The position numbers and the translations under genes were made by a program. The notes beneath the pieces were generated by a model. The model searched no databases and was not told the DNA's origin. It saw nothing but the letters and a program-made list of their open reading frames with translations. A stretch of DNA of 64,000 nucleotides from a bacterium (GTDB lineage: Bacteria > Patescibacteriota > Minisyncoccia > UBA6257 > GWB1-50-10): positions 5,371 through 69,370 of the forward strand of contig JAKAIX010000002.1 in the NCBI GenBank assembly GCA_021814165.1, read 5' to 3'. Each line of letters begins with the position of its first letter. Position 1 is the first letter of the stretch. Below are positions 1-64,000 of this stretch, piece by piece.

Positions 1-79
1 CCATACAAGACCGACGATTGAAAAAAGGAAAAGAATCGGGATAAACTTCGCGTACAATTTCCGGAATCGTTCCATTGTT

Positions 80-1117
80 TTACAAAAAAACCGGCTGGTA
101 TAACTCTTTGGCGCGCTCAATAAATTCCACCGCGCGATGGTAGTTCGTTCCCTTTTTCCTTATGAAGTCGAACCCTCGCTGCCGGAGTTCTTCTCTTTCT
201 TTCTTATGACTTACGTAATAAGTAAGGCGTTCGAGCAGGTCTTTTTTGTCTTTCACGAAAATGGCGCATCCGTCGGTCGCCTCGGGCGCCGCGGGATTAT
301 CGGAAAAACACAGCGCTCCATATGCGAGAGATTCAACGACCCGCTCGGTTACCATCCTATTTTCAATGTTGCTCGCATCGCTCAACCCGAGGGAAACCAT
401 GGAATTCTTGTAAACGTCGACCCTGGTTTCTTCCTTCACGTACGGCGGAGTGGGAAATATCTTCGCGCGCGGGTTATTAAGGAAGGGGCCATAATACTCC
501 GGATGGTAGTTCTTGTTTCCTATATAACAAATTTCATATTTCTCGTTAACGCATCCTTCTCCTACCTCGTCAGGATGCACGTTCGCGGAAAGCGGATAGG
601 GAATCGCTTTCCTGTCTTTAAGGTAGAGACGATACCATTCCCACACAGGGGACGTTCGAGGAATTTCCGTGCGGTAATACTCGCCGCTCACGAGATACGG
701 CATGCCGAGCCGTTCCATAACATAGACGAGCGAAGACGCCCACGCGATAACCACGATGTCCTTTTTCTTCGCAAGCTGTTTCAGAACGCGGATTTGAAGC
801 CGCTCGGCGACAATACCAAGCACGCCATCCGCGTATGCCGCGGAATAGAATACGTCGTGTCCCGGAATCCATTTGATCGGGTGCAGAAAACGCGTCACGT
901 CGGCGCGTAACATGCGAATCCCCCAAATCGAGTTATAAAAAAAATTATGGCACGAGATCATTACGAACCCGGGCTCGGTGATTTCCTCCACGTGACGTAC
1001 TAATTTGACATCAAAACCGTGCGGCGCGAATCCTGCCGCGAACTTTTCGACAAAGAACCGGTGGTTATAGGGCGTTGGGAGAAAAAGGTGATCGAGAATA
1101 TAAAAAGTTTTTTTCAC
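80..1117 (-). CDS. glycosyltransferase (GT-B type C-terminal domain)
   Basis: 345-aa ORF; C-terminal ESLAYGALCFSDN-like motif typical of GT1/GT4 C-terminal domains; sits at the edge of the glycan locus. Confidence 0.5.
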   Translation of the reverse strand: MKKTFYILDHLFLPTPYNHRFFVEKFAAGFAPHGFDVKLVRHVEEITEPGFVMISCHNFFYNSIWGIRMLRADVTRFLHPIKWIPGHDVFYSAAYADGVLGIVAERLQIRVLKQLAKKKDIVVIAWASSLVYVMERLGMPYLVSGEYYRTEIPRTSPVWEWYRLYLKDRKAIPYPLSANVHPDEVGEGCVNEKYEICYIGNKNYHPEYYGPFLNNPRAKIFPTPPYVKEETRVDVYKNSMVSLGLSDASNIENRMVTERVVESLAYGALCFSDNPAAPEATDGCAIFVKDKKDLLERLTYYVSHKKEREELRQRGFDFIRKKGTNYHRAVEFIERAKELYQPVFL

Positions 1118-1224
1118 GTACCACGATTATATCCGAGAAACGGGAAACTGCAAGGGGACGAAACCACGGAGCGGACTTCGTTCATTCCTTGATTTCGCGC
1201 TCCCTTGTGATTTATCATTATCAC

Positions 1225-1740
1225 ATGATAGAAGTAACCCGCACCAAACTTGAAGGCGTGCTGCTCGTAAAGCCGTCAATAAACGAGGATTTCAGGGGAA
1301 AATACGTTGAGACATATAACGAAGAGGAATATCGCGCAAAAGGAATAGCCGCGCACTTTGTGCAGGACGACATTTCGGTTTCGTCCCGCGGCGTACTTCG
1401 CGGAATCCACGGCGATAAGACAACATGGAAATTAATATCATGCCTCAGGGGGAGGTTCTATTTTGTGGTGGTAAACTGCGACGAGACATCGCCCCAATTC
1501 CGCGAGTGGGAGTCGTTCGTGCTGACGGAAGAAAATCAGTGGCAGGTGCTCGTGCCCCCGAAATTCGGAAACGCGCACCTCGCATTGAGCGACGAAATTG
1601 TCTTTCATTACAAGCAATCAACGTACTACGATCCGGGGAGCCAGTTCAGCTATCGCTGGGATGATCCGCAATTCGGAATCTGGTGGCCGATCAAGAATCC
1701 CCTCCTTTCTCCCAGAGACGAAGGAAAAAAGCGGGATTAA
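1225..1740 (+). CDS. RmlC-like cupin sugar-nucleotide 3,5-epimerase (dTDP-4-dehydrorhamnose 3,5-epimerase family)
   Basis: Start moved to the internal ATG at 1225 (MIEVTRTKLEGVLLVKP...). Motifs FRGKYVETYN, RGIHGDK and WQVLVPPKFGNAHLAL are diagnostic of the RmlC fold. The ORF-track N-terminal extension is Arg-rich junk. Confidence 0.8.
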   Translation: MIEVTRTKLEGVLLVKPSINEDFRGKYVETYNEEEYRAKGIAAHFVQDDISVSSRGVLRGIHGDKTTWKLISCLRGRFYFVVVNCDETSPQFREWESFVLTEENQWQVLVPPKFGNAHLALSDEIVFHYKQSTYYDPGSQFSYRWDDPQFGIWWPIKNPLLSPRDEGKKRD

Positions 1741-1744
1741 CGGC

Positions 1745-2557
1745 ATGTCCAAAAGGAAAAATCTTGTTCTGGGAGGAAAAGGATTCGTAGGCGCCGAACT
1801 CGTGCGGCTCCTTGAAGAGAAGGGCGAGGAAATAAGAATCATAGACAGAAAACTCGGCGACGACCTGAAACACGCCGAGAAATACGCGGAAATGTTCGAG
1901 TGGGCGGATCGCACATGGTTTATCGCCTGGGAGATAGGAATTTGGAAGCACGCAACCGATCCCGCGTATCAGATAGGCACTTTGGCCGCGAGCATCGATC
2001 TCTGCAAGTCCGTCTTCGGTGCATTGGAAAAAGCGAAGAAACCCTTCCTTTTCGTAAGCACCCAGTTCGCCGGATATCCGAGCGTTCTCGGATCGGTAAA
2101 GAGGGTCGGAGAAGTATGGACAACGCTTCTCGGCGGGCTCACCGCGCGTTTCTGGAACGTATACGGATTCGAGGAGATAGGAGAAAAAAGCCACGTGGTC
2201 CCCGATATGATCTATAATGCCCTTACCAAAAAACGTATCACGCTTCTCACGAACGGCGAAGAGACGCGGCAGTTTCTCTTCGTGAGGGATGCGGCGGAAG
2301 GACTCCTGCACCAATTTGAGACCGGGCAACCGGTTGCGGATATCACGAACGGCGAGTGGGTTTCGATAAAAAGCGTGGCGGACATGATCGCCGCAAAAAC
2401 GGGCACCGTGGTAGAAACCGGAGACGGAACCGGGCACGCTTCTTTTGCGGAACCAAAAAATATCCTCTCCGGATGGAGCCCTCGCTTTACTCTCGACGAG
2501 GGGCTGGCACTCACCATCGATCGCATACGAGAGTCGATGCAACAAAAACAAACATGA
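1745..2557 (+). CDS. short-chain NAD(P)-dependent sugar-nucleotide reductase/epimerase (RmlD-like size)
   Basis: Start moved to the ATG at 1745 (MSKRKNLVLGGKGFVGAELVRLLEEKGEEIRIID), a Rossmann GxxGxxG N-terminus. The 270 aa length is in the range of 4-keto-sugar reductases. Confidence 0.6.
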   Translation: MSKRKNLVLGGKGFVGAELVRLLEEKGEEIRIIDRKLGDDLKHAEKYAEMFEWADRTWFIAWEIGIWKHATDPAYQIGTLAASIDLCKSVFGALEKAKKPFLFVSTQFAGYPSVLGSVKRVGEVWTTLLGGLTARFWNVYGFEEIGEKSHVVPDMIYNALTKKRITLLTNGEETRQFLFVRDAAEGLLHQFETGQPVADITNGEWVSIKSVADMIAAKTGTVVETGDGTGHASFAEPKNILSGWSPRFTLDEGLALTIDRIRESMQQKQT

Positions 2558-3495
2558 CGAAAATACTTGTTACGGGAGGCGCGGGATATATCGGATCCGT
2601 ACTCGTGCCGATGTTGTTAAAAGAGGGGTATGAAGTTACGGTAATCGACAACTTCATGTACTCGCAGACGTCGCTTCTCGACGTTTGCTATCATCCGAAC
2701 CTCCATATCGCAAGAGGAGACGTGCGCGATGAAGAGGCCATGAAACGGCTCATGGAGGATGCGGAATTCATCATACCGCTCGCCTGCATCGTCGGCGCAC
2801 CGGCGTGCGACCGAGATCCGAGAGCGGCGCGGACGATAAATCTCGAGGCGGTGGAATTTATCCTAAAGACGCGCCATGCCTCCCAAAAAATCATTTTCCC
2901 GAACACCAACAGCGGCTATGGCAGATCAAAAGACGGGAGCGTGGCATTCTGCGACGAAACGACGCCTCTTAATCCCCTTTCGCTGTACGGAACACTCAAA
3001 GTCCAGGCAGAACAGGAAATATTGGCCGCGGGAAACGCCGTTACTTTCAGGCTGGCCACCGTATTCGGCATAAGCCCGAGAATGAGGCTGGATCTTCTCG
3101 TGAACGACTTCGTGTACCGGGCAATCACCGACAGGGCAGTCATTCTCTTCGAGCCGCATTTCAAACGGAATTATATCCACGTCCGCGACGTGGCAAACGC
3201 GTTCCTGCACGCGATAAAGAATTTCGAAACAATGAAAAATGAGCCGTACAATATCGGGCTGAGCGACGCGAACTTGAGCAAACGCGAGCTCTGCGAGGAA
3301 ATAAAAAAGCAGCTCCCCGATTTTGTGTTTATCGAATCGGAGATAGGAAAAGACGTGGATCAGCGCAACTATATGGTAAGCAACGAAAAAATAGAACGCA
3401 CCGGATTCAAACCCGCCATTTCAATCCAGGAGGGCATCACGGAACTTATAAAAGGATTCAAGATTATTCGTCGTACGGATTTCAGCAATCTTTAA
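2554..3495 (+). CDS. NAD-dependent epimerase/dehydratase family protein (extended SDR)
   Basis: Start at the ATG at 2554 overlaps the previous stop (ATGA). MTKILVTGGAGYIGSVLVPMLL Rossmann motif, 313 aa, SDR-type sugar-nucleotide modifying enzyme. Confidence 0.75.
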   Translation: MTKILVTGGAGYIGSVLVPMLLKEGYEVTVIDNFMYSQTSLLDVCYHPNLHIARGDVRDEEAMKRLMEDAEFIIPLACIVGAPACDRDPRAARTINLEAVEFILKTRHASQKIIFPNTNSGYGRSKDGSVAFCDETTPLNPLSLYGTLKVQAEQEILAAGNAVTFRLATVFGISPRMRLDLLVNDFVYRAITDRAVILFEPHFKRNYIHVRDVANAFLHAIKNFETMKNEPYNIGLSDANLSKRELCEEIKKQLPDFVFIESEIGKDVDQRNYMVSNEKIERTGFKPAISIQEGITELIKGFKIIRRTDFSNL

Positions 3496-3499
3496 ACTG

Positions 3500-4489
3500 A
3501 TGGTTATTTCACGCACCCCATTCCGCATCTCTTTCTTCGGGGGAGGTACGGATTACCCGGTCTGGTACACGACTCACGGCGGCGCCGTACTTTCGACCTC
3601 GATTAATAAATATTGTTACGTTACCTGCCGGTATTCTCCCCTGATACTCGAAAAAAGATACAAAGTAGCGTGGTCCAAGGTAGAATCCGTAAACGATGTC
3701 GAAGAAATCGAGCACCCTGTCGTAAGGGAAACAATAAAGCTTTTCGAGTTGAAGGAAGGCGTGGAGGTGCACTATATAGCCGATCTTCCCGCGCGAACGG
3801 GAATGGGTTCGAGTTCTTCGTTCACGGTCGGCCTGATCCACGCGCTTCACGCGCTCCTCGGAAAAACCGTATCAAAAAACCAGCTTGCGAAAGAGGCGAT
3901 CCGCGTGGAACGCGAATTACTGAAAGAGAACGTCGGGTCGCAGGACCAGGTTGCCGCCGCTTTCGGAGGACTCAACAAAATCACCTTCAACGCGCGCGAC
4001 GGATTTTCCGTTCACCCTATCGTCTTATCACCGGAGAAACTTGCGACACTGGAGAGCAACTTGCTCCTTCTTTTCACCGGTTTCTCAAGAAATACTTCCG
4101 AGATAAGTCAGGAGCAAATTAAGAACACTCCCTTGCTCGAGAGGGAGCTCACGAGGATGACTTCCATCGTCGATGAGGCTATAGAGATATTGAACGACTC
4201 CACGGAACGGCTCGACGATTTCGGACGCCTTCTCGACGAAGCGTGGCGGCTGAAACGGTCTTTCTCCTCCGTTATTACGCGCCCGGAGATCGATGAAATA
4301 TACGAGGCGGGAAAAAAGGCGGGAGCGCTTGGAGGAAAACTTCTCGGCGCGGGAGGAGGCGGCTTCATGCTTTTTTATGCAAAACCCGAAGTGCATGATG
4401 CAATCCGAAAAGCGCTGAAAAAATTTTTCTTCGTCCCCTTCCAGTTCGAGCATGCGGGAAGCCAAATCATACATTACCACCCCGACTGA
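3500..4489 (+). CDS. GHMP-family sugar kinase, HddA-like (D-glycero-D-manno-heptose 7-phosphate kinase candidate)
   Basis: 329 aa; GHMP motif PARTGMGSSSSFTVGLIHAL; C-terminal GAGGGGFMLFY motif; immediately followed by a sugar-1-P nucleotidyltransferase. Confidence 0.7.
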   Translation: MVISRTPFRISFFGGGTDYPVWYTTHGGAVLSTSINKYCYVTCRYSPLILEKRYKVAWSKVESVNDVEEIEHPVVRETIKLFELKEGVEVHYIADLPARTGMGSSSSFTVGLIHALHALLGKTVSKNQLAKEAIRVERELLKENVGSQDQVAAAFGGLNKITFNARDGFSVHPIVLSPEKLATLESNLLLLFTGFSRNTSEISQEQIKNTPLLERELTRMTSIVDEAIEILNDSTERLDDFGRLLDEAWRLKRSFSSVITRPEIDEIYEAGKKAGALGGKLLGAGGGGFMLFYAKPEVHDAIRKALKKFFFVPFQFEHAGSQIIHYHPD

Positions 4490-4532
4490 ACGTATGAGGC
4501 GCGCATCATCTTCCCGATCGCGTTTTCCCGAA

Positions 4533-5237
4533 ATGGATTTTGTAATCCTCTGCGGAGGGCTTGGAACGCGGCTCCGTACGACACTCCCGAATATGCCGAA
4601 AGCGCTCGCGCCCATTGCGGGGACCCCGTTTCTCGACATTCTCCTCCATCACCTCTTTAAGGCGGGGTTTAAGCGCATTATTCTCGCCGTAGGTCATCTT
4701 CAAAATCCCATCATCTCCCGCTATGGAAACGACTCCCGGATTTTGTTTGCAAAAGAACGCGAGCCGCTCGGTACGGGAGGTGCGGTGCGAAATGCGCGGC
4801 GTTTGATCAAAAGTCCCCATTTTTTCGTGGCAAACGGAGACACGTTCTCCGACGCGGATTACCAAAATTTTTTTACCGTTCACAAAACAAAAGGCGGCAT
4901 CGTCACGATGGGCATTACGCGGGCGGGCAGACGCACCGACGCGGGAAACATACTCACCGATGCGTCGGGACGCATTCTTTCATTTAAAGAGAAACGAGGC
5001 GCACGCTCCCGATCGGGAATCAGTGCGGGGCTTTATTGCATGAGACGGGAGGTTTTTGACGTTATGCCAAAACGAAAACGGTTCTCGCTTGAAGAAGAGG
5101 TTTTTTCCTCGCTCGCGCGGCAGGGGGTTCTCTTCGGCGTACCGATTAAACGCGAAGCAATCGACATCGGCACTCCTGCGCGATACGCACGCGCGAAACG
5201 CATCCTCAAGAAACATCGGCCGTCTTCCTTGCGATGA
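4533..5237 (+). CDS. sugar-1-phosphate nucleotidyltransferase, HddC-like (guanylyltransferase candidate)
   Basis: Start at the ATG at 4533 (MDFVILCGGLGTRLR...), the canonical G-x-G-T-R nucleotidyltransferase N-terminus. 234 aa. Its 3' end overlaps the convergent methyltransferase gene by 32 bp. Confidence 0.65.
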   Translation: MDFVILCGGLGTRLRTTLPNMPKALAPIAGTPFLDILLHHLFKAGFKRIILAVGHLQNPIISRYGNDSRILFAKEREPLGTGGAVRNARRLIKSPHFFVANGDTFSDADYQNFFTVHKTKGGIVTMGITRAGRRTDAGNILTDASGRILSFKEKRGARSRSGISAGLYCMRREVFDVMPKRKRFSLEEEVFSSLARQGVLFGVPIKREAIDIGTPARYARAKRILKKHRPSSLR

Positions 5238-6237
5238 CGGTTATTTGCGCGCCAAGACCGAACATGTTGGCGATGCTGTTGCCGGGGAAGTAATCGCAAA
5301 GCCCGAGCACGCGCTTTATCATCCGAACCGGTTTTTTCCCGAACCACGAACGCGAGACGGGCCATTTCGTGCCGCACATCGTTTCAAAAGAAGAAAAAAG
5401 ATTGCTGAAGAAATCGGTCGAATACGTTTTTTCAAGAGAAAATCCCGCTTCCTTAAAGAGACGCTGGAACGTTGCCTTCCGATAATGAACGTAATGGAGC
5501 GGGATTACGAAGCCGTCCCACCACTTCCCGCACATTATCGAACTGATACCGCCGTACTGGGGCACACCGATTACCAGCACCCCTCCGGGCTTCAAAACGC
5601 GGTTGAGTTCCCTGAGCGCTGCCGCGGGATCGGGGAAATGCTCAAAAACATGGAGAAGATGCACGGCATCGAAAAAACCGTCAGAAAATTCGAGCGTGTC
5701 CACGCTCCCTACGGAAATATTCTTCAGCCCCTGGCTTACCGCCGACGCCACCGCAATCGGACTCGGATCAACGCCGAACGTTTCCCATCCCAAGCCCTTG
5801 AGGTCGGCGAGAAAATTCCCCGCACCACAGCCAAGATCAAGCAGCCGCCCTCCTTTCACGAAACGAGGGTAATGGGCGAACGCGAGACGAAACGGGAAAA
5901 GGGAAAACTGCCACCATCGTTTTTCGCCGTACCCGAAGTATTGCCCCAACGTCCTCCGTTTCAGTAATGCGAGGATGCGCGCGACTACGCCCGCATTGCG
6001 CGCTCCCGCCACCCTGAACGGCCCGTACGACTCGTCAAAGAAAGAAGAGAGGGCTCCGTAGGCAAGCTGGGGATCGGTGAAAACCGTGCCGCACGAGCTG
6101 CACCGCATAACGGCAAAGGCCACGCCGGGATAGACGCGTTGTACCTTTCCTGTTTCTTCCATGCGGGCATGTATAATTGCGTGTCGTTCCGCGTGGCACA
6201 CGGGACATTTTCCTCTGCTTTGGACAATCGTACTCAT
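5206..6237 (-). CDS. class I SAM-dependent methyltransferase with N-terminal Zn-ribbon
   Basis: Start at M23 (MSTIVQSRGKCPVCHAER...CSSCG), 1 nt after the stop of the upstream gene. Motif LLDLGCGAGNF (SAM motif I) and VLKPGGVLVI (post-II). Confidence 0.75.
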   Translation of the reverse strand: MSTIVQSRGKCPVCHAERHAIIHARMEETGKVQRVYPGVAFAVMRCSSCGTVFTDPQLAYGALSSFFDESYGPFRVAGARNAGVVARILALLKRRTLGQYFGYGEKRWWQFSLFPFRLAFAHYPRFVKGGRLLDLGCGAGNFLADLKGLGWETFGVDPSPIAVASAVSQGLKNISVGSVDTLEFSDGFFDAVHLLHVFEHFPDPAAALRELNRVLKPGGVLVIGVPQYGGISSIMCGKWWDGFVIPLHYVHYRKATFQRLFKEAGFSLEKTYSTDFFSNLFSSFETMCGTKWPVSRSWFGKKPVRMIKRVLGLCDYFPGNSIANMFGLGAQITVIARKTADVS

Positions 6238-7358
6238 GAAGAACTTTTTGCTTTTGCGATTTCTCCGAACAGAGCCTCGTACCGCATGGCAATTGTCTCC
6301 CACGTATGATCGCGTTTCCAGAGCTCGAACGCACGGTCCGTAATTTCGCGGCGCTCGTCTTTATGTTCGAGAAAATGTTCCGCGGCACTTGCCATTGCTT
6401 TGGGCGTTTTCACGATCGTGACGCACGTCTCATGGTCCCTCACATTTCCGATATCGGTAGTAATGAAGAGGGTCTTGCTTGCAAACGATTCGTACATCAC
6501 GAGCGGAGCGCATTCGAGTTTCGATCCGAAAAGGAACGCGTCGGATTCCTGATAAGCCGAGACCACGTACGAACGCGGGACGTTTCCGAGAATTCTGATG
6601 CGGCGATTCAAGATGCCCTGTGCGGCACAGAAAGGATAACAACTGTACCATGAATGCCGCGTCGGAAGACCTCCTATAATAACGAGCGTCGCGTCATCGC
6701 GATTTAATCTACGAAACGCTTCGATCACAAATTGATGCCCCTTCGCAAAAAAATGATTCGAAACGTCCAGGAACAGATGTGGCGTTGTAATATTGTAGTG
6801 GCTCTTGAATCCGATGGACGGCGCGAGAAATTCGGCGCCTGCGCCGTTCGGGATGACAGCGGCCTTATCTCCCAATCCATGCTTATCTCCGAACAGTTTA
6901 TCCCGATAGCGGGGGGAGGTATATACAATCCGATCATACTTGCGAAGCGCGTTTACATATGCACTTTCATAATACGAATTGAAACGCGGATCGCCCACCT
7001 TCGAAAGTCCCGGCGTACTTAACACTTTACGCGCATGAATCGAATCAGCGATCTCGAACGCGAGATCGGTCGTCCACGTGTCCGCGGCGAAATTAAGGAT
7101 AACGTCGTAGTTTCCTCCGAGAATGAACCGCCGATACGCCTCCTTTTCGCCGCGTATCCCTTTCACAAGACTTCCTACGACCCGAAAACCGCTGATGCGT
7201 ACTCCGTTTATAAGCGCGGGGCGCCCCTCGCAAAACGAGGTCGCGACCGTTACTTCATGGCCGCGCAGAACGAGCCCCTCGGCAATCTGACGTGCCTGTT
7301 CCGCAATGCCTCCCCCGCCGGGGGCATGGTAGAACTCGACTGTGATGAGTATTTTCAT
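6234..7358 (-). CDS. glycosyltransferase family 4-like
   Basis: Start at MKILITVEFYHAPGGGGIAEQ (GT4 N-terminal glycine-rich motif); about 374 aa; translationally coupled to its neighbours. Confidence 0.75.
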   Translation of the reverse strand: MKILITVEFYHAPGGGGIAEQARQIAEGLVLRGHEVTVATSFCEGRPALINGVRISGFRVVGSLVKGIRGEKEAYRRFILGGNYDVILNFAADTWTTDLAFEIADSIHARKVLSTPGLSKVGDPRFNSYYESAYVNALRKYDRIVYTSPRYRDKLFGDKHGLGDKAAVIPNGAGAEFLAPSIGFKSHYNITTPHLFLDVSNHFFAKGHQFVIEAFRRLNRDDATLVIIGGLPTRHSWYSCYPFCAAQGILNRRIRILGNVPRSYVVSAYQESDAFLFGSKLECAPLVMYESFASKTLFITTDIGNVRDHETCVTIVKTPKAMASAAEHFLEHKDERREITDRAFELWKRDHTWETIAMRYEALFGEIAKAKSSS

Positions 7359-8119
7359 GAAGAAAATACATCCTTCATCCAAACGTCTAGCATCGCTTCC
7401 CCCTCCCGACCGACAAGATATCTCGAAAGAATTTCCCGCACCGCTTTCTTTTCATCGATTTCACCCGGCAACCGTTCGGCGAAGACGGTTATATTCGGTA
7501 ATTTTTTACCTCCGAATTTCCGATATACCGGAAGCGGTATAAACATGCCCGGTATGTTCAGGGCCGGCACCTGGAATCGCTTCGCGAGATCATTCGAGAT
7601 CTTGCGGAAACGCAAATTTCCAAAACCGAGTTTTTTCAAAACAAACTTATACTTCTCCTTATTCCATCCTTCTCCGTGGAACGCCCACGCCGCTTCCTGG
7701 GATCCGAACACGTGGCGTGAAATCTCGTAACGCTCCTTGGTGCCACCGAAAAGATAGTAGAAGATCGAGGTCGCGAAATCGGGAGTTTCCAAATGGAGAA
7801 CCCCGTGCGGTTTCAACCACCTGCGCCATTCGAGAAGCAGACGGAGCGCATCGGCTCTTCTAAAATGCTCGAATACGTGGTGGCCGCGAATTTCCGCGAT
7901 AGAACCGGACGGATAATGGAGCGTGGCGATATCCGCGTAGCGATCGGCTTTCACTTTCATCACGGAATGCTCCGACTGGGGAAAATCGATATTAAGATAC
8001 CCCTCGAGGTACTTGTCGCCGCAACCCAAGTGGAGTTTCAAATCAGTTTCTTTCATAAGATAGTACCCATTGTATCGTAAACGCACCAAGCTGTTCAAGG
8101 AACTCTCGAAACGCGTCAC
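7355..8119 (-). CDS. putative SAM-dependent methyltransferase-like protein
   Basis: LHLGCGDKYLEGYLNID motif I-like; HHVFEHF motif; 4-nt overlaps with both neighbours. Confidence 0.5.
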   Translation of the reverse strand: MTRFESSLNSLVRLRYNGYYLMKETDLKLHLGCGDKYLEGYLNIDFPQSEHSVMKVKADRYADIATLHYPSGSIAEIRGHHVFEHFRRADALRLLLEWRRWLKPHGVLHLETPDFATSIFYYLFGGTKERYEISRHVFGSQEAAWAFHGEGWNKEKYKFVLKKLGFGNLRFRKISNDLAKRFQVPALNIPGMFIPLPVYRKFGGKKLPNITVFAERLPGEIDEKKAVREILSRYLVGREGEAMLDVWMKDVFSS

Positions 8120-9054
8120 ACGGAGTAAAACCTTCTTTTTATAAGCCTTCGGAGCGCCACGTAAAAGGAGAATGGCATGAGCCGGGAAAGCGCGTACACT
8201 ATCTTCAACTTTTTATTCCAAGCAGGAGATTGTCGTGCGAGGCGTCGCGCCCTCTTCGCATCCCCTTCGCGCCACGATTTTAGAAACTCCTCATATGCGA
8301 TCTGCGACTCCAATGTAAGAAGCTCGTTGGTATACTCCTCGGAAAAATGAGGATATAACGAAATAAGCTTCTGCACGAGAAGTTCTTTTTCCTCCGGATA
8401 AAAAAGTCCGTGACTGAAGGTAAAGCTTTTCTCGTGCATCCGATATTTGGTAAGCGGCTCCTCAAGATATGCGGCGCGCCAATCATGGAGGATGCGAAGG
8501 AACAAATCCATCTCTTCGATGAAATGAAAACGATCGTCGAAAACCTCTTGTAATCCCCTGACCGCCTCCTTCCGTATCATGACGGACGAAAGCACGAAGG
8601 GATAATCATTAATGAGATCGCGAAATACAAGCCCCTCCGGCGGTTTCTCTCGATAGGCAAGGTGGTGATCGCCGGAATTATTGAAGAAAACCGTCTGCGT
8701 ATAAACAAGACCGACCTCCGGACTTTTCTCAAAAAGAGCCACCTGCCGTTCGAGTTTCCGGGGAAGCCACAAATCATCATGATCAAGGAACGCAACGTAT
8801 TTTCCGCGCGCCTCCTTGAATGCGTAGTTACGCGCCTGTCCCAATGACGCGGCTTTTTCTCCCCTGAAATATCTTACTTTCTCCCCGTAACTTTTCGCGA
8901 TTTGAGGCGTCTCATCTTCCGAGGCGTCATCCCATGCGACGATCTCCCAGTCGGTGAAGGTTTGCGCAAAAACGCTTCCTATCGTCTCCCGAAGGAAAGG
9001 AGCGGAATTATGACAGTTGATAATAACGCTTACCGCGGGCGTTTTTTGTTCCAT
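8116..9054 (-). CDS. glycosyltransferase family 2
   Basis: VSVIINCHNSAPFLRETIGSV...WDDASED...LDHDD are classic GT2 (DXD) signatures; 312 aa. Confidence 0.8.
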   Translation of the reverse strand: MEQKTPAVSVIINCHNSAPFLRETIGSVFAQTFTDWEIVAWDDASEDETPQIAKSYGEKVRYFRGEKAASLGQARNYAFKEARGKYVAFLDHDDLWLPRKLERQVALFEKSPEVGLVYTQTVFFNNSGDHHLAYREKPPEGLVFRDLINDYPFVLSSVMIRKEAVRGLQEVFDDRFHFIEEMDLFLRILHDWRAAYLEEPLTKYRMHEKSFTFSHGLFYPEEKELLVQKLISLYPHFSEEYTNELLTLESQIAYEEFLKSWREGDAKRARRLARQSPAWNKKLKIVYALSRLMPFSFYVALRRLIKRRFYSV

Positions 9055-10196
9055 TGAAAAAATGTTGTTATGGCGCGGATAACCCTGTCCTGCTCGTCTT
9101 TCGTCACGTCGGGATGGAGCGGGAGCGAGAGAAGTTCGCTATATATTTGTTCCGTCACGGGGAATGCAACGCCCCGTTTCCTGAAATAACTCAGGAGGTG
9201 GCTGGGATAGTAATGGATACCGGTCTCGATGCCCTGCTTTGCCAGATGTTCCCTAAGTGCGTCACGCAACCCGCCTAATACCCGTATCGGATATATGTGC
9301 GGCACCACAGAACGGTAATCCGTCTTAAAAAGAACGATTCCGTTTGCATTTGCGAGAAGCCGATAATACCTCTTGGAAAGCGATTGTCTTTTCTTCTTAA
9401 ACTTTCCGAATTTCTTGAGTTGCGTTCGCCCGATCGCCGCCGAGATATTCGTCATGTGATACCGGTATCCCTGACGTACCACGTCAAACTCCCAGCTTCT
9501 CTCGCCCTTGTATCGTTTCTCCGAGTCGCCCATAACGCCGAGAAGGCGGGCGTCTCTCACATACCGTAGAACGCGCTTATCGGCGGTCACAACCGCCCCT
9601 CCGTCCCCCGAAGTGATGTTTTTAATCGGGTCAAAGCTGAAACATACGATGTCTCCGAACGAACCGACGAGTTTCCCCTTATGAACCGTTCCGAACGCAT
9701 GGGCTGCGTCTTCGATGACGCGCAAACGGTGTTTTCTCGCAAACGTGTAGATCTTCGTTAAATCCCCCGGGTCCCCGGCATAATGCACCGGTATGATCGC
9801 TTTCGTCTTCCTGGTTAATTTTCTTTCAGCGTCTTTTAAATCGATTGTCACGTTTTTCGGATCTATCTCACAGGCGACGGGAACGGCGCCTGCGGCGCGT
9901 ATTGCCTGGAAATCGGAGAGATATGTCAGGGACTGCACCAGAACCTCATCGCCCGGTTTCGTAACCGCCGCTACCGCAAGGTGGAGTGCCGAGGTGCCGG
10001 TATTCACGCATGCCACTTCTCCCTTTGTCCGGAGAAATTTTTTTAGCTCCGATTCAAATGCCTTAACCTCACCCCCCATGCCAAAATATCCCACCTCGAG
10101 CATTACATGACGCACGGCATTCACTTCCTTCATATCTACCACCGATTTCGAAAGCTTGATTGCTTTTTTATTGGTAGTGTTCCGCATCTGCTTCAT
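9030..10196 (-). CDS. DegT/DnrJ/EryC1/StrS-family sugar aminotransferase (PLP-dependent)
   Basis: Motif SFDPIKNITSGDGGAVVT (lysine-containing PLP site) and overall family conservation. Start set to the MKQ codon just after the upstream stop; the longer track start overlaps the upstream gene. Confidence 0.85.
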   Translation of the reverse strand: MKQMRNTTNKKAIKLSKSVVDMKEVNAVRHVMLEVGYFGMGGEVKAFESELKKFLRTKGEVACVNTGTSALHLAVAAVTKPGDEVLVQSLTYLSDFQAIRAAGAVPVACEIDPKNVTIDLKDAERKLTRKTKAIIPVHYAGDPGDLTKIYTFARKHRLRVIEDAAHAFGTVHKGKLVGSFGDIVCFSFDPIKNITSGDGGAVVTADKRVLRYVRDARLLGVMGDSEKRYKGERSWEFDVVRQGYRYHMTNISAAIGRTQLKKFGKFKKKRQSLSKRYYRLLANANGIVLFKTDYRSVVPHIYPIRVLGGLRDALREHLAKQGIETGIHYYPSHLLSYFRKRGVAFPVTEQIYSELLSLPLHPDVTKDEQDRVIRAITTFFQWNKKRPR

Positions 10197-10197
10197 T

Positions 10198-11103
10198 TTA
10201 TTTCTTTTTCGCGACGTAGAACATATAGCGCCCCGCATCGGGAACCGATTCGGCTACGGCAAGCTCCGACTTCATGAGCAACTTGGTTTCTTCTTCATCC
10301 AATCCGGAGGGACGGGCGACCGGCGCAAGCGGATCCCCCTCGATACCGGAACAGTTTCCTATCCCCATCACACCGAGAACATCAAAACCCGTTTCTTCGA
10401 GGAATTGCTTTGTTTCGTCGTTCGATCCCCACACGAAGTGTATGTCGGTATTCCACAATACCCCTTCTTTCTTCTCCAATATAACCGGAACGTCGGACCA
10501 TTTCCCGCAAGCGATGGAGTACAAAAGACTGAAATAACGCGACCTGAAGGAGGCGCACAGGAGTCCTCCCGGCTTTAACACCCTCAGAATTTCCTTCGTT
10601 ACCGATTCCCACCCGGGGAGAAAAAATGCAACCTCGATAAACAACACCGCATCGAAAGAGTTATCCTTGCTCTGTTTTAAAAACGGCACGAGATCGTCTA
10701 CGCGATATTCCGTGGAAGAAAGATTTTTTTCTTCCTTATACGCCTCGGCAACCCGGATCGCTTCGGGAGAAATATCAACACCTACCACCTTCCCGCCGGA
10801 ACGCACATAGTGCTCGGCGATAAGCGACGAGAAACGCCCCTGTCCGCATCCGAGGTCGAGGAACGAGCCGACAGGCGACACGTGATTTTCCCGGAAATAT
10901 TTTTCCATCCAGAACCAATACTGATCTCTGTAATACGCTTCGTCGGCGTCACCGGTCATACTATGACACTCCGCCGATCGGATAACCAACTTCCGGTGCC
11001 GCTCGGCGCGGAACGTGCGCCCCCCGAATCGCTCGTCCCACTTATGAAGGATGTGCAGCGCTTTTTCAAAAGCTCGAATGAAGAGGTGGGTAATTCTATA
11101 CAT
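10198..11103 (-). CDS. class I SAM-dependent methyltransferase
   Basis: FLDLGCGQGRFS (motif I) and VLKPGGLL (post-II); 301 aa. Confidence 0.75.
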   Translation of the reverse strand: MYRITHLFIRAFEKALHILHKWDERFGGRTFRAERHRKLVIRSAECHSMTGDADEAYYRDQYWFWMEKYFRENHVSPVGSFLDLGCGQGRFSSLIAEHYVRSGGKVVGVDISPEAIRVAEAYKEEKNLSSTEYRVDDLVPFLKQSKDNSFDAVLFIEVAFFLPGWESVTKEILRVLKPGGLLCASFRSRYFSLLYSIACGKWSDVPVILEKKEGVLWNTDIHFVWGSNDETKQFLEETGFDVLGVMGIGNCSGIEGDPLAPVARPSGLDEEETKLLMKSELAVAESVPDAGRYMFYVAKKK

Positions 11104-11107
11104 GGAT

Positions 11108-13303
11108 TTAGAGACAAAAACGCATCAGCGCCCGGAAACTCTCATCTCCGTACATCAGATAAGAGTTCGGATCGCGCGAAGGAGGATAATGTTTCGCGTG
11201 TTGCGCGATAACGCCGAGCTGAGGAAGGAGCGTCACAAGCTCGCGAGGAAGTCCCGATATTGCAACGTAATAGTCAGCCCACTCCCTGATTTTTTCCCTC
11301 CATCCGAATCTGTCCGAAAACGCCTCAAGTTCCTCTCCCTCCCCCGTCCTCTTCCATTGTACGAGGAGGGGGGAAAATAGGAAATTGGCGAGATCAAAGA
11401 ACGGGGCGGCCTCCTTTTCAGCGTGTTCAAAATCAAGCATATGCATTACTCCCTTGCGATCAAGAACAAGGTTGCAGAGGTCATAATCCCCGTGCTCGAG
11501 GGAAAGAGGAATTTTGAAGTCCTTACACGATTCGAGAGCGCGGAGAAACGAATCATACGCTTCCTTCGTGTCGTCGTCATTTACCCGCGCAAGTACCTGA
11601 GCCGCCTGTTCTTTAGCGTGCGAGATGAACGCTTTTTTATCCAAAACCCCACCGCTCTCGGTCGAATGATGCAATTCCGCAAGCAATCGAATTCCCTGCC
11701 GTACGAAGGGATCGATCCTTCGAAGCCATCTCCTTGTCGCATAACCGCGCAACGAGCGGGCGATTTTCTCCGCAAATAAAGATCTGATTTTTATCTGTTT
11801 GGGAGAAAATGTCCTCAAGGTTTCCCACAACCGTATTCTCACCGGTTTCCCTTCAAGGTGCTTTATAATCTCGACCGGCGGTTCATGCTTTTCTTCGTGG
11901 ATCCCGAGAACGTCGGGGATGCGCGAAAGGAGCGACTCGCTCTTGATAAGAGACCGCGCATAGCGCACCATCTCCACTTCGTGACGAAGAAAAATTCCCG
12001 AATCGTCCTTTCTTCCGACTTTACAAAATAAGATAGGCGTTCCCTTGCTCGTATCGTACACCGTGAAGTGCGCCGGGTTTCTGTCATTCATTCTCGAGGG
12101 GGTCATCCTTGCCTTATAAGAACATGCGTCTCCCTTTAGGAATCCCGCGTTCCGGAGAAGCGAGATGATGCGCGATGGAGCGGGGTTGCGGGACGATTCC
12201 TTACGGAGAATTATTCCCAAGCTTGGAGAAAAGTATTTTTCGAGACGCCGGGGAAATAACCCCAAAACAAACGCGATTACTCTCCACCTCAAGCTGGTAT
12301 TCGATCCGCGAGATATCGGCGAGAGAACGCGATGGAAAATATCAAAAGGAGTAACACTGTCCATCGTATTGTAATGAGGGAAGACGGAGTACAAGGAAGA
12401 AACCTTGAAGCGTTCCTCCCGCGCGATTTTTTTCAACCCGCGCGGCGAATAAATGAACGTTCGATACGCGATTCCCTTTCTTTTTTTCGTAATCCAATTC
12501 GCAAGAACGCGGGGAAGCAGGGTAACGCAGTGCACGTTTACGTGATCGTCCGGCGTTCCCAAAAAATACTGGATTCCCAAACGGTTCTCAATCGTTATGC
12601 ATATCGCTCCCTCCGGCTTCAATACCCGGTATAATTCGCGGAGTGCCGCACGCTGCATGGATCTCGGATCGGGCTCCTTTCCCCTTTTCTCTTCGAATTT
12701 TCCCTCCCAATGTTTCTCAAGAACAACGTCTTGTATCACCCCAAGCCACTCGAATACGCCGTTTAAAACCACCAGATCGAACATGTTATCGGGAAAAGGG
12801 AGTTTCGCGTTCAAATCCGCGGCAACGGGATGAATATTCGAAAGACCTTCCTGCTCCGATCGGATTTTCAAAAACTCAAGCGTTTCAATCGTCTTATCAA
12901 GCGCATACACCTGCGCGTGGTACTGTGCCGCCGGAACCGCAATTCCTCCCCACATAGCTCCTCCGTCCAGGATTACCGCTTCTTTCCTTGCGGGCCAGAG
13001 AAACTGCATATCCCCTCTTGCAAGAGGAGTAAAATGCGCGCTATATTCGGGAATTATTTTTTTTGCGCTCGCCATCCAGTCGCCGCTCTCCTTTGCTTCC
13101 TTATTCAATCGTCTCATCGTGTCTCTGTTTACGTTGCACCAGTATCCGTCCTCGGGCATGAAATCCGGAATGCCACGTACCACTTTGTATGCCGCACCGC
13201 ATGCATTACAAAAAAGGCGCTCTGCCTCGATTTGCAGAGCCGCACCGCAGTTAGTGCACGAAAATGTCGGCTGTGATACCGAATTACCCTGTTGTGTTTT
13301 CAT
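11108..13303 (-). CDS. three-domain fusion: Trm112-like Zn-ribbon + class I SAM methyltransferase + C-terminal aminoglycoside/choline-kinase-like (APH-fold) kinase domain
   Basis: 731 aa. N-terminus CTNCGA...CNACGAAYKVVRGIPDFM (Trm112-like ribbon). Middle region LKPEGAICITIENRL (MTase motif post-II). C-terminus LSLEHGDYDLCNLVLDRKGVMHMLDFEHA resembles the HGDxxxxN catalytic loop plus the downstream D of APH/ChoK kinases. Confidence 0.6.
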   Translation of the reverse strand: MKTQQGNSVSQPTFSCTNCGAALQIEAERLFCNACGAAYKVVRGIPDFMPEDGYWCNVNRDTMRRLNKEAKESGDWMASAKKIIPEYSAHFTPLARGDMQFLWPARKEAVILDGGAMWGGIAVPAAQYHAQVYALDKTIETLEFLKIRSEQEGLSNIHPVAADLNAKLPFPDNMFDLVVLNGVFEWLGVIQDVVLEKHWEGKFEEKRGKEPDPRSMQRAALRELYRVLKPEGAICITIENRLGIQYFLGTPDDHVNVHCVTLLPRVLANWITKKRKGIAYRTFIYSPRGLKKIAREERFKVSSLYSVFPHYNTMDSVTPFDIFHRVLSPISRGSNTSLRWRVIAFVLGLFPRRLEKYFSPSLGIILRKESSRNPAPSRIISLLRNAGFLKGDACSYKARMTPSRMNDRNPAHFTVYDTSKGTPILFCKVGRKDDSGIFLRHEVEMVRYARSLIKSESLLSRIPDVLGIHEEKHEPPVEIIKHLEGKPVRIRLWETLRTFSPKQIKIRSLFAEKIARSLRGYATRRWLRRIDPFVRQGIRLLAELHHSTESGGVLDKKAFISHAKEQAAQVLARVNDDDTKEAYDSFLRALESCKDFKIPLSLEHGDYDLCNLVLDRKGVMHMLDFEHAEKEAAPFFDLANFLFSPLLVQWKRTGEGEELEAFSDRFGWREKIREWADYYVAISGLPRELVTLLPQLGVIAQHAKHYPPSRDPNSYLMYGDESFRALMRFCL

Positions 13304-13309
13304 AATGTG

Positions 13310-14044
13310 TCACGCGTTTCCGGAATCAAAATTATGGTATTTCTTCGCAACGAAGAGATTTGCCTTGAGAAGCCAGTAGAAGTTCCCGCAATCGAACCAT
13401 TCCCCTTTCAGTTTAAAGTAACTCAATTCGCCTCGCTCGAGATATACGCGATTAACATCCGTAATCTCGTACTCGCCCCGCTTTGAGGGCTTGAGCGTAT
13501 CGATGACATCGAATACATCGGGGTTGTACATATAAATCCCCACCGCGCACCAATTCGATTTCGGCGCAACGGGTTTTTCTTCTATGTCGATTACTTTTCC
13601 GTCTTTCATCTCGACGACGCCGTAATCCCGCGCCTCCGGATGCTCCTTGAGAAAAATGGCTGCCCCCTTCATTTTTTGGAACGCTTGAACCGGCTCTTTT
13701 AAGGAATCTTCGAATACGTTGTCGCCAAGTACCATGATGATTTTTTCTCCCTGGGCGAAATCTTTTGCGAGGCGGAGCGCATCGGCAAGACCGTTCGGAG
13801 CAAGCTGCACCGCATACCGAAGCCGCGCGCCGAGCCCCGATCCGTTATCGAGCAGGCTCGTAAAATGACTCATGTATTCGCCGCTTGTGACGATTAAGAT
13901 GTCGGTAACGCCCGCTTCGACGAGTTTCTCGATTGGAAAATAAATGAGCGGCTTGTTGTATACCGGCAAAAGGTGTTTGTTCGTGACCGCGGTCAAAGGA
14001 TGAAGACGCGATCCCGATCCCCCTGCTAAAATGACTCCTTTCAT
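13310..14044 (-). CDS. rmlA: glucose-1-phosphate thymidylyltransferase-like (short-form RmlA family)
   Basis: MKGVILAGGSGSRLHPLT N-terminus, 244 aa, directly downstream of rmlB. Confidence 0.75.
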   Translation of the reverse strand: MKGVILAGGSGSRLHPLTAVTNKHLLPVYNKPLIYFPIEKLVEAGVTDILIVTSGEYMSHFTSLLDNGSGLGARLRYAVQLAPNGLADALRLAKDFAQGEKIIMVLGDNVFEDSLKEPVQAFQKMKGAAIFLKEHPEARDYGVVEMKDGKVIDIEEKPVAPKSNWCAVGIYMYNPDVFDVIDTLKPSKRGEYEITDVNRVYLERGELSYFKLKGEWFDCGNFYWLLKANLFVAKKYHNFDSGNA

Positions 14045-14056
14045 ATCACTATTTTA

Positions 14057-15112
14057 TTATTTTGACATTGTACGATGACCTTTCCATAAATCAATATGCG
14101 GGTTAAAAACCCCGGTTCTTTTTCTCACCCTGTCGATCCATTCCCTATTATCGAGATACCACCGGATGGTAGCGGAAAACGCCTCGCGAAAATGCGTTGT
14201 AGGCCTCCAACCGAGTTCTTTTTTTATCTTCGACGCATCAATCGCGTATCGCCTGTCGTGCCCCGGGCGGTCTTTCACAAACTCGATCCATGACCGGTCG
14301 CGCTTGAACATGCGAAGGATGAGATCCGCGATTTCAAGGTTGCTCATCTCGTTATCGGCACCGATGTTATATACCTCCCCCGCCTTTCCTCTGAAAAGGC
14401 AGAGCCGCAGCGCTTCGCAATGGTCCAGCACGTAGATCCAGTCCCGCACGTTTTTCCCGTCGCCGTACATCGGGAGTTTCTTTCCTTCAATCATCCGCAA
14501 CACGAAAAAAGGAATGAGTTTTTCCGGGTACTGATACGGCCCGTAATTATTCGAGCAGTGCGTAACGACGACCGGCACTCCGAACGTGTTGTGATACGAC
14601 CGGCAAAGCATGTCACCGCCCGCTTTTGTCGCGGCGTACGGAACGTTCGGCGCAAACGCGGTCGTTTCCTTGAATTCCGATCGGGAACCGAGCGACAAGC
14701 TCCCGTACACTTCGTCCGTCGAAACCTGCACGTACTTTTCCACCCCCGGCATCGACTTTACCGCCTCGAGAATATTAAATACCCCCGCGACATTCGTGCT
14801 AATAAACTCTTTCGCGCCGACATGGATACTTCTGTCGACATGCGTCTCCGCCGCAAAATTAATGACGTGCGTCGGACGAAATTTCTTAAACGTTGCATCA
14901 ACCGCCGTTTTGTCTGCCACGTCGCCGCGAACGAATTGATAGCGGCGGTCGCGCGCGACGTCTTTCAGGTTATCGAGATTCCCCGAGTAGGTCAGTTTGT
15001 CGAAGTTTGCCACGCGACACCCGGGATGTCGCTTCAGAACGTATCGCACGAAATTCGAGCCAATAAAGCCGGCTCCCCCGAACACGAGTATTTTCACCGT
15101 CGATTTCATCGA
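14057..15112 (-). CDS. rmlB: dTDP-glucose 4,6-dehydratase
   Basis: Start at MKSTVKILVFGGAGFIGSNFV; YxxxK and the rest conserved (VSTDEVYG, CSNNYGPYQYPEKLIP, NVRDWIYVLDHC). Confidence 0.9.
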   Translation of the reverse strand, partial: SMKSTVKILVFGGAGFIGSNFVRYVLKRHPGCRVANFDKLTYSGNLDNLKDVARDRRYQFVRGDVADKTAVDATFKKFRPTHVINFAAETHVDRSIHVGAKEFISTNVAGVFNILEAVKSMPGVEKYVQVSTDEVYGSLSLGSRSEFKETTAFAPNVPYAATKAGGDMLCRSYHNTFGVPVVVTHCSNNYGPYQYPEKLIPFFVLRMIEGKKLPMYGDGKNVRDWIYVLDHCEALRLCLFRGKAGEVYNIGADNEMSNLEIADLILRMFKRDRSWIEFVKDRPGHDRRYAIDASKIKKELGWRPTTHFREAFSATIRWYLDNREWIDRVRKRTGVFNPHIDLWKGHRTMSK

Positions 15113-15153
15113 GTTTTTCTTCCTTAAAAGTATACGTCCGAGGGGGAGGAAGG

Positions 15154-17130
15154 TCAAAAAACGCTTTTCTTTTCTACAAAATCGGCAACCGCGGCTGCCG
15201 CACGCTCCGCGGCGTTCCCGTCGAGTGCGGTCCCGTAACGGACGAGAAACTCATTATTCGAACAGTCCGCGGAATATGTCTTCTTCTCAAGCCATTGCAA
15301 CACAGAATTCATAAGAACATCGGGATCGTCGGCGCATACCGCTCGTTTGTAAAGCAGCCGCTTCGCGTCCTCGGAGAGACCGAGATTTTTCGTAAGGCAG
15401 AACACCGGCACCGGGTACGTAACCGCCTGTATCACGGTCGTGCTCGGCATGTCGACGATAATCGCATCCGCGCAGGAAAAAAGATCCATCGTACCGACGC
15501 TCGATCTGATCTCAACTATCCCCTTCGATGCGAACGAATGTACATAGCGGTCAAGTCCCGATACGGCGTATGACCGTGTCGGATGGAGTTTCACTATCTT
15601 CGTTCCCCGCATTTCCGCAAGCCGTCCGATGATCGTTCGCTGCGCGTCATAAATGGAATTGTCGGACCACGGCACCGAATTGAAGGGGTATGCGTGGCTC
15701 AGATAATACATCGTGGTCGCATACACGATGCAAGGGCGTGGCGCATTCGTAACTCCCGCGCGGACGAGGGTTGCGTTCATGTCGACGGCTTCGCGCATTG
15801 CGCCGCTCCGCAACACATCGATACTCGCCGAACCCACGACTTTTAGCTCTTTCTTCAAGCCGAGCCCCTGAAGAGCTCTCCTGCGGTTCTCTTCCGATCC
15901 CTCGGCCCAATCCAGAAAGAGATCGGCTGCAGCCGCGTCATCGAGGGTCAACGACCCGATCGGCTGGTAATTCAGGTCGCCGTGCTGCCAACCGATTACC
16001 GGAATTGAGAGATCCTGTGCGGCTTTCGCGATACTTTTTGCGATGGGCGTCGGCGCGATCGAGAAAAGGAGCGCGCGGATTTTTTTCTTCCGGAAGAATT
16101 TCCGCGTCCTATCGTATGCGTGAAGCGACGCGGGCACGATCATGTGCAAAAAGAAGGAGATTCTCCCCCGGAAAAACGGAAAAAGGCAAAGGTCGCCGTC
16201 ACTCATGCTTTTTCGGAACGACGGAGACGTTTCGAGTTCTTTTAATAACGTTTCAAAGATACCGGCGTAGGAGGAACCGCACGACCATCGTTCCAGAGTT
16301 CCTTCGATCTGCCCCGATACCGAGTATCCTTTCCGGAAGAGCGCCTGGCCGGCAAAATTCCAATCATAGCCGCCCGAGAGGAGAATGACCGGCCTCGAAC
16401 GCAGCTGCTTCCGGAAAAGACGCACGGCGCGGGAAAATGACGTCGATCGGGCGATATTCACGAAATAAAAGAGTTGGGGGGATTTCTGGACTAGTTTTCT
16501 TAGAAACGAAAGGGAATCCGATTTTGACAAACGTCGGGAAGAAACGGTTTCCGAACCGGGATTCGTAATCTTCACCGTTTCGGAAGGCGCGAGGAGCGGG
16601 AGTATTTTCGAAAAAAGATTTTCACGGGGATTCCACAGCGACCCTTCGTCGGCACGACGCGCCTGAACGAGCGCGCCGCATGAATCGGAGAAATAACCCA
16701 CCGCGTCCGGCAGTTCCCGTGCAATGATGTTCCTCGCCTGGAACAAAACGGTCCCCAGCGAGAGAAAATTCGCGGTAAACGCGTTCAATCCGTACCACGC
16801 GAGCCGAAGCCCGCGTTCGCGGATCGGGGGGAGTTTTTCCGAAAGCGAAGAATCTATTTCCCGTACCGCGGCGATACATTGCTTCTCCAATCCTTCGGAA
16901 TACGAGGAAAGCTCATTGGATTCGTAGTACTCTTCGGGAATACGATACGAAAATTTCGCGGCATCGAACACGAATCGCGGTTCGACCGACGTCGGTATCA
17001 CAATGCACTTGTTCGCCGATATCGAGTCGCGCCTTGCGAGGATTTCCTTCGCGTGCGCCTCGGTGTGGGCAAAAAGAAGAAGTTTTCCTTCTCTCGATAA
17101 AAACTCCTGGAGATCGACGTCGTTATTCAT
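15154..17130 (-). CDS. large hypothetical GT-B-like protein with a C-terminal HP motif (candidate CMP-nonulosonate / capsule-type glycosyl- or glycerophospho-transferase)
   Basis: 658 aa. The C-terminal region IVKLHPTRSY..DAIIVDMPSTT resembles the HP motif of TagF, KpsS and sialyltransferase-like GT-B enzymes. Assignment is by motif only. Confidence 0.35.
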   Translation of the reverse strand: MNNDVDLQEFLSREGKLLLFAHTEAHAKEILARRDSISANKCIVIPTSVEPRFVFDAAKFSYRIPEEYYESNELSSYSEGLEKQCIAAVREIDSSLSEKLPPIRERGLRLAWYGLNAFTANFLSLGTVLFQARNIIARELPDAVGYFSDSCGALVQARRADEGSLWNPRENLFSKILPLLAPSETVKITNPGSETVSSRRLSKSDSLSFLRKLVQKSPQLFYFVNIARSTSFSRAVRLFRKQLRSRPVILLSGGYDWNFAGQALFRKGYSVSGQIEGTLERWSCGSSYAGIFETLLKELETSPSFRKSMSDGDLCLFPFFRGRISFFLHMIVPASLHAYDRTRKFFRKKKIRALLFSIAPTPIAKSIAKAAQDLSIPVIGWQHGDLNYQPIGSLTLDDAAAADLFLDWAEGSEENRRRALQGLGLKKELKVVGSASIDVLRSGAMREAVDMNATLVRAGVTNAPRPCIVYATTMYYLSHAYPFNSVPWSDNSIYDAQRTIIGRLAEMRGTKIVKLHPTRSYAVSGLDRYVHSFASKGIVEIRSSVGTMDLFSCADAIIVDMPSTTVIQAVTYPVPVFCLTKNLGLSEDAKRLLYKRAVCADDPDVLMNSVLQWLEKKTYSADCSNNEFLVRYGTALDGNAAERAAAAVADFVEKKSVF

Positions 17131-17154
17131 TGATCGGGAAAATACAACGGGAAT

Positions 17155-17940
17155 CTATTTTTCCGCAACGCCAAGAACCATAAGTTCGACGGCCCATCTG
17201 AAAAATTTGATGCCCGTAAAACGGGAAAACGCGCGGGCGGCTGGAGTGGAGAAGAAAATTCTCAGGAACGCGGCAATGCCTTTTATCGGCGGAAATTTCC
17301 ACGCGACCGGCAGCTGATGAAATTTCTCCGCATGGACGTTCTTGAATCCGTGCATCGCGAAGGTGTCGGCAAGAGACGTTGTGTCGTACGGACGGCAGTG
17401 CGTAGGATCTTCATAAAATACCTTCATCTGGCTCACCCAATCGGGAGTGAGAACCACTACCTTCCCGCCCGGTTTCAGCACGCGATAGGTTTCCTTCATG
17501 AGATGCGCCGCCGAGTAAAAATGTTCAATCACCGATTTGTGATACACCACGTCGAACGTATTGTCTTCAAAGGGAAACCGTTCCGATTCAAGGTTTGTCT
17601 TCTTGAGTTCCACTTGAGACGAGAGCGCTGTGTCGAGTTCCTTATCGATACCGGAACACCGAAACCCGAGATTCTTGAATGCGAGAAGAAAATCGCCTCT
17701 CCCGCACCCAACCTCGAGGAGGGTTCCGTTCTTTTTGAGAGAAAAACGACCGGATAAGTATCCGGCGAGTTTCGCGGGATAGCTCGTTTTCGGAGTTCTT
17801 TCCTCGTTATATACCACCTTCAGATAGTCGGTGCTCATATAAGACCAGAGTAACTTTTTATGGGGAAAATAGGAAGTGGCTGAGGGAAACCATATAAAAA
17901 CTCCCCGCCATAAAACGCGGCGGGGAGATATACGCTTCAT
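17155..17940 (-). CDS. class I SAM-dependent methyltransferase
   Basis: LLEVGCGRGDFL (motif I) and VLKPGGKVVVL. The N-terminal 34 aa look non-native; an alternative start is M35 at 17838. Confidence 0.7.
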   Translation of the reverse strand: MKRISPRRVLWRGVFIWFPSATSYFPHKKLLWSYMSTDYLKVVYNEERTPKTSYPAKLAGYLSGRFSLKKNGTLLEVGCGRGDFLLAFKNLGFRCSGIDKELDTALSSQVELKKTNLESERFPFEDNTFDVVYHKSVIEHFYSAAHLMKETYRVLKPGGKVVVLTPDWVSQMKVFYEDPTHCRPYDTTSLADTFAMHGFKNVHAEKFHQLPVAWKFPPIKGIAAFLRIFFSTPAARAFSRFTGIKFFRWAVELMVLGVAEK

Positions 17941-17946
17941 TAAGAG

Positions 17947-18816
17947 TTACTTTCTCCTGAGTTTCTGTTTTATGGGGATCTCGCTCTCGTAAACCTTCTT
18001 TACTCCGTCTCCAAGGGAAGACTCGAGCGCGCGGATATCGTTCACTATTCTCTCAAATCCCTGTCGCTCGACGGAGGCGGCCTGATCGCTCCCCCACATC
18101 GCCCGATCAAGGGTGATGTGACGTTCAACGAGACACGCGCCGAACGCTACCGATCCGGTCGTCGGAATCAACCCGACTTCGTGGCCCGAATATCCGACAG
18201 GTACCTCGTACCGCGAGCGCAGGAAAGGAATAACCCGGATATTCAGCTCCTCGAGTTTCGAAGGATACGTACTTGTCGCATGAAGTACTATCAAGTCGTC
18301 TTTTCCGAGTACCTCAACCGCATGATCGATTTCTTCAACCGTACTCATGCCCGTCGAGAGAATTACCGGTTTCCCTTTCGATCTGATGTGGCGCAGAAGA
18401 CCGTCATCCGTGAGAGATGCCGAGGCAATTTTATAGCAAGGCACGTTGAATTTCTCCAAAAAATCGACGCTCGCTTCGTCCCACGGAGAAGCAAACCAGA
18501 TGATTCCTTTTTCCTTGCAATAGCGATCTATTTCTTTGTATGCGTCCTCGCCGAACTCCAACCCGCGTTTCAAATCGCCGTTTGTGGGACCAAACGGATT
18601 CTCTCGCGGTTTCGCGAGCTCTTCAGGCGTATAAACGACGTCAACCGTGCGTTTCTGGAACTTCACCGCGTCGCATCCGGTAGCCACCGCGGTATCGATG
18701 AGTTTTTTTGCGATGTCTATATCACCATTGTGATTAATACCGATCTCCGCCACGACGAAAGTCGGGCATCCGTCTCCTACCAGTTTATTGCCGATTTTTA
18801 CCGTTTTTTTATCCAT
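17947..18816 (-). CDS. NeuB-family nonulosonic acid (sialic/pseudaminic/legionaminic/KDN-type) synthase
   Basis: FVVAEIGINHNGDIDIAKKLIDTA..CDAVKFQKR are NeuB TIM-barrel hallmarks; 289 aa without the antifreeze-like C-terminal domain. Confidence 0.85.
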   Translation of the reverse strand: MDKKTVKIGNKLVGDGCPTFVVAEIGINHNGDIDIAKKLIDTAVATGCDAVKFQKRTVDVVYTPEELAKPRENPFGPTNGDLKRGLEFGEDAYKEIDRYCKEKGIIWFASPWDEASVDFLEKFNVPCYKIASASLTDDGLLRHIRSKGKPVILSTGMSTVEEIDHAVEVLGKDDLIVLHATSTYPSKLEELNIRVIPFLRSRYEVPVGYSGHEVGLIPTTGSVAFGACLVERHITLDRAMWGSDQAASVERQGFERIVNDIRALESSLGDGVKKVYESEIPIKQKLRRK

Positions 18817-18871
18817 AGTGTTATATCTTCGGGCGACAATTCATTTATTCACGAAACGATATCGAAGTCAA

Positions 18872-19444
18872 CTATGCGAAAAGTTCTTTCTCTACGAGTT
18901 CGCAGATTATATGCCCCGCGGTGATATGAGCTTCCTGGATCCGCGGCGTATTTGTCGAAGGAATCAAAAGAAGAATATCCGCTTCCCCCTTGAGTTTCCC
19001 TCCGGTCTCTCCCGTAAACGCGATCGTCACCGCACCGAGCGAGCGGGCTTTTTTGATTCCGCGGATCACGTTTTCGGCATTTCCGCTCGTGCTTATGCCG
19101 ATTACGACGTCTTCTTTTGTCACAATCCCTTCCACTTGACGCTCAAAAACCGCACCGTAATCGTAATCGTTTCCTATCGCGGTCAGAATCGAGGTGTTCG
19201 TGGTAAGTGCGAAAGCGGGCAAACTCTTTCGTTCGATTTTGAATCGCCCGGCGAGTTCCGCGGCAATATGCTGGGCATCGGCGGCGCTGCCTCCGTTTCC
19301 GAAAATAACGAGTTTGCCTCCCTTCCGATACGACCCGACGATTGAGCTCGTTATCTCCGCGATGACGGAAACGCAAAGGGATGAGACTTTCCTCATCGTC
19401 TCCTCGTGCTCTTGTAGTCGTTCATTGATGTTTTCTTCTTCCAT
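18872..19444 (-). CDS. SIS-domain sugar-phosphate isomerase, GmhA-like (sedoheptulose-7-P isomerase family)
   Basis: 190 aa; GNGGSAADAQH and ISTSGN are canonical GmhA/SIS motifs. Confidence 0.75.
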   Translation of the reverse strand: MEEENINERLQEHEETMRKVSSLCVSVIAEITSSIVGSYRKGGKLVIFGNGGSAADAQHIAAELAGRFKIERKSLPAFALTTNTSILTAIGNDYDYGAVFERQVEGIVTKEDVVIGISTSGNAENVIRGIKKARSLGAVTIAFTGETGGKLKGEADILLLIPSTNTPRIQEAHITAGHIICELVEKELFA

Positions 19445-19447
19445 ATA

Positions 19448-19930
19448 CTAGCCGAGAATAACGTCCGCGACTTCCCTGAATACTCCTTCTCCTCCTTTTG
19501 TCTTTGTTACATAATCCGCGATTTTCCGAACTGCGGGATGCGCATCTTTTGGCGCAATCGCAAAACCGACCCTCTTCATACATTCGATGTCAGTCACGTC
19601 ATTTCCTACAAAACAACTCTTTTTGAGGTCGACCTTACTTTTCTTCGCCACGCTCAAGAGACATTTTAATTTGTCGTCCACGCCGGTAAAACATTTAATC
19701 TTTAATTTCTTACATCGGATTTTTGCGACAGGGTTTCTTTCTTTTGAAATGACTACGCACGGAATTCCTTTTTTCTTGAGCATTCCGAGCCCCAAACCGT
19801 CCGCGCGGGAGCAAAACACGCTTTCCTTTCCGTTCTGATCAACGAGCACGCGATCGTCCGTCATCACGCCATCGAAGTCGGAGAAGATGAAAGCCACGGA
19901 TTTTATTTTTTTGAATGCGTTCCGGCTCAT
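19448..19930 (-). CDS. HAD-IIIA phosphatase, KdsC family (Kdo-8-P / KDN-9-P phosphatase-like)
   Basis: 160 aa; FIFSDFDGVMTDD (HAD motif I) and KdsC-like length and motifs. Confidence 0.8.
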   Translation of the reverse strand: MSRNAFKKIKSVAFIFSDFDGVMTDDRVLVDQNGKESVFCSRADGLGLGMLKKKGIPCVVISKERNPVAKIRCKKLKIKCFTGVDDKLKCLLSVAKKSKVDLKKSCFVGNDVTDIECMKRVGFAIAPKDAHPAVRKIADYVTKTKGGEGVFREVADVILG

Positions 19931-19950
19931 GCCTGTTCTTTGCTCTTTCT

Positions 19951-20934
19951 TTATTTTACACCAACTGACCTCAGAAAATCCTTTATGCCCTGTTTTCTGT
20001 CACAGAGCCTGATAATGCGCTTCATCCCGGCATATTCGCGAGACAGGGACTCGCCATCGGTCCCTTCGGATGCGGAAAAAATGCCTCCCATATGCGAACC
20101 GGTGATGTTTGTTTGAAACGCACGTGTTGTTCCGAGACCCGCTTTTCGCGCGTAATAAACGAGGGTGCGCGGAGAAAAATAGTAGGTATGCGCGTTCTGA
20201 AGCTGGGCCATTCCGAAATATTCGATGTTCGGCACTTCGATATAAAACATCGCCTTCCCGCCTACACGACTTACAAGCTCGCGGAGCGCTTTTACGGGAT
20301 CGAGAAAATGCTCGAGTACGTGAGAAAGAATCACGAGATCAAAACTGCCGCCCTCCACGTCGGCAATCGAACCCGATTTTATATTCATCCCCATCTTCTG
20401 TCCGAGCGCGACGAGAGAATGACTGAAGTCGAGGCCTTCGATGTTCTTTTTATCCCGGAAGAAAGGGTAGAGATTCCATCCTCCTCCGCATCCGATCTCG
20501 AGTACGTTTTTTACGTTCGGATAGTCGAGATTCTTCTTGATGAACTCAAACCGAGTTTTCGAATCTCCGTTACTCTGGGCAAAAAAATTATCGACATCCG
20601 CACCCGAAAAACCGGCTTCATACAGCTTCCGATAGTAATCCGTTTCGTAGAAATTCTTATAGGCGGCGGAGGTCATGCGCGGCATGCTTTGCACAAGACC
20701 GCACGACTTGCACATCACGGTATCCTGGAGGAGGCCGTAACGATCCACCGAGGCGATAAGAGAGAAATCACTGCCGCCGCAAAGACAATCGACGCTTTCA
20801 AAATCAATCTTTTTTTCCAGCACCAGCTTGTTGAACTCATCACGCAAGGAAACCTGTTCTTCCGACATCGGGCAGAAAGAAACTTTTCCTTCAGAAAAAA
20901 TCTTGTTTTTCGTCAGTTTTTCCAGAACTCCCAT
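19951..20934 (-). CDS. class I SAM-dependent methyltransferase with N-terminal Cys-rich (Zn-ribbon-like) region
   Basis: CLCGG..CKSCG then VLEIGCGGGWNL (motif I) and LILSHVLEHF. Confidence 0.7.
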   Translation of the reverse strand: MGVLEKLTKNKIFSEGKVSFCPMSEEQVSLRDEFNKLVLEKKIDFESVDCLCGGSDFSLIASVDRYGLLQDTVMCKSCGLVQSMPRMTSAAYKNFYETDYYRKLYEAGFSGADVDNFFAQSNGDSKTRFEFIKKNLDYPNVKNVLEIGCGGGWNLYPFFRDKKNIEGLDFSHSLVALGQKMGMNIKSGSIADVEGGSFDLVILSHVLEHFLDPVKALRELVSRVGGKAMFYIEVPNIEYFGMAQLQNAHTYYFSPRTLVYYARKAGLGTTRAFQTNITGSHMGGIFSASEGTDGESLSREYAGMKRIIRLCDRKQGIKDFLRSVGVK

Positions 20935-21036
20935 TTTGTTTTTTTTTATTAAGCGGTATCGTTCATTCTAGCGGATTGGTAAAAATATGAAAACGCGACA
21001 ATGATGGAAACTCAGAAAAAATTTTCTTGTTTGTCC

Positions 21037-21987
21037 TTACACTTTCGGCCAAAGAGCCGGATCTACCTGATAAGAATCGTCTATCGCGAGTTCGCGCAGC
21101 GCACGAAGCGCCGCTTCATCCAGGGGACCCGCTTCCACTGCCTCGGCAATCGATTCCAGATGCTCCGGTTGGTTTGTGCCGACGAGCACGGTCGCGATCG
21201 CATCATTCGATATTGCAAAACGAATCGCGAGCGAAGGAAGGTCAGTCCCCAGTTCGCGGGCGATACGTTCCGCCTCGTCCGCGTTCTCTTTGAGTAACGC
21301 AAGCTCGTCGGGCAATTTCTCCCGAAGAGGAGTGAGCGATCCCTTTAAAAACACGGAACGGTTCACGACGCCGATATTTTTTTCCTTCGCGAGCGGTAAG
21401 ACCCGATGAGTCATGCGTTGGTCAAGTATGCTGTGTGCAACTTGAATTACGTCGAAAAAGCCGCTTTCTACGGCGGCGAGAGCATTATCTTCTCCGCGAA
21501 GCGATATGCCGAAATATTCCACTTTTCTCTCGTTGCGAAATTTCTCGAGAATAGCGAGTATTTCTCCCCTCTCGATATCCTCTCTCGTGCCGCCGTGGAG
21601 ATAGAGGAGCGGCAGCGTTGAGAGGCCGAGCTTTGCCAAACTCTCTTCGATCTCGCTCCTCATACGCGCTTCCATCTCGCCAGGTGACAACTTCTCCCCT
21701 TTTTCCAGAAATTGGGCGCATTTCGTACCGACAAGAACTTTCCTATCGTTGAGGATTCCCGATTTCCCGATACGTTCCTCCGAGAGAGAGTAGGCGTGTG
21801 CGGTATCGAAATACGAAATGCCCATCCCTGCGGCGTATTGTAGGAGATTTCTTGCTTCTTCATCGGAAGGGAGATGCCGTTCTCCGATGCCGTAGGTGAA
21901 GCCGATTTCCGCTGTTCCAAGACCCAAAAGGGAGATGTTTCTTCCCGTATGACCGAGTGTCCGCTCCGGTATTTTGTTTTTACTCAT
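21037..21987 (-). CDS. aldo/keto reductase
   Basis: LGHTGRNISLLGLGT..FDTAHAY are AKR family signatures. Confidence 0.75.
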   Translation of the reverse strand: MSKNKIPERTLGHTGRNISLLGLGTAEIGFTYGIGERHLPSDEEARNLLQYAAGMGISYFDTAHAYSLSEERIGKSGILNDRKVLVGTKCAQFLEKGEKLSPGEMEARMRSEIEESLAKLGLSTLPLLYLHGGTREDIERGEILAILEKFRNERKVEYFGISLRGEDNALAAVESGFFDVIQVAHSILDQRMTHRVLPLAKEKNIGVVNRSVFLKGSLTPLREKLPDELALLKENADEAERIARELGTDLPSLAIRFAISNDAIATVLVGTNQPEHLESIAEAVEAGPLDEAALRALRELAIDDSYQVDPALWPKV

Positions 21988-22828
21988 GGAAATATTTTTT
22001 TATATACCGTTCCGTAAACTCCTTGTGCCTCATCACCGTCTCTCTCTCCTTCCCCTCTTCTCCTCGCGCGGACTGCAGGATAAATCCTCCCGCATATTTT
22101 TTTTCCTTGAGTCCGCGGAAGAGACCGTCGAAATCGGCATCTCCGGCCCCGAGCTCGACCGTAGATCCGCCCCGAATCCTGTCTTTTATATGCACGTTCG
22201 AGACAATATCTCCGTAAGCCATAATTTCATCGTAATTATTATAACCGAGTGACGCGCTGTTCCCTGAATCATAGACCACCTTTACACGCGGGCTCCGGGT
22301 GCGTTTCACGAGAGCAAGGAGTCGTTCCGCCGGCAAATCGGTTTCGAGCGCGAGAGTAATGTCTCTTTGTTCCGCCATTTCCAAACATTCTCCGAGAGAT
22401 TCCACGAATAATAATTCTTCTTCGGGGGTTCGTATGGAAGAGTTGTCGAGAAGAGGAATTTCAACGGTCTTCGCGCCTATCCGGCCAGCAACTTCAATCA
22501 ATCGATTCAATACGGCAACATTGGCGTTTCTCACCGGCTCGCTTACCCGGAAAAACGGACTGCGCATAAAATAGTCCGCGCAGATATGGCGGACCCACAC
22601 CCCGTGATGCTCCTGTAATCTTCTGATTTGTGAAACGCCTTCCGGGCTCCAGAGCGGGTTTCTCTCGTGCTGGTCTTCATCAAAAATGAATTCTATTTCA
22701 TCGAGCCCGAGTTCTTCCGCCGAAGCAAATTCACGCTCCCATTCCTCGAAGGGGAAAAATTGAATGCCGCGTCCCGCGGGGGGCACTAACCTCCCTTGCA
22801 TGATACCGATGGGAAATCTCTTTTCCAT
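21980..22828 (-). CDS. sugar phosphate isomerase/epimerase (xylose-isomerase-like TIM barrel)
   Basis: Start at MEKRFPIGIMQGRL; AP-endonuclease-2 / TIM-barrel-like pattern; 8-nt overlap with the AKR gene. Confidence 0.6.
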   Translation of the reverse strand: MEKRFPIGIMQGRLVPPAGRGIQFFPFEEWEREFASAEELGLDEIEFIFDEDQHERNPLWSPEGVSQIRRLQEHHGVWVRHICADYFMRSPFFRVSEPVRNANVAVLNRLIEVAGRIGAKTVEIPLLDNSSIRTPEEELLFVESLGECLEMAEQRDITLALETDLPAERLLALVKRTRSPRVKVVYDSGNSASLGYNNYDEIMAYGDIVSNVHIKDRIRGGSTVELGAGDADFDGLFRGLKEKKYAGGFILQSARGEEGKERETVMRHKEFTERYIKKYFHE

Positions 22829-22833
22829 GCGAT

Positions 22834-23670
22834 CTACCAACACGTCCTTCCTCCGTCTATCACGAGCGTCGCTCCCGTCATGTATGAAGAGGCGTCAGAG
22901 ACAAGAAACAGGACTGCGGCTTTATACTCGTCCTCTTCAGCCATTCGTCCAAGAGGAATGAGGTTTGAAAGTTTCTGCACGAATATCTCGTCGTGATCGC
23001 GATAAACGCCTCCGGGTGCGATGGCATTCACCCGAACTCCGTGTTTTGCCCAGTAGGTCGCACAATACTTCGTAAGACCGATAATTCCGTGTTTCTCGAC
23101 GGAGTAGGTCACGGGTTTCACCGGCTGCTCGTTCTCGGGTATGTTTTCCCGTGCGTAGATTCGTTGGTCCGGCGCAATGACTCCCAAATCCGAAGCAACA
23201 TTCAGAACAACGCCCTTCCCGGCAGAAGCCATATAACCGCCGAACACCTGGCTTGAGAGGAACGCACCCTTGAGTCCGATACGAAGGGACTCTTCCCATT
23301 CGGTTTCATCGAAATATTCGAAACGAGACGCGACCTTCCCTCCTTCTTGGGAAGACGGGTTCGGATTGCGCGCGGCGGCATTAATGAGAATATCGATGCG
23401 GCCGTATCGCTTTATAATTTCTTCCTTCACACTTTCCAACTCCTTCTTAACGGAGACATCAACTTTTGACCAAAACACTTCCCTTCCGTATGTCTTTTTG
23501 AGCGCTTCGGCAACTTCACATAAACTCTTTTCATTCACGTCGAGAAGTACGGGGATTCCTCCCGCATCGAGCGCCGCTTCAGCAAAACCTCTCCCGAGAA
23601 ATCCTGCGCCGCCGGTAATGACGCATACCCTTCCTTCAATCGAGAATTTTTTAAGCGTGTCCTCTTGCAT
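22834..23670 (-). CDS. SDR-family oxidoreductase
   Basis: VCVITGGAGFLGRGFA (TGxxxGxG) and YSVEKHGIIGLTK (YxxxK). Confidence 0.8.
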   Translation of the reverse strand: MQEDTLKKFSIEGRVCVITGGAGFLGRGFAEAALDAGGIPVLLDVNEKSLCEVAEALKKTYGREVFWSKVDVSVKKELESVKEEIIKRYGRIDILINAAARNPNPSSQEGGKVASRFEYFDETEWEESLRIGLKGAFLSSQVFGGYMASAGKGVVLNVASDLGVIAPDQRIYARENIPENEQPVKPVTYSVEKHGIIGLTKYCATYWAKHGVRVNAIAPGGVYRDHDEIFVQKLSNLIPLGRMAEEDEYKAAVLFLVSDASSYMTGATLVIDGGRTCW

Positions 23671-23748
23671 ACCAAGAGTATATTACAACAAATACCCCGG
23701 TACAACCGGTTTGAAGTCGATCGGAAAAAACAGTATTATAACGACATA

Positions 23749-25020
23749 ATGAGAGTACACACGCCTTATCGGGAAATTCGCGAGGATTTTTCTCTCGAGC
23801 GCAACGAACTCTATCAAAAGATCAGCGAGATGGAACCCAATGCGGTCGCGAATACTATTCCCCTCACGTGGGCGAAGGCAAAAGATTTCTCCGTCTTTGA
23901 CGAGAAAGGAAACAAATGGATTGATCTCACGTCCGGAATTTTTGTGACGAACGCAGGACACGCGAATCCGCTCATAAAAGACGCAATAAAACGCCAAGTG
24001 GATTCAGATCTTATCTTCTCCTACAACTATCCGACCGAGATAAAATATCAGTTCATTTCAAAACTTCTCTCAATTTCTCCGCCGTACTTCGACAAGACGA
24101 TCCTTCTTATGTCCGGGTCCGAGGCAGTTGATGCCGGCTACAAACTCATAAAATTCTGGGGCGCAAAACACGGAAAAAAATATATCGTCGCGTTCGGAGG
24201 GGCATATCACGGGAGAGGATTAAGCAACGATCTTGTCTCCGGAAGCAAGAACAAAGCGGAATGGTCGAGGGTAAAGGACGAAGAAGTTATATTTCTTGAC
24301 TTCCCGTATGAGGAAACCGATTCATTCGATCCCTCAAAACTTCCTCCCGCCGATCAAATTGCCGGGTTCGTCTTTGAGACGTTCCAAGGATGGGGTGCGT
24401 GGTTTTATCCGGATCGTTTCATTAAGGACGCGCATGCGTTTGCAAAAAAGCACGGGGCGCTTGTCATGTTTGACGACATGCAGGGAGGATTTTATCGCCT
24501 GGGACCGTTATACGGCTACATGACGTACGGGGAGGAAATCAAGCCCGATATCCTTTGTCTCGGCAAAGGAATTACCTCCTCGCTTCCCCTCTCGGCGGTC
24601 TTAAGCAGGAAAGAGATTGTGGATTTCGATGAAAAGGCAGACCTTCACGGCACGCAATCGGCGAATCCGGTATGTTGCGCCGCGGCGTTAGCTGATATTG
24701 AATTTTTGAGTGATGAGAAACGCAAAAAGGAACGGGAGAAACCAATGGAACTTTTCGAGCGCGAATCAAAAAAATTGACCGAATTCCCCATCGTCAAAAA
24801 GGTAAACGCGCGCGGCATGATTGCGGGAATAATTTTTGAAAACACGGAACCGGCTACCGAGATTGTGAAACGGTGCATCATGAACGGAGTGCTTCCCGTC
24901 TGCACAAACCGAAATTCGATCAAGCTCGCTCCTCCGCTTACCATACCCGAGGACGCGATTCTTGAGGCCTTCGGTGTGATTCGTGACGCGATTATCGAGG
25001 TACAAAAAACCGCTCGTTAA
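23749..25020 (+). CDS. class III (omega) aminotransferase, PLP-dependent
   Basis: Start moved to MRVHTPYREIR (23749) to avoid overlap with the divergent SDR gene. LMSGSEAVDAGYKL and DDMQGGFYRLG motifs. Confidence 0.8.
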   Translation: MRVHTPYREIREDFSLERNELYQKISEMEPNAVANTIPLTWAKAKDFSVFDEKGNKWIDLTSGIFVTNAGHANPLIKDAIKRQVDSDLIFSYNYPTEIKYQFISKLLSISPPYFDKTILLMSGSEAVDAGYKLIKFWGAKHGKKYIVAFGGAYHGRGLSNDLVSGSKNKAEWSRVKDEEVIFLDFPYEETDSFDPSKLPPADQIAGFVFETFQGWGAWFYPDRFIKDAHAFAKKHGALVMFDDMQGGFYRLGPLYGYMTYGEEIKPDILCLGKGITSSLPLSAVLSRKEIVDFDEKADLHGTQSANPVCCAAALADIEFLSDEKRKKEREKPMELFERESKKLTEFPIVKKVNARGMIAGIIFENTEPATEIVKRCIMNGVLPVCTNRNSIKLAPPLTIPEDAILEAFGVIRDAIIEVQKTAR

Positions 25021-25032
25021 CGGGCGGTTTTT
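25003..25032. terminator. bidirectional rho-independent terminator between convergent genes
   Basis: The sequence aaaaaaccgc-tcgttaacgg-gcggtttttt is a GC stem flanked by A and T runs; it overlaps both stop codons. Confidence 0.5.
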
Positions 25033-25781
25033 TATTGGGAAAAGTTTTTCCGGAGAAACTCGTAGATCTCGAAGTTTCCGCTTTTGAGTTTATGAGCGAT
25101 GAAATCGAGATCCTCAATCTTGTCGAGTTCTCCGGTATCGGGCGATACGAACGCGAGAATCTTGTCGCCGTGCAGACGATCTGTTTTCAAGATAAACTCC
25201 GTTTTCAATATATCGACGTACCCGTCCGGCTGGTACACCGGAGGAAACGATTGACGCGGGAGATTGTAGTATTCGGGCCGCGGATCGTTCGGAAACAACC
25301 CCACAAAGAAACCGTTCTCGATTCCGAAAAGTTTATAAGGCGATTCCCGTATCTCGTGCCCCGATCTTAAAGAGGTGGCTTCCTCATTCTTAATCATCTC
25401 TTCTATCGCCCTGTCGACGAGTTTCGGATCGCGAAGCGGAGTTGTGGGACGAAGATGCACGAGATAATCGGGTGTCTTTCCTTCGCGCTCTTCAAACCAC
25501 TTGAGCGCATGCCGGATAAAATCAATGTCGCCCGAAGCATCGGCCGCGAATTCGGCAGGGCGCAAAAAAGGAACTTCCGCCCCGTACTTTTTTGCCGTTT
25601 CCGCTATCTCCTCGCTGTCGGTGCTCACGACAACTCTGTCGATGTTATGTGAGAGCTTCGCTGCCGCGATCGAGAATGCAATCAAAGGAAATCCTCCGAG
25701 ATCGACGATGTTTTTTTTAGGGATTCCCTTCGATCCCCCCCTCGCCGGAATAACCGCGAAAACCGTTTTGTCGTTCAACAT
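25032..25781 (-). CDS. acylneuraminate (CMP-nonulosonate/CMP-Kdo family) cytidylyltransferase
   Basis: AVIPARGGSKGIPKKN is the canonical cytidylyltransferase N-terminus; 249 aa. Confidence 0.8.
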   Translation of the reverse strand: MLNDKTVFAVIPARGGSKGIPKKNIVDLGGFPLIAFSIAAAKLSHNIDRVVVSTDSEEIAETAKKYGAEVPFLRPAEFAADASGDIDFIRHALKWFEEREGKTPDYLVHLRPTTPLRDPKLVDRAIEEMIKNEEATSLRSGHEIRESPYKLFGIENGFFVGLFPNDPRPEYYNLPRQSFPPVYQPDGYVDILKTEFILKTDRLHGDKILAFVSPDTGELDKIEDLDFIAHKLKSGNFEIYEFLRKNFSQ

Positions 25782-25788
25782 ATTTCTT

Positions 25789-26295
25789 TTACGCGGTTTT
25801 ACGCCGTTTCCGTCCGCTTTTTTCCATTGAAAATCCCGCCTTTCGCAGCGACTCCGTCACATAAGGGTGGAGTCCCGGAGGAATTTTGGTAAACCACCTG
25901 AATGCATCGTGAAAATCTTCGTTCGCGCGCGGAACGGTCCTGCTCGGTACGCTCACCAGATAGACGGTGCCTATCGTATGGGACGGCGGCCCCTGAAAAC
26001 TATTTTTGAACATCGTCTCCGAGCTCCACAGTTCTTTTTCCACTTTTACCCGGGAGAACCCGGTTTCTTCCCTGACCTTTCGTACAACCGCTTTTTCCCG
26101 AGTCTCGCCTTTTACTATTCGTCCCCCCACAAGCCACCATTTTCCCTTGTCCGGCTCGCGGGTACGCTTTCCGAGAAGGAATGCTTTTCTGTTCACGATC
26201 ACCGCGTCGGCGCACGGGACGGGCATTACCGCAAGAATCTTTCTGTAGAGGGACTCGGGAATAAATTCGTTCTTCATATATATTAAAGGCCTCAC
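25789..26295 (-). CDS. NUDIX hydrolase
   Basis: GGRIVKGETREKAVVRKVREETGF is a Nudix box. Confidence 0.75.
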   Translation of the reverse strand: MRPLIYMKNEFIPESLYRKILAVMPVPCADAVIVNRKAFLLGKRTREPDKGKWWLVGGRIVKGETREKAVVRKVREETGFSRVKVEKELWSSETMFKNSFQGPPSHTIGTVYLVSVPSRTVPRANEDFHDAFRWFTKIPPGLHPYVTESLRKAGFSMEKSGRKRRKTA

Positions 26296-27338
26296 GCCGA
26301 AAAACCGAGCTCTTTCAGGATTTCTTTCAAGCGCGCCTGGTATGTGTGTTCGCGAAGCGACCGTTCATAGCCCGCCTTCGCTATCCGATTCCGTTCGTCC
26401 TCGTGTTCCAGATAGTAGTGAATCTTTTCGATGAGGTCGCGCGTATTTTCGTAAAGTACGATTTCTTTGCCCGAGGCGAAGTAATTCTCCATGTCGTCCG
26501 CTCTCCCGGTGATACAAAAGCCGCCGCACCCGGTTATTTCGAACGGCCGGGCTTTGATCTGCGGAATGCGTTTGTAGAAAAACGAGCGAAGGTTACGGAA
26601 AGAGTGAAAAAAATCCGGAACAATCCAATTTCGACGACGACGGAAAAATATCTGAGCGAGCGGTTTCAAGGCGAATGCGGACATCGGCGGATTCAGATTC
26701 AGATTGACCTTACTGCGAGAGATGATCTCCAGCATCTCCTGAAAGCTTGCCCTGCCCTCCGGCCATCCGAGACCCCGCACAAACACCGGAATACCGGCCG
26801 CGCGGAGTTCGCCGATAATCTTCTCGCGATGGGGCGTTTTCATGCCGATGAAGGATACCGCGATATCTTGTTTCGGGACGACAACGGGGCGATACACGCC
26901 CGGATTGAATCCCCATTGAGATCGAATGACATTTGTAATGCCGAATCTCGCGTAACACCCCGGCGCTTTCGACCATGTCGTAATGATTTTCGTAAAATGC
27001 GGCGCGTAAAAACGCGAATAGTTGTCCAACCGCCAGTGGTCATCGGAAAACCACGCGGTACTTACCGTGAGTTTTTTTACTTCATCGAGCGTCTCACGGG
27101 TAAGTTCATCGGTGTACATGAATGCAAAGAACAAGTCCGGTTTTTCACGGCGCACGGTCTCCACAATTTCCTGATTGTATCCCCTCCTTCCGACAGTAAG
27201 CACCCGATCGAACGGAACGAAGGATACCTCGTTCTTCGGATCGGCCTTGAGAAGGAGATAAAAATTGTTATACTCGTTCGTCTTGCCAAGTTCCTTGCGA
27301 TAACGCTCGTTTTCCAAACCGGTAAAAACTATCTTCAT
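26292..27338 (-). CDS. CgeB-like / DUF3880-type glycosyltransferase (GT1-like)
   Basis: Start at MKIVFTG, 3 nt after the stop of the upstream gene. The C-terminal ITGCGGFCITG..EIVLY pattern is typical of the CgeB family. Confidence 0.5.
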   Translation of the reverse strand: MKIVFTGLENERYRKELGKTNEYNNFYLLLKADPKNEVSFVPFDRVLTVGRRGYNQEIVETVRREKPDLFFAFMYTDELTRETLDEVKKLTVSTAWFSDDHWRLDNYSRFYAPHFTKIITTWSKAPGCYARFGITNVIRSQWGFNPGVYRPVVVPKQDIAVSFIGMKTPHREKIIGELRAAGIPVFVRGLGWPEGRASFQEMLEIISRSKVNLNLNPPMSAFALKPLAQIFFRRRRNWIVPDFFHSFRNLRSFFYKRIPQIKARPFEITGCGGFCITGRADDMENYFASGKEIVLYENTRDLIEKIHYYLEHEDERNRIAKAGYERSLREHTYQARLKEILKELGFSA

Positions 27339-28333
27339 TTCGTTTGCTTCGTTCGAAGGCCTTTCACCTGCTGTTCCACCCATCGATACGTTTTCTCCAA
27401 ACCGTATCGAAGCGGTTTAGACGGGGCCCAATTCAAATAGCGCCTCAAAAGCTCGTTGTCCGAATTCCGACCGCGAACTCCGAGCGGGCCTTCTATATGC
27501 CGTACGTGTATCCGTTTTCCGGCAATGTCGGCAACGAGATCGACTAACTGGTTGATGCTCACCATCTCCTCGGAACCGATATTCACCGGCCCGCGGAAAT
27601 TCGGATGTCTCACGAGACGGGAAACGCCTTCAAGGCACTCGTCGATATAGAGGAACGATCTTGTCTGGGTTCCGTCACCCCAAATTTCAATGGTCCCGCC
27701 GTCCTTTGCCTCCGCAACCTTCCGGCATATTGCCGCCGGAGCTTTTTCTCTTCCTCCGGTCCATGATCCTTCGGGACCGAAAATATTATGGAAGCGGGCG
27801 ATCCTCACGTCCAAACCGTAGTTCCGATTGAAAGCAAGATACGCCCGTTCGCTGAAAAGCTTTTCCCAACCATACTCGCTGTCCGGATTTGCGGGATATG
27901 CCGTGTACTCGGCGCAATTCGGGTTCTCCGGATTTTCTTGATTGTGCTTCGGGTAGATGCACGCGGACGAGGAATAAAATATCTTACCGACTTTCCTCTC
28001 GCGGGCGAGGGTTAACAAATTCAGGTTGATGAGGGCGGAATTATGCATGATGTGCGCATCATTATCGCCGGTGAATACATATCCCGCGCCTCCCATGTCG
28101 GCGGCGAGCTGGTACACCTCATCGAACGGGCGATCGAGAATTTCCTCCCACACGCGCGGATTCCGCAAGTCGCCGACCACGAAGTCATCCGCGGCGGTAG
28201 GACCGAATTCCGGATATTTCAGGTCGACTCCGCGAACCCAAAATCCTTCCTGCTTCAACCGCTTCACCAGATGGCTTCCGATAAAGCCCCCGGCGCCGCA
28301 TACCAGAGATGTTTTTTGTTTTTTATTGCTCAT
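27335..28333 (-). CDS. NAD-dependent epimerase/dehydratase (GDP-mannose 3,5-epimerase / UDP-GlcA decarboxylase-like)
   Basis: LVCGAGGFIGSHLVKRL Rossmann; YSSSACIYP and YGWEK (YxxxK). Confidence 0.8.
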   Translation of the reverse strand: MSNKKQKTSLVCGAGGFIGSHLVKRLKQEGFWVRGVDLKYPEFGPTAADDFVVGDLRNPRVWEEILDRPFDEVYQLAADMGGAGYVFTGDNDAHIMHNSALINLNLLTLARERKVGKIFYSSSACIYPKHNQENPENPNCAEYTAYPANPDSEYGWEKLFSERAYLAFNRNYGLDVRIARFHNIFGPEGSWTGGREKAPAAICRKVAEAKDGGTIEIWGDGTQTRSFLYIDECLEGVSRLVRHPNFRGPVNIGSEEMVSINQLVDLVADIAGKRIHVRHIEGPLGVRGRNSDNELLRRYLNWAPSKPLRYGLEKTYRWVEQQVKGLRTKQTK

Positions 28334-28357
28334 TGCCCCACCGTTTGCATCGTTTGT

Positions 28358-28966
28358 TTACGCCGACGATAATGCACTCATTGCTTCTTGCATCTTCTTA
28401 TCACCGGGCCAGATGGAGAGTATTTTTTCCGCTGTTGCGCGCGCATTGTCCTTTTCCCCCGCATTCACATAGAGTTGGAAGAGACCGTAGAGGAACTGGG
28501 GACGATTCGGGCTTAAGACGAGCCCTTTTTGGAACAATGCGAGCGCCATGTCGTAGTCCCGCTTCTCCTTGTAGTTCGCAAAATTCGTCGCGTGGATGCT
28601 TCCGAGTATCACGATTTCCTGCACAAAATTCGAACTCTCGTTCTCTGACTTTGCTACGCGGGAAATCGAATCGGCATATGCGACAAGCGCATCGGCAACT
28701 TGTTGCGGAGGCTTCTGCGCAACGATGCCCCCGATCTGGTTTTCCAGAAACCGTATGTCTTCAGCTTGCCCCACGGGAGAAGCAAAATCAAGCGCTCTGT
28801 TGAATATGTCCATATAACTCGCGACGCTCGTTGCGCTGCTCGATTGACGCATCGCCTGGATAAAGAGCTGGGATTTCCGGAAAGGGAGAATAGCGCCGTA
28901 GATAAACGAGAGGAAAGCGAGGATGATTCCTACGGGAGCTACAATATTTTTTATAATCTTATCCAT
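28358..28966 (-). CDS. membrane-anchored TPR-like protein
   Basis: N-terminal TM helix then TPR-like helical repeats. The first ATG is at 28966; the track ORF start at 28993 is a TTG inside repeat element A. Confidence 0.45.
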   Translation of the reverse strand: MDKIIKNIVAPVGIILAFLSFIYGAILPFRKSQLFIQAMRQSSSATSVASYMDIFNRALDFASPVGQAEDIRFLENQIGGIVAQKPPQQVADALVAYADSISRVAKSENESSNFVQEIVILGSIHATNFANYKEKRDYDMALALFQKGLVLSPNRPQFLYGLFQLYVNAGEKDNARATAEKILSIWPGDKKMQEAMSALSSA

Positions 28967-28969
28967 TGT

Positions 28970-29064
28970 AATTACCAATTTTTCAATTTCCAATGATCAA
29001 TTAATTTTAAAATCGTTCAATTGAATTATTCATTGAAAATTGGAAATTGGTCATTGAAAATTTA
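28970..29064. repeat. intergenic inverted heptad-array element, copy A
   Basis: Left arm ttttcaatttccaatgatcaatt; AT-rich spacer; right arm cattgaaaattggaaattggtcattgaaaat; fills the whole stop-to-start gap. Confidence 0.8.
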
Positions 29065-30420
29065 TATCTCTTTCTTTTGCTTTTGTTCTCTGACTTCGAT
29101 AAACAGATAGGTGGCAAACCCAAGGAACAAAAATACGTTCAGATAGATCGGCAGCACGTCAAAAAGCGCGACTCCCTGCCCCAGATATCCCATGGGAATT
29201 GCGAGGAGGAGCGCAACGAAGAGATAACCATACGGATGAAGATGCGCGACGATGCTCCGCCGATGCTTCACCAGCTGCGAGAAAAACACCACAAAGATTC
29301 CCAGAAAGCTCAGGAGCCCCAAAATGCCCGTCTCCGCGAGATAATCAAAATACACGCTGTGCGCTCTATCAAACCACGTCTCGGAATGCTGGTCCGGAAC
29401 GAAGTGCCGCGTGTCGAGATATTTGTCAAAAACGACGCCGAAGTTTTCCGGCCCCCATCCCAAAAGCGGGCGTTCTTCCCAGCCCTTTATCGCCGACCCC
29501 CACGTCCAAAGACGGGTCTGCGCGGTTTTATCCGAGGTCGATACGTCAAGGAGACGGCTTGAGGATTCGCAGAAAGGGACGAGCGGAATACTCTCGTGAC
29601 GGAACGTGAAAGCGAGCGCCGCGAATACGATGCAGATCCCGGCGAGCGCAACCGAAATTTTCTTCCCTTTCCCTTGGGGAAGCGCAAACGCGAGATAAAG
29701 GAGCGCCGCGATAATACCGAGGCCGAACCCCAAGAGCGCGCCGCGCGTTTGAGAAAGAAGGAAAAATAACAAAAGGACGACAAGAAGCGCGGCGAAGAAC
29801 ACGTTTCTTTTCCCGTTCGATTTTTTTGAAAACCACAGCCACGACGCGTAAAACATCATGAACATAAGGTAGGGCGCAAGGTACGCCGGATTGCCGAACG
29901 ATCCGGCAATCCGGTCGCAAAATCCCGCGGGACCGATGAACGAGTTGATTCCGAGCGACGCGGCAATCCCGTAAAGAATCACCAACCCCGATGCGGCGAG
30001 CGAGAGCGTAAAAACCCATTTCCATTCCGCTCTGCTGCGAAACAGAAGCAACAAGAGCAGGAAGAAAACGTAGAAATGGAGCATCTGAAGCCCCCCGTCA
30101 CCGCGCTCGAAGTTCGACCAGAATGCCGCACCCGAGTCATAGGCGAAAAGCGACGCAAGAAGGAATACCAGCACGAAAGCGGAGACCGCAATAAACAGCG
30201 GGTGGCGGAATATCTGTTTTGCGCGCACCTTGAGCGTCTCCCACTCTCCCTTTGAAAAAATAACTCCCAGAAGGAATGAAATAAGCGCGAGATCGACGAT
30301 ACCGCGGAAGAACACGTACTTCCCCACCACAAAGGGGAAGAGCGTCGAGTTGGTAACGAGCGCAACACAGAATACGGAGATATAGAGAAGAATGCGAGAG
30401 AGTTTGAAGTAGTTAAACAT
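29062..30420 (-). CDS. Wzy_C / O-antigen-ligase-family polytopic membrane protein (PglL-like O-oligosaccharyltransferase candidate)
   Basis: 452 aa, about 10 to 12 TM helices, typical O-antigen ligase domain architecture. Confidence 0.55.
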   Translation of the reverse strand: MFNYFKLSRILLYISVFCVALVTNSTLFPFVVGKYVFFRGIVDLALISFLLGVIFSKGEWETLKVRAKQIFRHPLFIAVSAFVLVFLLASLFAYDSGAAFWSNFERGDGGLQMLHFYVFFLLLLLLFRSRAEWKWVFTLSLAASGLVILYGIAASLGINSFIGPAGFCDRIAGSFGNPAYLAPYLMFMMFYASWLWFSKKSNGKRNVFFAALLVVLLLFFLLSQTRGALLGFGLGIIAALLYLAFALPQGKGKKISVALAGICIVFAALAFTFRHESIPLVPFCESSSRLLDVSTSDKTAQTRLWTWGSAIKGWEERPLLGWGPENFGVVFDKYLDTRHFVPDQHSETWFDRAHSVYFDYLAETGILGLLSFLGIFVVFFSQLVKHRRSIVAHLHPYGYLFVALLLAIPMGYLGQGVALFDVLPIYLNVFLFLGFATYLFIEVREQKQKKEI

Positions 30421-30423
30421 AAC

Positions 30424-30532
30424 AGTGAATTATCAATTTTCAATTTCCAATGATCAATTGATTTTAAAATTATTTAATTGAATCATTTATCGAAAATTGG
30501 AAATTGGCCATTGAAAATTTATACTCCTTTCC
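30424..30532. repeat. intergenic inverted heptad-array element, copy B
   Basis: caattttcaatttccaatgatcaattg ... cgaaaattggaaattggccattgaaaat; between a stop (30541) and a start (30420). Confidence 0.8.
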
Positions 30533-30540
30533 ATTATACC

Positions 30541-33051
30541 CTACTTCACGGGCGTTATCTCTATCTTCGGCGTTCCCAAACCCGAAGAAGACGGAGCGGG
30601 GAGTTTGATTCCAAGTCCGTTGAATACCGGTTCGAGTTGCGACCAGATCGGGACTGTCCTGAAATCGATTTTTGTCGAGAGTCTTTCGAACTCGACCTTC
30701 GCCTCGGGATACTTCCCCCAGAGATAGTACGCAACCGCGATTTTCAAATTGATTTCGTTCTCCTGTAAAACGCTGGGCCTCATCTTCAACGCCCACGCAT
30801 AGTAACGGATTGCCGACTCATAGTCCTGTTTCTCATCCCCCATGATATCCCCGAGAGTCGTCGCTTCCGCTATGGTGCGCGGCTTACGATTGAGTTCCAA
30901 CGCTTTCCCTATTTCCCTGTCTCCCGTCGGAACGTCATGGAGCTGGTACGCAATGATTCCCAGATAGAAGTGTGGGTCTCCCGCCGACGGGTTCAAGTCA
31001 ACGGCAACCTTAAGCGCGTCGTAGGCGCTTTTCAAATCGCCTTCGAGAACCTTGGTCTTTCCGATTATATAGTACACCTGCTGGCGGTTCGGACTCAGCT
31101 CGAGAGCCTTTTTCTCCAACGCCTCCGCGTCTTTCAGGTAGCCCGCATCGAATTCATAAAACGTGTTTTTAAAGTCCGCGAGCGTGGCATAAAAAAGATA
31201 ATTCCGAGGATGATGATCAATCACTTTTTGCAGCTCCCCCTCAACGCGTTTCTGCAGGTTTGCGACATCGGGGTATTCGACCTGGCTCTCATACGCTCCT
31301 TTCACCACGTTTGCGAACGTAAGCCGGATATCGTCACGGTACGGGGTTCCCGCTGCAAGCGCCTCGTTCAGCGCCGAAACCGATTCCGCAGGAAGTTTGT
31401 TGAGATAATAATTGGGGCCCCAGTACTCACGGCCGGCGGCATACACCATGGGCCAGTTGAGAAAGAAAATCGGGATAAGCGAAACGACGAGAGCGGGGTA
31501 GGCGAACGGAACACGGGATGACGACGAACGCTCGCCGCCATGGGGAGGTCCGGCCTCCTCACGATCGGAGGCCGGGCCTCCTAATATTGCGTTCGGCGAT
31601 CCCTTATAGCGAACATCTATATAGGCTAAGACGAGAAAAAACATAAGATAGGTGCCGATCGTATCGAAGATGACGAGGTTTTGGATAAAATACGCGGCGA
31701 GCATGCCGAAGAATATGATTTTCGGGATACTCCCCTCCCTCGATCTTTTCAGTTCGTAGAGAAGAAGAGCCCATATTCCGAGATACGCAAGAAGTCCCAC
31801 TATGCCGCTTGTTATTGCGTACTCGATAAGCACGTTGTGCGGCTTGTCCCAATACGTCTCGCCGAAATTATTGGAAAGCAGTGCCGGATCATAATGTCTC
31901 TGGAATGCGAGGTTGAAATTTTCCCACCCGAATCCGAATACCGGATGTACAGAGAACGATTGCGCAGCGCTTCGCCACGCGATTATTCTGTTTTCAAATT
32001 CGCTCCGCACCGTCGTGAAGCTTTGGATACGATCAAATCCTGGTACCTGCATCCAAAATGAAGCGCTCCGCGTAAAATAAAAGACGCCGCCGAATGCAAT
32101 CACTATTATAAGAATCCAAAGCCAGACATTTTTAAAAATGAGAAAACTCTGCCTCCCGCCGGAAAAACGTGAAGGATCGGCCTCCAAGCGCGAGGAGGCC
32201 GAGCCTCCTGATTTTGCGTTTGTGCGCTGATAGCGGATAGCGAGAAGAAAAATAATAATGAAGAGACCGACTATAAGACCTCCTATATCTCCTCTTGTCT
32301 CGGTTTTAAAAATAGCAAACGCATCAACGAGAGCGATTATGAGGGCAAGCCACGGCATGACGCGGGCGACACCACGGAGGCCCGGCCTCCGCGAGTAGGA
32401 GGCCGGGCCTCCCAATTCCGCGGAACTCCTAGTTTCATACCAAACATATATCCCCAGGAAGACGTGAAAAAGGAGATAACCGGCGAGGAACGTGGGGTTA
32501 CCGAACGAAGATCCCGGGCGCGGATCATCCTGTCGCAGGAAAAATTGTCCGATATCGGGAAGGAAGGTAAGAAGCGCGCCAAGCGCGGAGAACAAACTCG
32601 CCACCAAGCTCGCAAACCAGACATTCTTCCATTTGAGCTCATCTCCGAGGGAAGAGAGAGCGACGAAGAAGAGTGTAAAAATCCAGAGTGCAACAATGCC
32701 GATGGTACGCACCTCTTGCGACCATAAACTCATCATGAGATCCTCCCCAAAAAACGCGGAGATAGTGAGTACGAGCATAAAGACGACAACACCGATAGTG
32801 AGGGGGGTGAAACGAGGACTAAAACGGCGACGGTCAAAGCGAGGAGACTCGGCTTCCTTACTGAGGCCGAGTCTCCTGCCGAGGACGAGCGCGACCCAGA
32901 GGAAGATAATGATTCCCGCGAGCGACTGGAAAATAGCGCTCTTTACGACGATGAAAGGATTCATCGTCCACTTCCAGAAAAAGAGGGGGACAAGTATCAC
33001 CATCGCGTAGAGGCAGCCGCGGATAATCTTCAAAACGGAGTTTTCGGACAT
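30541..33051 (-). CDS. Wzy_C/O-antigen-ligase-like polytopic membrane domain fused to C-terminal TPR repeats
   Basis: 836 aa. The N-terminal ~480 aa are multi-TM; the C-terminal ~300 aa are TPR (ALELSPNRQQVYYIIGKT..., LKMRPSVLQENE...). Carries four in-frame GC-rich palindromic inserts. Confidence 0.6.
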   Translation of the reverse strand: MSENSVLKIIRGCLYAMVILVPLFFWKWTMNPFIVVKSAIFQSLAGIIIFLWVALVLGRRLGLSKEAESPRFDRRRFSPRFTPLTIGVVVFMLVLTISAFFGEDLMMSLWSQEVRTIGIVALWIFTLFFVALSSLGDELKWKNVWFASLVASLFSALGALLTFLPDIGQFFLRQDDPRPGSSFGNPTFLAGYLLFHVFLGIYVWYETRSSAELGGPASYSRRPGLRGVARVMPWLALIIALVDAFAIFKTETRGDIGGLIVGLFIIIFLLAIRYQRTNAKSGGSASSRLEADPSRFSGGRQSFLIFKNVWLWILIIVIAFGGVFYFTRSASFWMQVPGFDRIQSFTTVRSEFENRIIAWRSAAQSFSVHPVFGFGWENFNLAFQRHYDPALLSNNFGETYWDKPHNVLIEYAITSGIVGLLAYLGIWALLLYELKRSREGSIPKIIFFGMLAAYFIQNLVIFDTIGTYLMFFLVLAYIDVRYKGSPNAILGGPASDREEAGPPHGGERSSSSRVPFAYPALVVSLIPIFFLNWPMVYAAGREYWGPNYYLNKLPAESVSALNEALAAGTPYRDDIRLTFANVVKGAYESQVEYPDVANLQKRVEGELQKVIDHHPRNYLFYATLADFKNTFYEFDAGYLKDAEALEKKALELSPNRQQVYYIIGKTKVLEGDLKSAYDALKVAVDLNPSAGDPHFYLGIIAYQLHDVPTGDREIGKALELNRKPRTIAEATTLGDIMGDEKQDYESAIRYYAWALKMRPSVLQENEINLKIAVAYYLWGKYPEAKVEFERLSTKIDFRTVPIWSQLEPVFNGLGIKLPAPSSSGLGTPKIEITPVK
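31544..31581. repeat. in-frame GC-rich palindrome doublet, insert 1
   Basis: ggaggtccggcctcc-N8-ggaggccgggcctcc inside the CDS; encodes GGPASDREEAGPP. Confidence 0.8.
32172..32208. repeat. in-frame GC-rich palindrome doublet, insert 2 (first half degenerate)
   Basis: ggatcggcctcc-N8-ggaggccgagcctcc, followed by a tgattttgcg flank similar to insert 1. Confidence 0.7.
32376..32412. repeat. in-frame GC-rich palindrome doublet, insert 3
   Basis: ggaggcccggcctcc-N7-ggaggccgggcctcc; encodes GGPASYSRRPGLR. Confidence 0.8.
32843..32877. repeat. in-frame palindrome, insert 4 (variant)
   Basis: ggagactcggc-N13-gccgagtctcc. Confidence 0.6.
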
Positions 33052-33120
33052 AGGAGTAGTTTACAACAAAAAATCTTGATTTCAAATTTCAATATTAGGA
33101 GGAGGAGTGTAATAGGAGGA

Positions 33121-33150
33121 CAAAAAAACAACCCGCCGGAAAGGCGGGTT
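33121..33150 (-). terminator. rho-independent terminator of the surface-protein gene
   Basis: cccgcc-ggaaa-ggcggg stem-loop followed on the minus strand by TTGTTTTTTTG. Confidence 0.8.
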
Positions 33151-33174
33151 GTTTCGTACCAACGAATTGCTCCC

Positions 33175-36100
33175 CTAGTTGGTGTAGGTGACGTGTGCGA
33201 GGTTGAGCGGGACGCTGACGTCGCTTGAAAGATTCAAGCCGTTCGCCGTCGAGCCGCTAACTGCGCCATCGCCCCAGTTGACATCCGATGCAGCATTCAT
33301 GGTCACGTCGAGTGACTGACCAAGGTTCGCCGAGACATAGAAGTTCGACGAATCAACCTTGAGCGCGATACCCTTCGTGGAACCCGACGAAATCGGGGTT
33401 CCCGTAAAGGCAAAGCTTACGCTACAAGAGTTGCCGGTCGGGCTGCAGGACTGCGGGTTCGTCGCTCCATCATAAGCCGATCCGGTTGAAGGATCGATAA
33501 GGCTCACGTTGAAGGAACTTGCCGTCGAGAGCGCGCCGCCGACGAATCGGAGTGACAAGGTGTTTACCTTGATTTCCTGACCCGAAGCATCCGCGCTAAG
33601 TTTCACGCACGCGACATAGTCGGTCGTGGTTCTCGAGCGAGCAGTCGTGGAACCGCCAGTGTAGCTGCCGCACGTGCTGTCGGAGCCCAAAGAGGTTCCG
33701 GCAAGCGAGAGCTTGCTTCTCAACGTTGTAAGCGTCGCGAAGGACGGCGTGCCCGTTACCGTCACCGAAGTGTTGGAGGACTTGCCGTACGCAACTACGC
33801 TCGAGGTCGCCGAAATCGCGATCGAGGTGGTCGCATTTTCAATGCTGCCACCGCCGACCACGAAGGGCGCCGCGTTACCGCGGAGTTCCACCGAGAGCGT
33901 TCCGGCCTGCGGCACCAACATAGAGGCGCTGTTGCCGAAGTTGAAGTCAGCTACGAAGGACGGAGCCGCGCTCGTCATCGAGATCGGACCCGCGCCCGCA
34001 ATAGCCGCTCCGCTCGCGTCATAGAGCTGCAGGTTCGTGAATGCAGCGCCAACCGAGGATCCGGTGTTCAAGTTAAACTTGAGCTCCTGGATTCTGATCG
34101 GTTCGATACCCGCCGTGTCAGTCAAGAGGATCTTCGCCAAGCTTACGCCCGTCGAACCCAAGACAACCTGGCGCGAAGCGCCGGAGTTGTTGTTTGAGAT
34201 CGTGAGCGAAGGACCTGTCGATACCGTGATGTTCTGACCGGTCGGAGTACCGCTGCAGGAGACGGACGTATTCGTCGTCTGACCCGTTCCCGTGCAGGAT
34301 ACGAACGAAGTGAGCGTTCCCATGTCGCCGGTGTTCGTGGTCAAGATATCCGCATAGATATCAACAACCGCCGTACCTCCCACGGGGACCGTGAAGGTGC
34401 CCGCGAAAGTATGATTGCCGGACGAGATGGTCGAGATCGCCGAACCGATGACCGTCGAACCAACCATCGCCTTGAGGTTCTGGAAGTTCGAGGACGAAGC
34501 GTTCGTCGAAACCGTGAAGTTCGAGATGTTCACGCCTTCAGCCGAGGATGCGGTAAAGACGTACGAACCGACTTTCGTCGCCGGTGCGCCTTTCGCATAC
34601 GTCTGGCTCGCAAACGCGCCGTTCTTCGTCACCGTAAGAGGTGTCGTCGAAAGCGTGAGTGCGGAACCGGTCGCCGAACCGCTCGAGCTCGTCTGGCTTG
34701 AAGTCAAGCCCTGCAAGTTCGAGGAGTTGCCCGGCAGGCTGGCAGTCACCGTCGTGAAGTCAGCACCCGTCTGAACATCGCCTCTCACGGAAATCGTGCG
34801 AGTCGTGTTTGCGGGGATGACATATACGATCGGCGAGCCGCTCGTACCGAAGTGACACGTTACCGTGCCTCCCGCTACGAAGGAACAACCGCCGCTGTTC
34901 GCCGAACTGGTATTGCCAGTCGTCGAAATCGTGGTGCCGATCTGGTTGCCCTGATCGTCAACCAAGCGGAGGTTTTGCAGGTCGGAATCGAACGCAGTGG
35001 ACGAATTCGTCCAGTTGTGTGTTCCACCCGTCTTCACTAAGTTCACATCCAAGAACTTCACTTTTACGGCCTCACCCGCCGCGTATACGTCAAATTTCGC
35101 GAGGGTTGTTCCCGCACCACCCAAGGCAATATTGCCGGTCGGGGTGTTCGTGTTGACGGAGGTCGTGATCTGTCCCTGGTTGATCGTTACCTGTACGCCG
35201 GAACCGCCGTTTACGGTCACCGAGACAGGAACGTTGTACTGCGTGTCTACCGCGTAGATGTCATACGAGTTCAGAACTTCGAACTGGAAGTTGAAGCTCG
35301 GGGAACCCGTTACGTCCGCGTAGACCTGGATGTTGTTCGATCCGGTCTGAAGTTTTACCGGAGCCGACGAGAAGTCGAAGTATCCCGAGCCGTCCGCAGT
35401 AACAGAAGCCAAGGTGGCTCCCGCCTGCTTTCCGTTCACGAGCATCTTCACGTTCTTCAGGTCGGTCTTCAGCGCGGAACCAACCACCTTGAAGTTGATC
35501 GAGGTGAGGTTTACCGGGCTGTTGCTCACCGTCGCGGTCCACTGCGATACGAGGACACCGTTCGTGCCCGCATACACCGTGGTACCCACGGACGATGACG
35601 CAAGCGTCACGGACGCGATCGAAGGATTCGAGACGCTCGTCACCGTGAAAACGTTGCCGTTCATCGGGAAGGTCGCCGAAGCCGTGACCGCCGCGCCGGT
35701 CGCATCAGTCGCACTTACATCGCTTGCTCCGGTCATTGCAAACGCAATCGTGTTACCGGCGGAGAGATTCACCGCAGGATCGATCGAAAGCGTAAGGTTT
35801 ACGGTCTGACCGGCCGCAATGTTCAAAGCGATTCCGGAGAATTCAATCACGCCGCTGTTCACGGACGTGTATTGATACAATACCTTGCCGTTTTGGACGA
35901 GGTATGCACCGGAGATCGCCGAATCAGCTACTACGCCTGTCTTGTGGAATTTGAGATTCGTGACAGTAACGCCGCTCGCGGTGCCAGCCGTCAAATTGAA
36001 GGCCATTACCGGAACGCGAGCCGCCGCTGAATTGGTGCTCGAAATTAACGCACCCGCCGCAGGATTATTGGAAGCAAGGCTTACCGCCAATCCGGATGCA

Positions 36101-36627
36101 GGAGCGGGAACCGACGGGGTGGAAGGAGTGCCCGGCGTCGACGGAGTCGACGGGGTTCCTACACTCACCGCGTTTACGCTTTCTCTGGTCTTAGGACCAA
36201 AGTACCCGACCGCGGGGGAGATTCCCTTCGCTGCCTGGTATTTTGCGAGAGCCGCCTTGGTCGCGGGGCCGAAGTATTCGGTTTCATTCCCCTTTGATCC
36301 GGCGCCGCTCGTCGCAACGGCGTAGCCGCTGCTATTCAAGAACTGCTGCAACGCCTTCACGTCCGTCCCCTTGCTTCCAAGGGTGAGGTCCTTAGAAAAA
36401 GTGTAAGACGAGCCGGAAGAGCCCGCAGTTCCCAATTGAGCCTGCAAAGCACTGATCTGCGCCAAAAGCTGGGCGATCTGCGCCTGCAGTTCCGCTGTAG
36501 TCGCCGCGGAGGCCGTGATCACTGAACCGGCAAACCATGCAACGGTCGCGACCGAAAGGCCTACTGCAACGACTTTTCGACTTAAATTACTCATTGTGTT
36601 GATAATTTCTGAAGAACACCGATCCAT
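33175..36627 (-). CDS. giant secreted/cell-surface protein: N-terminal signal/TM anchor, coiled-coil (AQLLAQISALQAQL), peptidoglycan-binding (PG_binding_1-like) domain, then about 950 aa of Ser/Thr/Gly/Ala/Val-rich beta-repeat (Ig-like) region
   Basis: 1150 aa. LGSKGTDVKALQQFLNSSGYAVA...GPATKAALAKYQAAKGI matches PG-binding domain signatures. The rest is low-complexity T/S/G-rich, consistent with an S-layer or pilus-like and O-glycosylation substrate. Confidence 0.6.
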   Translation of the reverse strand: MDRCSSEIINTMSNLSRKVVAVGLSVATVAWFAGSVITASAATTAELQAQIAQLLAQISALQAQLGTAGSSGSSYTFSKDLTLGSKGTDVKALQQFLNSSGYAVATSGAGSKGNETEYFGPATKAALAKYQAAKGISPAVGYFGPKTRESVNAVSVGTPSTPSTPGTPSTPSVPAPASGLAVSLASNNPAAGALISSTNSAAARVPVMAFNLTAGTASGVTVTNLKFHKTGVVADSAISGAYLVQNGKVLYQYTSVNSGVIEFSGIALNIAAGQTVNLTLSIDPAVNLSAGNTIAFAMTGASDVSATDATGAAVTASATFPMNGNVFTVTSVSNPSIASVTLASSSVGTTVYAGTNGVLVSQWTATVSNSPVNLTSINFKVVGSALKTDLKNVKMLVNGKQAGATLASVTADGSGYFDFSSAPVKLQTGSNNIQVYADVTGSPSFNFQFEVLNSYDIYAVDTQYNVPVSVTVNGGSGVQVTINQGQITTSVNTNTPTGNIALGGAGTTLAKFDVYAAGEAVKVKFLDVNLVKTGGTHNWTNSSTAFDSDLQNLRLVDDQGNQIGTTISTTGNTSSANSGGCSFVAGGTVTCHFGTSGSPIVYVIPANTTRTISVRGDVQTGADFTTVTASLPGNSSNLQGLTSSQTSSSGSATGSALTLSTTPLTVTKNGAFASQTYAKGAPATKVGSYVFTASSAEGVNISNFTVSTNASSSNFQNLKAMVGSTVIGSAISTISSGNHTFAGTFTVPVGGTAVVDIYADILTTNTGDMGTLTSFVSCTGTGQTTNTSVSCSGTPTGQNITVSTGPSLTISNNNSGASRQVVLGSTGVSLAKILLTDTAGIEPIRIQELKFNLNTGSSVGAAFTNLQLYDASGAAIAGAGPISMTSAAPSFVADFNFGNSASMLVPQAGTLSVELRGNAAPFVVGGGSIENATTSIAISATSSVVAYGKSSNTSVTVTGTPSFATLTTLRSKLSLAGTSLGSDSTCGSYTGGSTTARSRTTTDYVACVKLSADASGQEIKVNTLSLRFVGGALSTASSFNVSLIDPSTGSAYDGATNPQSCSPTGNSCSVSFAFTGTPISSGSTKGIALKVDSSNFYVSANLGQSLDVTMNAASDVNWGDGAVSGSTANGLNLSSDVSVPLNLAHVTYTN

Positions 36628-37136
36628 ACGAAAATAAGCTTGCTCGTCGTTATTTGCCGTATGAATGATTGTTCTTGTATATATTCGATATTTGTTGTTC
36701 GTTCACAGCAAAGTGTTTCTTTGCCGTGCCGTCGACCTTTAAGGGTTTTCAGGAACGCCGTAGTCATTCCCGGCTTGTCGACCCCCGTCTTTGTGAGGAG
36801 AAGGCGGCGGAAGCCAAGGAAGCGGCGTATTAGTATCAAAAAAACAGAAAATCTCGCTTTGGAGCGAGACCTATTATAACCCGAGTACGCAGTATACTCC
36901 TTCGGCCGAGACACCCATCACCGAATCGAGCATATTCGGAAACGGATGACTCAACCAAAGGATTGCGCCTTTCATGGGTTAGTCGGGCCTCACTCCCTTC
37001 TAACTCTTCTTATAGTATACCAAATTACAGGAATTTTCCGAGCGCTGCAAGCGCCTCTTTCTCCACAGCTATTTCAGTACATTATCTATAACGAAAAAGG
37101 GGTGTTTTTTGTTACGAGAAGGCCTGCAGGAAGGTT

Positions 37137-37223
37137 GTATTTCCACACTACATTCCCCTTACTCGGGCGCTCCGGGCCGCTTGGCCAAGTCTTACCCTCG
37201 TTCGGAGAATGTAGTGTGGAAAT
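37137..37223. other. long perfect hairpin (17-bp stem) enclosing a 42-nt core identical to a second copy at 46066-46112 (inverted orientation)
   Basis: Stem atttccacactacattc / gaatgtagtgtggaaat; core actcgggcgctccgggccgcttggccaagtcttaccctcgttcg. Confidence 0.8.
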
Positions 37224-37269
37224 CTAAAAGTGTGCATTCTCTCCAAAAAAACGAGGAGAGAAATAAAAA

Positions 37270-38058
37270 TCAAGGTAAAAGCCACGGAGCGGTGGCGAAA
37301 AGGATACTCGCAAAGACCGCGAAAAAGGTAAGCTCCTTGAGAATAAAAGAGAACGAAAGGGTGCCCTCAAAATGCATAAGAAGGGCGTCCCGAAGGAGGA
37401 TAAGCACCACTGCGAGAAACGCGCCGGCGTTCAGGAACCCGAGGGGGAGAAAGAGCGCGAGTGCCGCTATTTCGGAGGCGAGGAGGCCCAGGGAGACGGC
37501 CGTGAGGCGGAGTGAACGCGAGATCGCGACGCCCAGGAACGAGAACGCTTCCTTTATAAGGAGGGTGGTTACCAAAAACACCGCAAGGAGCCAGAAAAAA
37601 AGCGGGAAAAACGCCTCGCGCCCCAGTGAAGGGGCAAAGTAGAAAAACTCGACGAAGGTAAAGAAAAGAATCACCGAATGGACAAGCCGATACCAAAGCG
37701 GCCGTTCCGCAATCACATAATTCAGGTTGCCGAGCACGAGATACAAAAGCGCGCCGAATCCGAGAAATGCCAGCACCTCCATTATCGTCGCGATGAAGAA
37801 AGAAGGGAGGGAGAACGTGATGGCGTAGAGGCCGAGGAGTGCCGCTATCCCGAGAACCCAAAAGGAGACGCGGATTACCTCGCGGCCGGAGCGCTCGGAA
37901 CGGTATATCCACGCGAGAACCGCGAAATACACGAGGGAGCCGAAAAAGGAAAACCCGAGGAGATAAGCAAATCCGAGCGCTGCCACTGCTCCGAGAGACT
38001 TATACAGTAACCTCCACTTGGTCTCCTTTGGTAAGGATGACAGTAGCTTTTGTACCAT
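37270..38058 (-). CDS. hypothetical polytopic membrane protein
   Basis: 262 aa, about 8 TM helices, no recognisable motifs. The N-terminal 59 nt overlap the clpB 3' end, so the true start may be downstream or non-ATG. Confidence 0.45.
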
Positions 38059-40660
38059 CTCGGAGCGTGCCGCGGACTATTTTGTCCGCGAGTGCGTCGA
38101 CAATCACTTTTTGGATAAGCCGCTTCACGGGGCGGGCGCCGTAATCGGGATCAAAGCCGTGTTCTATAATGTAGCGTTTTACCTCCGGTTTGATCTGGAG
38201 CGTAATCCCCTTCTCGAGAAGGCGGGCTTTTACTTCGCCAAGCTGAATATCCACGATTTTCTCGATGTCTTCGGGAGAAAGCGCATTGAAGATGATTATT
38301 TCGTCCAGACGATTCAAGAATTCCGGCTTGAAGGTTTCGCGGAGCGAATCCATGACCCGTTCCCCGAACTGTTCTTCCTTCTCCCGCAACGCCTCCCCGC
38401 CGCGGCCAACCTTGAAACCCAAGGAGGACATCTCGCGGAAATATTCGCTTCCCACGTTCGAGGTAAGAATGATGACGGCGTTCTTGAAGTTTGCAATCTT
38501 TCCTTTCGAGTCGGTAAGCCGTCCGTTGTCCAATACCTGAAGCAGAATGTTAAATACCTCGGGATGCGCTTTCTCGATTTCATCGAAGAGGATTAAGCTG
38601 TACGGTCGATGGCGGATCATGTCGGTAAGCCGCCCCCCTTCGTCATACCCTACGTAACCGGGCGGCGAGCCGATGAGACGGGACACCGAGTGCCGTTCCA
38701 TATATTCCGACATATCGATTCTGATTAAGGATTTCTCATCATTGAACATGAATTCCGCGAGCGCGCGGGCGAGTTCCGTTTTTCCGACGCCGGTCGGCCC
38801 CAGAAACATAAACGACCCCGCCGGCTTGTCTTCGTCGGCAAGTCCGGCGCGCGAGCGACGGAGCGCGCGGGCGACGGAATCGATCGCCTCTTCCTGTCCC
38901 ACGACGCGACGGCGGAGTTCCTCCTCGATTCTCGCGAGTTTTTTCATCTCGGATTCGAGCATCCGGGAAACGGGTATCCCCGTCCAGCGGGAAACGACGG
39001 CGGCGATGTCTTCTTCATCCACCACTTCTTTTATGAAGAATTCGCGTTTGTGCGTTTTTGTACGCGCACCCGCGCTCGTTTTCACGCGCAGCTGTTTTTC
39101 GAGATCGCCGTACCGCTTTTCGATTTTCGGATACTCCCCGTAACGGATCTCCGCGACCCGATCGAAGTTCCCTTCCCGTTCCGCAATCTCCGCTTCGCGC
39201 TTCAAATCCTCCATCGCCTTCCTGATGGTATGAAGCGAACCCACCCCCGTTTTTTCTCCCTCCCAGAGGGCGGTGAGTCTCGCGTTCTCGGCTTTCAACT
39301 TTTTCAAATCCCTGACCACCTCCTTGAGGCGCGCGGTTTTCTTGGAACTCTGCTCCTTGTGGAGCGCGGACTTTTCTATTTCGAGACGGGTGATTTCCCT
39401 CCTGATTTTCTCGATCCCCTCGGGAACGCTGTCGGATTCGAGACGCCGCGCCGCGGCCGCCTCGTCAATCAAATCCACCGCCTTATCGGGAAGAAATCTG
39501 TCGGTGATATAACGCGCACCCAAATTCACCGCCGCGACGATCGCCTCGTCGGTGATCTTCAAGCCGTGGTGGGTTTCATACTTCTCCTTGAGCCCGCGGA
39601 GAATCGCGATCGAATCGTCGACCGAGGGTTCTTCGACAAGGATCGGCTGGAATCTGCGTTCGAGTGCGGCGTCTTTCTCGATATACTTCTGGTATTCCTT
39701 CAAAGTGGTCGCTCCGATTGCGTGAAGCTCTCCCCGCGCGAGCGCTGGTTTCAAGAGGTTTGACGCATCGATTGCCCCTTCCGCGGCACCCGCACCCACA
39801 ATCATGTGGATCTCATCGATAAAAAGGATGATGCGCCCTTCCGACTCGCGGACTTCCTTCATAAACGCCTTGAATCTGTCTTCAAACTCTCCTCGGAACT
39901 TCGTGCCCGCAATCAAGGACCCCAGATCGAGCATGATAATTTCTTTCCGTTTTAAGGACTCGGGCACGTCGCCGGAGACGATGCGCTGCGCCAATCCCTC
40001 CACAATCGAGGTTTTTCCGACCCCCGGCTCACCAATCAGCACGGGGTTGTTTTTCGTGCGCCGCGAGAGAATTTGCATGAGACGACGGAGCTCGTCCTCG
40101 CGTCCGATCACCGGGTCGAGTTTTCCGCCGCGCGCTTTTTCCGTAATGTTCACCGCGTATTTTTCGAGTACCTGGAATTTCGCTTCCGGCGTTTCGTCCG
40201 TCACCCGCGTCGAACCGCGAAGCCCTGCAAGCGTTCGCATTAATATGTCCTTGCGCGCGCCGAAATGAGAAAGCACGTCCTGCGCCACGGACGGAATATC
40301 GGAGAGTGAGACCAAGAGATGTTCGCACGAGATAAACTCGTCTTTCTGCTTCATCGCAATTTCTCCCGCCTTATCCAGGATGCGCATCAATTCTTGGGAA
40401 AGATAAAGCTGCCCCACCGCGCCTTGGGAAGAAAAAATTTTCGGGAGCTTGTCGAGCGTCGTTTTCACTTCGCGTTCGAGTTCCGCGAGATTCACGTTTG
40501 CGCGAAGAAGAAGCGGCCTTACGAGCGTCTGCTCGTCGTCGAGGAGCGCGGCTAAAAGATGCAGCGCCTTGAGCTCGCCGTGATTGTAGCGCGCAACCGC
40601 CTCCTGCGCTCCCTGGAGCGCTTCCTGCGCCTTGATGGTAAAACGTTGAAAGTTGGGCAT
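38000..40660 (-). CDS. clpB: ATP-dependent chaperone ClpB
   Basis: 886 aa; Clp N-domain, two AAA+ modules ([16 protein letters not shown] Walker A), and a long middle coiled-coil domain characteristic of ClpB. Confidence 0.95.
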
Positions 40661-40663
40661 AGA

Positions 40664-40760
40664 ACGAGAATTTTCAATTTCCGATTATCAATTTTCAGGA
40701 CTTGTTTTGAAAATTGGTTTATTGGAAATTCACTGAAAATTGGAAATTGATAATTGAAAA
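40664..40760. repeat. intergenic inverted heptad-array element, copy C
   Basis: ttttcaatttccgattatcaatttt ... cactgaaaattggaaattgataattgaaaat; abuts the clpB start codon (12 nt upstream). Confidence 0.8.
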
Positions 40761-40848
40761 TCAATTACTCATTACACTACGTTACATTATACGTCATCCT
40801 ACTCTTTTTTTGTAAGATTAGCAAGCAAGCAACCCGAGTGCTAATTTT

Positions 40849-42105
40849 CTACTCCCCCTTCGGCCGGGCTTCAAGCGTAACGGATAGGTCGAGCGTTTTG
40901 TCTCCTCTCTGCACCTTAAGCGTAATCGTGTCGCCAACGTTGTAACGCCCTACGAGATCGATAAGCGAGTGGTCCTGATCCACTCCCACCCCGTTCACCT
41001 CGAGCACGATGTCTTCCGCCTTGAGTCCCGCCTTCGCCGCCGGAGAATCGGGAATAACGGCCGGTCCGTTCCCCGATCCGCGGAGCAATGCGCCATGATC
41101 GGCGGCAAGCTTCTGCGAACTTGCCATATCGGAGGTGATTGCCATATAACGGACGCCCAGATACGGAGTTTTGATATCTCCCGTCGCTTTCACCGATCGT
41201 ATATCGCGTTTCGCCTGATTCACGGGTATCGCGAAACCGATGTTCTGGGCGCCGGAAGCGATCGCGGTATTAATACCGATAACTTCTCCCTGAAGATTCA
41301 GGAGCGGGCCGCCGGAATTTCCCGGATTGATTGCCGCATCGGTTTGAATAACTCCCTGGATTGTTTCGGAACCGATCGTATTCCCGGATGCGGTAATCGT
41401 TCTTTGAAGTCCCGAAATAACGCCCACCGAAACCGTGTTTCGGAATTCTCCCAGCGAATTTCCGATCGCGATTGCGGTCTGCCCGAGTTCCAGCGCATCG
41501 GAATCCCCGAGCTGTACTACGGGCAGATGTTCGGCGTCGATCTTCAAAACCGCGAGATCCTGCACCGGATCGCGGGCGAGTACTTTTGCGGGATATTTCT
41601 TCCCGCTATTCGTGAGCACCGTATAATCGGCGCTTGTGTCGCTCACGACGTGTTTGTTCGTGAGTATGAGCCCGTTCTCCGAGATGATGAACCCCGATCC
41701 GCCCCCGACCTCCTGATATTTCGTACCCTTTTCGCATGGTTGCGAAAATTGAGGTCCTTGTATGAAGAATCCTCTAAACTCCGGGGGAAGGTTTTCAAAG
41801 GGATCATAGGGGCAGTTTTCAATAACCGGCAGGTCCTTACTGATAACAATGGATACGACGGAAGGCGAAGCTTTTTTCACCGCGCTCACTACCGCCCGTT
41901 CGTAATCGACGGTAGGAGCATAGAGCGGCGGCGTGGTAGTTGAGACGCTGGCGGAAGGCTGCACGGTTTCCGTCGAACTTCCCTTGAGAAAGTTCCAGAT
42001 GTCGCCAAGGATGCTCGCGCGCGCGGAGCCCGCCGAGGCGAGCGATCCCGCGACTCCTCCCAAAAAACCGGCAATAAGAACTGCTACGAGAATCTTCTTC
42101 TGCAT
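40849..42105 (-). CDS. HtrA/DegP-family serine protease with PDZ domain
   Basis: TNKHVV (His), GNSGGPLLN (Ser) and a C-terminal PDZ domain; N-terminal TM anchor. Confidence 0.85.
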   Translation of the reverse strand: MQKKILVAVLIAGFLGGVAGSLASAGSARASILGDIWNFLKGSSTETVQPSASVSTTTPPLYAPTVDYERAVVSAVKKASPSVVSIVISKDLPVIENCPYDPFENLPPEFRGFFIQGPQFSQPCEKGTKYQEVGGGSGFIISENGLILTNKHVVSDTSADYTVLTNSGKKYPAKVLARDPVQDLAVLKIDAEHLPVVQLGDSDALELGQTAIAIGNSLGEFRNTVSVGVISGLQRTITASGNTIGSETIQGVIQTDAAINPGNSGGPLLNLQGEVIGINTAIASGAQNIGFAIPVNQAKRDIRSVKATGDIKTPYLGVRYMAITSDMASSQKLAADHGALLRGSGNGPAVIPDSPAAKAGLKAEDIVLEVNGVGVDQDHSLIDLVGRYNVGDTITLKVQRGDKTLDLSVTLEARPKGE

Positions 42106-42208
42106 ACTACGCTGGAATTATGCGAAACACTTGATGATAGCAGGCGCGCGAACGGGCGATAATGAAACCGCCCTTCGCTCACCTTCATGATGTACTACTC
42201 TTTTCTCC

Positions 42209-43003
42209 CTATTTTATTTCGTATCGCAACGTCACAGTCACATTCACTTCCTGGGAACCCGGCTCGATCGCGGGAGCGGGCGCTGCTGCTTCGATTCCTC
42301 CCAAACCGCTCACCGTCGCTTTCATACTCCTCATATTATCGTAGTAGAGCGGACCGTACCCCGACTCATCAACCGAAAGAAGGCGTCCTATCGAAAAGCC
42401 CGCCGCGTCGGCGATCCCTTCCGCTTGCACCTTTGCTTTTTCTATCGCGTCGGCGCGCGCATCATTTTTCGCTTTTTCGGGATCATCGATCGTAAACTGG
42501 AGCTGGGAAACGGTGTTTGCGCCGTTCTTCACTACGCCCGAGAGAATGTCACCGATTTTCGAGAAATCCCGGATCTTCACGTCGACATTCTGGGTTACGG
42601 TATACCCTACGATCTCCGCCGGCGGACAGGGCTGGGCGCTCCCGCTTACATACTGCCCGCAATTGTAATACTGGTAGCGCGGGGTGATGGAATAGCCGCT
42701 CGTCTTCACGTCTTTTGCATTAACGCCGCTTGATTTCACGAAATCGATCGCGTTATTCATCTTCTCCGTGTTGGTCTTCTGAAGCGATCCGACGTCCTTT
42801 CCTCCCTCCGTCGTCACGCTGAAATTAAACTCGGCAACGTCGGGAACCGTGACCACTTTTCCCTGCGCAGTCACCGTGAAACTCCGGAACGACGAGGGCT
42901 CGACCGAAGCCGAGTAGGTATTCACGTAACTTAATGCCGCATAGGCACCGACCAAAAGCGCAATCGTCAGCGCAACGTACATATACGATTTCGATTTATC
43001 CAT
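42209..43003 (-). CDS. SIMPL-domain (DUF541) protein, periplasmic/secreted
   Basis: N-terminal TM/signal; two-lobed SIMPL-like pattern; 264 aa. Confidence 0.6.
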   Translation of the reverse strand: MDKSKSYMYVALTIALLVGAYAALSYVNTYSASVEPSSFRSFTVTAQGKVVTVPDVAEFNFSVTTEGGKDVGSLQKTNTEKMNNAIDFVKSSGVNAKDVKTSGYSITPRYQYYNCGQYVSGSAQPCPPAEIVGYTVTQNVDVKIRDFSKIGDILSGVVKNGANTVSQLQFTIDDPEKAKNDARADAIEKAKVQAEGIADAAGFSIGRLLSVDESGYGPLYYDNMRSMKATVSGLGGIEAAAPAPAIEPGSQEVNVTVTLRYEIK

Positions 43004-43046
43004 ATTTTCTATTCCTATATGTTATTTTTCTTCGACCGAAGAATTA

Positions 43047-43146
43047 TAACATTTCGAATTTTCAATTTCCAATGGTCAATATTCAATCAATTTTTTAATT
43101 TGAGAATTTCAAAATTCACTGAAAATTGGAAATTGATAATCGAAAA
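43047..43146. repeat. intergenic inverted heptad-array element, copy D
   Basis: aattttcaatttccaatggtcaatatt ... cactgaaaattggaaattgataatcgaaaat; ends at the stop of the cysteine desulfurase gene. Confidence 0.8.
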
Positions 43147-44670
43147 TTACTCTCCGAGCAATTTTTTTATTCTCCTCACCGCCTCCCTTATTTCCTGTCT
43201 CGTTGTCGGCACACCGAAGCTAAACCGTATGCTCCCGCGGATGCGTTCCGACGGAAGTCCCAACGCCTCAAGCACGTGGGAGGGAACGAACGAGCGAGCG
43301 CTGCACGCCGAACCCGAGGATGCGGCGATGCCCGCCATGTCCATCTTCACCAAGAGATCTCCGGCAAACTCCGTCGGGAAATAGGCGTTTATGATGTGCG
43401 GTGCCATAATTCCTGATTCCTTATTCCCGATTCTTAATTCATTATCACCGTTCATCGATGCCTGCGGATATATTTTTTTCAACTCTCTCCAGAAGTAGTT
43501 CCTGACCTCCGTCACTTGCTTTGCGTGTTTCGCGCGTCCCTTCTCCGCGAGCATGGCCGCATTCCCGAATCCTACAATCGCGGGAACATTTTCCGTTCCC
43601 GAACGGAACCCAAATTCCTGGCCGCCCCCCGTCACGAATGGAATTAGGAATTTTGAATTATGAATTATGGCTCCGTCACGTTTCACCCCTAATTCCTTAT
43701 TCCTAATTCCTGATTCCTGTCCCTTTATTCCTGATTCTTGATTCTTAACGAAGAGCGCGCCCGCTCCCTTCGGGCCGTAGATCTTCTGGGAGGATAACGT
43801 CATGAGGTCAACGCCGAGCCGTCCCACGTCGCACTTGAAATATTCGAACGCCTGGGCGGCATCCACATGCAGGAGCGGATATGCCTCTCCTGCAAATCCA
43901 AAATCCAAATGACCAATGTAAAATGGACGAATCGTCGGCTGATGTGCTTTTAACATTGTGCTTTCAGCTATTGATTTGGCATTCAGCGTTTGAAATTTGG
44001 CATTTCTAAAATTTCTGATGACTTCAGAAATTTTAGAAATTGGCTGTACGCTCCCTATCTCGTTATTCACGTACATAACGGACACGAGCACTGTCCGTTC
44101 ATCAAGCATCGTTTCGAGTTTTTTCAAATCAACAATTCCCCTCTTATCGACGGGAAGTACCGCAACTTCCACGCCGTCCTTCTCGAGGGCGTACGCGGTA
44201 TCCAGCACCGACTCGTGTTCAATCGCCGAGACGATAACCTTTGGACGAAAGCCACGAGTTATACTTCCCTTCCGTCGCCCCCCTAATTCCTTATTCCCTG
44301 CCTGCCTGCGCAGGCAGGCCTGCGCAGGCAGGTTTATTCCTGACTCCCGTCCTCTTATTCCTGATTCCCATTCCCTGGTTCCGAAAACAACACCGCGGAG
44401 TGCGAGGTTGTTTGCCTCGGTTGCGCCCGAGGTGAATATTACTTCACGAAATTCCGCATGGATCGCTTTCGCGATCGTCTCCCGTGCGGCATCGATCGCC
44501 GCAATCGCCTCCTGTCCGAATGAATGCAATGATCCGGGGTTCCCGAATGTATCCGAGAAGTACGGTTCCATCACGCGCTTTACTTCCCGCAGAACGGGCG
44601 TGGAGGCGGCGTAATCTAAATAAATCTTCAGAGATTGTTTCTTCATTTTTTCGTTACCCTTAGACACCAA
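43147..44670 (-). CDS. cysteine desulfurase (class V aminotransferase, NifS/IscS-like) carrying four in-frame insertions
   Basis: DYAASTP, SGATEANN, SSQKIYGPKG (PLP Lys) and SSGSACS (catalytic Cys loop) are all conserved. At 507 aa it is about 110 aa longer than typical, because of palindromic DNA inserts. Confidence 0.8.
   Translation of the reverse strand: MVSKGNEKMKKQSLKIYLDYAASTPVLREVKRVMEPYFSDTFGNPGSLHSFGQEAIAAIDAARETIAKAIHAEFREVIFTSGATEANNLALRGVVFGTREWESGIRGRESGINLPAQACLRRQAGNKELGGRRKGSITRGFRPKVIVSAIEHESVLDTAYALEKDGVEVAVLPVDKRGIVDLKKLETMLDERTVLVSVMYVNNEIGSVQPISKISEVIRNFRNAKFQTLNAKSIAESTMLKAHQPTIRPFYIGHLDFGFAGEAYPLLHVDAAQAFEYFKCDVGRLGVDLMTLSSQKIYGPKGAGALFVKNQESGIKGQESGIRNKELGVKRDGAIIHNSKFLIPFVTGGGQEFGFRSGTENVPAIVGFGNAAMLAEKGRAKHAKQVTEVRNYFWRELKKIYPQASMNGDNELRIGNKESGIMAPHIINAYFPTEFAGDLLVKMDMAGIAASSGSACSARSFVPSHVLEALGLPSERIRGSIRFSFGVPTTRQEIREAVRRIKKLLGE
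44297..44332. repeat. perfect GC palindrome inside the cysteine desulfurase CDS
   Basis: cctgcctgcctgcgcaggcaggcctgcgcaggcagg; translated in frame as LPAQACLRRQAG. Confidence 0.8.
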
Positions 44671-44679
44671 ACAAAGAAG

Positions 44680-44835
44680 ATGATTGCCCTCTATAAAATC
44701 CTAAACTCAAAATCCTAAATCCTAAACAATTACCAAAAAATAAAAACCCGGATATCCGAAACACGGGTTTTCGAAATTCGAATTTCTGTCATTGAAATTT
44801 GTTTAGAGTTTAGCGCTTAGGGTTTAGGATTTTCC
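44680..44835. terminator. large palindromic intergenic structure: CCTAAA/TTTAGGG-type heptad arms flanking a rho-independent terminator hairpin (44742-44770)
   Basis: aaaacccg-gatatccgaaaca-cgggtttt flanked by aaatcctaaactcaaaatcctaaatcctaaac and gtttagagtttagcgcttagggtttaggatttt. Confidence 0.55.
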
Positions 44836-44844
44836 CATCCCCTT

Positions 44845-45324
44845 TTACTCTTCTTTCTTCGTCTCCTTGTCAATAAATCTGTTAATGCTCGGCAAGCGGG
44901 AGATCCAAAGCGTTACGCTCATGCCGAGCGCGGCAATTACCGCAAACTCCAGGAGCCCTATCCCGCACAACACCCCGATCGCGGCGACGAACCAAATCGT
45001 GGCCGCGGTGGTGAGTCCGCGCACGTGTACCCCCTGTTTCACGATAATCCCGGCTCCCAAGAATCCCACTCCCACGATCACATTCGCGATAACCGCAAAG
45101 AAACCGCTGTTCCTCGCGATGATATCGGTGAGGTGCGTCGGAGAAAACGCGACGAGATACGGGAGGGACATTCCCACGATCGAAAAGATTGCAGCACCCG
45201 CGGCGACCATCATGTCGGTTCGGAGTCCCGCTTCCTTCCCCGCGAACTGCCGCTCGACACCCATAATGAGCCCGAGGAGTGCGGCGAGCGCGAGACGGAT
45301 AAGCATTTGTTCGAGAGTTAACAT
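44845..45324 (-). CDS. MgtC/SapB-family membrane protein
   Basis: Motif GLIMGVERQFAGKEAGLRT is the MgtC signature. The first ATG is at 45324 (MLTLEQ...); the track ORF start at 45351 is a TTG within element E. Confidence 0.7.
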   Translation of the reverse strand: MLTLEQMLIRLALAALLGLIMGVERQFAGKEAGLRTDMMVAAGAAIFSIVGMSLPYLVAFSPTHLTDIIARNSGFFAVIANVIVGVGFLGAGIIVKQGVHVRGLTTAATIWFVAAIGVLCGIGLLEFAVIAALGMSVTLWISRLPSINRFIDKETKKEE

Positions 45325-45334
45325 GATTTCATTA

Positions 45335-45431
45335 TAATGCTCAATTTCCAATGATCAATTTTCAATCAATTTTTTAATTCGAAAATTTTAAAATCGACTG
45401 AAAATCGGAAATTGATAATTGAAAATTCTCG
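45335..45431. repeat. intergenic inverted heptad-array element, copy E
   Basis: ctcaatttccaatgatcaattttcaat ... gactgaaaatcggaaattgataattgaaaat; contains a palindromic ATTATAAT box 9 nt upstream of the mgtC-like ATG. Confidence 0.8.
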
Positions 45432-46007
45432 CTATTTGTATTTCGGGTTTTTCTCTTTCACGCGAAGCACGTAGTTCGCAAAACGGGCAAGCGCGAAGAG
45501 TGCGCTTGAAAGACGGTTCATAAACTGAAGGAATTCCTTCGAGAACGCCGCACGTTTTCCGAACGCGACCGCGGAACGTTCCGCACGACGGGAAATCGCC
45601 CGCGCAATATCGAGCATGGCGGAAAGCTCGCTTCCTCCCGGCAGCACAAAATTGCGGAGCGTGGGGAGTATGGCGTCGATTTTTTGTATCGCGTGCTCGA
45701 GCCGCGCCGTCTTCGCTTCCGTGATGCGCGGAATAGCTTTCATCGAGTAAGAAAACCCGACTGCGGCGGCTTCCGCCTGCGCGATAAAAAGATCTTCCTG
45801 CAGATGTTCGAGCGACTCGAATATCAGCGATCCCGCTTTTTTCTTCGAGAGCGTTTTCTTCGCCTCAACCGCACAAAGCCCGATCCATGAATTCAATTCA
45901 TCCAGATTTCCGAGAAGCTCAAAAAGCGCATCGTCCTTCCCGATACGTTTGTTGCCGAAGGCGCTTTGTCCTTTGTCCCCATGCCCTGTGAAAAATCGCG
46001 TTTTCAT
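45432..46007 (-). CDS. PduO-type ATP:cob(I)alamin adenosyltransferase (Cob_adeno_trans family)
   Basis: TGHGDKGQSAFG..RI.K N-terminus and LDELNSWIG motifs; 191 aa. Confidence 0.75.
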   Translation of the reverse strand: MKTRFFTGHGDKGQSAFGNKRIGKDDALFELLGNLDELNSWIGLCAVEAKKTLSKKKAGSLIFESLEHLQEDLFIAQAEAAAVGFSYSMKAIPRITEAKTARLEHAIQKIDAILPTLRNFVLPGGSELSAMLDIARAISRRAERSAVAFGKRAAFSKEFLQFMNRLSSALFALARFANYVLRVKEKNPKYK

Positions 46008-46047
46008 GATCCTTTTAATTATAACATTCCGCCCTCACTATAACTCT

Positions 46048-46130
46048 CTCTGTGCCGCACCTTCCCGAACGAGGGTAAGACTTGGCCAAGCGGCCCGGAG
46101 CGCCCGAGTGAAGGAAGGTGCGGCACAGAG
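46048..46130. other. long perfect hairpin (18-bp stem) enclosing the same 42-nt core as 37137-37223, in opposite orientation
   Basis: Stem ctctgtgccgcaccttcc / ggaaggtgcggcacagag; the core is the reverse complement of the copy-1 core, identical over 42 nt. Confidence 0.8.
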
Positions 46131-46171
46131 ACCTACCATCTCCCACTCCTTTCTGTTATTTTGAAAGAGAC

Positions 46172-46852
46172 ATGGATAAGAACGGCAAGTTCTTCGTGAT
46201 CGAGGGACCCGACGGAAGCGGAAAGACGGAGCAATTCAAGCTCCTCGCCGCGCGGCTTCCGCGCGAGGGATACCCCGTCGTAACGTTCGATTTTCCCCGA
46301 TACGATCGGGAATCCTCTTTCTTCGTGCGCGAATATCTGAACGGGGTATACGGCGGATGGCGGGACGTGGGACCGCGAAAGGCGTCGATCTTCTATGCGC
46401 TGGACCGGTTCGATGCGGCGCCGGAAATACGCGAAGCAAAGGCGCGCGGGGCTATAGTGCTCTCGAACAGATATGTCGCTTCGAATCTCGGTCATCAGGG
46501 AGCGAAACTCCCGACCTCGGAACAAAAAGATTTTTTTGAATGGGATTACCGCTTCGAGTTTTCCGAGCTCGGCATTCCCCATCCCGATCTGAATATCATT
46601 CTTCACGTGCCCGCGGAAGTCTCGTTCAAACTCATCGAGAAAAAAGGAAGGCGCGAGTATCTAAAGGGTGCGCGAAAAGACGTTCACGAAGAGGATATCG
46701 AACATTTGAAGGCCGCCGAAGAGGCATATCTCTTCATGGCAAAACTCTGGCCCGAGGAATACACGGTGATCGAGTGCGCGGAGAACGGGAAGCTCTTTTC
46801 CATCCAGGATATCCACGAACTGATCTGGGAAGCGGTGCGCAAAAAGTTCTGA
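46172..46852 (+). CDS. tmk: thymidylate kinase
   Basis: Start at MDKNGKFFVIEGPDGSGKT (P-loop); DRY-like motif; 226 aa. Confidence 0.9.
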   Translation: MDKNGKFFVIEGPDGSGKTEQFKLLAARLPREGYPVVTFDFPRYDRESSFFVREYLNGVYGGWRDVGPRKASIFYALDRFDAAPEIREAKARGAIVLSNRYVASNLGHQGAKLPTSEQKDFFEWDYRFEFSELGIPHPDLNIILHVPAEVSFKLIEKKGRREYLKGARKDVHEEDIEHLKAAEEAYLFMAKLWPEEYTVIECAENGKLFSIQDIHELIWEAVRKKF

Positions 46853-46868
46853 GGGAGCGTCGGCTTCG

Positions 46869-47870
46869 TCAGTGGATTATACGATCCGCTCTATCCAAAA
46901 GACCTTCGGGTACCGTGATGCCTGCCTTCTGCGCTGCGCGGTAATTCACTTCCAGGAGACTTTCCGCAGACACGACGGGAATGGTGCCTGCGGGAATTCC
47001 CCGCAAGATCTTATCCGCCAGAGCGGCCGCCTGTTTGCCTACGTAATTGGTATTGATGGAGATGCCAAACACCGATTCATAACCGCCGACTGCCATAAGA
47101 GTTCCCCCGATGGGGATGTTTCGCTCGCTCGCGAATTCGCCCATCACTTCGAATGAATCCGGAGTCACCGCAAGCGGCTCGGAAATGAGCAATATCGCGT
47201 CCGGACTCTCTTTTTTTGACTGTACAAGCGACTGGAATTCGGTTCGAAGTTCCGCGGCGCTGGAAGCGGGGATATCGGTAAGTGCGACGCCCGCGGCGGC
47301 GATTGCGGGCCGCAATGCCTTGAGCTGGCTTTCCATAATCGAATAACCCCTCTGATACGGTATCCATATGCGTTTCATTTTCGGAACCAATTCATGCATA
47401 ACCTCGAAACGCCTGAGCGACAGATCGGGTCCCGGATACCGCACGCCCGTGATATTGCCGCCTGGTTCCGTAACGCTTTGTACGAGATTTACTCCCTCGA
47501 TATTCGCGTTCCCGAACACGACGGGGATTCCCGTTCCCTCGGTAACCTTTTTTGCGAGGATGGATGCTTCGGTAGGAAACACGAAAATAAGATCAACCTT
47601 GTCGGCGACGAACTTATAAAGAATGCGGCTGTAAGCGGTTTCGTCGAAATTGGTTTTCCATTCGTCGTACCGGACGTTTTTCCCCTCCGCATACCCGAGT
47701 TCCCGCATTCCCTCCTTGAATCCTTCCGCGGTGTCGGAAAAAAAATCGAGACCCGAAAGAATCCCGATACGGTAAACTTTCTCCGTCTCTTGGGAGGTAG
47801 CAAGAAAGTAAATGCCGGCGGCCACCAGAAGTACCGTTATTATCGCTCCAACCGCGAGCTTTCTACTCAT
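46869..47870 (-). CDS. ABC-transporter substrate-binding protein (COG2984 / ABC_sub_bind family)
   Basis: N-terminal TM/signal; YRIGILSGLDFF..; no cognate permease or ATPase adjacent. Confidence 0.65.
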   Translation of the reverse strand: MSRKLAVGAIITVLLVAAGIYFLATSQETEKVYRIGILSGLDFFSDTAEGFKEGMRELGYAEGKNVRYDEWKTNFDETAYSRILYKFVADKVDLIFVFPTEASILAKKVTEGTGIPVVFGNANIEGVNLVQSVTEPGGNITGVRYPGPDLSLRRFEVMHELVPKMKRIWIPYQRGYSIMESQLKALRPAIAAAGVALTDIPASSAAELRTEFQSLVQSKKESPDAILLISEPLAVTPDSFEVMGEFASERNIPIGGTLMAVGGYESVFGISINTNYVGKQAAALADKILRGIPAGTIPVVSAESLLEVNYRAAQKAGITVPEGLLDRADRIIH

Positions 47871-48000
47871 ATAACTTCATTATAACAGACACCTTTATGA
47901 GAGAGTTAAAATACCAAGACACACGCAAAAAAGGGATGCCCCGCTTTCGGGCGGGACACTGAATTTTGCAGTCGCTCGCGCGCTCGCGAGCGAAATTCGT

Positions 48001-48073
48001 GGGTGCCTAACGGGAATTGAACCCGTATACTCCGCTCCACAGGCGGATGCTCTACCATTGAGCTATAGGCACC
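48001..48073 (-). tRNA. tRNA-His (anticodon GTG)
   Basis: Cloverleaf folded by hand. Acceptor GGTGCCT/AGGCACC with an extra 5' G(-1) opposite C73; anticodon loop CTGTGGA; T-loop TTCAATT. CCA is not encoded. Ends are approximate to about 2 nt. Confidence 0.8.
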
Positions 48074-48143
48074 ATACGTCCTCCGGAAATCCTACCTCAT
48101 CCGCCGATTATTTGAAAGTAAAGCGGATATTTGGGAAGATAAA

Positions 48144-48875
48144 ATGGCTATGAATCGCTACATCACCACATTAAAGGGCGCGAGCGTCGTCGCTCGGGAC
48201 ACCATGGCGTTCGTGCTCAAACGTCCCGAGGGGTTCTTATTTATACCGGGACAGCATATCGATGTCGAACTTATCAATCCCGAAAAAACCGACGCCGAGG
48301 GGGCGATACGCACATTCTCGATTGCGAGCGCGGCGATAGAACCGGATCTCATGGTCGCGACTCGCATGCGCGATACGGCGTTCAAAAACGTCATCAGGAC
48401 TCTCCCGCCCGGCGCCGAGATTATGATCGACGGACCATACGGAGACATGATTCTTCAATCAAATACCGAACGCCCCGCGGTATTTCTTGCGGGCGGCATC
48501 GGCATCGCGCCGTTCCGGAGCATCGCGGTCGAAGCGGCGCGGAAAAAACTGCCTCATACTATTTTCCTTTTTTATTCGAACCGCGCGCCGGAGGATGCGC
48601 CGTTTCTCAATGAGATGCGGGAGCTCGAGAGAGAAAATCCGCGGTATCGCATCATCTGCACCATGACCGGATCGAACAATGGAAAAACTTCATGGCAAGG
48701 AGAAACGGGTTATATTACGAAGGAAATGATTCTAAGATATTGTTCGGATATCCCTTCTCCCGTCTATTATCTTGCGGGACCGCCGGAAATGGTAAGCGCA
48801 ATGCACACCATGCTCCTTTACACGATGGGCGTAAGCGAGGATGATATCCGTATAGAGGAGTTTTCCGGCTATTAA
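48144..48875 (+). CDS. ferredoxin-NADP reductase-type FAD/NAD(P)-binding oxidoreductase
   Basis: RTFSIAS (RxYS FAD motif) and GGIGIAPF (NAD(P) motif); 243 aa. Confidence 0.7.
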   Translation: MAMNRYITTLKGASVVARDTMAFVLKRPEGFLFIPGQHIDVELINPEKTDAEGAIRTFSIASAAIEPDLMVATRMRDTAFKNVIRTLPPGAEIMIDGPYGDMILQSNTERPAVFLAGGIGIAPFRSIAVEAARKKLPHTIFLFYSNRAPEDAPFLNEMRELERENPRYRIICTMTGSNNGKTSWQGETGYITKEMILRYCSDIPSPVYYLAGPPEMVSAMHTMLLYTMGVSEDDIRIEEFSGY

Positions 48876-48879
48876 CACT

Positions 48880-49542
48880 ATGAGTGGCGTTTTAGATTCG
48901 TTAGGACAACTTGTGGTCCAATATCCCGCGTGGAGCCATTGGATTATCGCCGCGGGAATGTTGCTTCAAGGCGAAGTCACCATTTTCGTTTCGATGTACC
49001 TTATCAGCAACCATTCCTTGAGATGGATTGATTTCATCATACCGGCGCTCGGCTCCATCTTTGCGGCGGACTATTTCCTTTTCTTCCTCGGGAGGGTACT
49101 GCGCACCACCAGATTCGGATGGAAATTTTACCGGAGGATAAAACCGAAGAAACGAACCCAGTTCTACCTCTACTACATCCGCGAAAACCTGAATAAACTC
49201 ATTCTCCTCTCCAAATTCCTCCTCGGAGCGAATATTATCCTCATTCTCGCGATAGGGTGGGCTCGCACGAAATTCACTCGTTTCATGCGGTCTCATTTTT
49301 TGAGCGTCACGCTGTGGTTCACCGCGATGATTCTCGTCGCATATTCCCTCTCGTCGGGACTCTATTATCTGAGATCGACAAAAACCTTCAAGCAGGTTGA
49401 GATCATACTGGCCATCCTCGTGCTTTTCGTGTTCTTCGGTGAATATCTCCTGAAGAAAATACTCGGAAAACGCATCGGTTTTGACGAAACGTCAAAACAA
49501 CTGAATGAGTTTTCTTCGGAAGAAGAGGAAAAGAAATCGTGA
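48880..49542 (+). CDS. hypothetical membrane protein (DedA/SNARE-associated-like, tentative)
   Basis: 220 aa, about 5 TM helices; acidic C-terminal tail EEEEKKS; family assignment is weak. Confidence 0.35.
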   Translation: MSGVLDSLGQLVVQYPAWSHWIIAAGMLLQGEVTIFVSMYLISNHSLRWIDFIIPALGSIFAADYFLFFLGRVLRTTRFGWKFYRRIKPKKRTQFYLYYIRENLNKLILLSKFLLGANIILILAIGWARTKFTRFMRSHFLSVTLWFTAMILVAYSLSSGLYYLRSTKTFKQVEIILAILVLFVFFGEYLLKKILGKRIGFDETSKQLNEFSSEEEEKKS

Positions 49543-49670
49543 TTATCCGGCGCTAAAGCCGATCGATTTTCGCGGCGAGAACCCCGCACTAAAACAAACG
49601 CTGCACTTTGCGGCTACCGCCGAAGTGAACGAGTAGCGTTTGTTTAGTGATGGGGCAGGTAAAATCGTTT

Positions 49671-49994
49671 CTAAAGCTTGTCGATCTTGGCGGCTAATAT
49701 AAAGTCGTTTTCCGATAATCCTCCGAGCGCGTGTGTCGAGAGTTCGAGCTTCACGCGATTGTAAAATATGTGGATGTCGGGATGATGTCCTTCCTCTTCC
49801 GCGAGAGCGGCAACCTTATTGATAAAGATCATCGCCTGTTTGAAGTCGTCGAACGAGAACTCCCGCGATATCGCGGTATAGTCGGCGCTCGGTTTCCACG
49901 CCGGAACCTGGGGAAGATATTCCTCGGCCCCCTCCTTCCCAAGCGGCGGAATCCCCCCTTCGCACGCAACGCACTTTTTTTGAGTAAGGTCCAT
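49671..49994 (-). CDS. pterin-4a-carbinolamine dehydratase (PCD/DCoH)
   Basis: EEGHHPDI and the overall 107-aa PCD pattern. Confidence 0.85.
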   Translation of the reverse strand: MDLTQKKCVACEGGIPPLGKEGAEEYLPQVPAWKPSADYTAISREFSFDDFKQAMIFINKVAALAEEEGHHPDIHIFYNRVKLELSTHALGGLSENDFILAAKIDKL

Positions 49995-50082
49995 ATTCTA
50001 TATGATAACGGAAATAATCATTATGTGAATGGGCTTTGGACAAGGAAAAAAGAATGAAATATAATCCAAGAAGTTCGAAAGA

Positions 50083-50155
50083 GCCGTGGTAGCTCAGTGG
50101 CAGAGCAGTCGCCTGAAGAGCGACGTGTCGGGTGTTCGATTCACCCCCGCGGCAC
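50083..50155 (+). tRNA. tRNA-Phe (anticodon GAA)
   Basis: Acceptor GCCGTGG/CCGCGGC; D-arm GCTC-AGTGGCA-GAGC; anticodon arm GTCGC-CTGAAGA-GCGAC; T-arm GGGTG-TTCGATT-CACCC. Confidence 0.85.
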
Positions 50156-50175
50156 AATAGAATTATTCTCTCACT

Positions 50176-50880
50176 ATGGAAAATACAAATCTTCTCGAGG
50201 TAAAAGACCTCTCCGTCGCGCTCGACGACAAAACCATCTTCGAGAATGTGTCTTTTTCGCTCAAGCCGGAAGAAGTGCTTGCCGTGATCGGGCCGAATGG
50301 AGCGGGTAAATCCGTACTCTTAAAAACGCTCCTCGGTTTTTATCAACCGAAGCGCGGCACGATTACCTGGTCATCCGACGCAAGCTACGGATACCTCCCT
50401 CAGCGTTTTCATGTGGATCATTATCTCCCGATGACGGTTGAAGAGTTCCTAAGGTTGAAACCGAATCCGAAGTACTCACTCCGGGAAGTGCTCCGACTGG
50501 TGGAAATTGACGAACACTGGCTCGGGAGAAACCTCGCAACATTCTCAAGCGGACAACTTCAGAAAATTCTTCTCGCGTGGTCCATCATCGACCAACCGAA
50601 GGTGCTGCTCTTCGACGAACCGACCGAAAATGTGGATGTCGTTGCTCAAGAATCGATCTATGACCTCCTCCATCATCTCCAGGACACACTGAAGATCTCG
50701 ATTGTCATTGTTTCACACGATCTTAACGTTATTTATCGCTACGCAAATCAGGTGCTGTGTTTGAATCACGCGATGACATGCTACGGCGTGCCGAAGGAAA
50801 TTCTCACGAACGAAACGCTCTCTCAGCTTTACGGCGACCACACGTATTTTCATCACCATCACATCGGCGAAGAGCATTAA
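50176..50880 (+). CDS. ABC transporter ATP-binding protein, ZnuC-like (metal uptake)
   Basis: GPNGAGKS Walker A, LSGGQLQ signature, C-terminal His-rich tail HTYFHHHHIGEEH. Confidence 0.8.
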   Translation: MENTNLLEVKDLSVALDDKTIFENVSFSLKPEEVLAVIGPNGAGKSVLLKTLLGFYQPKRGTITWSSDASYGYLPQRFHVDHYLPMTVEEFLRLKPNPKYSLREVLRLVEIDEHWLGRNLATFSSGQLQKILLAWSIIDQPKVLLFDEPTENVDVVAQESIYDLLHHLQDTLKISIVIVSHDLNVIYRYANQVLCLNHAMTCYGVPKEILTNETLSQLYGDHTYFHHHHIGEEH

Positions 50881-50891
50881 TATAGCAACGT

Positions 50892-51656
50892 ATGTCCGAC
50901 ATTTTTATTTACACACTTCTCTCGGGAATCTTCGTTGCCGCCGCCTCGGGGCTCATCGGGTCGTTTCTGGTTCTCCGCCGAATGACGCTCATGAGCGACG
51001 CGTTGTCCCACGTTGCGCTTCCCGGAATCGCTCTTGGCGTGGTGCTCCATTTCGAACCGATTCTGGGCGGCGTTTTGGCGCTCTTTCTGGGAATTATTAT
51101 CATCTGGCTTATTGAGACGAAAACAAAACTCGCGACCGAGTCCGTGACCGGCGTGCTTTTTGTGACGGCCCTTGCAATAGGATCGCTCCTTATTCCCGAA
51201 GCGGATCTTCTTGAGGCGTTTTTCGGAAGCGTGCAGCGCATCACGCTCCCCGAGATTATTATCCAAACCATAATTGCGATCGCGGTTGTAGCCGTCGTCT
51301 TTACATTCAAAAAACGCATCACGCTTTTCTCGATTGCGCCCGATTTGAGCGTATCGCTCAAATCCTCACCGGCGGTCACGCAATTATTACTCCTCGCGCT
51401 TATCGCGCTCACCATCGCGATAGGCATCAGTTTCGTGGGCGTACTTTTAATAAGCGCGCTTTCCATTATCCCCGCCGCGGCCGCGCGCAATCTCGCGAAA
51501 AGTTTCAACGGATTTGTGGCGGCGAGCATCGCGATCGCAATCGTTTCTCTCCTGGGAGGACTCCTCGTCGGGAATATGTATTCCCTGAATCCCGGCATTA
51601 TGACGGTCTTGATAAGCGCCGCCTGTTTCGCACTGAGCTTATTCAAGAGGAGATAA
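50892..51656 (+). CDS. ABC-3 family metal transporter permease, ZnuB-like
   Basis: 254 aa, about 8 TM helices, immediately downstream of the ZnuC-like gene; no SBP gene in the operon. Confidence 0.8.
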   Translation: MSDIFIYTLLSGIFVAAASGLIGSFLVLRRMTLMSDALSHVALPGIALGVVLHFEPILGGVLALFLGIIIIWLIETKTKLATESVTGVLFVTALAIGSLLIPEADLLEAFFGSVQRITLPEIIIQTIIAIAVVAVVFTFKKRITLFSIAPDLSVSLKSSPAVTQLLLLALIALTIAIGISFVGVLLISALSIIPAAAARNLAKSFNGFVAASIAIAIVSLLGGLLVGNMYSLNPGIMTVLISAACFALSLFKRR

Positions 51657-51719
51657 GAAAGGAAGATGAAAGCAGTGGAGAAAATAAAAGCAAAGTAGTG
51701 GGGAAAATAAAATCGACAA

Positions 51720-51755
51720 GCCTCAAAATGCGCGCATATGCGCGCATTTTGAGGC
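51720..51755. terminator. perfect 18-bp-arm palindrome between convergent znuB-like and gdh genes (bidirectional terminator candidate)
   Basis: gcctcaaaatgcgcgcat|atgcgcgcattttgaggc. Confidence 0.6.
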
Positions 51756-51788
51756 CGCGAGATCTTTGCCCGATGAATCCCCTACTGG

Positions 51789-53021
51789 TTATGAATTATT
51801 CTTCAGCGCCTCGACTACTTTCGAAACGCCGACAGCGTACGCGGCCATTCTGAAACTCACGGAATTTTCCTTTTTATAGGAATAGATCGCATCGAACGCG
51901 GAATCTATCTTTTTTTTGAGTTCGGAGAACGTCTTCTCTTTCGTCCATTGTTCTCTATGCATGTTTTGATACCACTCGAAATACGAAACGGTAACGCCAC
52001 CGGAGTTTGCAAGCACATCCGGGATCACCACAACTCCCTCCCTCTCAAGTACGGCATCCGCTTCGTCCGTTACGGGGCCGTTCGCCATTTCGAGTATATA
52101 CTTCGCCCTGATAGTTTCCGCATTCTCCGACGTAATTACGTTCTCGGTTGCCGCGGGAATAAGTACGTCGACGGGAAGCGCAAGAAGCTCATTGTTTGAA
52201 ATCACCGTTGCGCCCGGCATTCCCTCAAACGATCCGTGCGACTTCTTGAACTCCACTGCGGTATCAATATCGATTCCTTGATCATTTTTGATTGCGTGTC
52301 TCGAATCGGCGATCGCGATCACGCGGTAGCCGGCGTCATGCGCGTAGCGCGCGATATAATATCCCACATTCCCTATCCCCTGCACCGCAACCTTCGTCTG
52401 TTTCGGATCGAGGCGTTCCCGCTCCGCGAGGTTCTGAAGCACGTAAAATCCGCCGAGGCCCGTCGCTTCCGTTCTTCCTTCTATTCCCCCTTTTTCGATC
52501 GGCTTCGCGGTAATCATCGCGGGAGTGTATTCTCCGACAATCTTCGCATACTCGTCCGCCATCCATCCCATCATCTCCGGAGTTGTATACATATCCGGCG
52601 CCGGAACGTCCTTGTCGGGCCCCACGATTGCGTGAATCGCGCGGATATAGGCGCGGGAAATTCCTTCGAGTTCCGCGGAAGAACACTGCTTCGTATCGAC
52701 AATTACGCCTCCTTTTCCTCCGCCGAACGGAATGTCCGCGATCGAACATTTCCACGTCATCCACATCGAGAGCGCGCGAATCTCCGACTGATTCACGAAC
52801 GGACTGAAACGAATACCTCCCTTATAGGGGCCCCGCGCATTCGAGTGCTGTGCACGATATCCGGTAAACATCCGCACCGCGCCGTTATCCATCGTGACGG
52901 GAAAATGTACCTCGAGAAATTTGTCATGCACCGAAAGCCGCTCGACGACATCGGCGGGGAGTTTCAGGATTTCCGCAATCTTCTTCAATTGTGCGACGCT
53001 CGTTACGTACGGATCATTCAT
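51789..53021 (-). CDS. gdhA: Glu/Leu/Phe/Val-family (glutamate) dehydrogenase
   Basis: IPFGGGKGGV catalytic Lys motif and GIGNVG NAD motif; 410 aa. Confidence 0.9.
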   Translation of the reverse strand: MNDPYVTSVAQLKKIAEILKLPADVVERLSVHDKFLEVHFPVTMDNGAVRMFTGYRAQHSNARGPYKGGIRFSPFVNQSEIRALSMWMTWKCSIADIPFGGGKGGVIVDTKQCSSAELEGISRAYIRAIHAIVGPDKDVPAPDMYTTPEMMGWMADEYAKIVGEYTPAMITAKPIEKGGIEGRTEATGLGGFYVLQNLAERERLDPKQTKVAVQGIGNVGYYIARYAHDAGYRVIAIADSRHAIKNDQGIDIDTAVEFKKSHGSFEGMPGATVISNNELLALPVDVLIPAATENVITSENAETIRAKYILEMANGPVTDEADAVLEREGVVVIPDVLANSGGVTVSYFEWYQNMHREQWTKEKTFSELKKKIDSAFDAIYSYKKENSVSFRMAAYAVGVSKVVEALKNNS

Positions 53022-53066
53022 GGTGTTATATCTTTACTACAAACAAACAACGGATAAATTTCATTG

Positions 53067-53140
53067 CGCCCCCGCCAGGACTTGAACCCAGAACCCTCTC
53101 CTTAGAACGGAGCTGCTCTATCCAGTTGAGCTACGGGGGC
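53067..53140 (-). tRNA. tRNA-Arg (anticodon TCT), tentative isotype
   Basis: Acceptor GCCCCCG/CGGGGGC; D-arm GCTC-AACTGGATA-GAGC; anticodon loop GTTCTAA with one mismatch at the top of the stem; T-arm CTGGG-TTCAAGT-CCTGG. Confidence 0.65.
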
Positions 53141-53146
53141 TCACCT

Positions 53147-53803
53147 CTAATTTATACTTATTTTTTCAAGGAATCCAGCTTTCCACCCATGCATTCTTCT
53201 AAATAAGCTTTTATCAAAAACACAAATAATGCACGTGCCGTTGTAGAGAATGTTTTTTCTCTGCCCCAATGAAGTTGGTTTTACGAATGTTTTTTGGAAT
53301 TGGTTCAAAGGAACGCCTGTTATTTTTGACCAGTACTCTTCAGCGTTTTTCCTTGAGAGAAGTTCGTGAATGTGGAGCGCGATTCGGAACTTTTCCTCGG
53401 GAACATCACAAATATCTCTAAACCATCTCATCATCAACTTTATCATCAGAGGGTCGGAGTTGCTGAACTTTATGGTTTCATTACTTTTCGCTCCTTCGGC
53501 CCAATATAACATCAACCCGGGTAAAAATATTTCGTTCTTAGAAAGACTCGGTAATTCTTTCCTCGCATTACTCATAATCTCTTCAGTCCTTTCTATTCTT
53601 TTTCTCTGTTGTGCTTTCGCTCCTGCATATCTCGAGATTTCCCTTCCCTGAAGTAGTTTCTCCTTCTGTCGTGACGTTAATTCTATATCCCGTAGCCAGC
53701 CACTTATTGTAGACTTTGAAACACCCACTTCGTTCAATATCTGGCGATAAGTACAACCGCGCTTACGCATTCGTATTGCTTTTATTTTCTCTTCAAATTT
53801 CAT
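53147..53803 (-). CDS. HTH-domain protein of unknown function in a low-GC tRNA-flanked islet
   Basis: The N-terminus RKRGCTYRQILNEVGVSKSTISGWLR is a clear HTH of the transposase/resolvase type. The remaining ~170 aa are uncharacterised. Local GC is about 38% against about 54% in the flanks. Confidence 0.5.
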   Translation of the reverse strand: MKFEEKIKAIRMRKRGCTYRQILNEVGVSKSTISGWLRDIELTSRQKEKLLQGREISRYAGAKAQQRKRIERTEEIMSNARKELPSLSKNEIFLPGLMLYWAEGAKSNETIKFSNSDPLMIKLMMRWFRDICDVPEEKFRIALHIHELLSRKNAEEYWSKITGVPLNQFQKTFVKPTSLGQRKNILYNGTCIICVFDKSLFRRMHGWKAGFLEKISIN

Positions 53804-53948
53804 ACATTTCTTATTTTAATTATAGCACAGCAGAAATATAGAAACATAGTCATGGTTCGTTTTAATAATTGCAAACGTCCCATAAGGTCGAGTAGAATCA
53901 ATATAAGAAATAGGATGAGCACATTTTCCACCACTAGTAACGGAGAGT

Positions 53949-54019
53949 AGTGTAATGGTAGCACGAGTCCTTTGGGAGGATTTAGTTCGGGTTCGAATCC
54001 CGGCTCTCCGACAAAACCT
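53949..54019 (+). tRNA. tRNA-Pro (anticodon TGG)
   Basis: Acceptor CGGAGAG/CTCTCCG; D-arm GTGT-AATGGTA-GCAC; anticodon arm AGTCC-TTTGGGA-GGATT with G37; T-loop TTCGAAT. Confidence 0.8.
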
Positions 54020-54031
54020 TAATTTCAATTC

Positions 54032-54298
54032 ATGGAGGAATTATTCAAATGGCTGACGGCGATAATGGGCGTTCTAATGTCCTTAGGTTATTACCCGCAG
54101 GCTTATAAAATTTTCAAAAACAAGTCTTCAAAAAACATCTCGATCTTCACCTACCTCGTCTTCGGGGTGGGAACGATCGTTTGGCTCATTTATGGAATCT
54201 ACACGCGCGATCTGGTAGTCGCGATGGGATTCGTCTTCGGCGTCATCGGCTCGTGGTCGGTGATTTTCCTGTCGTTGAAATACAAGAACGGATCGTAA
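54032..54298 (+). CDS. SemiSWEET / PQ-loop family small sugar transporter
   Basis: 88 aa, three TM helices, PQ motif GYYPQAYKIF in TM1. Confidence 0.7.
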   Translation: MEELFKWLTAIMGVLMSLGYYPQAYKIFKNKSSKNISIFTYLVFGVGTIVWLIYGIYTRDLVVAMGFVFGVIGSWSVIFLSLKYKNGS

Positions 54299-54299
54299 T

Positions 54300-55853
54300 C
54301 TACTCCTCCCCTAAAAGTTGCGGCGTCAGACTCTCCCCCGTCATCTCTTTCGGTTTTTTGATTCCCATAAGTTCAAGAAGCGTCGGCGCCACATCCGAGA
54401 GCATCCCGACTATAGGAAGCGTCATAAGAGTGTCCTTCGGCGTCTTCCTTCTGAACTGTTTTCCTACGAGATAGATCGGCACGGGGCTTGCATCATGCCT
54501 CGTTTCCGGTTCTCCCGTTTTCAGGTCTAAGAGCACCTCCGCGTTGCCGTGATCGGAAGTAATTACCATCACGTCATCCTGATCGAGTACCGTTTTCGTT
54601 AATCTCCCGATTTGTTCATCGAGAATTTTCACCGCGCGGAGCGTCGCTTCATAATTCCCCGTGTGCGCTACCATGTCCGCGTTTGCGTAATTCACGAGAA
54701 TAAAGTCGTACGTGCGCTCGTTCAGGGCCGTGAGCACGCGATCGGTAATCGGCCCGGCCATCATCTCGGGGTGTTCGTCGTGGCGCACAACGCGCTGCGA
54801 AGGAATGAGTATCCTGAATTCGTTCTTATAAGGTTCTTCTCTCAAGCCGTTGAAAAAGTAGGTCACATGCGCGTACTTCTCCGTTTCCGCGATGCGAAGC
54901 TGTGTTTTGCCGTCTTCCGAAAGCACCTTTCCAAGGGGATATTCCACAGTTTCTTCCGGAAATGCGACTTTCGTTTCAAACTCCGGTTCGTATTCCGTCA
55001 TCGTCACGGTATAGAGGTTATTGAAACGCACCGTGGGAAATTGGGAAAAGTTCGGATCAAGAAACGCGCCGGCAAGCTGCCGCATCCTGTCTTCTCTGAA
55101 ATTGAAAAAGACGATCGCGTCGTTGTCTTTGACGGGATGCGAAGCGCCGATGACCGACGGCGCGATGTATTCGTCATTCAGTTTTTTCTCATACGTCTCG
55201 CGAGCCGCTTTCTCAAGCGCGGTTCCTTCCCCGGTCGCGCGCGTAAGAACCGCGTACACCTCTTCCGTTCTGTCCCAATGCTTGTCCCGATCCATCGCGT
55301 AATATCTCCCGCTCACGCTTGCGAGAAACGGCATCATATCCGTCTTTGTTTTTTCAGAGAGTCTTTCCATGAGCCGCCCCACGGACTCCGGGGCGCTATC
55401 TCGTCCGTCGGAGATAAGCTGAAGGAAAAATGGAATACTTTTCTCGCGCGCCATCTTCACCAGCGCGGCAAGGTGATCAAGGGACGCGTGGACGTTTCCT
55501 TCGGAAAGAAGTCCCACAAAATGCACGGCACTTTTGTTCGCCTCGGCATGCGCGAAGGCGCCGAGAAGCGCGGGGTTCTTAAAAAAGCTGCCATCCTCGA
55601 TCGCGAGCGAAACGCGGGGGAAATGTTGATACAGCACCTTTCCCGCCCCCATCGTGAGGTGTCCCACCTCGCTGTTCCCCTCCTCTTCCCACGGAAGCCC
55701 CACTGCAATTCCGGATGCCTGAAGCGCGCCGGAAGGAAAGTTACTTTGAATAGCCCGCATGGCTTGCGGTTCGGCACGGTAAATCGGGTTCGACTCGTCG
55801 AGCGCCCCGATTCCCCAACCGTCCAGTACTACGAGCAGGAAAGTCCGTTTCAT
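54300..55853 (-). CDS. gpmI: 2,3-bisphosphoglycerate-independent phosphoglycerate mutase
   Basis: Start at MKRTFLLVVLDGWGIG (canonical iPGM N-terminus); SDHGN motif; 517 aa. The track's 46-aa N-terminal extension is rejected. Confidence 0.9.
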   Translation of the reverse strand: MKRTFLLVVLDGWGIGALDESNPIYRAEPQAMRAIQSNFPSGALQASGIAVGLPWEEEGNSEVGHLTMGAGKVLYQHFPRVSLAIEDGSFFKNPALLGAFAHAEANKSAVHFVGLLSEGNVHASLDHLAALVKMAREKSIPFFLQLISDGRDSAPESVGRLMERLSEKTKTDMMPFLASVSGRYYAMDRDKHWDRTEEVYAVLTRATGEGTALEKAARETYEKKLNDEYIAPSVIGASHPVKDNDAIVFFNFREDRMRQLAGAFLDPNFSQFPTVRFNNLYTVTMTEYEPEFETKVAFPEETVEYPLGKVLSEDGKTQLRIAETEKYAHVTYFFNGLREEPYKNEFRILIPSQRVVRHDEHPEMMAGPITDRVLTALNERTYDFILVNYANADMVAHTGNYEATLRAVKILDEQIGRLTKTVLDQDDVMVITSDHGNAEVLLDLKTGEPETRHDASPVPIYLVGKQFRRKTPKDTLMTLPIVGMLSDVAPTLLELMGIKKPKEMTGESLTPQLLGEE

Positions 55854-55996
55854 ATATATCTCCATGATACCAGAGGCAATCCGCTTATAAAACGAGGGGG
55901 AATGGGGTTTGCAAAACTTTCTCCCGCTTCCTATACTTATTCCATAAGAGCCGAAAACGTCGATGAAACAAAACAATTTTAGTATTTTCAATTTAT

Positions 55997-57520
55997 ATGA
56001 ATATAACCCCCGTGGAGGCGGGCATAGTTGCGATCGCGGGTATCGCTATCGGGTATGCCGTCCGTCTCAATATCGCGAAGAAATCAAAGAACTCGATCGA
56101 GCGGAAAGCGGAAGAGGAGCTTGAAACCGCGAAAGCAAAGGCGAAAGAGATAGAACTCGAGGCGAAGAACCGCGCGGCGGCGGTTGTAGCCGAGGCGCAA
56201 AAAGACGAACGCGAACGGAAGCAGGAAATCCGGCGCCTTGAAGAACGTCTCACGAAGAAGGAGGACACGCTCGAAGAGCGGGCGCGTGAGTTCGATACCC
56301 AGCTCATGAGCATCTCCACAAAGGAGACGAAGCTCAAGGAGGCGGAAGAGGAAGTAAAGGTACTTCACGAAAAGGCGGTTACCGAACTCGAACGGGTCGC
56401 GGGACTTTCGCGCGAAGAAGCGAAACGGGCGATATTCGAAGAGCTTGAAACTTCATACCGCAAGGATCTTACGAATGACATCGCGCGACTTGAACGCGAG
56501 CGGAAAGACGCAATCGAGGCGAAAGGAATGGAAATCCTGGAGACAGCGATCCAGCGCTACGCGCGGAACTCGATTGCCGACATCACGACGAGCGTCGTAA
56601 ATCTCCCCGACGAAGAACTCAAGGCAAAAATCATCGGACGCGAAGGAAGAAACATACGCGCCTTCGAGCGGCTTACGGGCGTCGAGGTAATCGTCGATGA
56701 AACGCCGGAAAGCGTAGTGCTTTCTTCGTTCGACCCGATGCGACGCGAACTCGCGAAGATGGCTCTGGAAAAACTTCTGAAGGACGGAAGAATTCAGCCC
56801 GCGAAGATCGAGGAGAAGGTGGAGGAAGCCCGACGGGAACTTGAAACCAGAATCCAGAAAATCGGGGAAGACGCGGCGTACGAAGTAGGTATTCTCGATC
56901 TCCCGAAAGAACTCATTTATCTTCTGGGACGACTGAATTTCCGCACAAGCTACGGACAAAACGTCTTACAGCACTCGATCGAGATGGCGCACATTTCCGC
57001 AATGATCGCCGCGGAACTCGGCGTCAACACCGAAGTCGCGAAAAAAGGGGCGTTGCTCCACGACATCGGGAAAGCCGTCGATCACGAAGTTGAAGGAACG
57101 CATGTCGAAATCGGAAGAAAGCTTCTCAAGAAATACGGGATCGCCGACGAGATCGTCCAGGCGATGGAATCGCATCACGACGAGTATCCGTTCGCTTCGT
57201 CCGAATCCTATATTGTCGCCGCCGCGGACGCGATTTCCGCCGCACGACCCGGCGCGCGTCGCGATACGCTCGAAAAGTACATCAAGCGGCTTGAGGATAT
57301 TGAGAGAACGGTAAACGGCTTCGAGGGAGTGAAACAATCGTATGCGGTCTCCGCGGGAAGAGAGGTACGGGTATTCGTACTTCCCGAGAAAGTGGACGAC
57401 TTCGGCGCCCTTGAACTTGCGAAGCAGATAGCGCAAAAAATTCAAACAAACGTGCAATACCCCGGAGAAATCAAAGTAACGGTGATACGCGAGGTGAAGG
57501 CGGTGGAGTATGCCCGGTAG
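55997..57520 (+). CDS. rny: ribonuclease Y
   Basis: N-terminal TM helix, long charged coiled-coil, KH domain (IIGREGRNIRAFERLTGV), HD domain (LLHDIGKA). Confidence 0.9.
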   Translation: MNITPVEAGIVAIAGIAIGYAVRLNIAKKSKNSIERKAEEELETAKAKAKEIELEAKNRAAAVVAEAQKDERERKQEIRRLEERLTKKEDTLEERAREFDTQLMSISTKETKLKEAEEEVKVLHEKAVTELERVAGLSREEAKRAIFEELETSYRKDLTNDIARLERERKDAIEAKGMEILETAIQRYARNSIADITTSVVNLPDEELKAKIIGREGRNIRAFERLTGVEVIVDETPESVVLSSFDPMRRELAKMALEKLLKDGRIQPAKIEEKVEEARRELETRIQKIGEDAAYEVGILDLPKELIYLLGRLNFRTSYGQNVLQHSIEMAHISAMIAAELGVNTEVAKKGALLHDIGKAVDHEVEGTHVEIGRKLLKKYGIADEIVQAMESHHDEYPFASSESYIVAAADAISAARPGARRDTLEKYIKRLEDIERTVNGFEGVKQSYAVSAGREVRVFVLPEKVDDFGALELAKQIAQKIQTNVQYPGEIKVTVIREVKAVEYAR

Positions 57521-57561
57521 GGAGGTTGTTTATAAGGAAGGTAGGAAAATAAAGGGGAATT

Positions 57562-57570
57562 TGGTATAAT
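57562..57570 (+). promoter_or_regulatory. extended -10 element (TGgTATAAT) upstream of hup
   Basis: tggtataat lies 50 nt upstream of the hup ATG. Confidence 0.35.
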
Positions 57571-57620
57571 ACCCACGTCAGAAAAAAGGTCGGTAACGAA
57601 CTATTTAAACGGACGAATTT

Positions 57621-57896
57621 ATGAAAAAAGACGGATTGGTAGAGGCGGTGATGAAAGCGGCAGGCACCGAAACGAAAAAGCAGGCGGTACAGGCAGTCGA
57701 GGCGGTATTCGACACCATCGTGAAAACGATGTCGCGCGGCGAGGAGGTTGCAATCACCGGATTCGGAACTTTCAGGGTTGCAAAACGTGCTGCACGCATG
57801 GGTGTTAACCCGAAAACCGGAGAAAAGATTCAGATCAAGGCCTCGACGAAACCGAAATTCCGCGCCGGAAAACTTCTGAAGGAGGCGGTATTATAA
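57621..57896 (+). CDS. hup: DNA-binding protein HU
   Basis: 91 aa; GFGTF..R..R.GRNP..G beta-arm signature. Confidence 0.9.
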   Translation: MKKDGLVEAVMKAAGTETKKQAVQAVEAVFDTIVKTMSRGEEVAITGFGTFRVAKRAARMGVNPKTGEKIQIKASTKPKFRAGKLLKEAVL

Positions 57897-57916
57897 CGGA
57901 TTCTTTTGAGCTCAAT

Positions 57917-57946
57917 CAAAAAACTCCCTTGGAAGGGAGTTTTTTG
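57917..57946. terminator. bidirectional rho-independent terminator
   Basis: aaaaaactccctt-ggaa-gggagtttttt between convergent hup and the secreted-protein gene. Confidence 0.85.
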
Positions 57947-57957
57947 ATTGACACTTA

Positions 57958-58818
57958 CTATCGTATCAGCAGCTTCCTCACCAAACCGCTGACATCAATA
58001 AAGCTTTGATAAGCGCCCTTCACCGCGTCAAGGGACGAGCGCACCAAATCCTTTACTGATGTCAAAGGAATGGACGATGAAGTTTCCGTGCCGTCGTTCG
58101 AGGAGGTGGCGGTCGAGGTGGCGGTCGAGGTGGCTACCTCTTCGGTGCTCGTTGCGATATAACGCGAGACAAAAAGATCCGCCGCGGCATTGTTCAACTT
58201 TGAAGCGGAGTCGATGAGCGATCTTGCCTTCGAAAGATACTTTGAAACGTCTTTGTTGCCGGAGCTGATTCCGAGCGACTTGAGATTTTCGTTTATTTTC
58301 TCCAGCCGCTTCTCTGCGGTTTGCACCGCCTTCGCTTCCTGTTTGACGAGAATAAAGTCCTGAACCTGAGTCACTAAAGGGAGATACTCCGACTCGCGCC
58401 ATCCTTTAAAACTCTTCGCGATGCCGGCTATGTCACCCGCCGTAACCGACGTCGGCCCGTTCAAAAGTTCACGCTCCGAATCATAATACGCAAGCGCGCG
58501 AGCAAGCTCATCGAGCGTAGTTTGCTTCCACTCCTCAAATCGATCGTCTTTTTCCGTCGTAAGCAGTTTAAATTCGATGTCTTTCGTTTCTGCAGCGGAA
58601 AGATCAAGAACCTGTTTGAATGTCTCTATCTTGAGCGAAAGATCATTCGAGGTATTATCATCTTTCGCGGTTACGAGATCGTCCAGGTATGCCTTGGTGT
58701 TTTCCAACACCTTTTGGACCGCGGGGGTGCTTTCCGCCGCCGCCGCGCCGGGATGCATCACGACGAGAAACGCTGCGGCAAATGCGACAATAAATCCCCT
58801 TTTCATTATGCTTCTCAT
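57958..58818 (-). CDS. secreted hypothetical protein, last gene of the ECF-sigma operon
   Basis: Signal peptide MKRGFIVAFAAAFLVVMHPGAAAA; helical; C-terminal TSTATSTATS low-complexity. Confidence 0.4.
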   Translation of the reverse strand: MRSIMKRGFIVAFAAAFLVVMHPGAAAAESTPAVQKVLENTKAYLDDLVTAKDDNTSNDLSLKIETFKQVLDLSAAETKDIEFKLLTTEKDDRFEEWKQTTLDELARALAYYDSERELLNGPTSVTAGDIAGIAKSFKGWRESEYLPLVTQVQDFILVKQEAKAVQTAEKRLEKINENLKSLGISSGNKDVSKYLSKARSLIDSASKLNNAAADLFVSRYIATSTEEVATSTATSTATSSNDGTETSSSIPLTSVKDLVRSSLDAVKGAYQSFIDVSGLVRKLLIR

Positions 58819-58822
58819 GGTA

Positions 58823-59281
58823 TTAAAAGATGACTTTATTTAAAAGCGTGTCTATTTGAGAATTATTCGTATCATTGACGGGGACGTTAAAGCGATCTTC
58901 TTCCGAGCGAAGAAGCTCCTGGTTCAGATGGCGCATGCTGTTACTCGAGATCTCCGAGAGTGCGGAGGCGATCGTCTGATCCACCGTCTGGTGATACGTG
59001 ATGGCCTGAAGTTCCACATTGATGGTGAGGTCATTAAACTCCTGGCTTAGCGCTTCGGGATTTCCAACCGCCGAGAGCGCGGGGCTGGGACGAGTAAGCG
59101 AGGTGGCGGTAACAATCGATACGACAAGCATCGCGAATGCCGTTGCCCACAAAGGAAGAATCCCCCACGCTCGATTCCGGTTCCTTGGAAGGGCCAATAT
59201 GCCGCGACGAGTCGCCGCGACAAAATGTTCGTCGGGTTCGATTGTGCTAAGCGTTTTGAGTTGTTTCGCGAGATTGTTCAT
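58823..59281 (-). CDS. putative anti-sigma factor (single-pass membrane protein)
   Basis: 152 aa; cytoplasmic N-terminus, one TM (ILPLWATAFAMLVVSIV), extracytoplasmic C-terminus; overlaps the sigma gene by 35 nt. Confidence 0.45.
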   Translation of the reverse strand: MNNLAKQLKTLSTIEPDEHFVAATRRGILALPRNRNRAWGILPLWATAFAMLVVSIVTATSLTRPSPALSAVGNPEALSQEFNDLTINVELQAITYHQTVDQTIASALSEISSNSMRHLNQELLRSEEDRFNVPVNDTNNSQIDTLLNKVIF

Positions 59282-59819
59282 TTGTTTCTTCGAGATATTT
59301 CTTTAATTGTTTGAGCGCCCGATGTTGAATAACCCGTATCGCTCCCTCGCTTTTCTCGAGTGCCGCCGCAATTTCTTTATTCGGGCGGTCTTCCACAAAT
59401 TTCATGATAAGCACGTCCTGATACGCCGGCTCGAGAAGGGAGAGATATTTCTTTATTCGTTCCACCTCAAGTGCCGTGTCAAGCGTGCGTTCTTCCGTCG
59501 TTTCCGAAACAAGCAAGTATTCGGGTGCTTCATGGAGCGCGACGCTCGGTCTTGAAGTGCGGTAGTAATCAATGATCGCATTTCTTGCAATCCGATAAAG
59601 CCAGCTTGAAAAAGGAAATCCCTGAAATTCGTAGCGTCCGATATTCTTCCACGCGCTTAGGAACACCTCATGCGTAATATCCTCGGCATCCCCCTTTTTC
59701 CCACCTACTTTTAAAAAGACGAAGCGATAGATGGCGGATATATGGCTGTCATAAAGCGCTCCAAAGGCCTCTTCTTTGCCTTCTTTCGCTTTTTGTATTA
59801 ATTGTCGTTCGTCTTCCAT
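59247..59819 (-). CDS. ECF-family RNA polymerase sigma factor (sigma-70 regions 2 and 4)
   Basis: FGALYDSHISAIYRFVF.. (region 2) and the C-terminal HTH EIAAALEKSEGAIRVIQHRALKQL (region 4). Confidence 0.85.
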   Translation of the reverse strand: MEDERQLIQKAKEGKEEAFGALYDSHISAIYRFVFLKVGGKKGDAEDITHEVFLSAWKNIGRYEFQGFPFSSWLYRIARNAIIDYYRTSRPSVALHEAPEYLLVSETTEERTLDTALEVERIKKYLSLLEPAYQDVLIMKFVEDRPNKEIAAALEKSEGAIRVIQHRALKQLKKYLEETNEQSRETTQNA

Positions 59820-59960
59820 AGGTAGAACGATGTTCCCGGCCTTTTGTTTCTGGGGCAGAAAAACGCTTTGTAACGGAGTGTAACGTTACATAAGAAGCTT
59901 ACCAGACAGCCAACCGGGAGGCAAAACCCGACTTAGAACCGTACTAGTCCCGACGGGCGG

Positions 59961-60257
59961 TCAAAAAGAGGAACGGATGACAAAAAATAAACAGAGATAT
60001 ACCAGAACCATGAGAAGGTTAAACCATATGCAATCCTTACTCAGCGTCCGACTCGCCTGCTTCTTGATGCGAACAACATAGATGGCCTGGAAGAAAGCGA
60101 CAAGATGGATAGAGGCGGGCAGCAAAACAATAAAGAGGGATCCCGGATAAAAATAATAAGCCAACGTGAGTAACAACAACCACGCGCTCATAAGAAACCA
60201 GATTGCGTGGTTGAGATTCCGAAATAATTTTTTACGAACGGCCCACTCGAAAATCAT
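59961..60257 (-). CDS. hypothetical small membrane protein
   Basis: 98 aa, three predicted TM helices, AT-rich codon usage. Confidence 0.3.
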   Translation of the reverse strand: MIFEWAVRKKLFRNLNHAIWFLMSAWLLLLTLAYYFYPGSLFIVLLPASIHLVAFFQAIYVVRIKKQASRTLSKDCIWFNLLMVLVYLCLFFVIRSSF

Positions 60258-60282
60258 GAAATTACGGTGCGGGATGGGAGAA

Positions 60283-60528
60283 TTATTCTACTAACCTCTT
60301 CCTTCGAAAAGCTATACCAGAAGATGTCTTTAAATACTTTTCAAAGCTTACCGCCTTATTCTTGCTCAAAAAACCGCAAACCCAGATTATCTTCCAGGGC
60401 ATGAATTTTGAGGTGTGTTTGTTAGCGCCATTGTTATGAGAAATGATTCTTTTCTTTAGATCCGAAGTCGAACCTACATAGATTTCTCTTGGAGAACTGG
60501 TGCTTCGAAGAATGTAGACATAATACAT
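60283..60528 (-). CDS. GIY-YIG nuclease-family small protein (UPF0213/YhbQ-like)
   Basis: YYVYILRS..REIYVGSTSDLKKRIISHN is the GIY-YIG motif; 81 aa. Confidence 0.8.
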   Translation of the reverse strand: MYYVYILRSTSSPREIYVGSTSDLKKRIISHNNGANKHTSKFMPWKIIWVCGFLSKNKAVSFEKYLKTSSGIAFRRKRLVE

Positions 60529-60660
60529 AGTAGGTGCGGTCCTTCTTCGCCAAGGCTACGAAGGACACTTCTTCTTTTTTCCTTCTTGTTTTGTTTTTAG
60601 AGTTACCGAATGAAAGGTGAGGTGGCCTGCACTTCGAAGCTCCGGAGGAGCGAAGAAGTG

Positions 60661-60731
60661 TGCGGGATGGGAGAGTCGAACTCCCGACTTCAGTTTGGAA
60701 AACTGACATTTTACCGCTAAACTAATCCCGC
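60661..60731 (-). tRNA. tRNA-Gly (anticodon TCC)
   Basis: Acceptor GCGGGAT/ATCCCGC; D-arm TAGTTTAGCGGTAAAA; anticodon arm TCAGT-TTTCCAA-ACTGA; T-loop TTCGACT. Confidence 0.75.
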
Positions 60732-60897
60732 GAATAAATCCCGTTTCAGCATCTATCATTGCATAAAACGGAAATTCCGCGCAAGAAGGGTGTTTCTTAA
60801 CGAAAGCACGACAATTGGAAAATCCATATATTGGCTTCTTCCGCAAAGAGAATAGCCGAAAAAGAAGTCGTGTGCTACAGTATAGGAAAAGACAGGT

Positions 60898-61491
60898 ATG
60901 GGGTCTTTTTCCAAGAAAACGATTTTTAGCGCCGTTGTCCTTCTCGCGATTGCAGGAGGCATTATTTATTATTCGGGAAAGGGGTTGCAAAATGTGCCCC
61001 CCTCCTTCATGGAGGCGCGAAAAGCGGCCGCTACGGTGAGTCAGGATATCGTAACGCTGACTTCAAAGACTAACGCGACGATCCAGACCATCAACGCGAC
61101 GGAAAAAACCGGGTCCGCGGATCGGATACTCGGACTCATCGACGAAGCGCGCGCGACAAACGCCCAGGCATACCAGAAGGCCTTCGAACTTTCAAAAGAT
61201 CTTCAACAGATGACGGAAGCGTTAAGCCAGGTTGGGCCCCGCGAAAGCCAACGGCTCGCATACGAGGCGATTGCGATCGAGCTTTCCCTCACGAGTGAAT
61301 TCATTACTTACACGGGCGCACTGGGCGACTTTCTAAGCGCTCTCGCAAAAACGACAACCACCGGCGTCTACGGAAATCGTCAGACGATTGCCCAGGAGCT
61401 TGCTACCGTAAACGCAAAAGCGGCGATTATCAACAATCTGAACCGCGAGTTTAACGAGAAGATGACGGCATTCGACGCATCACTACAATGA
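60898..61491 (+). CDS. hypothetical membrane-anchored/secreted protein
   Basis: N-terminal TM/signal (IFSAVVLLAIAGGIIYY); helical, Ala/Thr-rich. Confidence 0.4.
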   Translation: MGSFSKKTIFSAVVLLAIAGGIIYYSGKGLQNVPPSFMEARKAAATVSQDIVTLTSKTNATIQTINATEKTGSADRILGLIDEARATNAQAYQKAFELSKDLQQMTEALSQVGPRESQRLAYEAIAIELSLTSEFITYTGALGDFLSALAKTTTTGVYGNRQTIAQELATVNAKAAIINNLNREFNEKMTAFDASLQ

Positions 61492-61850
61492 AATTCATAG
61501 GAAGGATTATATTCCACATAATTTCGAACGCCTTCGCGCTTTTTATCGCGGCTCAGGTGGTCAACGGATTTCTTTTCCAGGGAGATCTCCTGGCGCTCTT
61601 CATCGCCGCTCTTATTCTTACCGTTATTAATGCGCTCTTGAAGCCGATCCTGAAGCTTATCCTAGGACCGCTCATCCTTCTCACGTTCGGGATTATTACC
61701 ATAGTTATCAACGCGTTTTCTCTTTACGTTCTTGACATGTTGAGCCCCGCGATTACAATTCAAGGGTATATTCCCCTCCTTCTTGCGACGCTTATTATAG
61801 GAGCGGTGAACATCATATTCGGCTTCTCGGCAAAAGCGACACACGAATAA
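61488..61850 (+). CDS. small polytopic membrane protein (phage-holin-4/DUF360-like)
   Basis: 120 aa, four TM helices, GxxxG-rich; 4-nt overlap with the upstream gene. Confidence 0.45.
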   Translation: MKFIGRIIFHIISNAFALFIAAQVVNGFLFQGDLLALFIAALILTVINALLKPILKLILGPLILLTFGIITIVINAFSLYVLDMLSPAITIQGYIPLLLATLIIGAVNIIFGFSAKATHE

Positions 61851-61855
61851 TCTTT

Positions 61856-62065
61856 ATGCTTCTTATCGGACAAATCGTAGTTTCCATCATTCTTATTGCG
61901 CTCATCCTCGTTCAAGAACGTTCCAGCGGCCTCTCGGGCGTATTCGGCGGCCAAGGCGCAACCCCTTACCAAACGCGGCGAGGTCTCGAAAAAGCGATCT
62001 ACTGGGGCACTATCGTTGCCGCCGCGATCTTCGCGCTGCTCGCCATTCTGAATCTCGTTCTATAG
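61856..62065 (+). CDS. secG: preprotein translocase subunit SecG
   Basis: 69 aa, two TM helices, LVQERSSGLSGVFGG matches the SecG signature (LLQ..G.GL...FGG). Confidence 0.7.
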   Translation: MLLIGQIVVSIILIALILVQERSSGLSGVFGGQGATPYQTRRGLEKAIYWGTIVAAAIFALLAILNLVL

Positions 62066-62116
62066 ACCCTCTTATCCTTTCCCGCGAAAGGCGCATCCCC
62101 TCTTTAAGAACGGAGC

Positions 62117-63733
62117 ATGGCTATCTTGAAGCAAATATTCGCGCATTTTTCTTCGAAGGAACAAAAGTGGTTCGTTGCTTCCGCAATTGTATTTTTCCTC
62201 GCACTCATCGCGCATACCACCCTCGCGATACACGACCACAGCGTATTCGTTCCCGTTGAGGGGGGAAGTTATCACGAGGGGTTCGTGGGGCAGCCGATCG
62301 CGCTGAACCCCATACTATCGAATAATCCGATTGATCAGGAAATAAGTTCATTGCTCTTCACGCGGCTCGAAAATCTTATGAGCGGCTATGAAGTAAGCGA
62401 TGACGGCAGGGAATATACCCTGAAACTGAAAGAGAACCTGCGTTGGAGCGATAATGAGCCTCTCACCTCCGACGATGTACTATTCACCATAAAAACCATA
62501 CAGAATCCCGATGCGTATTCCCCTCTCGCAAAAAGCTGGCAGGGAATCGCCGTTGAACGGGTAAGCCAGCTCCAGGTGAAGCTGACGCTTCTTTCCCCGT
62601 ATGTGTTTTTTGCCGACAACATCGCGCATCTTCCCGTTGTCCCGAAACATATTTATGGAACAATTCCCGTTCAGAACTTCCGCCTCTCGGGCTATAATCT
62701 CGAACCGGTGGGAAGCGGCCCGTACCGATTCGAAAAATTCACGAAACGGAAGGATGGGTTTATCACTCAATATCAATTCGTGGCGAACGACAACTTCGTC
62801 GGGACAAGACCTTATATCCGCGATTTCTACTTCGATTTCTTTCAGAACACGGACGACCTCAAGCGTGCGCTTGCGAAACGCGACATCAACGCATTCGGTA
62901 CCGCGGCGCCGCTTTCCGCGGATACGTTGGATATGAAAGGCCTCGTCGTCCAGAAAATTCCCATGCCGAACTACTATGCGATTTTCTTCAATCAAAACAG
63001 CAACCCGCTTCTCCGTGACGATTCGATACGTGAAGCGCTTGTTGCCGCAATAGACCAGAACGCGATTACAAAGGATGTGCTGCAAGGGAATGCCATTCCG
63101 GTATTCGGCCCGCATCTCGTATTTGAACGCGACAGCATCACGAGCGGCGATGCCACATTCGATCCCGACCGCGCACGCGAACTGATAAGCGCTTTTAAAA
63201 CAAAAAACAAGAACGAACGGATTGAGATCGCGCTTTCCGTTCCCGACGCGTCCTTTCTCAAGGATGTCGCCGAATATGTGAAAACCGCGTGGATGAATGC
63301 CGGCATCGACGAGGTAACTATCCGCGTATTCAACCCGAGCGACCCGACCGATGCCACGATAAAATCGCGGGATTACGAGATGATACTTTTCGGGAATGTG
63401 CTCGAGAATCCGGAAGATCTGTTTCCTTTCTGGCACTCTTCCCAGCGCGCGTACCCCGGATTCAATCTTGCGCTGTATTCCAATCAGAAGGTGGACACCG
63501 CGATAGAAGCTGCTCGTCAATCGGGTGTCGCGTCGCGCAGGAGCGCGCAGGTCACCCAAGAAACCTCGCTTATCATGGCGGATGCGCCGGCGTTATTCCT
63601 TTTCTCTCTTCCCTACACGTATGTGCATACGCCGTCACTCAAAGGATTTTCCCCGAAGACGCTGGGAACCCCTGCGGATCGTTTCAATATGGTGGACGGC
63701 TGGTATGTCGCCGAGGTGCGGATAGTACAATAA
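62117..63733 (+). CDS. ABC transporter substrate-binding protein, family 5 (peptide/nickel type)
   Basis: N-terminal TM anchor; SBP_bac_5-like length (538 aa) and motifs (RWSDNEPLTSDDVLFT). Confidence 0.75.
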   Translation: MAILKQIFAHFSSKEQKWFVASAIVFFLALIAHTTLAIHDHSVFVPVEGGSYHEGFVGQPIALNPILSNNPIDQEISSLLFTRLENLMSGYEVSDDGREYTLKLKENLRWSDNEPLTSDDVLFTIKTIQNPDAYSPLAKSWQGIAVERVSQLQVKLTLLSPYVFFADNIAHLPVVPKHIYGTIPVQNFRLSGYNLEPVGSGPYRFEKFTKRKDGFITQYQFVANDNFVGTRPYIRDFYFDFFQNTDDLKRALAKRDINAFGTAAPLSADTLDMKGLVVQKIPMPNYYAIFFNQNSNPLLRDDSIREALVAAIDQNAITKDVLQGNAIPVFGPHLVFERDSITSGDATFDPDRARELISAFKTKNKNERIEIALSVPDASFLKDVAEYVKTAWMNAGIDEVTIRVFNPSDPTDATIKSRDYEMILFGNVLENPEDLFPFWHSSQRAYPGFNLALYSNQKVDTAIEAARQSGVASRRSAQVTQETSLIMADAPALFLFSLPYTYVHTPSLKGFSPKTLGTPADRFNMVDGWYVAEVRIVQ

Positions 63734-63737
63734 TCAC

Positions 63738-64000
63738 ATGGATTCTTATGAAAAAGACATTCTCGGGTTTCGGGACCAGCTCGATGGGAAGGGGCTCTTG
63801 CCATGGGAGCTCCAAAAACTCGGCTCGTTTTCTCCCGACGGGATAGTAATTCTCGGAATGGGAGGTTCTGGCATGTCGGGAATATGTTTCAAGGCAACGG
63901 CATCCTCACTCGGGATAAAAGTGCCGGTTGTAGTCGTAGAAAACGCCGCGCTCCCTTTTCTTTTCTTCAAGCGCCCGTTCTTTATTTCGGTATCATTTTC
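63738..64000 (+). CDS. partial CDS (5' end), SIS-domain sugar isomerase-like (bifunctional PGI/PMI family candidate)
   Basis: Open frame from the ATG at 63738 to the window end with no stop. GMGGSGMSG resembles the N-terminal SIS motif of archaeal-type PGI/PMI. The ORF track does not list it because it is truncated. Confidence 0.35.
   Translation, partial: MDSYEKDILGFRDQLDGKGLLPWELQKLGSFSPDGIVILGMGGSGMSGICFKATASSLGIKVPVVVVENAALPFLFFKRPFFISVSF

Follow-up and report, generated by a model that had tools for sequence, protein, structure and literature searches.

The gene cluster analysed here, from a Patescibacteria/CPR organism (a candidate-phyla-radiation bacterium), likely makes a CMP-activated 3-deoxy-2-ulosonic acid, with phosphorylated compounds as intermediates, for attachment to a surface glycan. 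It lies in a 64,000-nucleotide stretch of DNA, hereafter the window (Table 1), and this reading builds on the identities of the genes, on conserved domains and residues, and on the co-occurrences and fusions observed here. Each gene named was confirmed as an intact ORF at its listed coordinates, and the gene string recurs at 99-100% identity in the NCBI MAG GCA_027423885.1 and in two independent Logan assemblies, which excludes an assembly artefact. The set of NeuB-type synthase, KdsC-type phosphatase, SIS isomerase and cytidylyltransferase named in the original prediction is borne out by profile matches at the expected positions, as are its SDR and AKR genes. Its two aminotransferases are confirmed in part: the class-III enzyme lies within the predicted range, but the DegT/PseC-like one lies outside it, in an adjacent dTDP-sugar module.

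Table 1 Genes and sequence elements of the cluster and its flanks, in window coordinates
Feature	Position	Strand	Basis or context
GT2	8116-9054	-	dTDP-sugar module
DegT/PseC-like aminotransferase	9030-10187	-	dTDP-sugar module
Methyltransferase	10198-11103	-	dTDP-sugar module
Methyltransferase-APH kinase fusion, 731 aa	11108-13303	-	dTDP-sugar module
Short RmlA-like protein (NTP_transferase)	13310-14044	-	dTDP-sugar module
RmlB	14057-15157	-	dTDP-sugar module; TIGR01181 455, cut-off 365 (passed)
658-aa GT-B protein, LIC12162/BFO_1060 superfamily, candidate CMP-ulosonate transferase	15154-17130	-	AF2, Foldseek, family profiles
KLHP motif, residues 514-517, C-terminal Rossmann domain of the 658-aa protein	15580-15591	-	Translation
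SAM methyltransferase adjoining NeuB, 227 aa as called	17155-17838	-	Sequence matches
Putative SAF-less NeuB-family ulosonate-phosphate synthase, 289 aa, clade II of short family	17947-18816	-	PF03102 E=6e-79
Codons of NeuB residues 66-86, β2-α2 active-site loop	18559-18621	-	All six clade-diagnostic substitutions
Putative GmhA-type SIS ketose-phosphate/aldose-phosphate isomerase, 190 aa	18872-19444	-	SIS_2; gmhA TIGR00441 194 bits, cut-off 209
Putative KdsC-family (C0 HAD) ulosonate-phosphate phosphatase, 160 aa	19448-19930	-	TIGR01670 114 bits, cut-off 107
Second SAM methyltransferase, 327 aa	19951-20934	-	Sequence match
Aldo/keto reductase (AKR), tailoring candidate	21037-21987	-	PF00248 E=5e-36
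AP_endonuc_2 TIM-barrel protein, UlaE-like, candidate sugar-phosphate epimerase	21980-22801	-	PF01261 E=1e-27
SDR oxidoreductase, PtmA/PRK09186-like	22834-23670	-	Profile matches
Class-III (omega-type) aminotransferase	23749-25020	+	PF00202 E=2e-63
CTP_transf_3 cytidylyltransferase, CMP-ulosonate synthetase candidate	25032-25781	-	PF02348 E=3e-22
NUDIX	25789-26277	-	Flanking glycan-assembly gene
Glyco_trans_1_2	26292-27383	-	Flanking glycan-assembly gene
NAD epimerase	27335-28333	-	Flanking glycan-assembly gene
TPR protein	28358-28993	-	Flanking glycan-assembly gene
Wzy_C protein	29062-30420	-	Flanking glycan-assembly gene
Second Wzy_C protein (flanking glycan-assembly gene), fused to TPR repeats	30541-33051	-	

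Synthase, phosphatase and cytidylyltransferase

The window synthase has no SAF domain. It scores far under the equivalog cut-offs of both NeuB (TIGR03569; 261 bits, cut-off 400) and PseI (219 bits, cut-off 340), and identity with either equivalog was rejected. Its metal-binding and catalytic residues are kept, with Ser replacing E134 of NmNeuB, and AF2 predicts a TIM-barrel fold for it (pLDDT 81.5). In an NJ tree with 500 bootstraps, the short family to which it belongs was monophyletic in 100% of replicates, and the characterised KDN-9-P synthase BT1714 was its sister in 89%. Scores and phylogeny thus place the homologue outside the NeuB and PseI clades, in keeping with the KDN-9-P-synthase precedent invoked at the outset, although its pairwise identity to BT1714 (34%) is not higher than that to PseI (35%); a short NeuB of Leptospira (6NCS) is 33% identical. 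Only six columns are diagnostic for the two clades of the short family, and all fall within residues 66-86, where clade I carries Q/W/Y/Y/R/V and clade II, including the window protein, E/F/N/L/K/L. The loop motif reads TY..HR in BT1714, TY..(H/Y)R in clade I and TN..LK in clade II. The AF2 model places this segment, at low pLDDT, between strand 50-55 and helix 90-103 on the catalytic face.

The phosphatase is of the KdsC type and not GmhB, as had been predicted: it exceeds the TIGR01670 cut-off, matches no GmhB model among the NCBIfam profiles and carries the full marker set of KDN-9-P phosphatases (E64, R72, K75). Its best PDB match is the Streptomyces-type 3MMZ, followed by BT1713. All HADs of such clusters have Glu56 and Lys/Arg67, like the KDN-9-P phosphatase BT1713, whereas Kdo-8-P phosphatases have Arg56 and Glu67. 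The cytidylyltransferase scores 129 bits against PseF (TIGR03584; cut-off 206).

Co-occurrence was assessed over 83 short-NeuB loci from more than 10 phyla (47 of clade II, 36 of clade I), with statistics that ignore phylogenetic non-independence and horizontal transfer. A KdsC-type HAD lies at most 10 kb from the short NeuB in 70 of these loci, and CTP_transf_3 is present in 51; this type of cluster is widespread across phyla. Fusions join CTP_transf_3 to HAD in 35 cases, HAD to SIS in seven and NeuB to HAD in one, the fused domains being KdsC-type HAD and GmhA-type SIS according to NCBIfam, and KdsC-GmhA fusion proteins adjoin NeuB in other phyla. Between them, these fusions link all four enzymes to a single pathway.

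The isomerase and the chain length of the product

The GmhA-like isomerase expected beside the synthase is indeed encoded there, with 49% identity to Burkholderia pseudomallei GmhA (2XBL) in addition to its TIGR00441 score. All cluster SIS proteins tested fall just under the gmhA cut-off (175-198 bits), possibly reflecting a shifted specificity. The listed GmhA residues (catalytic Glu/His, Ser/Thr phosphate loop, Zn ligands) are all kept in the window protein except for S124A. An SIS gene is found no further than 10 kb from the short NeuB in 22 of 47 clade II loci, about half of which thus have none at that distance, and in one of 36 clade I loci. Within clade II it is found in 10 of 13 loci from phyla that we take to lack LPS, in 7 of 8 from Myxococcota and in 5 of 26 from other phyla, presumably mostly LPS-bearing. 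To our knowledge, Patescibacteria/CPR bacteria have no LPS, and it is therefore not obvious what else the host would need GmhA for. As the SIS gene tracks the clade whose NeuB active-site loop is remodelled, the isomerase would appear to feed the synthase.

Heptose-7-P as a GmhA-supplied substrate, the more unusual option in the original prediction, gains genuine, though indirect, support from the KdsC-GmhA fusions by NeuB, the clade restriction of SIS and the remodelled loop. We know of no NeuB-family enzyme that accepts heptose-7-P, and we advance a ten-carbon product derived from it only tentatively, at somewhat below even odds; it could be an undescribed ten-carbon sugar. The E/R/K markers and the likeness to 3MMZ would be no less compatible with a KDN-like product of nine carbons.

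An ordinary nine-carbon KDN-type pathway, in which NeuB would condense Man-6-P or another hexose-6-P with PEP to give a decorated KDN and the SIS protein would be a hexose-phosphate isomerase supplying that substrate or have an unrelated role, seems to us rather unlikely as a whole. It draws on BT1714 as the nearest characterised relative of the short family, on the phosphatase, with its complete KDN-9-P-phosphatase markers and its likeness to the Streptomyces protein 3MMZ, and on the SIS scores below the equivalog cut-off; a CPR genome of reduced metabolism might also be without a classical phosphomannose isomerase. Streptomyces makes a Kdn-containing teichulosonic acid. The cluster SCO4873-4882 of Streptomyces is named in PMC13011467. 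Nevertheless, clade I loci, Streptomyces included, almost all (35 of 36) lack an in-cluster isomerase, and the SIS gene accompanies the clade whose loop departs from that of BT1714 and clade I. Moreover, no GmhA-family member acting on hexose phosphates is known to us, and the conserved GmhA residues speak against such a change.

Far less probable still is that SIS, HAD and an APH-type kinase form a GmhA/HddA/GmhB-like NDP-heptose route merely co-located with a NeuB pathway for non-phosphorylated substrates. A stand-alone APH kinase does lie between SDR and HAD, downstream of SIS, at locus L091, and the 731-aa protein of the window contains an APH domain, with an NTP_transferase also encoded in the window. 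However, the HAD has carboxylate-binding markers in place of a GmhB match and is fused to the CMP-sugar synthetase or NeuB elsewhere, the APH protein was found again in none of 80 genome loci, neither a GHMP/HldE kinase nor HddC is conserved with the cluster, and the NTP_transferase resembles RmlA and has a genuine RmlB as its partner. The block at 8116-15157 is probably a separate, adjacent dTDP-amino-deoxyhexose module with decorations, and it recurs beside LIC12162-like genes at loci L088 and L090.

The 658-aa protein as candidate transferase

Direct searches with the 658-aa protein itself matched nothing in Pfam, NCBIfam or the PDB sequences; only its relatives match transferase models. 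Its confident AF2 model (pLDDT 81, pTM 0.81) retrieved GT-B proteins in Foldseek, which upholds the predicted fold, and the predicted C-terminal HP-type motif is present as KLHP, with K514, H516 and P517 invariant in 11 close homologues and K514 nearly invariant in 70 distant ones. The family comprises 1716 representatives. Among 70 members, 52 match the LIC12162 model TIGR04331, 40 the BFO_1060 model NF046086 and nine the TagF-like Glyphos_transf (best E=6.5e-9), an overlap that supports its proposal as a transferase. Judged by these profiles, the protein belongs to the LIC12162/BFO_1060 nonulosonic-acid-transferase superfamily.

The Glyphos_transf matches could also mean that the protein acts like TagF, transferring a CDP-activated alditol phosphate or phospho-head group, and goes with the neighbouring methyltransferase-kinase module. 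The same could be read from the L088 homologue, which has an MT-APH/MT/DegT block beside it but NeuB nowhere within 10 kb. We regard this as improbable, given that far more members match the other two models, that homologues directly adjoin the NeuB module (NeuB, SDR or HAD) at loci L056, L089 and L091, and that a CDP-glycerol/CDP-ribitol synthase is absent from the window. Furthermore, genetic evidence from Tannerella shows that Pse/Leg transfer requires relatives of BFO_1060 (PMC5420450), and in Herbaspirillum the gene after neuABC belongs to the LIC12162 family (PMC6679464).

Tailoring genes

The AP_endonuc_2 protein has a single PDB sequence match, E. coli UlaE (3CQH, E=3e-13); its gene occurs in 21 of 47 clade II loci and in none of the 36 of clade I. 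SDR genes are present in 54 of 83 loci, including all that have the AP_endonuc_2 gene. The original prediction had listed neither this UlaE-like gene nor the methyltransferases at 17155-17838 and 19951-20934. Homologues of the former methyltransferase adjoin NeuB at L089 (64% identity) and in Myxococcota loci (36-40%), and those of the latter occur in 15 loci. The class-III aminotransferase, the sole plus-strand gene of the cluster, is called at 423 aa in GCA_027423885.1; its L089 homologue (39% identity) adjoins an AKR gene that is 64% identical to that of the window and directly upstream of NeuB. The order AT3-AKR-NeuB-MT-SIS-AP_endonuc_2-SDR-658-like is preserved at L089, with identities of 35-71%. 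Plain KDN is probably not the end product, since the core is conserved together with five tailoring genes.

Proposed pathway

We propose the following hypothetical route to a CMP-activated ulosonic acid, for which we infer every substrate, the tailoring order and the chain length (C10 versus C9): (i) the GmhA-type SIS protein would isomerise a ketose phosphate to an aldose phosphate of manno configuration, most likely sedoheptulose-7-P to D-glycero-D-manno-heptose-7-P, and stereochemistry may be adjusted by the SDR and the UlaE-like epimerase; (ii) the SAF-less NeuB homologue would condense the aldose phosphate with PEP to a ulosonate omega-phosphate; (iii) the KdsC-type phosphatase would remove the phosphate; (iv) AKR, class-III aminotransferase and the two methyltransferases would tailor the product, where, by analogy with Kdo8N, the freed terminal carbon may be oxidised, aminated and methylated; (v) the CTP_transf_3 enzyme would form the CMP-sugar; and (vi) the 658-aa HP-motif GT-B protein would transfer it.

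Comparison with known systems

The CMP-KDN system of Bacteroides thetaiotaomicron (BT1714, BT1713 and an adjacent cytidylyltransferase) likewise combines NeuB-family, KdsC-family and CTP_transf_3 proteins, and this common set therefore points to a phosphorylated intermediate. BT1713 and the window phosphatase have the Glu56/Arg64/Lys67 markers in common, and a protein of 419 aa that carries a KLHP...D..ST motif is also encoded upstream at the B. thetaiotaomicron locus. In contrast, BT1714 (346 aa) has a SAF domain and a different β2-α2 loop, the two cytidylyltransferases show no detectable BLASTP similarity, and that locus lacks SIS, UlaE-like, SDR, AKR, aminotransferase and methyltransferase genes. 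The Kdo pathway (KdsD-KdsA-KdsC-KdsB) follows the same four-step logic of ketose-phosphate isomerase, PEP aldol condensation, C0-HAD phosphatase and cytidylyltransferase, with the last two superfamilies in common. However, its isomerase is KdsD (SIS and CBS) rather than GmhA-type (SIS_2), its synthase KdsA/DAHP-synthase-like rather than NeuB-family, and its phosphatase has the Kdo-type marker pair. Unlike GmhA of NDP-heptose biosynthesis, which it resembles while scoring below the equivalog cut-off, the window SIS protein is not accompanied by a heptose kinase, GmhB or a heptose-1-P nucleotidyltransferase; in the literature searched, we found no description of GmhA fused to a KdsC-type phosphatase beside NeuB.

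The 658-aa protein has in common with LIC12162 (TIGR04331/PF27859) and BFO_1060 (NF046086) proteins the GT-B fold, the HP motif, TagB/TagF-like similarity and a location next to nonulosonic-acid genes (PMC5420450; PMC6679464). This group includes the Pse/Leg-derivative transferases Tanf_01245 and TFUB4_00887 of Tannerella forsythia (PMC5420450), but the window protein is too divergent for both curated models, and its close subfamily of 11 sequences has no characterised member. In Leptospira interrogans, NeuB is fused to an 'endonuclease-like' C-terminal domain, which Ricaldi et al. (2012; PMC3438082) read as a phosphatase when inferring a phosphorylated, animal-like route; from their wording, this domain may be AP_endonuc_2. 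In the window and 20 other loci, AP_endonuc_2 and NeuB are instead separate neighbouring proteins, and the nearest solved relative of the window protein is a sugar-phosphate 3-epimerase, with a dedicated KdsC phosphatase at hand. In Shewanella Kdo8N synthesis, the oxidase KdnB and the aminotransferase KdnA act on the free ulosonic acid, whose terminal carbinol is oxidised and then transaminated. By analogy, this pair may serve as a model for the AKR and class-III aminotransferase of the window, although the enzyme families differ.

Organisation and genomic setting of the gene cluster

The window holds a glycan-biosynthesis region that forms one long stretch between roughly 2.3 and 33 kb, with nearly all genes on the minus strand. 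From the sequence alone, the original prediction had read a CMP-ulosonic acid pathway at 15154-25781, built on a NeuB-family synthase, a KdsC-family phosphatase, an SIS isomerase and a cytidylyltransferase. These genes are present, and the identical gene string was found at 99-100% identity in the NCBI MAG GCA_027423885.1 as well as in two independent Logan assemblies; its recurrence in three other assemblies indicates that the observation is real. Of the two aminotransferases that had also been counted towards the pathway, the class-III enzyme lies within this range, while the DegT/PseC-like one lies outside it, in an adjacent sugar module. The RmlB of that module scores above its equivalog cut-off, and its block of methyltransferase-APH fusion, methyltransferase and DegT-like genes also occurs beside LIC12162-like genes in two comparison loci (L088 and L090).

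ClpB, HtrA, RNase Y, iPGM, glutamate dehydrogenase and five tRNAs are also encoded in the window, which is therefore chromosomal. The ClpB shares 70-78% identity with proteins assigned to Minisyncoccia, Jorgensenbacteria, Paceibacterota and 'Patescibacteria group', which places the host in the CPR/Patescibacteria. CPR/Patescibacteria organisms have no LPS, and in such a cell, which lacks an outer membrane, the Wzy_C-containing stretch could encode polymerases of the glycan or O-oligosaccharyltransferases that act on proteins. With 775 kb as the longest contig that carries these genes, the roughly 30-kb glycan region takes up a large part of a CPR genome that is very small.

Genes and gene blocks of the window, in order of position
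Feature	Position	Strand	Remark
Second sugar module	8116-15157		RmlA-like short gene, RmlB, 731-aa methyltransferase-APH kinase fusion, methyltransferase, DegT/PseC-like aminotransferase, GT2
DegT/PseC-like aminotransferase	9030-10187		in the second sugar module
658-aa protein	15154-17130	-	without family match
Methyltransferase	17155-17838	-	
NeuB-family synthase	17947-18816	-	289 aa
SIS isomerase	18872-19444	-	
KdsC-family HAD phosphatase	19448-19930	-	
Methyltransferase	19951-20934	-	
Aldo/keto reductase (AKR)	21037-21987	-	
AP_endonuc_2 TIM-barrel protein	21980-22801	-	
SDR	22834-23670	-	
Class-III aminotransferase	23749-25020	+	sole plus-strand gene in 15154-25781
CTP_transf_3 cytidylyltransferase	25032-25781	-	
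Wzy_C-containing stretch	28358-36627		TPR protein, two Wzy_C proteins (O-antigen ligase/polymerase-like; one TPR-fused), 1150-aa protein with peptidoglycan-binding domain
ClpB	38000-40660		

A minimal NeuB homologue with affinity to KDN-9-P synthase

The synthase carries the NeuB domain PF03102 (E=6e-79), and its AF2 model is a TIM barrel. Aligned to N. meningitidis NeuB (NmNeuB), it keeps E24, K52, Q54, K129, S132, S154, S210, H212, E231, H233 and D244, which are metal ligands (among them two His), catalytic residues (Glu25 and Glu234 in the NeuB family) and PEP-binding Lys and Ser residues of that enzyme. The protein stops at residue 289 and has no SAF/antifreeze-like domain, the source of Arg314 at the sugar site in NeuB. 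At the position of NmNeuB Glu134, reported as catalytic, the window synthase has Ser, and 83 SAF-less homologues (the short family) have Ser, Ala, Cys or Thr; the position of Phe112 is always Trp in all of these proteins. A canonical NeuB, PseI or SpsE identity was rejected, the scores of 261 bits against the NeuB equivalog TIGR03569 (cut-off 399.65) and 219 bits against the PseI equivalog TIGR03586 (cut-off 340.25) being far under the cut-offs. Homologues are plentiful and unusually conserved, with 72-77% identity in CPR, Verrucomicrobia, Acidobacteria, Chloroflexi and Desulfobacterota. SAF-less 'environmental' NeuBs, one of them from Streptomyces scabiei, were seen in a published survey that assigned them no function (PMC8208679).

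For comparison with the KDN-9-P synthase BT1714 of Bacteroides thetaiotaomicron, an enzyme type that makes KDN-9-P from Man-6-P and PEP, its sequence was taken from gut-metagenome contigs that encode a protein 100% identical to the KDN-9-P phosphatase BT1713. The adjacent NeuB-family ORF is BT1714, which has 346 aa and includes a SAF domain. Phylogeny, which the original prediction had suggested for placing the synthase, sets it outside NeuB and PseI. The short family was monophyletic in 100% of 500 neighbour-joining (NJ) bootstraps, and BT1714 was its sister in 89% of them, in a tree built without LegI, human NANS or algal KDN-9-P synthase; PseI, SpsE, the Leptospira short NeuB 6NCS or NmNeuB took this place in at most 2%. 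By this tree, BT1714 is the nearest characterised relative of the window synthase. Since the pairwise identity is no more than 34%, similar to that with PseI, the relation is one of affinity and not of membership.

Phosphatase, isomerase and cytidylyltransferase

The HAD protein, read as a KdsC-family phosphatase in the original prediction, belongs to that subfamily by score (114 bits for KdsC/YrbI TIGR01670, cut-off 106.95) and by its cap-less C0-type architecture of about 160 residues (160 aa here). Its top PDB matches are all KdsC-family proteins, the best being 3MMZ (Streptomyces avermitilis), Aquifex AQ2171 (2P9J) and BT1713. D18 and D20 of its DxD nucleophile motif align with D10 and D12 of BT1713, whose residue numbers were verified with the help of 4HGQ, the entry of its E56A mutant. 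Lu et al. are said to have described, in 2009, Glu56, Arg64 and Lys67 as specificity markers of KDN-9-P phosphatase; the window protein has E64, R72 and K75 at these positions. In the Kdo-8-P phosphatases 4UM5 and 2P9J, position 56 is Arg and position 67 is Glu. Glu56 and Lys or Arg at 67 are kept in all 70 cluster-associated HADs from the best 80 of at least 575 short-NeuB loci plus three metagenomic ones. Against the KDN-9-P phosphatase equivalog NF058599, the window protein reaches 111 bits, below the cut-off of 180. A GmhB role was rejected, as the KdsC subfamily cut-off is passed and an HMM search gave no GmhB model among the HAD matches, only a 21-bit histidinol-phosphatase domain match. 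A Kdo-8-P-type pathway was likewise rejected, because the phosphatase markers are of the KDN type and the isomerase is not KdsD-like.

The SIS isomerase is 49% identical to B. pseudomallei GmhA and keeps the catalytic Glu65/His180, Arg69, Asp94, Gln172, the Ser119-Thr120-Ser121 phosphate loop and the Zn ligands, with S124A as the sole change (E. coli numbering, the register of the E. coli sequence having been checked against these residues). Of the 22 other cluster SIS domains, 19 keep the same residues. Against the gmhA equivalog TIGR00441, the window protein scores 194.2 bits, below the cut-off of 209.45, and its fused homologues score 175-198 bits. Three loci (L022, L046 and L070) have a divergent SIS that is encoded on the opposite strand and shows the changes E65D, R69G/N and Q172E; it is unlikely that these proteins can stand in functionally for the GmhA-type partner. 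The cytidylyltransferase reaches 80 bits against PF02348 (gathering score 22.6), and its best equivalog, PseF, scores 129 bits, below the cut-off of 205.7.

Two of these features favour a KDN-like nine-carbon product made from hexose-6-phosphate: the SIS proteins score just under the gmhA cut-off, and the window phosphatase looks like the Streptomyces/KDN type. We rate such a product somewhat below a ten-carbon one for the window pathway, and weigh it below against the distribution of the isomerase.

Gene fusions link four enzymes

A scan of species-representative genomes gave at least 600 pattern matches and at least 575 confirmed short-NeuB loci. The best 80 of these and three metagenomic loci made up a non-redundant set of 83, in which neighbours within 10 kb of the short NeuB were counted from all stop-to-stop ORFs by domain-level BLAST. 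In this set, a KdsC-type HAD was found in 70 loci, an SDR in 54, CTP_transf_3 in 51, SIS in 23 and AP_endonuc_2 in 21. The cytidylyltransferase and the HAD form one fusion protein in 35 of the 83; HAD-SIS fusions occur in seven, from Chloroflexi and Myxococcota, and a NeuB-HAD fusion in one, from Holophagaceae. By NCBIfam, the fused domains are KdsC-type and GmhA-type. That KdsC is fused both to the CMP-sugar synthetase and to the isomerase or synthase suggests that the four enzymes act on one metabolite chain, and the fusions would be hard to explain unless isomerase, synthase, phosphatase and cytidylyltransferase shared it. The chain would run from the isomerase to the synthase, the phosphatase and finally the cytidylyltransferase.

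Other neighbours were also observed. In eight loci of Acidobacteria, Verrucomicrobia and Desulfobacterota (L018, L024, L026, L029, L039, L040, L041 and L064), the NeuB-HAD pair is followed, around 11-13 kb, by a thiamine-diphosphate enzyme of about 600 aa, with genes for a 258-aa nucleotidyltransferase, a 4,6-dehydratase and a DegT-like protein of about 440 aa upstream; this block resembles a branched-chain CDP-sugar (yersiniose-type) module.

A remodelled active-site loop and a possible substrate

The short NeuBs form two groups in the NJ tree. Clade I comprises Anaerolineae, Streptomyces and others, and clade II, which includes the window synthase, has 71% bootstrap support. Monophyly of clade I reached only 36%, so clade II may derive from within clade I. 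All 47 clade II sequences have no SAF domain. Fixed differences between the clades are limited to six alignment columns, all within window residues 66-86, which in the AF2 model form a long low-confidence loop at the catalytic face of the barrel, between strand beta2 and helix alpha2. The loop motif is T-Y-G-E-H-R in BT1714 and T-Y-x-x-Y-R in clade I, which thus have T-Y-x-x-(H/Y)-R in common; this motif is absent from the window synthase and all 47 clade II sequences, which read T-N-G-D-L-K. An 'alpha2beta2' loop, which may not equal the beta2-alpha2 loop here, has been credited with a bias of human NANS towards the phosphorylated substrate (PMC8208679).

SIS lies near the synthase in 22 of 47 clade II loci but in only one of 36 clade I loci, and AP_endonuc_2 in 21 of 47 compared with none of 36 (Fisher p ~1e-6, a value that ignores phylogenetic kinship). 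The subclade that gained the GmhA-type isomerase thus also remodelled the one loop that, in the predicted structure, is the likeliest to recognise the far end of the substrate.

Within clade II, an in-cluster SIS is present in 10 of 13 loci of CPR, Chloroflexi, Actinobacteria and Firmicutes, in seven of eight Myxococcota loci and in five of 26 loci of other phyla. CPR, Chloroflexi, Actinobacteria and Firmicutes are without LPS, and the other clade II phyla besides Myxococcota are mostly LPS-bearing. Such an uneven spread is expected if heptose-7-phosphate is needed and a housekeeping gmhA makes a second copy needless. We tentatively put forward, as a possibility, that the clade II synthase condenses PEP with D-glycero-D-manno-heptose-7-phosphate from the in-cluster GmhA to give a ten-carbon ulosonate. 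Such a reaction would yield 3-deoxy-dec-2-ulosonic acid 10-phosphate ('homo-KDN'), which would then be dephosphorylated, tailored and CMP-activated. We know of no NeuB-family enzyme that uses a heptose phosphate. The probability that the ten-carbon and the nine-carbon product leave over falls to other phosphorylated aldoses, for example one that is first epimerised by the UlaE-like enzyme of the cluster.

Tailoring enzymes

The sole solved sequence relative of that AP_endonuc_2 protein is E. coli UlaE, a sugar-phosphate 3-epimerase. In Leptospira, a NeuB is fused to an 'endonuclease-like' domain that Ricaldi et al. took to be a phosphatase (PMC3438082). For the window protein, a role as an epimerase acting on a sugar phosphate seems more likely, because a dedicated KdsC is already present.

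A metagenomic contig (L089) has the order aminotransferase, AKR, NeuB, methyltransferase, SIS, AP_endonuc_2, SDR and a homologue of the 658-aa protein, at 35-71% identity. This order assigns the AKR, the class-III aminotransferase and the NeuB-adjacent methyltransferase to the pathway, as far as this lineage is concerned. Once the phosphatase has freed the carbinol, oxidation and transamination might follow there, and then methylation, by analogy with Kdo8N biosynthesis, which is the model for carbinol oxidation and transamination; we hold this tailoring scheme with low confidence.

By NCBIfam, the window SDR is PtmA-like. In 27 loci, among them L004, L006, L008, L009, L016 and L019, SDR, cytidylyltransferase and NeuB occur together with a GFO_IDH_MocA oxidoreductase; the window has no such gene, and the AKR stands in its place. 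The pairing of a PtmA-like SDR with Gfo/Idh/MocA recalls PtmA/PtmF of legionaminic-acid loci.

A candidate HP-motif transferase

The 658-aa protein had been singled out in the original prediction as a candidate HP-motif, CMP-sugar-dependent transferase. Direct searches with it against Pfam, NCBIfam (E<=0.001) and PDB sequences gave no match, nor did a 70-sequence profile of its family against PDB sequences. Its AF2 model is confident (pLDDT 81, pTM 0.81), and the top 50 Foldseek matches are all GT-B (best E=1e-9), with UDP-GlcNAc 2-epimerases, MurG, CalG1 and the TagF-like TarL among them. The fold thus consists of two Rossmann domains, the C-terminal one of which carries the HP motif. The WQHGD, YATxMY, KxHP (KLHP in the window) and DxIIxDxxSTT motifs are invariant in the 11 close homologues, four of which (P0125, P0127, P0128 and P0131) carry a PF27859 (LIC12162) match. 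Profile searching yielded 1716 representative relatives, mostly of 600-660 aa. Among 70 profile-detected relatives, 52 matched TIGR04331 (LIC12162 family transferase), 40 NF046086 (BFO_1060 family glycosyltransferase) and nine Glyphos_transf; single members matched polysialyltransferase, Capsule_synth and GT99 models. Tannerella forsythia proteins orthologous to BFO_1060 have HP and D/E-D/E-G motifs and resemble TagB, and when they are deleted the terminal Pse or Leg derivative is lost (PMC5420450). In Herbaspirillum, a LIC12162-family gene follows neuABC (PMC6679464), and homologues of the 658-aa protein directly adjoin NeuB, SDR or HAD in three of our loci (L056, L089 and L091). Predicted fold and family matches thus bear out the original reading, and the assignment as a putative HP-motif transferase is well supported at the level of fold and superfamily; we infer a CMP-ulosonic acid as the donor.

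Two further kinds of protein with HP-type motifs were observed. In Anaerolineae loci of clade I (L054, L057, L061, L072, L080-L082 and L085), a family of about 540 aa, with an LRAHPDE motif and a Capsule_synth (KpsS/KpsC-like) match exactly at the cut-off, is always directly downstream of NeuB; in clade I, this family may correspond to the 658-aa transferase. The KDN locus of B. thetaiotaomicron has, upstream, a 419-aa protein (L093:2848-4107) whose 'LKLHP' and 'DYTST' motifs can be aligned, though not significantly, with the KLHP/DMPST region of the 658-aa window protein.

Significance and relation to known pathways

Sialic-acid-like sugars shape surface recognition by hosts, phages and neighbouring cells, and the characterised routes to them are few (Neu5Ac, Pse, Leg, KDN and Kdo). 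Searches of the literature on NeuB/KdsC/GmhA, deca-/deculosonic acids, and nonulosonic acids with sedoheptulose found no such pathway described. Ten-carbon CMP-ulosonic acids have been seen by mass spectrometry in Magnetospirillum, and the available part of that preprint puts forward no biosynthetic genes for higher-carbon CMP-ulosonic acids (bioRxiv 10.64898/2026.04.20.719630). If the isomerase acts as its residues imply and the ten-carbon product proposed here is correct, sialic-acid-like sugars of ten carbons would have a defined route in CPR, Chloroflexi, Myxococcota, Actinobacteria and others, and the cluster would offer a genetic handle on these unexplained Magnetospirillum compounds. 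With a nine-carbon product, too, there would be a testable subfamily split, consisting of six substitutions and one loop, and a candidate transferase family. An ultra-small CPR bacterium that spends about 30 kb on a predicted acidic surface glycan also bears on the attachment of episymbionts to their hosts.

The window belongs to a large family, with at least 575 confirmed matches among species representatives and no characterised member in the sources searched, in which fusions independently tie GmhA-type and KdsC-type domains to a minimal NeuB. The pathway is widespread, and the independent fusions support it. By its scores, the window pathway is in none of the NeuB, PseI, BT1714, BT1713, GmhA or PseF equivalog groups, since for each of them a curated cut-off or a defining motif is missed; the cut-off of the KdsC subfamily is passed. 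As read from its genes, it nevertheless appears to work like the Bacteroides KDN pathway and to share the step logic of the Kdo pathway, with a NeuB-type enzyme as its synthase.

Follow-up and report, generated by a model that had tools for sequence, protein, structure and literature searches.

Five AT-rich intergenic repeats in the genome of a CPR bacterium are probably copies of one family of small, non-coding, palindromic elements of the MITE or REP-like kind, which are gained, lost and replaced, rather than an operator that serves a conserved stress regulon; we give this reading a probability of roughly 0.6. The DNA read from the host genome comprised a window of 64,000 nucleotides, by which we mean the whole stretch analysed, together with a further 10 kb (about 74 kb in all), and the comparison set consisted of five syntenic genomes (L120-L124), including four relatives (L121-L124). 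The host is a Parcubacteria-type CPR bacterium: the closest named homologues of its ClpB belong to Minisyncoccia, Paceibacterota and Jorgensenbacteria, the same locus is carried by GCA_027423885.1, and the identical ClpB contig occurs in roughly 10 samples. A cyanobacterial origin, as judged by the HIP1 sequence (GCGATCGC), was rejected, this sequence not being enriched in the window (6 sites against 4.4 expected).

Structure and position of the copies

Direct reading of the sequence bore out the five copies of about 95 nt, with their coordinates, that had been reported in a first-pass annotation of the window, as well as the nature of the downstream genes (TPR, Wzy_C, ClpB, SIMPL and MgtC). 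All five are on the minus strand, and every one occupies a short gap between co-directional genes. Copy c1 (28967-29064) fills the whole 95-nt gap from a Wzy_C gene (29062-30420) to the TPR gene (28358-28966); c2 (30421-30535) lies within the 120-nt gap from a Wzy_C+TPR gene (30541-33051) to that same Wzy_C gene; c3 (40661-40765) is found between the -10 box of clpB and its ATG (40660); c4 (43044-43146) begins directly after the stop codon of the Aminotran_5 gene and ends at a conserved TATAAT; and c5 (45325-45431) fills the 107-nt gap from Cob_adeno_trans to MgtC. The genes upstream of c1 to c5 are, respectively, Wzy_C, Wzy_C+TPR, HtrA, Aminotran_5 and Cob_adeno_trans. The copies had been described as abutting the start codon, which is true of four of the five, ending 7-12 nt from the ATG, but not of c4, which ends about 50 nt upstream and is separated from the SIMPL ATG by the conserved TATAAT. 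Both GC contents had also been placed too high, in that the element-bearing gaps contain 21-30% GC instead of about 33%, and the window itself about 51% instead of about 54%.

The copies are 95-115 nt in length and consist of two inverted arms, each made of three or four imperfect heptads in which ATTG recurs every 7 bp, with an AT-rich spacer that keeps the arms 33-42 nt apart. The heptad units GAAAATT, GGAAATT, GATAATT and GGTCATT are present as inverted pairs. Inside one copy, the arms (28-45 nt) are 71-79% complementary (repeats I7 and I22 in the repeat detection), falling short of a perfect match because two inner heptads stand in swapped order. Repeat detection distributed the copies among families D1-D3, with c1 and c2 88% identical over 95 nt, and mean column identity in the five-way alignment was 74%. 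The core GAAAATTGGAAATTG was matched 12 times in the window at up to two mismatches, against 0.54 expected, and 11 of these matches fall within the five copies. The periodicity is specific, in that 13 regions were detected at lag 7 and 0-2 at lags 5, 6, 8 and 9. Homology between copies extends to the spacer, and non-heptad bases of the spacer and flanks (GAGTA..AATTTTC) are common to them. Neighbouring copies are the most alike, with pairwise scores of 152 for c1-c2 and 141 for c4-c5, versus 75-101 for the other pairs. The sole open reading frame, of 9-15 codons, is found in c1 and c2 and is absent from c3-c5; as its product, MANFQFSIN, is a mere translation of the heptads, it was rejected as a gene.

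A sixth copy, bringing the count to six in about 74 kb, is located just past the end of the window, after tRNA-Leu and before the gene for RNase J, among genes of the plus strand. Because it precedes RNase J, the proposal that the element always lies upstream of stress or envelope genes fails. The order of the arms relative to transcription is identical in all six copies, which suggests orientation-dependent selection or insertion, albeit weakly, since there are only six copies and they are related. The same polarity that had been ascribed to the five copies thus stands for the order of heptads in the arms, but not for the element as a whole, whose alignments score alike in both orientations; the centre of the element is itself palindromic. 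The degenerate copy suspected at 33060-33110 proved to be something else: an intrinsic terminator hairpin, rich in GC, occupies this gap together with a promoter-like site, TTGAAA-16-TAAACT.

Gain, loss and replacement at orthologous gaps

The comparison with related genomes that had been proposed as a check for MITE behaviour revealed polymorphism between relatives. The CobAT-MgtC gap, 107 nt long where it holds c5, measures 7 nt in L122 and 17 nt in L124, and is filled by unrelated heptad palindromes in L121 and L123. Similarly, the Wzy-Wzy gap that holds c2 is 120 nt long versus 16 nt in L121 (ggTATAATagaaagca, then ATG), and the AT5-SIMPL gap that holds c4 is 143 nt long versus 36 nt, without the element, in L122. 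An orthologous copy of c4 is present in L121, as is a diverged orthologous copy of c3 in the clpB gap, which contains other heptad families in L122 and L123 and no element in L124. The replacement palindromes in these gaps are built from AGTATNN, TTTTAAA or AAATCCT heptads, and the load of lag-7 arrays varies from 0 in 22.6 kb of L124 to 13 in L121 and 15 in L123. Orthologous copies differ mainly through reshuffling of heptads. Copies c3 and c4 are 69-72% identical to their L121 orthologues, a level near that of coding DNA (70-82%) and above that of an element-free gap (55%), so that some constraint on these two copies is possible, although alignment of low-complexity sequence inflates identity.

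Thus, the suggestion that the copies might be a MITE-like family targeting intergenic gaps is supported by the filled and empty gaps, although neither a target-site duplication nor a transposase was found. Comparison of filled and empty sites across L120-L124 gave no convincing target-site duplication and no consistent one at c2 or c5, and the possible TAA/TATAA repeat at the ends of c4 lies in AT-rich DNA and is indistinguishable from chance. No transposase or RAYT was seen in the approximately 74 kb of host genome, and none of the genes called in L120 or L128 encodes a transposase domain. In other respects, the family resembles a MITE: it is non-coding and within the range of about 50-500 bp, it carries terminal inverted repeats in the form of imperfect arms, its six copies are dispersed over about 74 kb and its insertion is polymorphic at orthologous sites across L120-L124.

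Other heptad arrays, in this genome and elsewhere

The five-copy element belongs to a set of several heptad-array families in this lineage, and other members of the set occur in frame inside protein-coding genes; within the 74 kb or so, the five-copy family itself is intergenic only. A second palindromic element, of the AAATCCT/AGGATTT family (44691-44838; repeats I9 and I11 and the lag-7 scan), flanks a GC-rich intrinsic terminator hairpin (44760-44747) between the MgtC and Aminotran_5 genes. Lag-7 arrays of the GGAATNA family form four in-frame segments of the minus-strand Aminotran_5 gene (43405-44393), at about 44290-44393, 43895-43990, 43640-43760 and 43405-43450, which encode repeats such as ESGIRNKELG. 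Alignment of Aminotran_5 orthologues of 408, 461, 478, 499 and 525 aa showed four hypervariable insert sites.

A 27-mer of the GAAAATT type recurs in many phyla, a distribution for which a lineage-specific MITE cannot account. In other genomes, 42 of its 119 matches are within long open frames, and Pfam searches placed arrays inside domains of P-type ATPase, Mur ligases, LeuRS, TIM, FtsJ, Fmt, ribosomal protein L4 and UvrD. In CPR genomes, GAAAATT-type arrays are in frame within housekeeping genes, where they encode the peptide ENWKLKIEN. Among the 75 intergenic matches elsewhere, there is only a weak bias towards positions shortly before a start (within 15 nt, 8 versus 2). A phage vector was rejected, since the 27-mer was matched only twice in 2.9 million viral contigs. 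When metagenomes were scanned for a family-specific pattern of two arms, a single contig of 1.7 kb (L125) was returned, which adds nothing on copy number, and in our literature search no paper tied heptamer repeats to CPR or contained ENWKLKIEN or NFQFSI. We tentatively suggest, as a less probable reading, that ATTG-phased arrays (GAAAATT/GGAAATT/GATAATT) may be an undescribed invasive class of simple sequence across CPR/Patescibacteria and other phyla. Such arrays would enter both gaps and genes (giving ENWKLKIEN-type peptides) and be favoured or tolerated as phase-tolerant, portable promoters for leaderless-type genes, any register of three heptads giving a sigma-70 -35/-10 pair; the five-copy element would then be a palindromic derivative copied as a whole unit.

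An origin without mobility must also be weighed. As summarised in PMC4679880, no class of long simple-sequence repeats is commoner in most prokaryotic genomes than heptanucleotide repeats, and slippage was proposed as their cause. The arrays of the element might likewise be products of replication slippage within AT-rich gaps, formed where they now stand, and have come to resemble each other by convergence or local gene conversion, in keeping with the greater similarity of nearest neighbours, the reshuffled heptads that account for most differences between orthologous copies, the presence of the same heptads in unrelated phyla and the lack of a visible target-site duplication. We regard this as improbable, however, since the copies also share the non-heptad spacer and flanks, the gaps of 7-17 nt in relatives hold no seed for an inverted structure of 100 nt, slippage leaves the inverted arms unexplained and identical 27-mers are found inside conserved domains of many different genes.

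RNA folding of the element

All five copies fold better than shuffled sequences on the sense strand, with hairpins of -20 to -26 kcal/mol (z -2.9 to -4.1), the values for c1 being -24.6 kcal/mol and z -4.1. A -10 box stands upstream of c2 and c3 and the ATG downstream, so that both copies must be transcribed, and Correia and ERIC elements function as RNA stem-loops (PMC10969869). Together with the constant order of the arms relative to transcription in six copies, these features would fit an imperfect AU-rich helix of about 30 bp that serves as an RNase III site, as a stabiliser or insulator of mRNA or, at clpB, as a thermometer imposing a heat-labile block on initiation. Such a role is nonetheless doubtful. 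The antisense strand folds about equally well, with no consistent strand asymmetry; the consensus fold is weak (-8.7 kcal/mol), its covariation term is non-supporting and only 2 of 24 pairs are compensatory; the hairpin ends 7-12 nt before the AUG, which is left uncovered; and relatives do without the element. A role as intrinsic terminator was rejected because the elements possess neither a U-tract nor a GC-rich stem, and the terminator scan detected no intrinsic terminator at the copies. Rfam returned only tRNAs at its gathering threshold and, at E<=1, only spurious matches of plant miRNA precursors to the neighbouring AAATCCT palindrome.

The clpB control region

The clpB gene possesses apparent control sequences of its own outside the element. 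A CIRCE-like inverted repeat, TTAGCACTC-N9-GCTTGCTAA, is located at 40818-40844 on the minus strand; it is the one match in the window to the CIRCE consensus of chaperone-gene operators, TTAGCACTC-N9-GAGTGCTAA (two mismatches, against 0 expected), it is conserved in L120-L124 and it is likely to be the HrcA operator of clpB. Downstream of it, the TATAAT -10 box of the clpB promoter (40786-40791, minus strand) is conserved in all five syntenic genomes. As c3 lies between this box and the ATG, it would be part of the 5' leader of a CIRCE-controlled transcript.

No match to the CIRCE/HrcA operator is present in the element itself. The statement that its motif is distinct from CtsR heptads was upheld, in that no copy matches the CtsR box of clp genes, the direct heptad repeat RGTCAAA-NAN-RGTCAAA, at up to three mismatches; elsewhere in the window, this box is matched twice versus 5.5 expected. 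The CodY box, the 15-bp palindrome AATTTTCWGAAAATT, gave only two-mismatch matches in the copies, in c3 and c4 (5 in the window versus 3.95 expected). Within the element, a distance of 45-60 nt separates its half-sites, AATTTTC and GAAAATT.

Heptad arrays are known as operators of CtsR. They are also known as operators of omega/ParB of pSM19035 (PMC9499535). The proposal that the element is the operator of a stress or envelope regulon, through which a heptad-recognising repressor or activator (CtsR- or omega-like) would co-regulate clpB, SIMPL, mgtC, Wzy_C and TPR, has such precedents in its favour, together with the position of the copies just upstream of genes, their constant arm order and the retention of c3 and c4 in L121; yet it is very improbable and largely refuted by the comparative data, since orthologous genes of relatives lack the element or bear unrelated heptad palindromes (L124 having none), clpB already has a conserved operator and TATAAT separate from the element, the copies do not keep one position with respect to the -10 box (c2 and c3 follow it, c4 and c5 come before it), the gene after the sixth copy encodes RNase J and matches to CtsR and CodY boxes are not above chance.

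Promoter-like sequences in the arms

The gene-proximal arm has a geometry like that of a sigma-70 promoter (TTGNNN, 17 nt, then GATAAT or TATAAT), and a promoter scan found a sigma-70-like match on the sense strand of this arm in every copy. In c2, TTGATC-17-GATAAT (30457 to 30429) ends 8 nt before the ATG. In c5, TTGATC-16-TATAAT (45358 to 45331) ends 6 nt before it. In c4, TTGGAA-18-TATAAT spans 43072 to 43043, its conserved TATAAT (43048 to 43043) lying about 44 nt before the SIMPL ATG. The distance of 6-8 nt seen in two copies matches native promoters of the host, whose genes often have TATAAT 6-14 nt 5' of the ATG and are without a Shine-Dalgarno sequence. In total, 13 sigma-70-like sites (10 sense, 3 antisense) were counted, compared with 3.9 +/- 2.0 in local dinucleotide shuffles. 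In c4 and c5, however, the promoter-like -10 hexamer is not within the conserved portion of the element, and in c1 and c3 it is a poor one. In L002, L019 and L084, similar arrays immediately precede tRNA genes. Promoter donation by the element is thus plausible on the basis of its sequence, and the arms, which look intrinsically promoter-like, may act as promoters under the MITE reading as well.

Under the MITE-like reading, we infer that the element is "selfish" DNA that spreads by insertion or expansion. Candidate routes are transposition in trans, duplication on a local scale and gene conversion; slippage would remodel the heptads, and the element would persist at sites where it is tolerated. 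With less certainty, each ATTGNNN heptad would supply a -35-like TTGNNN and, three heptads (23 nt) on, a -10-like GATAAT or GAAAAT would follow. Because the heptads would supply both hexamers, the element may be tolerated, and perhaps sometimes useful, as promoter-like sequence, and its gene-proximal arm could replace or reinforce the short-leader promoters of the host. In RNA transcribed from upstream, whether leader or intercistronic, the two arms would pair into a long AU-rich hairpin.

Relation to known repeat families

Among the closest parallels are bacterial MITEs of the Correia, ERIC and RUP type. Sigma-70 promoters, cleavage by RNase III and a location directly in front of genes are features of Correia and other MITEs (PMC10969869). 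The element shares with this group a length of about 100 nt, lack of coding capacity, terminal inverted arms, several dispersed copies, a position in short gaps directly 5' of genes, variable presence between relatives, sigma-70-like hexamers and the potential for a long RNA stem. It differs in having no sequence similarity to them, arms that are arrays of 7-bp units instead of unique terminal inverted repeats, no detected TA or other target-site duplication, no identified IHF site or partner transposase, and a CPR bacterium as host. Rickettsia palindromic elements insert in frame (PMC10969869), and here too palindromic families of a reduced genome are both intergenic and in frame in unrelated housekeeping genes, to which they add a conserved peptide. 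However, the in-frame cases are GGAATNA arrays in the host genome or GAAAATT arrays in other CPR genomes, not the five-copy family, and their units are heptad-built and 27-100 nt long, versus about 150 nt for the Rickettsia elements.

REP and BIME sequences, which RAYT transposases mobilise, are likewise short, extragenic, imperfect palindromes between co-directional genes, often in inverted pairs, but the element does not belong to them: REPs are GC-rich palindromes of 20-40 nt with a GTAG-like tetranucleotide, whereas the element is AT-rich (21-30% GC) and, at about 95 nt, roughly three times longer, and a GTAG-type 5' tetranucleotide is absent from either end of all copies. With the CtsR box and the omega parS of pSM19035, the element shares contiguous 7-bp units, direct or inverted, upstream of genes, and clpB-type genes are also CtsR targets. 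In contrast to those operators, its arms are 33-42 nt apart, its heptad is not conserved at orthologous sites, its sequence does not match the CtsR box and clpB carries a CIRCE-like operator instead.

The heptamer repeats of cyanobacteria (STRR) have been known for decades. TAACTGA heptamer arrays of Beggiatoaceae, Cyanobacteria and Bacteroidetes are mostly intergenic and often end a few nucleotides before start codons; the genomes that carry them have few Shine-Dalgarno sites and belong to distant phyla, with no known transfer mechanism, and contain mixed heptamer families and some arrays inside ORFs, and a Beggiatoaceae genome has 169 sets in direct and one in indirect arrangement (PMC4679880). 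Like these arrays, the element is composed of tandem 7-nt units that lie mostly between genes and close to start codons. It is built from a different heptad (GAAAATT/GGAAATT/GATAATT, not TAACTGA, CCCCAGT, TTGGTCA or CAACAGT), the STRR2-like TTGGTCA being found only in the GGTCATT unit of c1. Moreover, its arrays are short and imperfect and form an inverted pair around a spacer, in a discrete unit of 95 nt that is copied whole, and CPR hosts are not reported for those arrays.

Implications

For annotation, these results remove a tempting but false regulon and leave the CIRCE-like site and the -10 box as the real control region of clpB. Heptamer arrays have been recognised in cyanobacteria for decades and in Beggiatoaceae and Bacteroidetes since 2015, and we know of no accepted function for them. 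The TTGNNN-17-GNNNAT geometry offers a concrete hypothesis about such arrays that is testable in E. coli, and L120-L124 constitute a natural series of gains and losses for testing it. Our analysis suggests that streamlined CPR genomes, with gaps of only 5-20 nt, still bear a dynamic load of heptad-built palindromes, which reshape the DNA next to promoters and even loops within housekeeping proteins.

Organization of the repeat family

The first-pass annotation placed five AT-rich palindromic elements of about 95 nt in the window, and direct reading bore out all five (c1, 28967-29064; c2, 30421-30535; c3, 40661-40765; c4, 43044-43146; c5, 45325-45431; all minus strand), which repeat detection recovered as families D1-D3. 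The observation is thus confirmed, with minor corrections. Each copy occupies a gap separating co-directional minus-strand genes: Wzy_C/TPR (c1), Wzy_C+TPR/Wzy_C (c2), HtrA/ClpB (c3), Aminotran_5/SIMPL (c4) and Cob_adeno_trans/MgtC (c5). These gaps are 21-30% GC, against about 51% for the window. Within one copy the arms measure 28-45 nt and are 71-79% complementary, and mean column identity in the five-way alignment is 74%. The 15-mer core GAAAATTGGAAATTG has 12 matches in the window at ≤2 mismatches, where 0.54 are expected. Period 7 is specific, a lag of 7 giving 13 regions and lags of 5, 6, 8 and 9 giving 0-2. The best description of the arms is an ATTG recurring at 7-bp intervals, with CAATnnn units in the left arm and ATTGnnn units in the right. 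Nearest neighbours are most alike, with pairwise scores of 152 for c1-c2, 141 for c4-c5 and 75-101 for the other pairs. The common polarity claimed for the copies holds as a constant heptad order, GAYCA/GATAA-GGAAA-GAAAA in the proximal (gene-side) arm and, on the other strand, GAAAA-GGAAA-GGTCA/GATAA-GAAAA in the distal arm; it does not hold for whole-element alignments, which score alike either way round. Four copies end 7-12 nt from the start codon; c4 ends about 50 nt ahead of its ATG, and the degenerate copy suspected at 33060-33110 is instead a terminator hairpin with a promoter-like site.

A 10-kb extension past the window end contained a sixth copy (12597-12850 of the extended locus L128, approximately window 64700-64970), directly 3′ of tRNA-Leu(cag) and 80 nt ahead of the RNase J gene. 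It keeps the same arm order relative to transcription, though the local genes lie on the plus strand. Its spacer is enlarged by four nested GC-rich tetraloop hairpins (e.g. ccgccGAAGgcgg and ctcccTACGggag), suggesting that very small hairpins form a second class of insert.

The genome is compact: gaps in the window are mostly shorter than 25 nt, and heptad arrays fill 6 of the roughly 22 gaps of at least 90 nt, all six at 28.9-45.4 kb. The region matches a 340-kb contig of the MAG GCA_027423885.1 at 99.99% identity, and Minisyncoccia, Paceibacterota, Jorgensenbacteria and 'Patescibacteria group' supply the nearest named homologues of its ClpB.

Gain, loss and replacement among relatives

Four relatives share the gene order, with ClpB identities of 91% (L121), 90% (L122), 84% (L123) and 78% (L124). 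The Cob_adeno_trans-MgtC gap, 107 nt with c5 here, is 7 nt in L122 and 17 nt in L124; in L121 and L123 it is occupied by palindromes of unrelated heptads, AGTATNN and TTTTAAA, respectively. The Wzy-Wzy gap, 120 nt with c2 here, is 16 nt in L121 and reads ggTATAATagaaagca followed directly by ATG, which places c2 between a -10 box and the start codon. Between Aminotran_5 and SIMPL, the 143 nt containing c4 correspond to 36 nt in L122 and to a diverged orthologous copy in L121. In the clpB leader, from -10 box to ATG, a heptad palindrome is present in four of five genomes, the exception being L124; the heptad is of the GAAAATT type here (c3, in a 188-nt HtrA-ClpB gap) and in L121, AAATCCT in L122 and TTTTAAT in L123. 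L121 and L123 contain 13 and 15 arrays of 7-bp period, respectively; the whole 22.6-kb L124 locus contains none, its gaps being short or occupied by ordinary GC-rich terminators. The gaps that hold c3 and c4 share 69-72% identity with their orthologues in L121, compared with 70-82% for coding DNA and 55% for an element-free gap, which indicates that some copies are old, while c2 and c5 arose by gain or replacement. Small PDDEXK_3 and 23S_rRNA_IVP genes lie between the Wzy genes in L123 (20362-20778 and 22388-22649) and L124 (17455-17835), and not in the window; gaps near them carry further short-period arrays, e.g. GCTGATN.

The repeat family has been copied as a whole unit and gained, lost and replaced between relatives. 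The first-pass annotation had offered two readings, a stress-regulon operator/promoter module or a MITE-like insertion family, and filled versus empty orthologous gaps are the signature it named for the second. The gap-by-gap comparison with these relatives supports the MITE-like alternative; the pattern is incompatible with a conserved operator, and the regulon reading is rejected. Comparison of filled with empty gaps in the syntenic relatives revealed no clear target-site duplication, and no transposase was found in the window or the 10 kb beyond its end. We infer that the family is insertional or expanding selfish DNA.

The element does not qualify as a CtsR, CodY or CIRCE operator, nor as a member of the REP family. 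Upstream of clpB (40786-40844, minus strand) is a separate CIRCE-like inverted repeat, TTAGCACTC-N9-GCTTGCTAA, with TATAAT after it. The window has no other such site; this one differs from the consensus by 2 mismatches, and 0 matches are expected. Repeat and TATAAT are kept together in all five syntenic genomes and are likely the HrcA operator and promoter.

Intergenic heptamer-repeat arrays, among them the cyanobacterial STRR heptamers, are the closest structural relatives of the element. Others, the TAACTGA repeats, lie near start codons, are scattered through Beggiatoaceae, Cyanobacteria and Bacteroidetes, and have no known function (PMC4679880). Among functional analogues, Correia-type MITEs come closest: they are about 100-150 bp long with inverted ends, sit immediately upstream of genes, carry promoters of the sigma-70 type and undergo RNase III cleavage. 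Rickettsia palindromic elements are the closest analogue of the in-frame arrays described below (PMC10969869). From all of these the element differs in being an inverted pair of heptad arrays copied as a unit, in its heptad and in its host, a Candidate Phyla Radiation (CPR) bacterium.

Possible promoter activity and RNA folding

An array of ATTGNNN heptads supplies TTGNNN, resembling a -35 box, and, 23 nt further on, GNNNAT, whose GATAAT and GAAAAT forms are similar to a -10 box; the 17-nt spacing is that of sigma-70 promoters. A consensus scan located a sigma-70-like match on the gene-sense strand of the proximal arm in every copy: TTGATC-16-TATAAT in c5, 6 nt from the ATG; TTGATC-17-GATAAT in c2, 8 nt from it; TTGGAA-18-TATAAT in c4, about 44 nt from it; and weaker matches in c3 and c1. 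Together the elements hold 13 sigma-70-like sites (10 sense, 3 antisense) versus 3.9 ± 2.0 in their own dinucleotide shuffles, a comparison in which independence is overstated because the copies are related. Similar arrays in other genomes lie directly 5′ of tRNA genes (L002, L019 and L084), which fits a transcriptional rather than a translational role. Based on these matches, the shuffle excess and the tRNA settings, the proximal arm may act as a promoter, or restore one, after insertion.

Throughout the window, a TATAAT-like box 6-14 nt 5′ of the ATG is common and a Shine-Dalgarno sequence is absent there, as for genes starting at 46007, 47870, 53803 and 45324 (minus strand) and 23749 (plus strand). 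This arrangement suggests that mRNAs in this CPR lineage are mostly leaderless or have very short leaders.

When transcription comes from upstream, as it necessarily would for c2 and c3, the arms could form a hairpin, with predicted sense-strand energies of -20 to -26 kcal/mol in c1-c5 (z scores between -2.9 and -4.1). Folding of the antisense strand is comparable, and covariation lends the element no support as an RNA structure, so a specific RNA function is not supported.

Heptad arrays beyond the five copies

A second palindromic heptad element, AAATCCT/AGGATTT with TTTAGGG-like units (44691-44838), surrounds a GC-rich intrinsic terminator hairpin in the MgtC/Aminotran_5 gap; it is this family that occupies the clpB leader of L122. 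The Aminotran_5 gene itself (cysteine-desulfurase-like; 43147-44646, minus strand) contains four in-frame segments of GGAATNA-type array (approximately 44290-44393, 43895-43990, 43640-43760 and 43405-43450), the third of which is palindromic. Its orthologues, of 408, 461, 478, 499 and 525 aa, differ exactly at these four segments, which are hypervariable and encode repeats such as ESGIRNKELG; the 408-aa protein of L124 is without two of the four inserts and carries another in its shortest form. Elsewhere in this genome, TTTTAGT- and ACTTGAT-type arrays lie within the coding region of the 1190-aa IleRS gene (L128, 18835-19073). The window also has a 50-nt GC-rich sequence, CCGAACGAGGGTAAGACTTGGCCAAGCGGCCCGGAGCGCCCGAGTGAAGG, in two mutually inverted copies that are 96% identical (37139-37223 and 46045-46135), each nested within a longer hairpin; it has a relative in the MgtC-Aminotran_5 gap of L122 and no match in Rfam.

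When a collection of species-representative genomes was scanned with a degenerate 27-mer of the right arm, more than 119 stretches matched. By record label, CPR lineages account for 53 of the 119 matches listed, and the other labels include Bacteroidota, Nitrospirota, Acidobacteriota/Thermoanaerobaculia, Planctomycetota and Gammaproteobacteria. As in the window, about 22 of 120 listed matches have an inverted partner array on the upstream side, at a distance of 18-93 nt, compared with 11 for the downstream side and 3 for control regions. In seven Bacteroidales loci (L002, L017, L025, L032, L074, L077 and L082) the array adjoins CAAAGGTA, the opposite strand of which is the Bacteroidetes TAnnTTTG -7 box, so that the array falls at about -20 to -50 of the promoter; in L002 this promoter drives tRNA-Leu(taa).

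Of the 119 listed matches, 42 fall in open frames of 150 codons or more, and ten checked cases lie inside Pfam domains (P-type ATPase, two Mur ligases, two LeuRS, TIM, FtsJ, Fmt, ribosomal protein L4 and UvrD helicase). The in-frame arrays (loci L004, L010, L016, L022, L018, L115, L046, L103, L044, L061, L042, L079 and L001) translate as ENWKLKIEN, LKIGNCKLKI or NFQFTISNFQ. Those in Mur ligases occupy the same site in three genomes, and those in LeuRS are likewise found in three; in L010, L016 and L022, a TGA-to-TGT change leaves the alternative frame open. A literature search returned no paper tying heptamer repeats to CPR bacteria and none with these peptides. Arrays of the same heptads thus recur in many phyla and, in CPR bacteria, in frame within housekeeping genes; this broader pattern is a more interesting lead than the five-copy family itself.

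Follow-up and report, generated by a model that had tools for sequence, protein, structure and literature searches.

Short palindromic repeats that lie within or beside genes are known from several systems. Rickettsia palindromic elements of the RPE-1 type are about 100-150 bp long, REPINs are roughly 70-110 nt, extragenic and tied to a single-copy RAYT gene, and the mobile GC clusters of yeast mitochondria are GC-rich inverted repeats that sit within protein genes and keep the reading frame. A closer precedent for the locus described here is given by intragenic REP dimers, which encode 20-30 residues and sometimes occur twice in one ORF (PMC3733652). Since intragenic REP dimers have already been described (PMC3733652), what is new is the present family and its host clade; full-text searches of the literature turned up no account of the GGAGGCC family, and none of palindromic repeats inserted in frame in CPR genes. 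The genomes of CPR/Patescibacteria are tiny and gene-dense, and their repeat content has been little reported.

We analysed a 64-kb stretch of DNA (the window) from an uncultivated Parcubacteria (CPR) bacterium. The original prediction placed four in-frame inserts in a single 836-aa Wzy_C/TPR gene, and all four were found inside this ORF, with the reading frame kept at each. The features are as follows.

30541..33051, minus strand: host gene, a Wzy_C (O-antigen ligase-like; Pfam PF04932) membrane domain followed by a C-terminal TPR domain
31544-31581, minus strand: site A, inverted repeat GGAGGTCCGGCCTCC-tcacgatc-GGAGGCCGGGCCTCC (given on the plus strand)
31582..31591, minus strand: flank of site A, TAATATTGCG, reading CGCAATATTA on the sense strand
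32171-32208 (core; extended 32164..32215), minus strand: site B, GAAGGATCGGCCTCC-aagcgcga-GGAGGCCGAGCCTCC, the extension being an A-run/T-run pairing
32209-32218: flank of site B, similar to that of site A
32376-32412, minus strand: site C, 15-bp inverted repeat, 100% complementary, GGAGGCCCGGCCTCC-gcgagta-GGAGGCCGGGCCTCC
32413-32422: flank of site C, similar to that of site A
32842-32877, minus strand: site D, inverted repeat AGGAGACTCGGCTTC-cttact-GAGGCCGAGTCTCCT

A search of the window with the 15-mer, allowing up to two mismatches, gave 10 strand-hits at five places, all within the Wzy_C/TPR gene, against a mean of 0.10 in shuffled sequences. At three mismatches, the sole match outside this gene, at 19280, was at chance level. 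The noted absence of copies elsewhere in the 64 kb was thus upheld, with 0.1 expected by chance. The window's cysteine-desulfurase-like gene has a private repeat of its own, present four times.

An identical 836-aa protein was encoded on 15 contigs of public assemblies, among which were one NCBI genome and two Logan runs. Its AF2 model (mean pLDDT 80) consisted of 13 TM helices followed by TPR repeats, and the four sites coincided with low-confidence loops of this model. Site A codes for GGPASDREEAGPP (residues ~491-503) in the TM12-TM13 loop, where residues 486-510 had a pLDDT of <50; site B codes for GGSASSRLEADP in the TM8-TM9 loop, where the same was true of residues 284-299; site C codes for GGPASYSRRPGLR in the TM6-TM7 loop and site D for RRLGLSKEAESP in the TM2-TM3 loop. 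With sidedness assigned by helix parity, all four loops were predicted to be cytoplasmic and disordered, to follow immediately after TM helices, and to lie on the opposite side from the periplasmic catalytic loop with WDKPHN.

The inserts had been described as one or two 15-nt perfect palindromes spaced by 7-8 nt. Perfect palindromes were indeed present, in three of the eight arms (31567-81, 32376-90 and 32398-412), but the repeat unit proved to be a single inverted repeat of 34-38 nt with 15-bp arms of consensus GGAGGCCNGGCCTCC and a spacer of 4-9 nt. The first arm of site B was a degenerate palindrome. The arms of site D were not palindromic, yet they were mutually complementary (13 Watson-Crick pairs and one G-T), indicating that the real unit is one long hairpin with a 15-bp stem. 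The site A stem had 14 Watson-Crick pairs and one G-T, and its folding energy was -31.9 kcal/mol for the sense and -37.2 kcal/mol for the antisense strand; the value for site C was -38.3 kcal/mol, and the four window sites spanned -28 to -39 kcal/mol, with z-scores of -3.6 to -7.4, on either strand. Under the long-hairpin model, 93.6% of cells paired across 24 copies and compensatory changes were found in 6 of 15 inter-arm pairs (15 cells), a level of pairing and compensation that was matched by 0-1 of 500 shuffles. The intra-arm pairs of a model with two small palindromes showed no compensatory change in these 24 copies, and the centre bases of one arm were complementary to those of the other. 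A reading of the arms as two independent palindromic protein-binding sites was rejected because intra-arm covariation was absent.

All six frames of the arms were free of stop codons. Conservation was of the DNA sequence itself, with paired and compensated positions, and spanned three different reading frames. A recurrent mismatch in the hairpin was a C.A in the mRNA strand but a G.T in the antisense strand. The arms also contained a Shine-Dalgarno-like GGAGG paired to CCUCC; an internal start from this GGAGG and an ATG at site A was rejected, the ATG being out of frame. A terminator-like T-run was seen at site B only, on both strands (A-run/hairpin/T-run layout), and sites A, C and D had none; the element as such lacks the U-run that directly follows the GC-rich hairpin of an intrinsic (Rho-independent) terminator, and the ordinary terminators of the window were unrelated to it in sequence. 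In Rfam, which is not a repeat library, no family covered the hairpins, and sub-threshold matches fell only on an ordinary terminator at ~33125. A DNA-uptake sequence was rejected as well, since the element is far too rare.

Alignment with orthologues bore out the view that the inserts were gained by the protein in a lineage-specific manner and are not ancestral sequence. They were missing from all orthologues at <=48% identity. Three of the four were shared, in partly decayed form, with orthologues of only 62-64% identity, and the inserts are therefore not recent. The orthologous copies of sites A and C were degenerate in P0002 and P0003, in which the gene itself was retained; site B was missing from both, and P0003 and every more distant orthologue had an empty site D. 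Comparison of site D with its orthologous P0002 copy (GGAGGCCCGGCCTCC-gcaa-GGAAGCCGGGCCTCC) revealed two compensatory double changes, and P0002 had a near-identical copy in the intergenic leader, 264 nt upstream of site D. Several copies are positionally conserved between species; they are old, and perhaps it is a function and not active mobility that accounts for their retention. In P0004 and P0005, the same loops of the Wzy_C/TPR orthologue held unrelated repeat-derived peptides, as did several TsaD loops across the clade, suggesting that these loops are generally permissive; a different repeat was concentrated in the Wzy_C/TPR gene of P0004 and its immediate flanks.

Copies of the element were also found in other CPR genomes. 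In related Parcubacteria, tsaD carried in-frame copies (two in L016 and L044 and one in L047), the two tsaD copies belonging to two subtypes, and more distant CPR genomes had one copy each in genes for RNase HII (L028) and a P-type ATPase (L011) and in a helicase-like gene (L026). The hairpin-coded residues of TsaD and RNase HII corresponded to gaps against solved structures. About 80 kb of sequence from two relatives contained six intergenic copies, each directly 3' of a gene.

L004, 9912: intergenic copy
L044, 9147: intergenic copy
L045, 138: intergenic copy
L045, 1562: intergenic copy
L047, 5592: intergenic copy
L047, 17974: intergenic copy

The element reached a density of about one copy per 5-7 kb in relatives, compared with zero in the intergenic DNA of the 64-kb window. 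A tsaD copy from a different genome (L016 2096-2132) matched site C at 36 of 37 positions, loop included, while the site C orthologues of P0002 and P0003 had decayed, and on these sequences the evolution of the copies looks concerted. What had been proposed as a new intragenic palindromic-element family is repeated in frame in unrelated CPR genes and is also intergenic in relatives; the element thus looks like a REP-like family of scattered copies, among which the in-frame survivors resemble RPEs. Perfect doublets were rare in public data, with 27 genome loci, mostly unrelated GC-rich terminators, and six metagenome loci, mostly from the same organisms as the genome matches. The genome-scan matches in GC-rich Actinobacteria and others were mostly unrelated hairpins. 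Viral contigs gave no match to the element, its concatenated translations gave nothing at E<=10 against a set of 5.8 billion proteins, and tblastx of the CPR loci against the window found no genes in common.

The common 3' flank YRATTYYGCG that had been noted at three inserts was real and followed sites A, B and C. The CAATATTA flank was found again before one of the intergenic copies of a relative (L045 138), and the shared flank either belongs to the element or reflects a preference for AT-rich targets. Around the 24 copies there was no consistent flanking direct repeat, only the one-sided AT-rich flank recurring. A GTAG/CGTC end tag did not occur consistently: GTAG preceded an arm only in C-type copies (gcgaGTAGgagg), and the tetranucleotide at this position in other copies was ATCG, CGAG, TTAC, TAAC, AATG or GACG. 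No target-site duplication was definable because the closest orthologues with empty sites were too divergent. As regards MITEs, the entire element is an inverted repeat. The Pfam lists of the fetched loci, which cover a small part of each genome, contained no transposase (Y1/RAYT PF01797-type or other).

We consider it probable that all four inserts represent copies of a short palindromic repeat, REP-like and non-autonomous, with which the genomes of one Parcubacteria (CPR) clade are populated. Its unit would be the 34-38-nt inverted repeat with arms of consensus GGAGGCCNGGCCTCC, often accompanied by an AT-rich flank, and many of its copies in relatives would occupy the classic REP position just downstream of genes, where they probably act as 3' hairpins. 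Its stop-free arms would encode small flexible peptides of G/P/A/S/R/E/L, so that an in-frame copy in a tolerant loop need not be lethal to the gene. After insertion into such a loop with a net length divisible by three, the gene would survive and a loop extension of 10-13 residues would persist; frame preservation and the lack of stop codons suggest that the inserted segments are translated. The Wzy_C/TPR protein could have gathered four copies because several of its long, disordered cytoplasmic inter-TM loops would tolerate additions. The hairpin may be kept by selection on a DNA- or RNA-level role, or by intra-hairpin template switching and conversion from other copies, and, by analogy with REP/RAYT, the likeliest route of spread would be a single-strand hairpin-recognising enzyme or local gene conversion. 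Several points weigh against this explanation: the window has no intergenic copy, and four copies per gene represent clustering beyond what random transposition and selection easily yield; the fetched loci contain no transposase, no target-site duplication was definable, perfect doublets are rare in public data, several copies have stayed at one position in different species, and the compensatory changes could mean structural selection rather than selfish persistence.

In a broader and unlikely version, the in-frame colonisation of protein loops in the CPR clade by several selfish hairpin-repeat families would be a general and ongoing way in which proteins evolve, and retained hairpins with compensatory evolution may have been co-opted, for example as pause or coupling signals in the cytoplasmic loops of a polytopic membrane protein. 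The GGAGGCC family would then be one of many. In the TsaD alignment, one set of three loops had received no fewer than four unrelated inserts of repeat origin, and the cysteine-desulfurase-like gene of the window carries another family.

That selection within the Wzy_C/TPR gene maintains the hairpins as functional structures of RNA or DNA is rather unlikely. The roles proposed for such structures are ribosome or RNA-polymerase pausing at cytoplasmic loops, which would aid co-translational membrane insertion, a transcription-translation coupling checkpoint (intragenic attenuator), and RNase processing or mRNA stabilisation sites. The maintenance of the stem by compensatory changes, its very high stability (-28 to -39 kcal/mol), the predicted placement of all four sites in cytoplasmic loops just after TM helices, the terminator-like form of site B on both strands, the pairing of the Shine-Dalgarno-like GGAGG to CCUCC and the positions kept across species are all consistent with selected structures. 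However, the element also occurs in cytosolic housekeeping proteins (TsaD and RNase HII) and in intergenic DNA, P0002 and P0003 have retained the gene although their site A and C copies have decayed, orthologues at <=48% identity have none, and a T-run is present at site B only. In addition, an mRNA structure is not favoured by the recurrent mismatch, which is a C.A in the mRNA but a G.T in the antisense strand.

Local spread from one founder, by intragenic gene conversion, template switching or illegitimate recombination instead of four transpositions, is a variant of the preferred explanation that differs in mechanism, and we regard it as quite improbable. It would account for the 10-nt flank common to sites A, B and C in the same orientation and for the near-identical P0002 copy 264 nt upstream of site D; tsaD likewise has two copies, the different repeat of P0004 is clustered in the Wzy_C/TPR gene and its flanks, and the cysteine-desulfurase-like gene of the window holds four copies of its private repeat. 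Site D, however, is of another subtype (GNNA loop, GGAAGCC arm) than sites A, B and C, and the two tsaD copies again represent two subtypes. The CAATATTA flank at an unlinked intergenic copy in another genome also argues against local spread, since the flank may then belong to the element or mark a preferred target.

A mechanism specific to this locus that would generate variable surface loops in a cell-envelope protein, offered as an alternative in the original prediction, is highly improbable and already largely refuted. One envelope-glycan gene does hold four inserts, and its loops vary among orthologues, but the presence of the element in unrelated genes and intergenic DNA of relatives, together with the predicted cytoplasmic side of all four loops by helix parity, opposite the periplasmic WDKPHN loop, speaks against a locus-specific loop generator. 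The neighbourhood, moreover, contains no diversity-generating machinery, and the protein is identical on 15 public-assembly contigs. Chance, composition, an assembly artefact or an ancestral duplicated peptide motif (GGPAS...) has next to no probability: GGPAS and RPGL-type peptides recur and the source is a metagenome-assembled genome, but this reading is refuted by the shuffles (10 strand-hits against 0.1), by the identical protein on 15 public-assembly contigs including an NCBI genome and two Logan runs, by DNA-level conservation with pairing and compensatory changes across three reading frames, and by the lack of the segments in distant orthologues.

The REP-like family indicates that streamlined genomes, too, harbour selfish DNA of this kind, with tolerant protein loops as a refuge, in parallel to Rickettsia. 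In CPR annotation and homology modelling, G/P/A/S/R-rich loop segments should be treated as repeat-derived insertions and not as functional motifs, and the elements could be used as lineage markers. If the hairpins are functional inside genes, they would offer a natural test case of coding sequence under nucleic-acid-structure constraint.

The likeness to Rickettsia palindromic elements seen in the original prediction is apt in concept, because the element sits in frame in unrelated genes of CPR genomes, although intragenic REP dimers are the closer known precedent. As with RPE-1 to RPE-10, the inserts are in frame, leave the ORF intact and occupy positions absent from orthologues; as there, they are tolerated in surface loops of a folded protein, and non-coding copies exist too. 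RPE-1-type elements, compared here by their description, are reported to be longer palindromic insertions (PMC3733652) than the 34-48-nt elements of the present family. The host phylum differs, and translation has been shown experimentally for RPE-bearing proteins, whereas here it is deduced from sequence. REPINs resemble the element in that two inverted units and a short spacer make one hairpin-forming unit whose long hairpin is preserved by compensatory evolution; their 70-110-nt size, extragenic restriction and RAYT linkage are REPIN features, none of them demonstrated for the present element. The "coding palindromes" of Nematomorpha mitochondria (PMC6649704) are likewise perfect inverted repeats in frame in protein genes of a small genome, and in them, as in the yeast GC clusters, hairpin and coding constraints coexist. 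Both are organellar and unrelated in sequence to the element, and the Nematomorpha repeats, unlike those described here, encode conserved protein regions rather than added loops (PMC6649704). The closest match is with intragenic GTAG/CGTC-tagged REPs (Di Nocera et al. 2013, PMC3733652), which are short palindromic units mostly arranged as head-to-head dimers that form a larger hairpin, just as the 15-nt units here form inverted dimers of 34-38 nt. Most REP copies lie just 3' of genes, where six copies of the present element were found in relatives. In both, some copies lie in frame in ORFs and add 10-30 residues, sometimes twice in one ORF, with a helicase (UvrD-type in the REPs) also struck, and families are specific to a species or clade. 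The present element differs from REPs in that its units end without a conserved GTAG or CGTC tag and the fetched loci showed no RAYT, in having arms that are themselves palindromic (perfectly so in three of the eight window arms), in its CPR/Parcubacteria host lineage with a reduced genome of ~1 Mb, and in the four copies held by one gene.

The ORF at 30541..33051 (minus strand) encodes an 836-aa protein with a Pfam Wzy_C domain followed by TPR repeats. The Patescibacteria MAG GCA_027423885.1 encodes an identical protein (340-kb contig DAIBYO010000002.1), as do further public-assembly contigs, two Logan runs among them (15 contigs read in all). Coordinates and a frame check confirmed that this host gene contains four GC-rich inserts, all of which keep the reading frame (4/4 sites).

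GC-rich inverted repeats in the host gene (plus-strand sequence)
Site A, 31544-31581: GGAGGTCCGGCCTCC-tcacgatc-GGAGGCCGGGCCTCC
Site B, 32171-32208: GAAGGATCGGCCTCC-aagcgcga-GGAGGCCGAGCCTCC
Site C, 32376-32412: GGAGGCCCGGCCTCC-gcgagta-GGAGGCCGGGCCTCC
Site D, 32842-32877: AGGAGACTCGGCTTC-cttact-GAGGCCGAGTCTCCT

The original prediction also held that there are no copies elsewhere in the 64 kb and that three sites share a similar flank, and both points stood: matches to the 15-mer in the window (≤2 mismatches) fell in the host gene only, with 0.1 predicted from shuffles; a general scan of window hairpins (stems of at least 11 bp) detected no further member of what we call the GGAGGCC family; and the flank YRATTYYGCG was common to sites A, B, and C. 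The host gene is set in a large envelope-glycan cluster (1-30500 and 33175-36627) with nearly all genes on the minus strand, including many sugar epimerases/dehydratases, methyltransferases, and glycosyltransferases, NeuB, a second Wzy_C gene (29062..30420), and a 1150-aa PG_binding_1 surface protein. A 13-bp-stem hairpin within this neighboring Wzy_C gene (29886-29914, CCGGATTGCCGAAcgaTCCGGCAATCCGG) overlaps a conserved GSFGNP motif and may be a chance occurrence.

The description of the units as doublets of 15-nt palindromes held in part. Three arms were perfectly palindromic, but the arms of site D were non-palindromic yet paired with each other. We compared the two pairing models on 24 aligned copies from the window and related genomes. 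With arm 1 paired to arm 2 in one long hairpin, 93.6% of cells were paired and compensatory change occurred in six of 15 pairs (15 cells), matched by 0-1 of 500 shuffles; these counts, drawn from related sequences and a structure derived from them, are supportive and carry no formal probability. With two separate palindromes, 89.9% of cells were paired and 0 pairs showed compensatory change, a result reached by 500/500 shuffles. The middle base of arm 1 can pair with that of arm 2 (C/G, G/C, and A/T in the helicase copy L026), which the long-hairpin model alone explains. Site D and its orthologous copy in P0002, a host-protein orthologue, differed by two compensatory double changes (GGAGGCCCGGC/GCCGGGCCTCC to GGAGACTCGGC/GCCGAGTCTCC), and folding of sites A-D gave 15-bp hairpins on either strand (-28 to -39 kcal/mol; z-scores -3.6 to -7.4).

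As predicted, the inserts were lineage-specific. In an alignment with 18 orthologues, the four segments were gaps in every orthologue of ≤48% identity. Homologous segments were present at A and C in the nearest two orthologues, P0002 (64%) and P0003 (62%); at site D P0002 had one and P0003 was empty, and site B was confined to the window gene among the aligned orthologues. At the DNA level, the P0002 and P0003 segments were recognizable as element copies; those at A and C had decayed, and the P0002 copy at site D was almost perfect. On these alignments, the segments are additions to the host protein, not all of them recent. The same loops of P0004 and P0005 (58-59%) contained quite different repeats, namely AATCAGCGG-type tandem units and GTCATCCTGA...TCAGGATGAC hairpins, indicating that these loops tolerate inserts in general and have taken them up more than once. 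In the P0004 genome (locus L007, 9891-13060), the ~45-nt AATCAGCGG-type units, which encode NQRQSASNQRSSVME three times, cluster in the Wzy_C/TPR orthologue and also flank an adjacent small PDDEXK_3 gene, with a 23S_rRNA_IVP gene nearby and none of these repeats in the remaining ~18 kb of L007. The P0002 orthologue has in its leader (locus L004, 9867-9907) an unrelated 19-bp-stem palindrome, CCTCCCACTGCACTCCTCAgcTTGAGGAGTGCAGTGGGAGG, located between an ordinary terminator and an intergenic GGAGGCC copy.

When one genome per species was scanned for the exact pattern, full doublets appeared in several CPR genomes, in frame within long ORFs, bearing out the idea of a palindromic-element family.

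GGAGGCC copies in other genomes
L011, P-type ATPase: one Parcubacteria genome, doublet in gene
L028, RNase HII: same genome as L011, the two copies 34/35 identical
L026, UvrD-like helicase: Uhrbacteria, doublet in gene
L016, tsaD, two copies: genome related to the window's clade
L010, probably intergenic, A-run/hairpin/T-run layout: Saccharibacteria

Alignment with the solved T. maritima TsaD and RNase HII structures showed that the hairpin-coded residues are insertions (both sites in TsaD). The first tsaD copy of L016 was 36/37 identical to site C, 7-nt loop included, with its orientation inverted relative to the host gene; the second was of the site D subtype (GNNA loop, GGAAGCC second arm). 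TsaD orthologues were traced into two further genomes (P0100 and P0101). P0100 came from the same sample as P0003, and we infer that P0100 and P0101 belong to the genomes of P0003 and P0002, respectively. Their loci contained additional tsaD copies and six intergenic copies (~1 copy per 5-7 kb); all six lay just 3' of genes, and two pairs were orthologous in position between the two species. Perfect doublets were rare elsewhere (6 JGI metagenome loci), and none was found in viral contigs. Because in-frame intragenic copies occur together with intergenic copies 3' of genes, the GGAGGCC family is REP-like, apparently mostly extragenic with some in-frame intragenic survivors.

Other repeats were observed in the same clade. 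A 507-aa class-V aminotransferase/cysteine-desulfurase-like gene (43147-44670, minus strand), ~110 aa longer than usual and the window's second example with private repeats, contains several in-frame inserts of other families: four GGAATCAGG-type units confined to this gene (peptides ESGIRGRESGI, NQESGIKGQESGIRNKELG, GNKESGI, and IIHNSKFLIP), a 32-nt GC palindrome (44301-44332, CCTGCCTGCGCAGGCagGCCTGCGCAGGCAGG), and a 39-nt AT-rich palindrome (44002-44040). An AT-rich inverted-repeat family (CAATTTCCAAT ... ATTGGAAATTG, up to ~90 nt), unrelated to the GGAGGCC family and possibly associated with promoters or terminators, occupies five intergenic sites between minus-strand genes.

AT-rich inverted repeats in the window
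28984-29049
30428-30519
40675-40749
43063-43135
45342-45414

A perfect 36-nt palindrome (51720-51755, GCCTCAAAATGCGCGCATATGCGCGCATTTTGAGGC) between the convergent genes 50892..51656 (plus) and 51789..53021 (minus) looks like a bidirectional terminator. In TsaD of related Parcubacteria (P0099-P0209; L016, L044, L047; 334 to 559 aa), three or four loops carry unrelated repeat-derived peptides that differ by lineage, such as ELGIRNKGSLIHNSKFLIP, NFQIN..., IRVNPSSYPRKSV, NYQRQSAKDQRKS, and LKLKNSDIDLKLKIKNLKL. A leucyl-tRNA-synthetase-like gene is two ORFs (522 and 214 aa) in L044 (3131-5353) and a single 749-aa ORF in the relative L047 (11197-13446); the junction is a stop then a restart and lacks a GGAGGCC element. 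Candidate causes are a frameshift, misassembly, or true splitting of the gene. Across this CPR clade, in-frame repeats seem to have colonized housekeeping genes generally, and the many unrelated families in the same housekeeping-protein loops may merit systematic study.

We favor a model in which the element is a REP-like repeat, either selfish or with a weak function, and its copies within genes are loop extensions that the host proteins tolerate. Dispersal of the family, the insertion character of its segments, and hairpin covariation were all observed. Copies in disordered loops with stop-free arms would then persist: the arm was stop-free in 6/6 frames (reading GG[PRLQ]AS, RPGL, or EA[RGW]P), whole elements were open in 4-6/6 frames, and an AF2 model (mean pLDDT 80.2) placed the four sites in low-confidence unstructured loops (residues 61-82, with pLDDT <50 only at 70-72; 214-226; 284-299; and 486-510). 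Compared with empty orthologues, the net lengths gained were multiples of three close to that of the hairpin, the pattern that selection for frame-preserving events would leave. The inserts are presumably translated and neutral. Simple transposition leaves unexplained the presence of four copies in one gene when the remaining 61.5 kb of the window has none, the shared A/B/C flank, and a near-identical copy 264 nt upstream of site D in P0002, which together suggest local spread or gene conversion. Paralogous copies are near-identical across genomes whereas orthologous ones are decayed, which points to concerted evolution or to repeated insertion where old copies already lay. The 7-nt loop of an orthologous tsaD hairpin reads GCGAGTA in L016 (2111-2117) and CACTCGT, approximately its reverse complement, in L044 (1286-1292). 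This inversion, a loop flip without re-insertion, is what recombination between the arms of a hairpin should produce.

The hairpins could have a gene-specific RNA function, for example in pausing or attenuation, but three observations make this less likely: copies also sit in cytosolic proteins and between genes, orthologous copies have decayed, and the recurrent mismatch is C.A on the mRNA strand. The suggestion of a locus-specific generator of variable surface loops was not supported. Helices were counted outward from the large loop 331-405, which has the conserved WDKPHN motif of the periplasmic Wzy_C/WaaL catalytic domain; by helix parity, the four insert loops are predicted to be cytoplasmic, with the TPR domain outside, which counts against surface variation.

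GTAG/CGTC REPs include intragenic dimers that encode 20-30 residues, sometimes two per ORF and in uvrD-type genes among others, and RPE-4 and RPE-6 are included in the same description (PMC3733652). Since the GGAGGCC family has no conserved GTAG/CGTC tag and the Pfam lists of the fetched loci include no RAYT, we did not file it in these super-families. Nor is it an RPE by host, and RPE-1-type insertions are much longer. Full-text literature searches turned up neither this family nor any account of in-frame palindromic inserts in CPR. The GGAGGCC element behaves like an intragenic REP or RPE.
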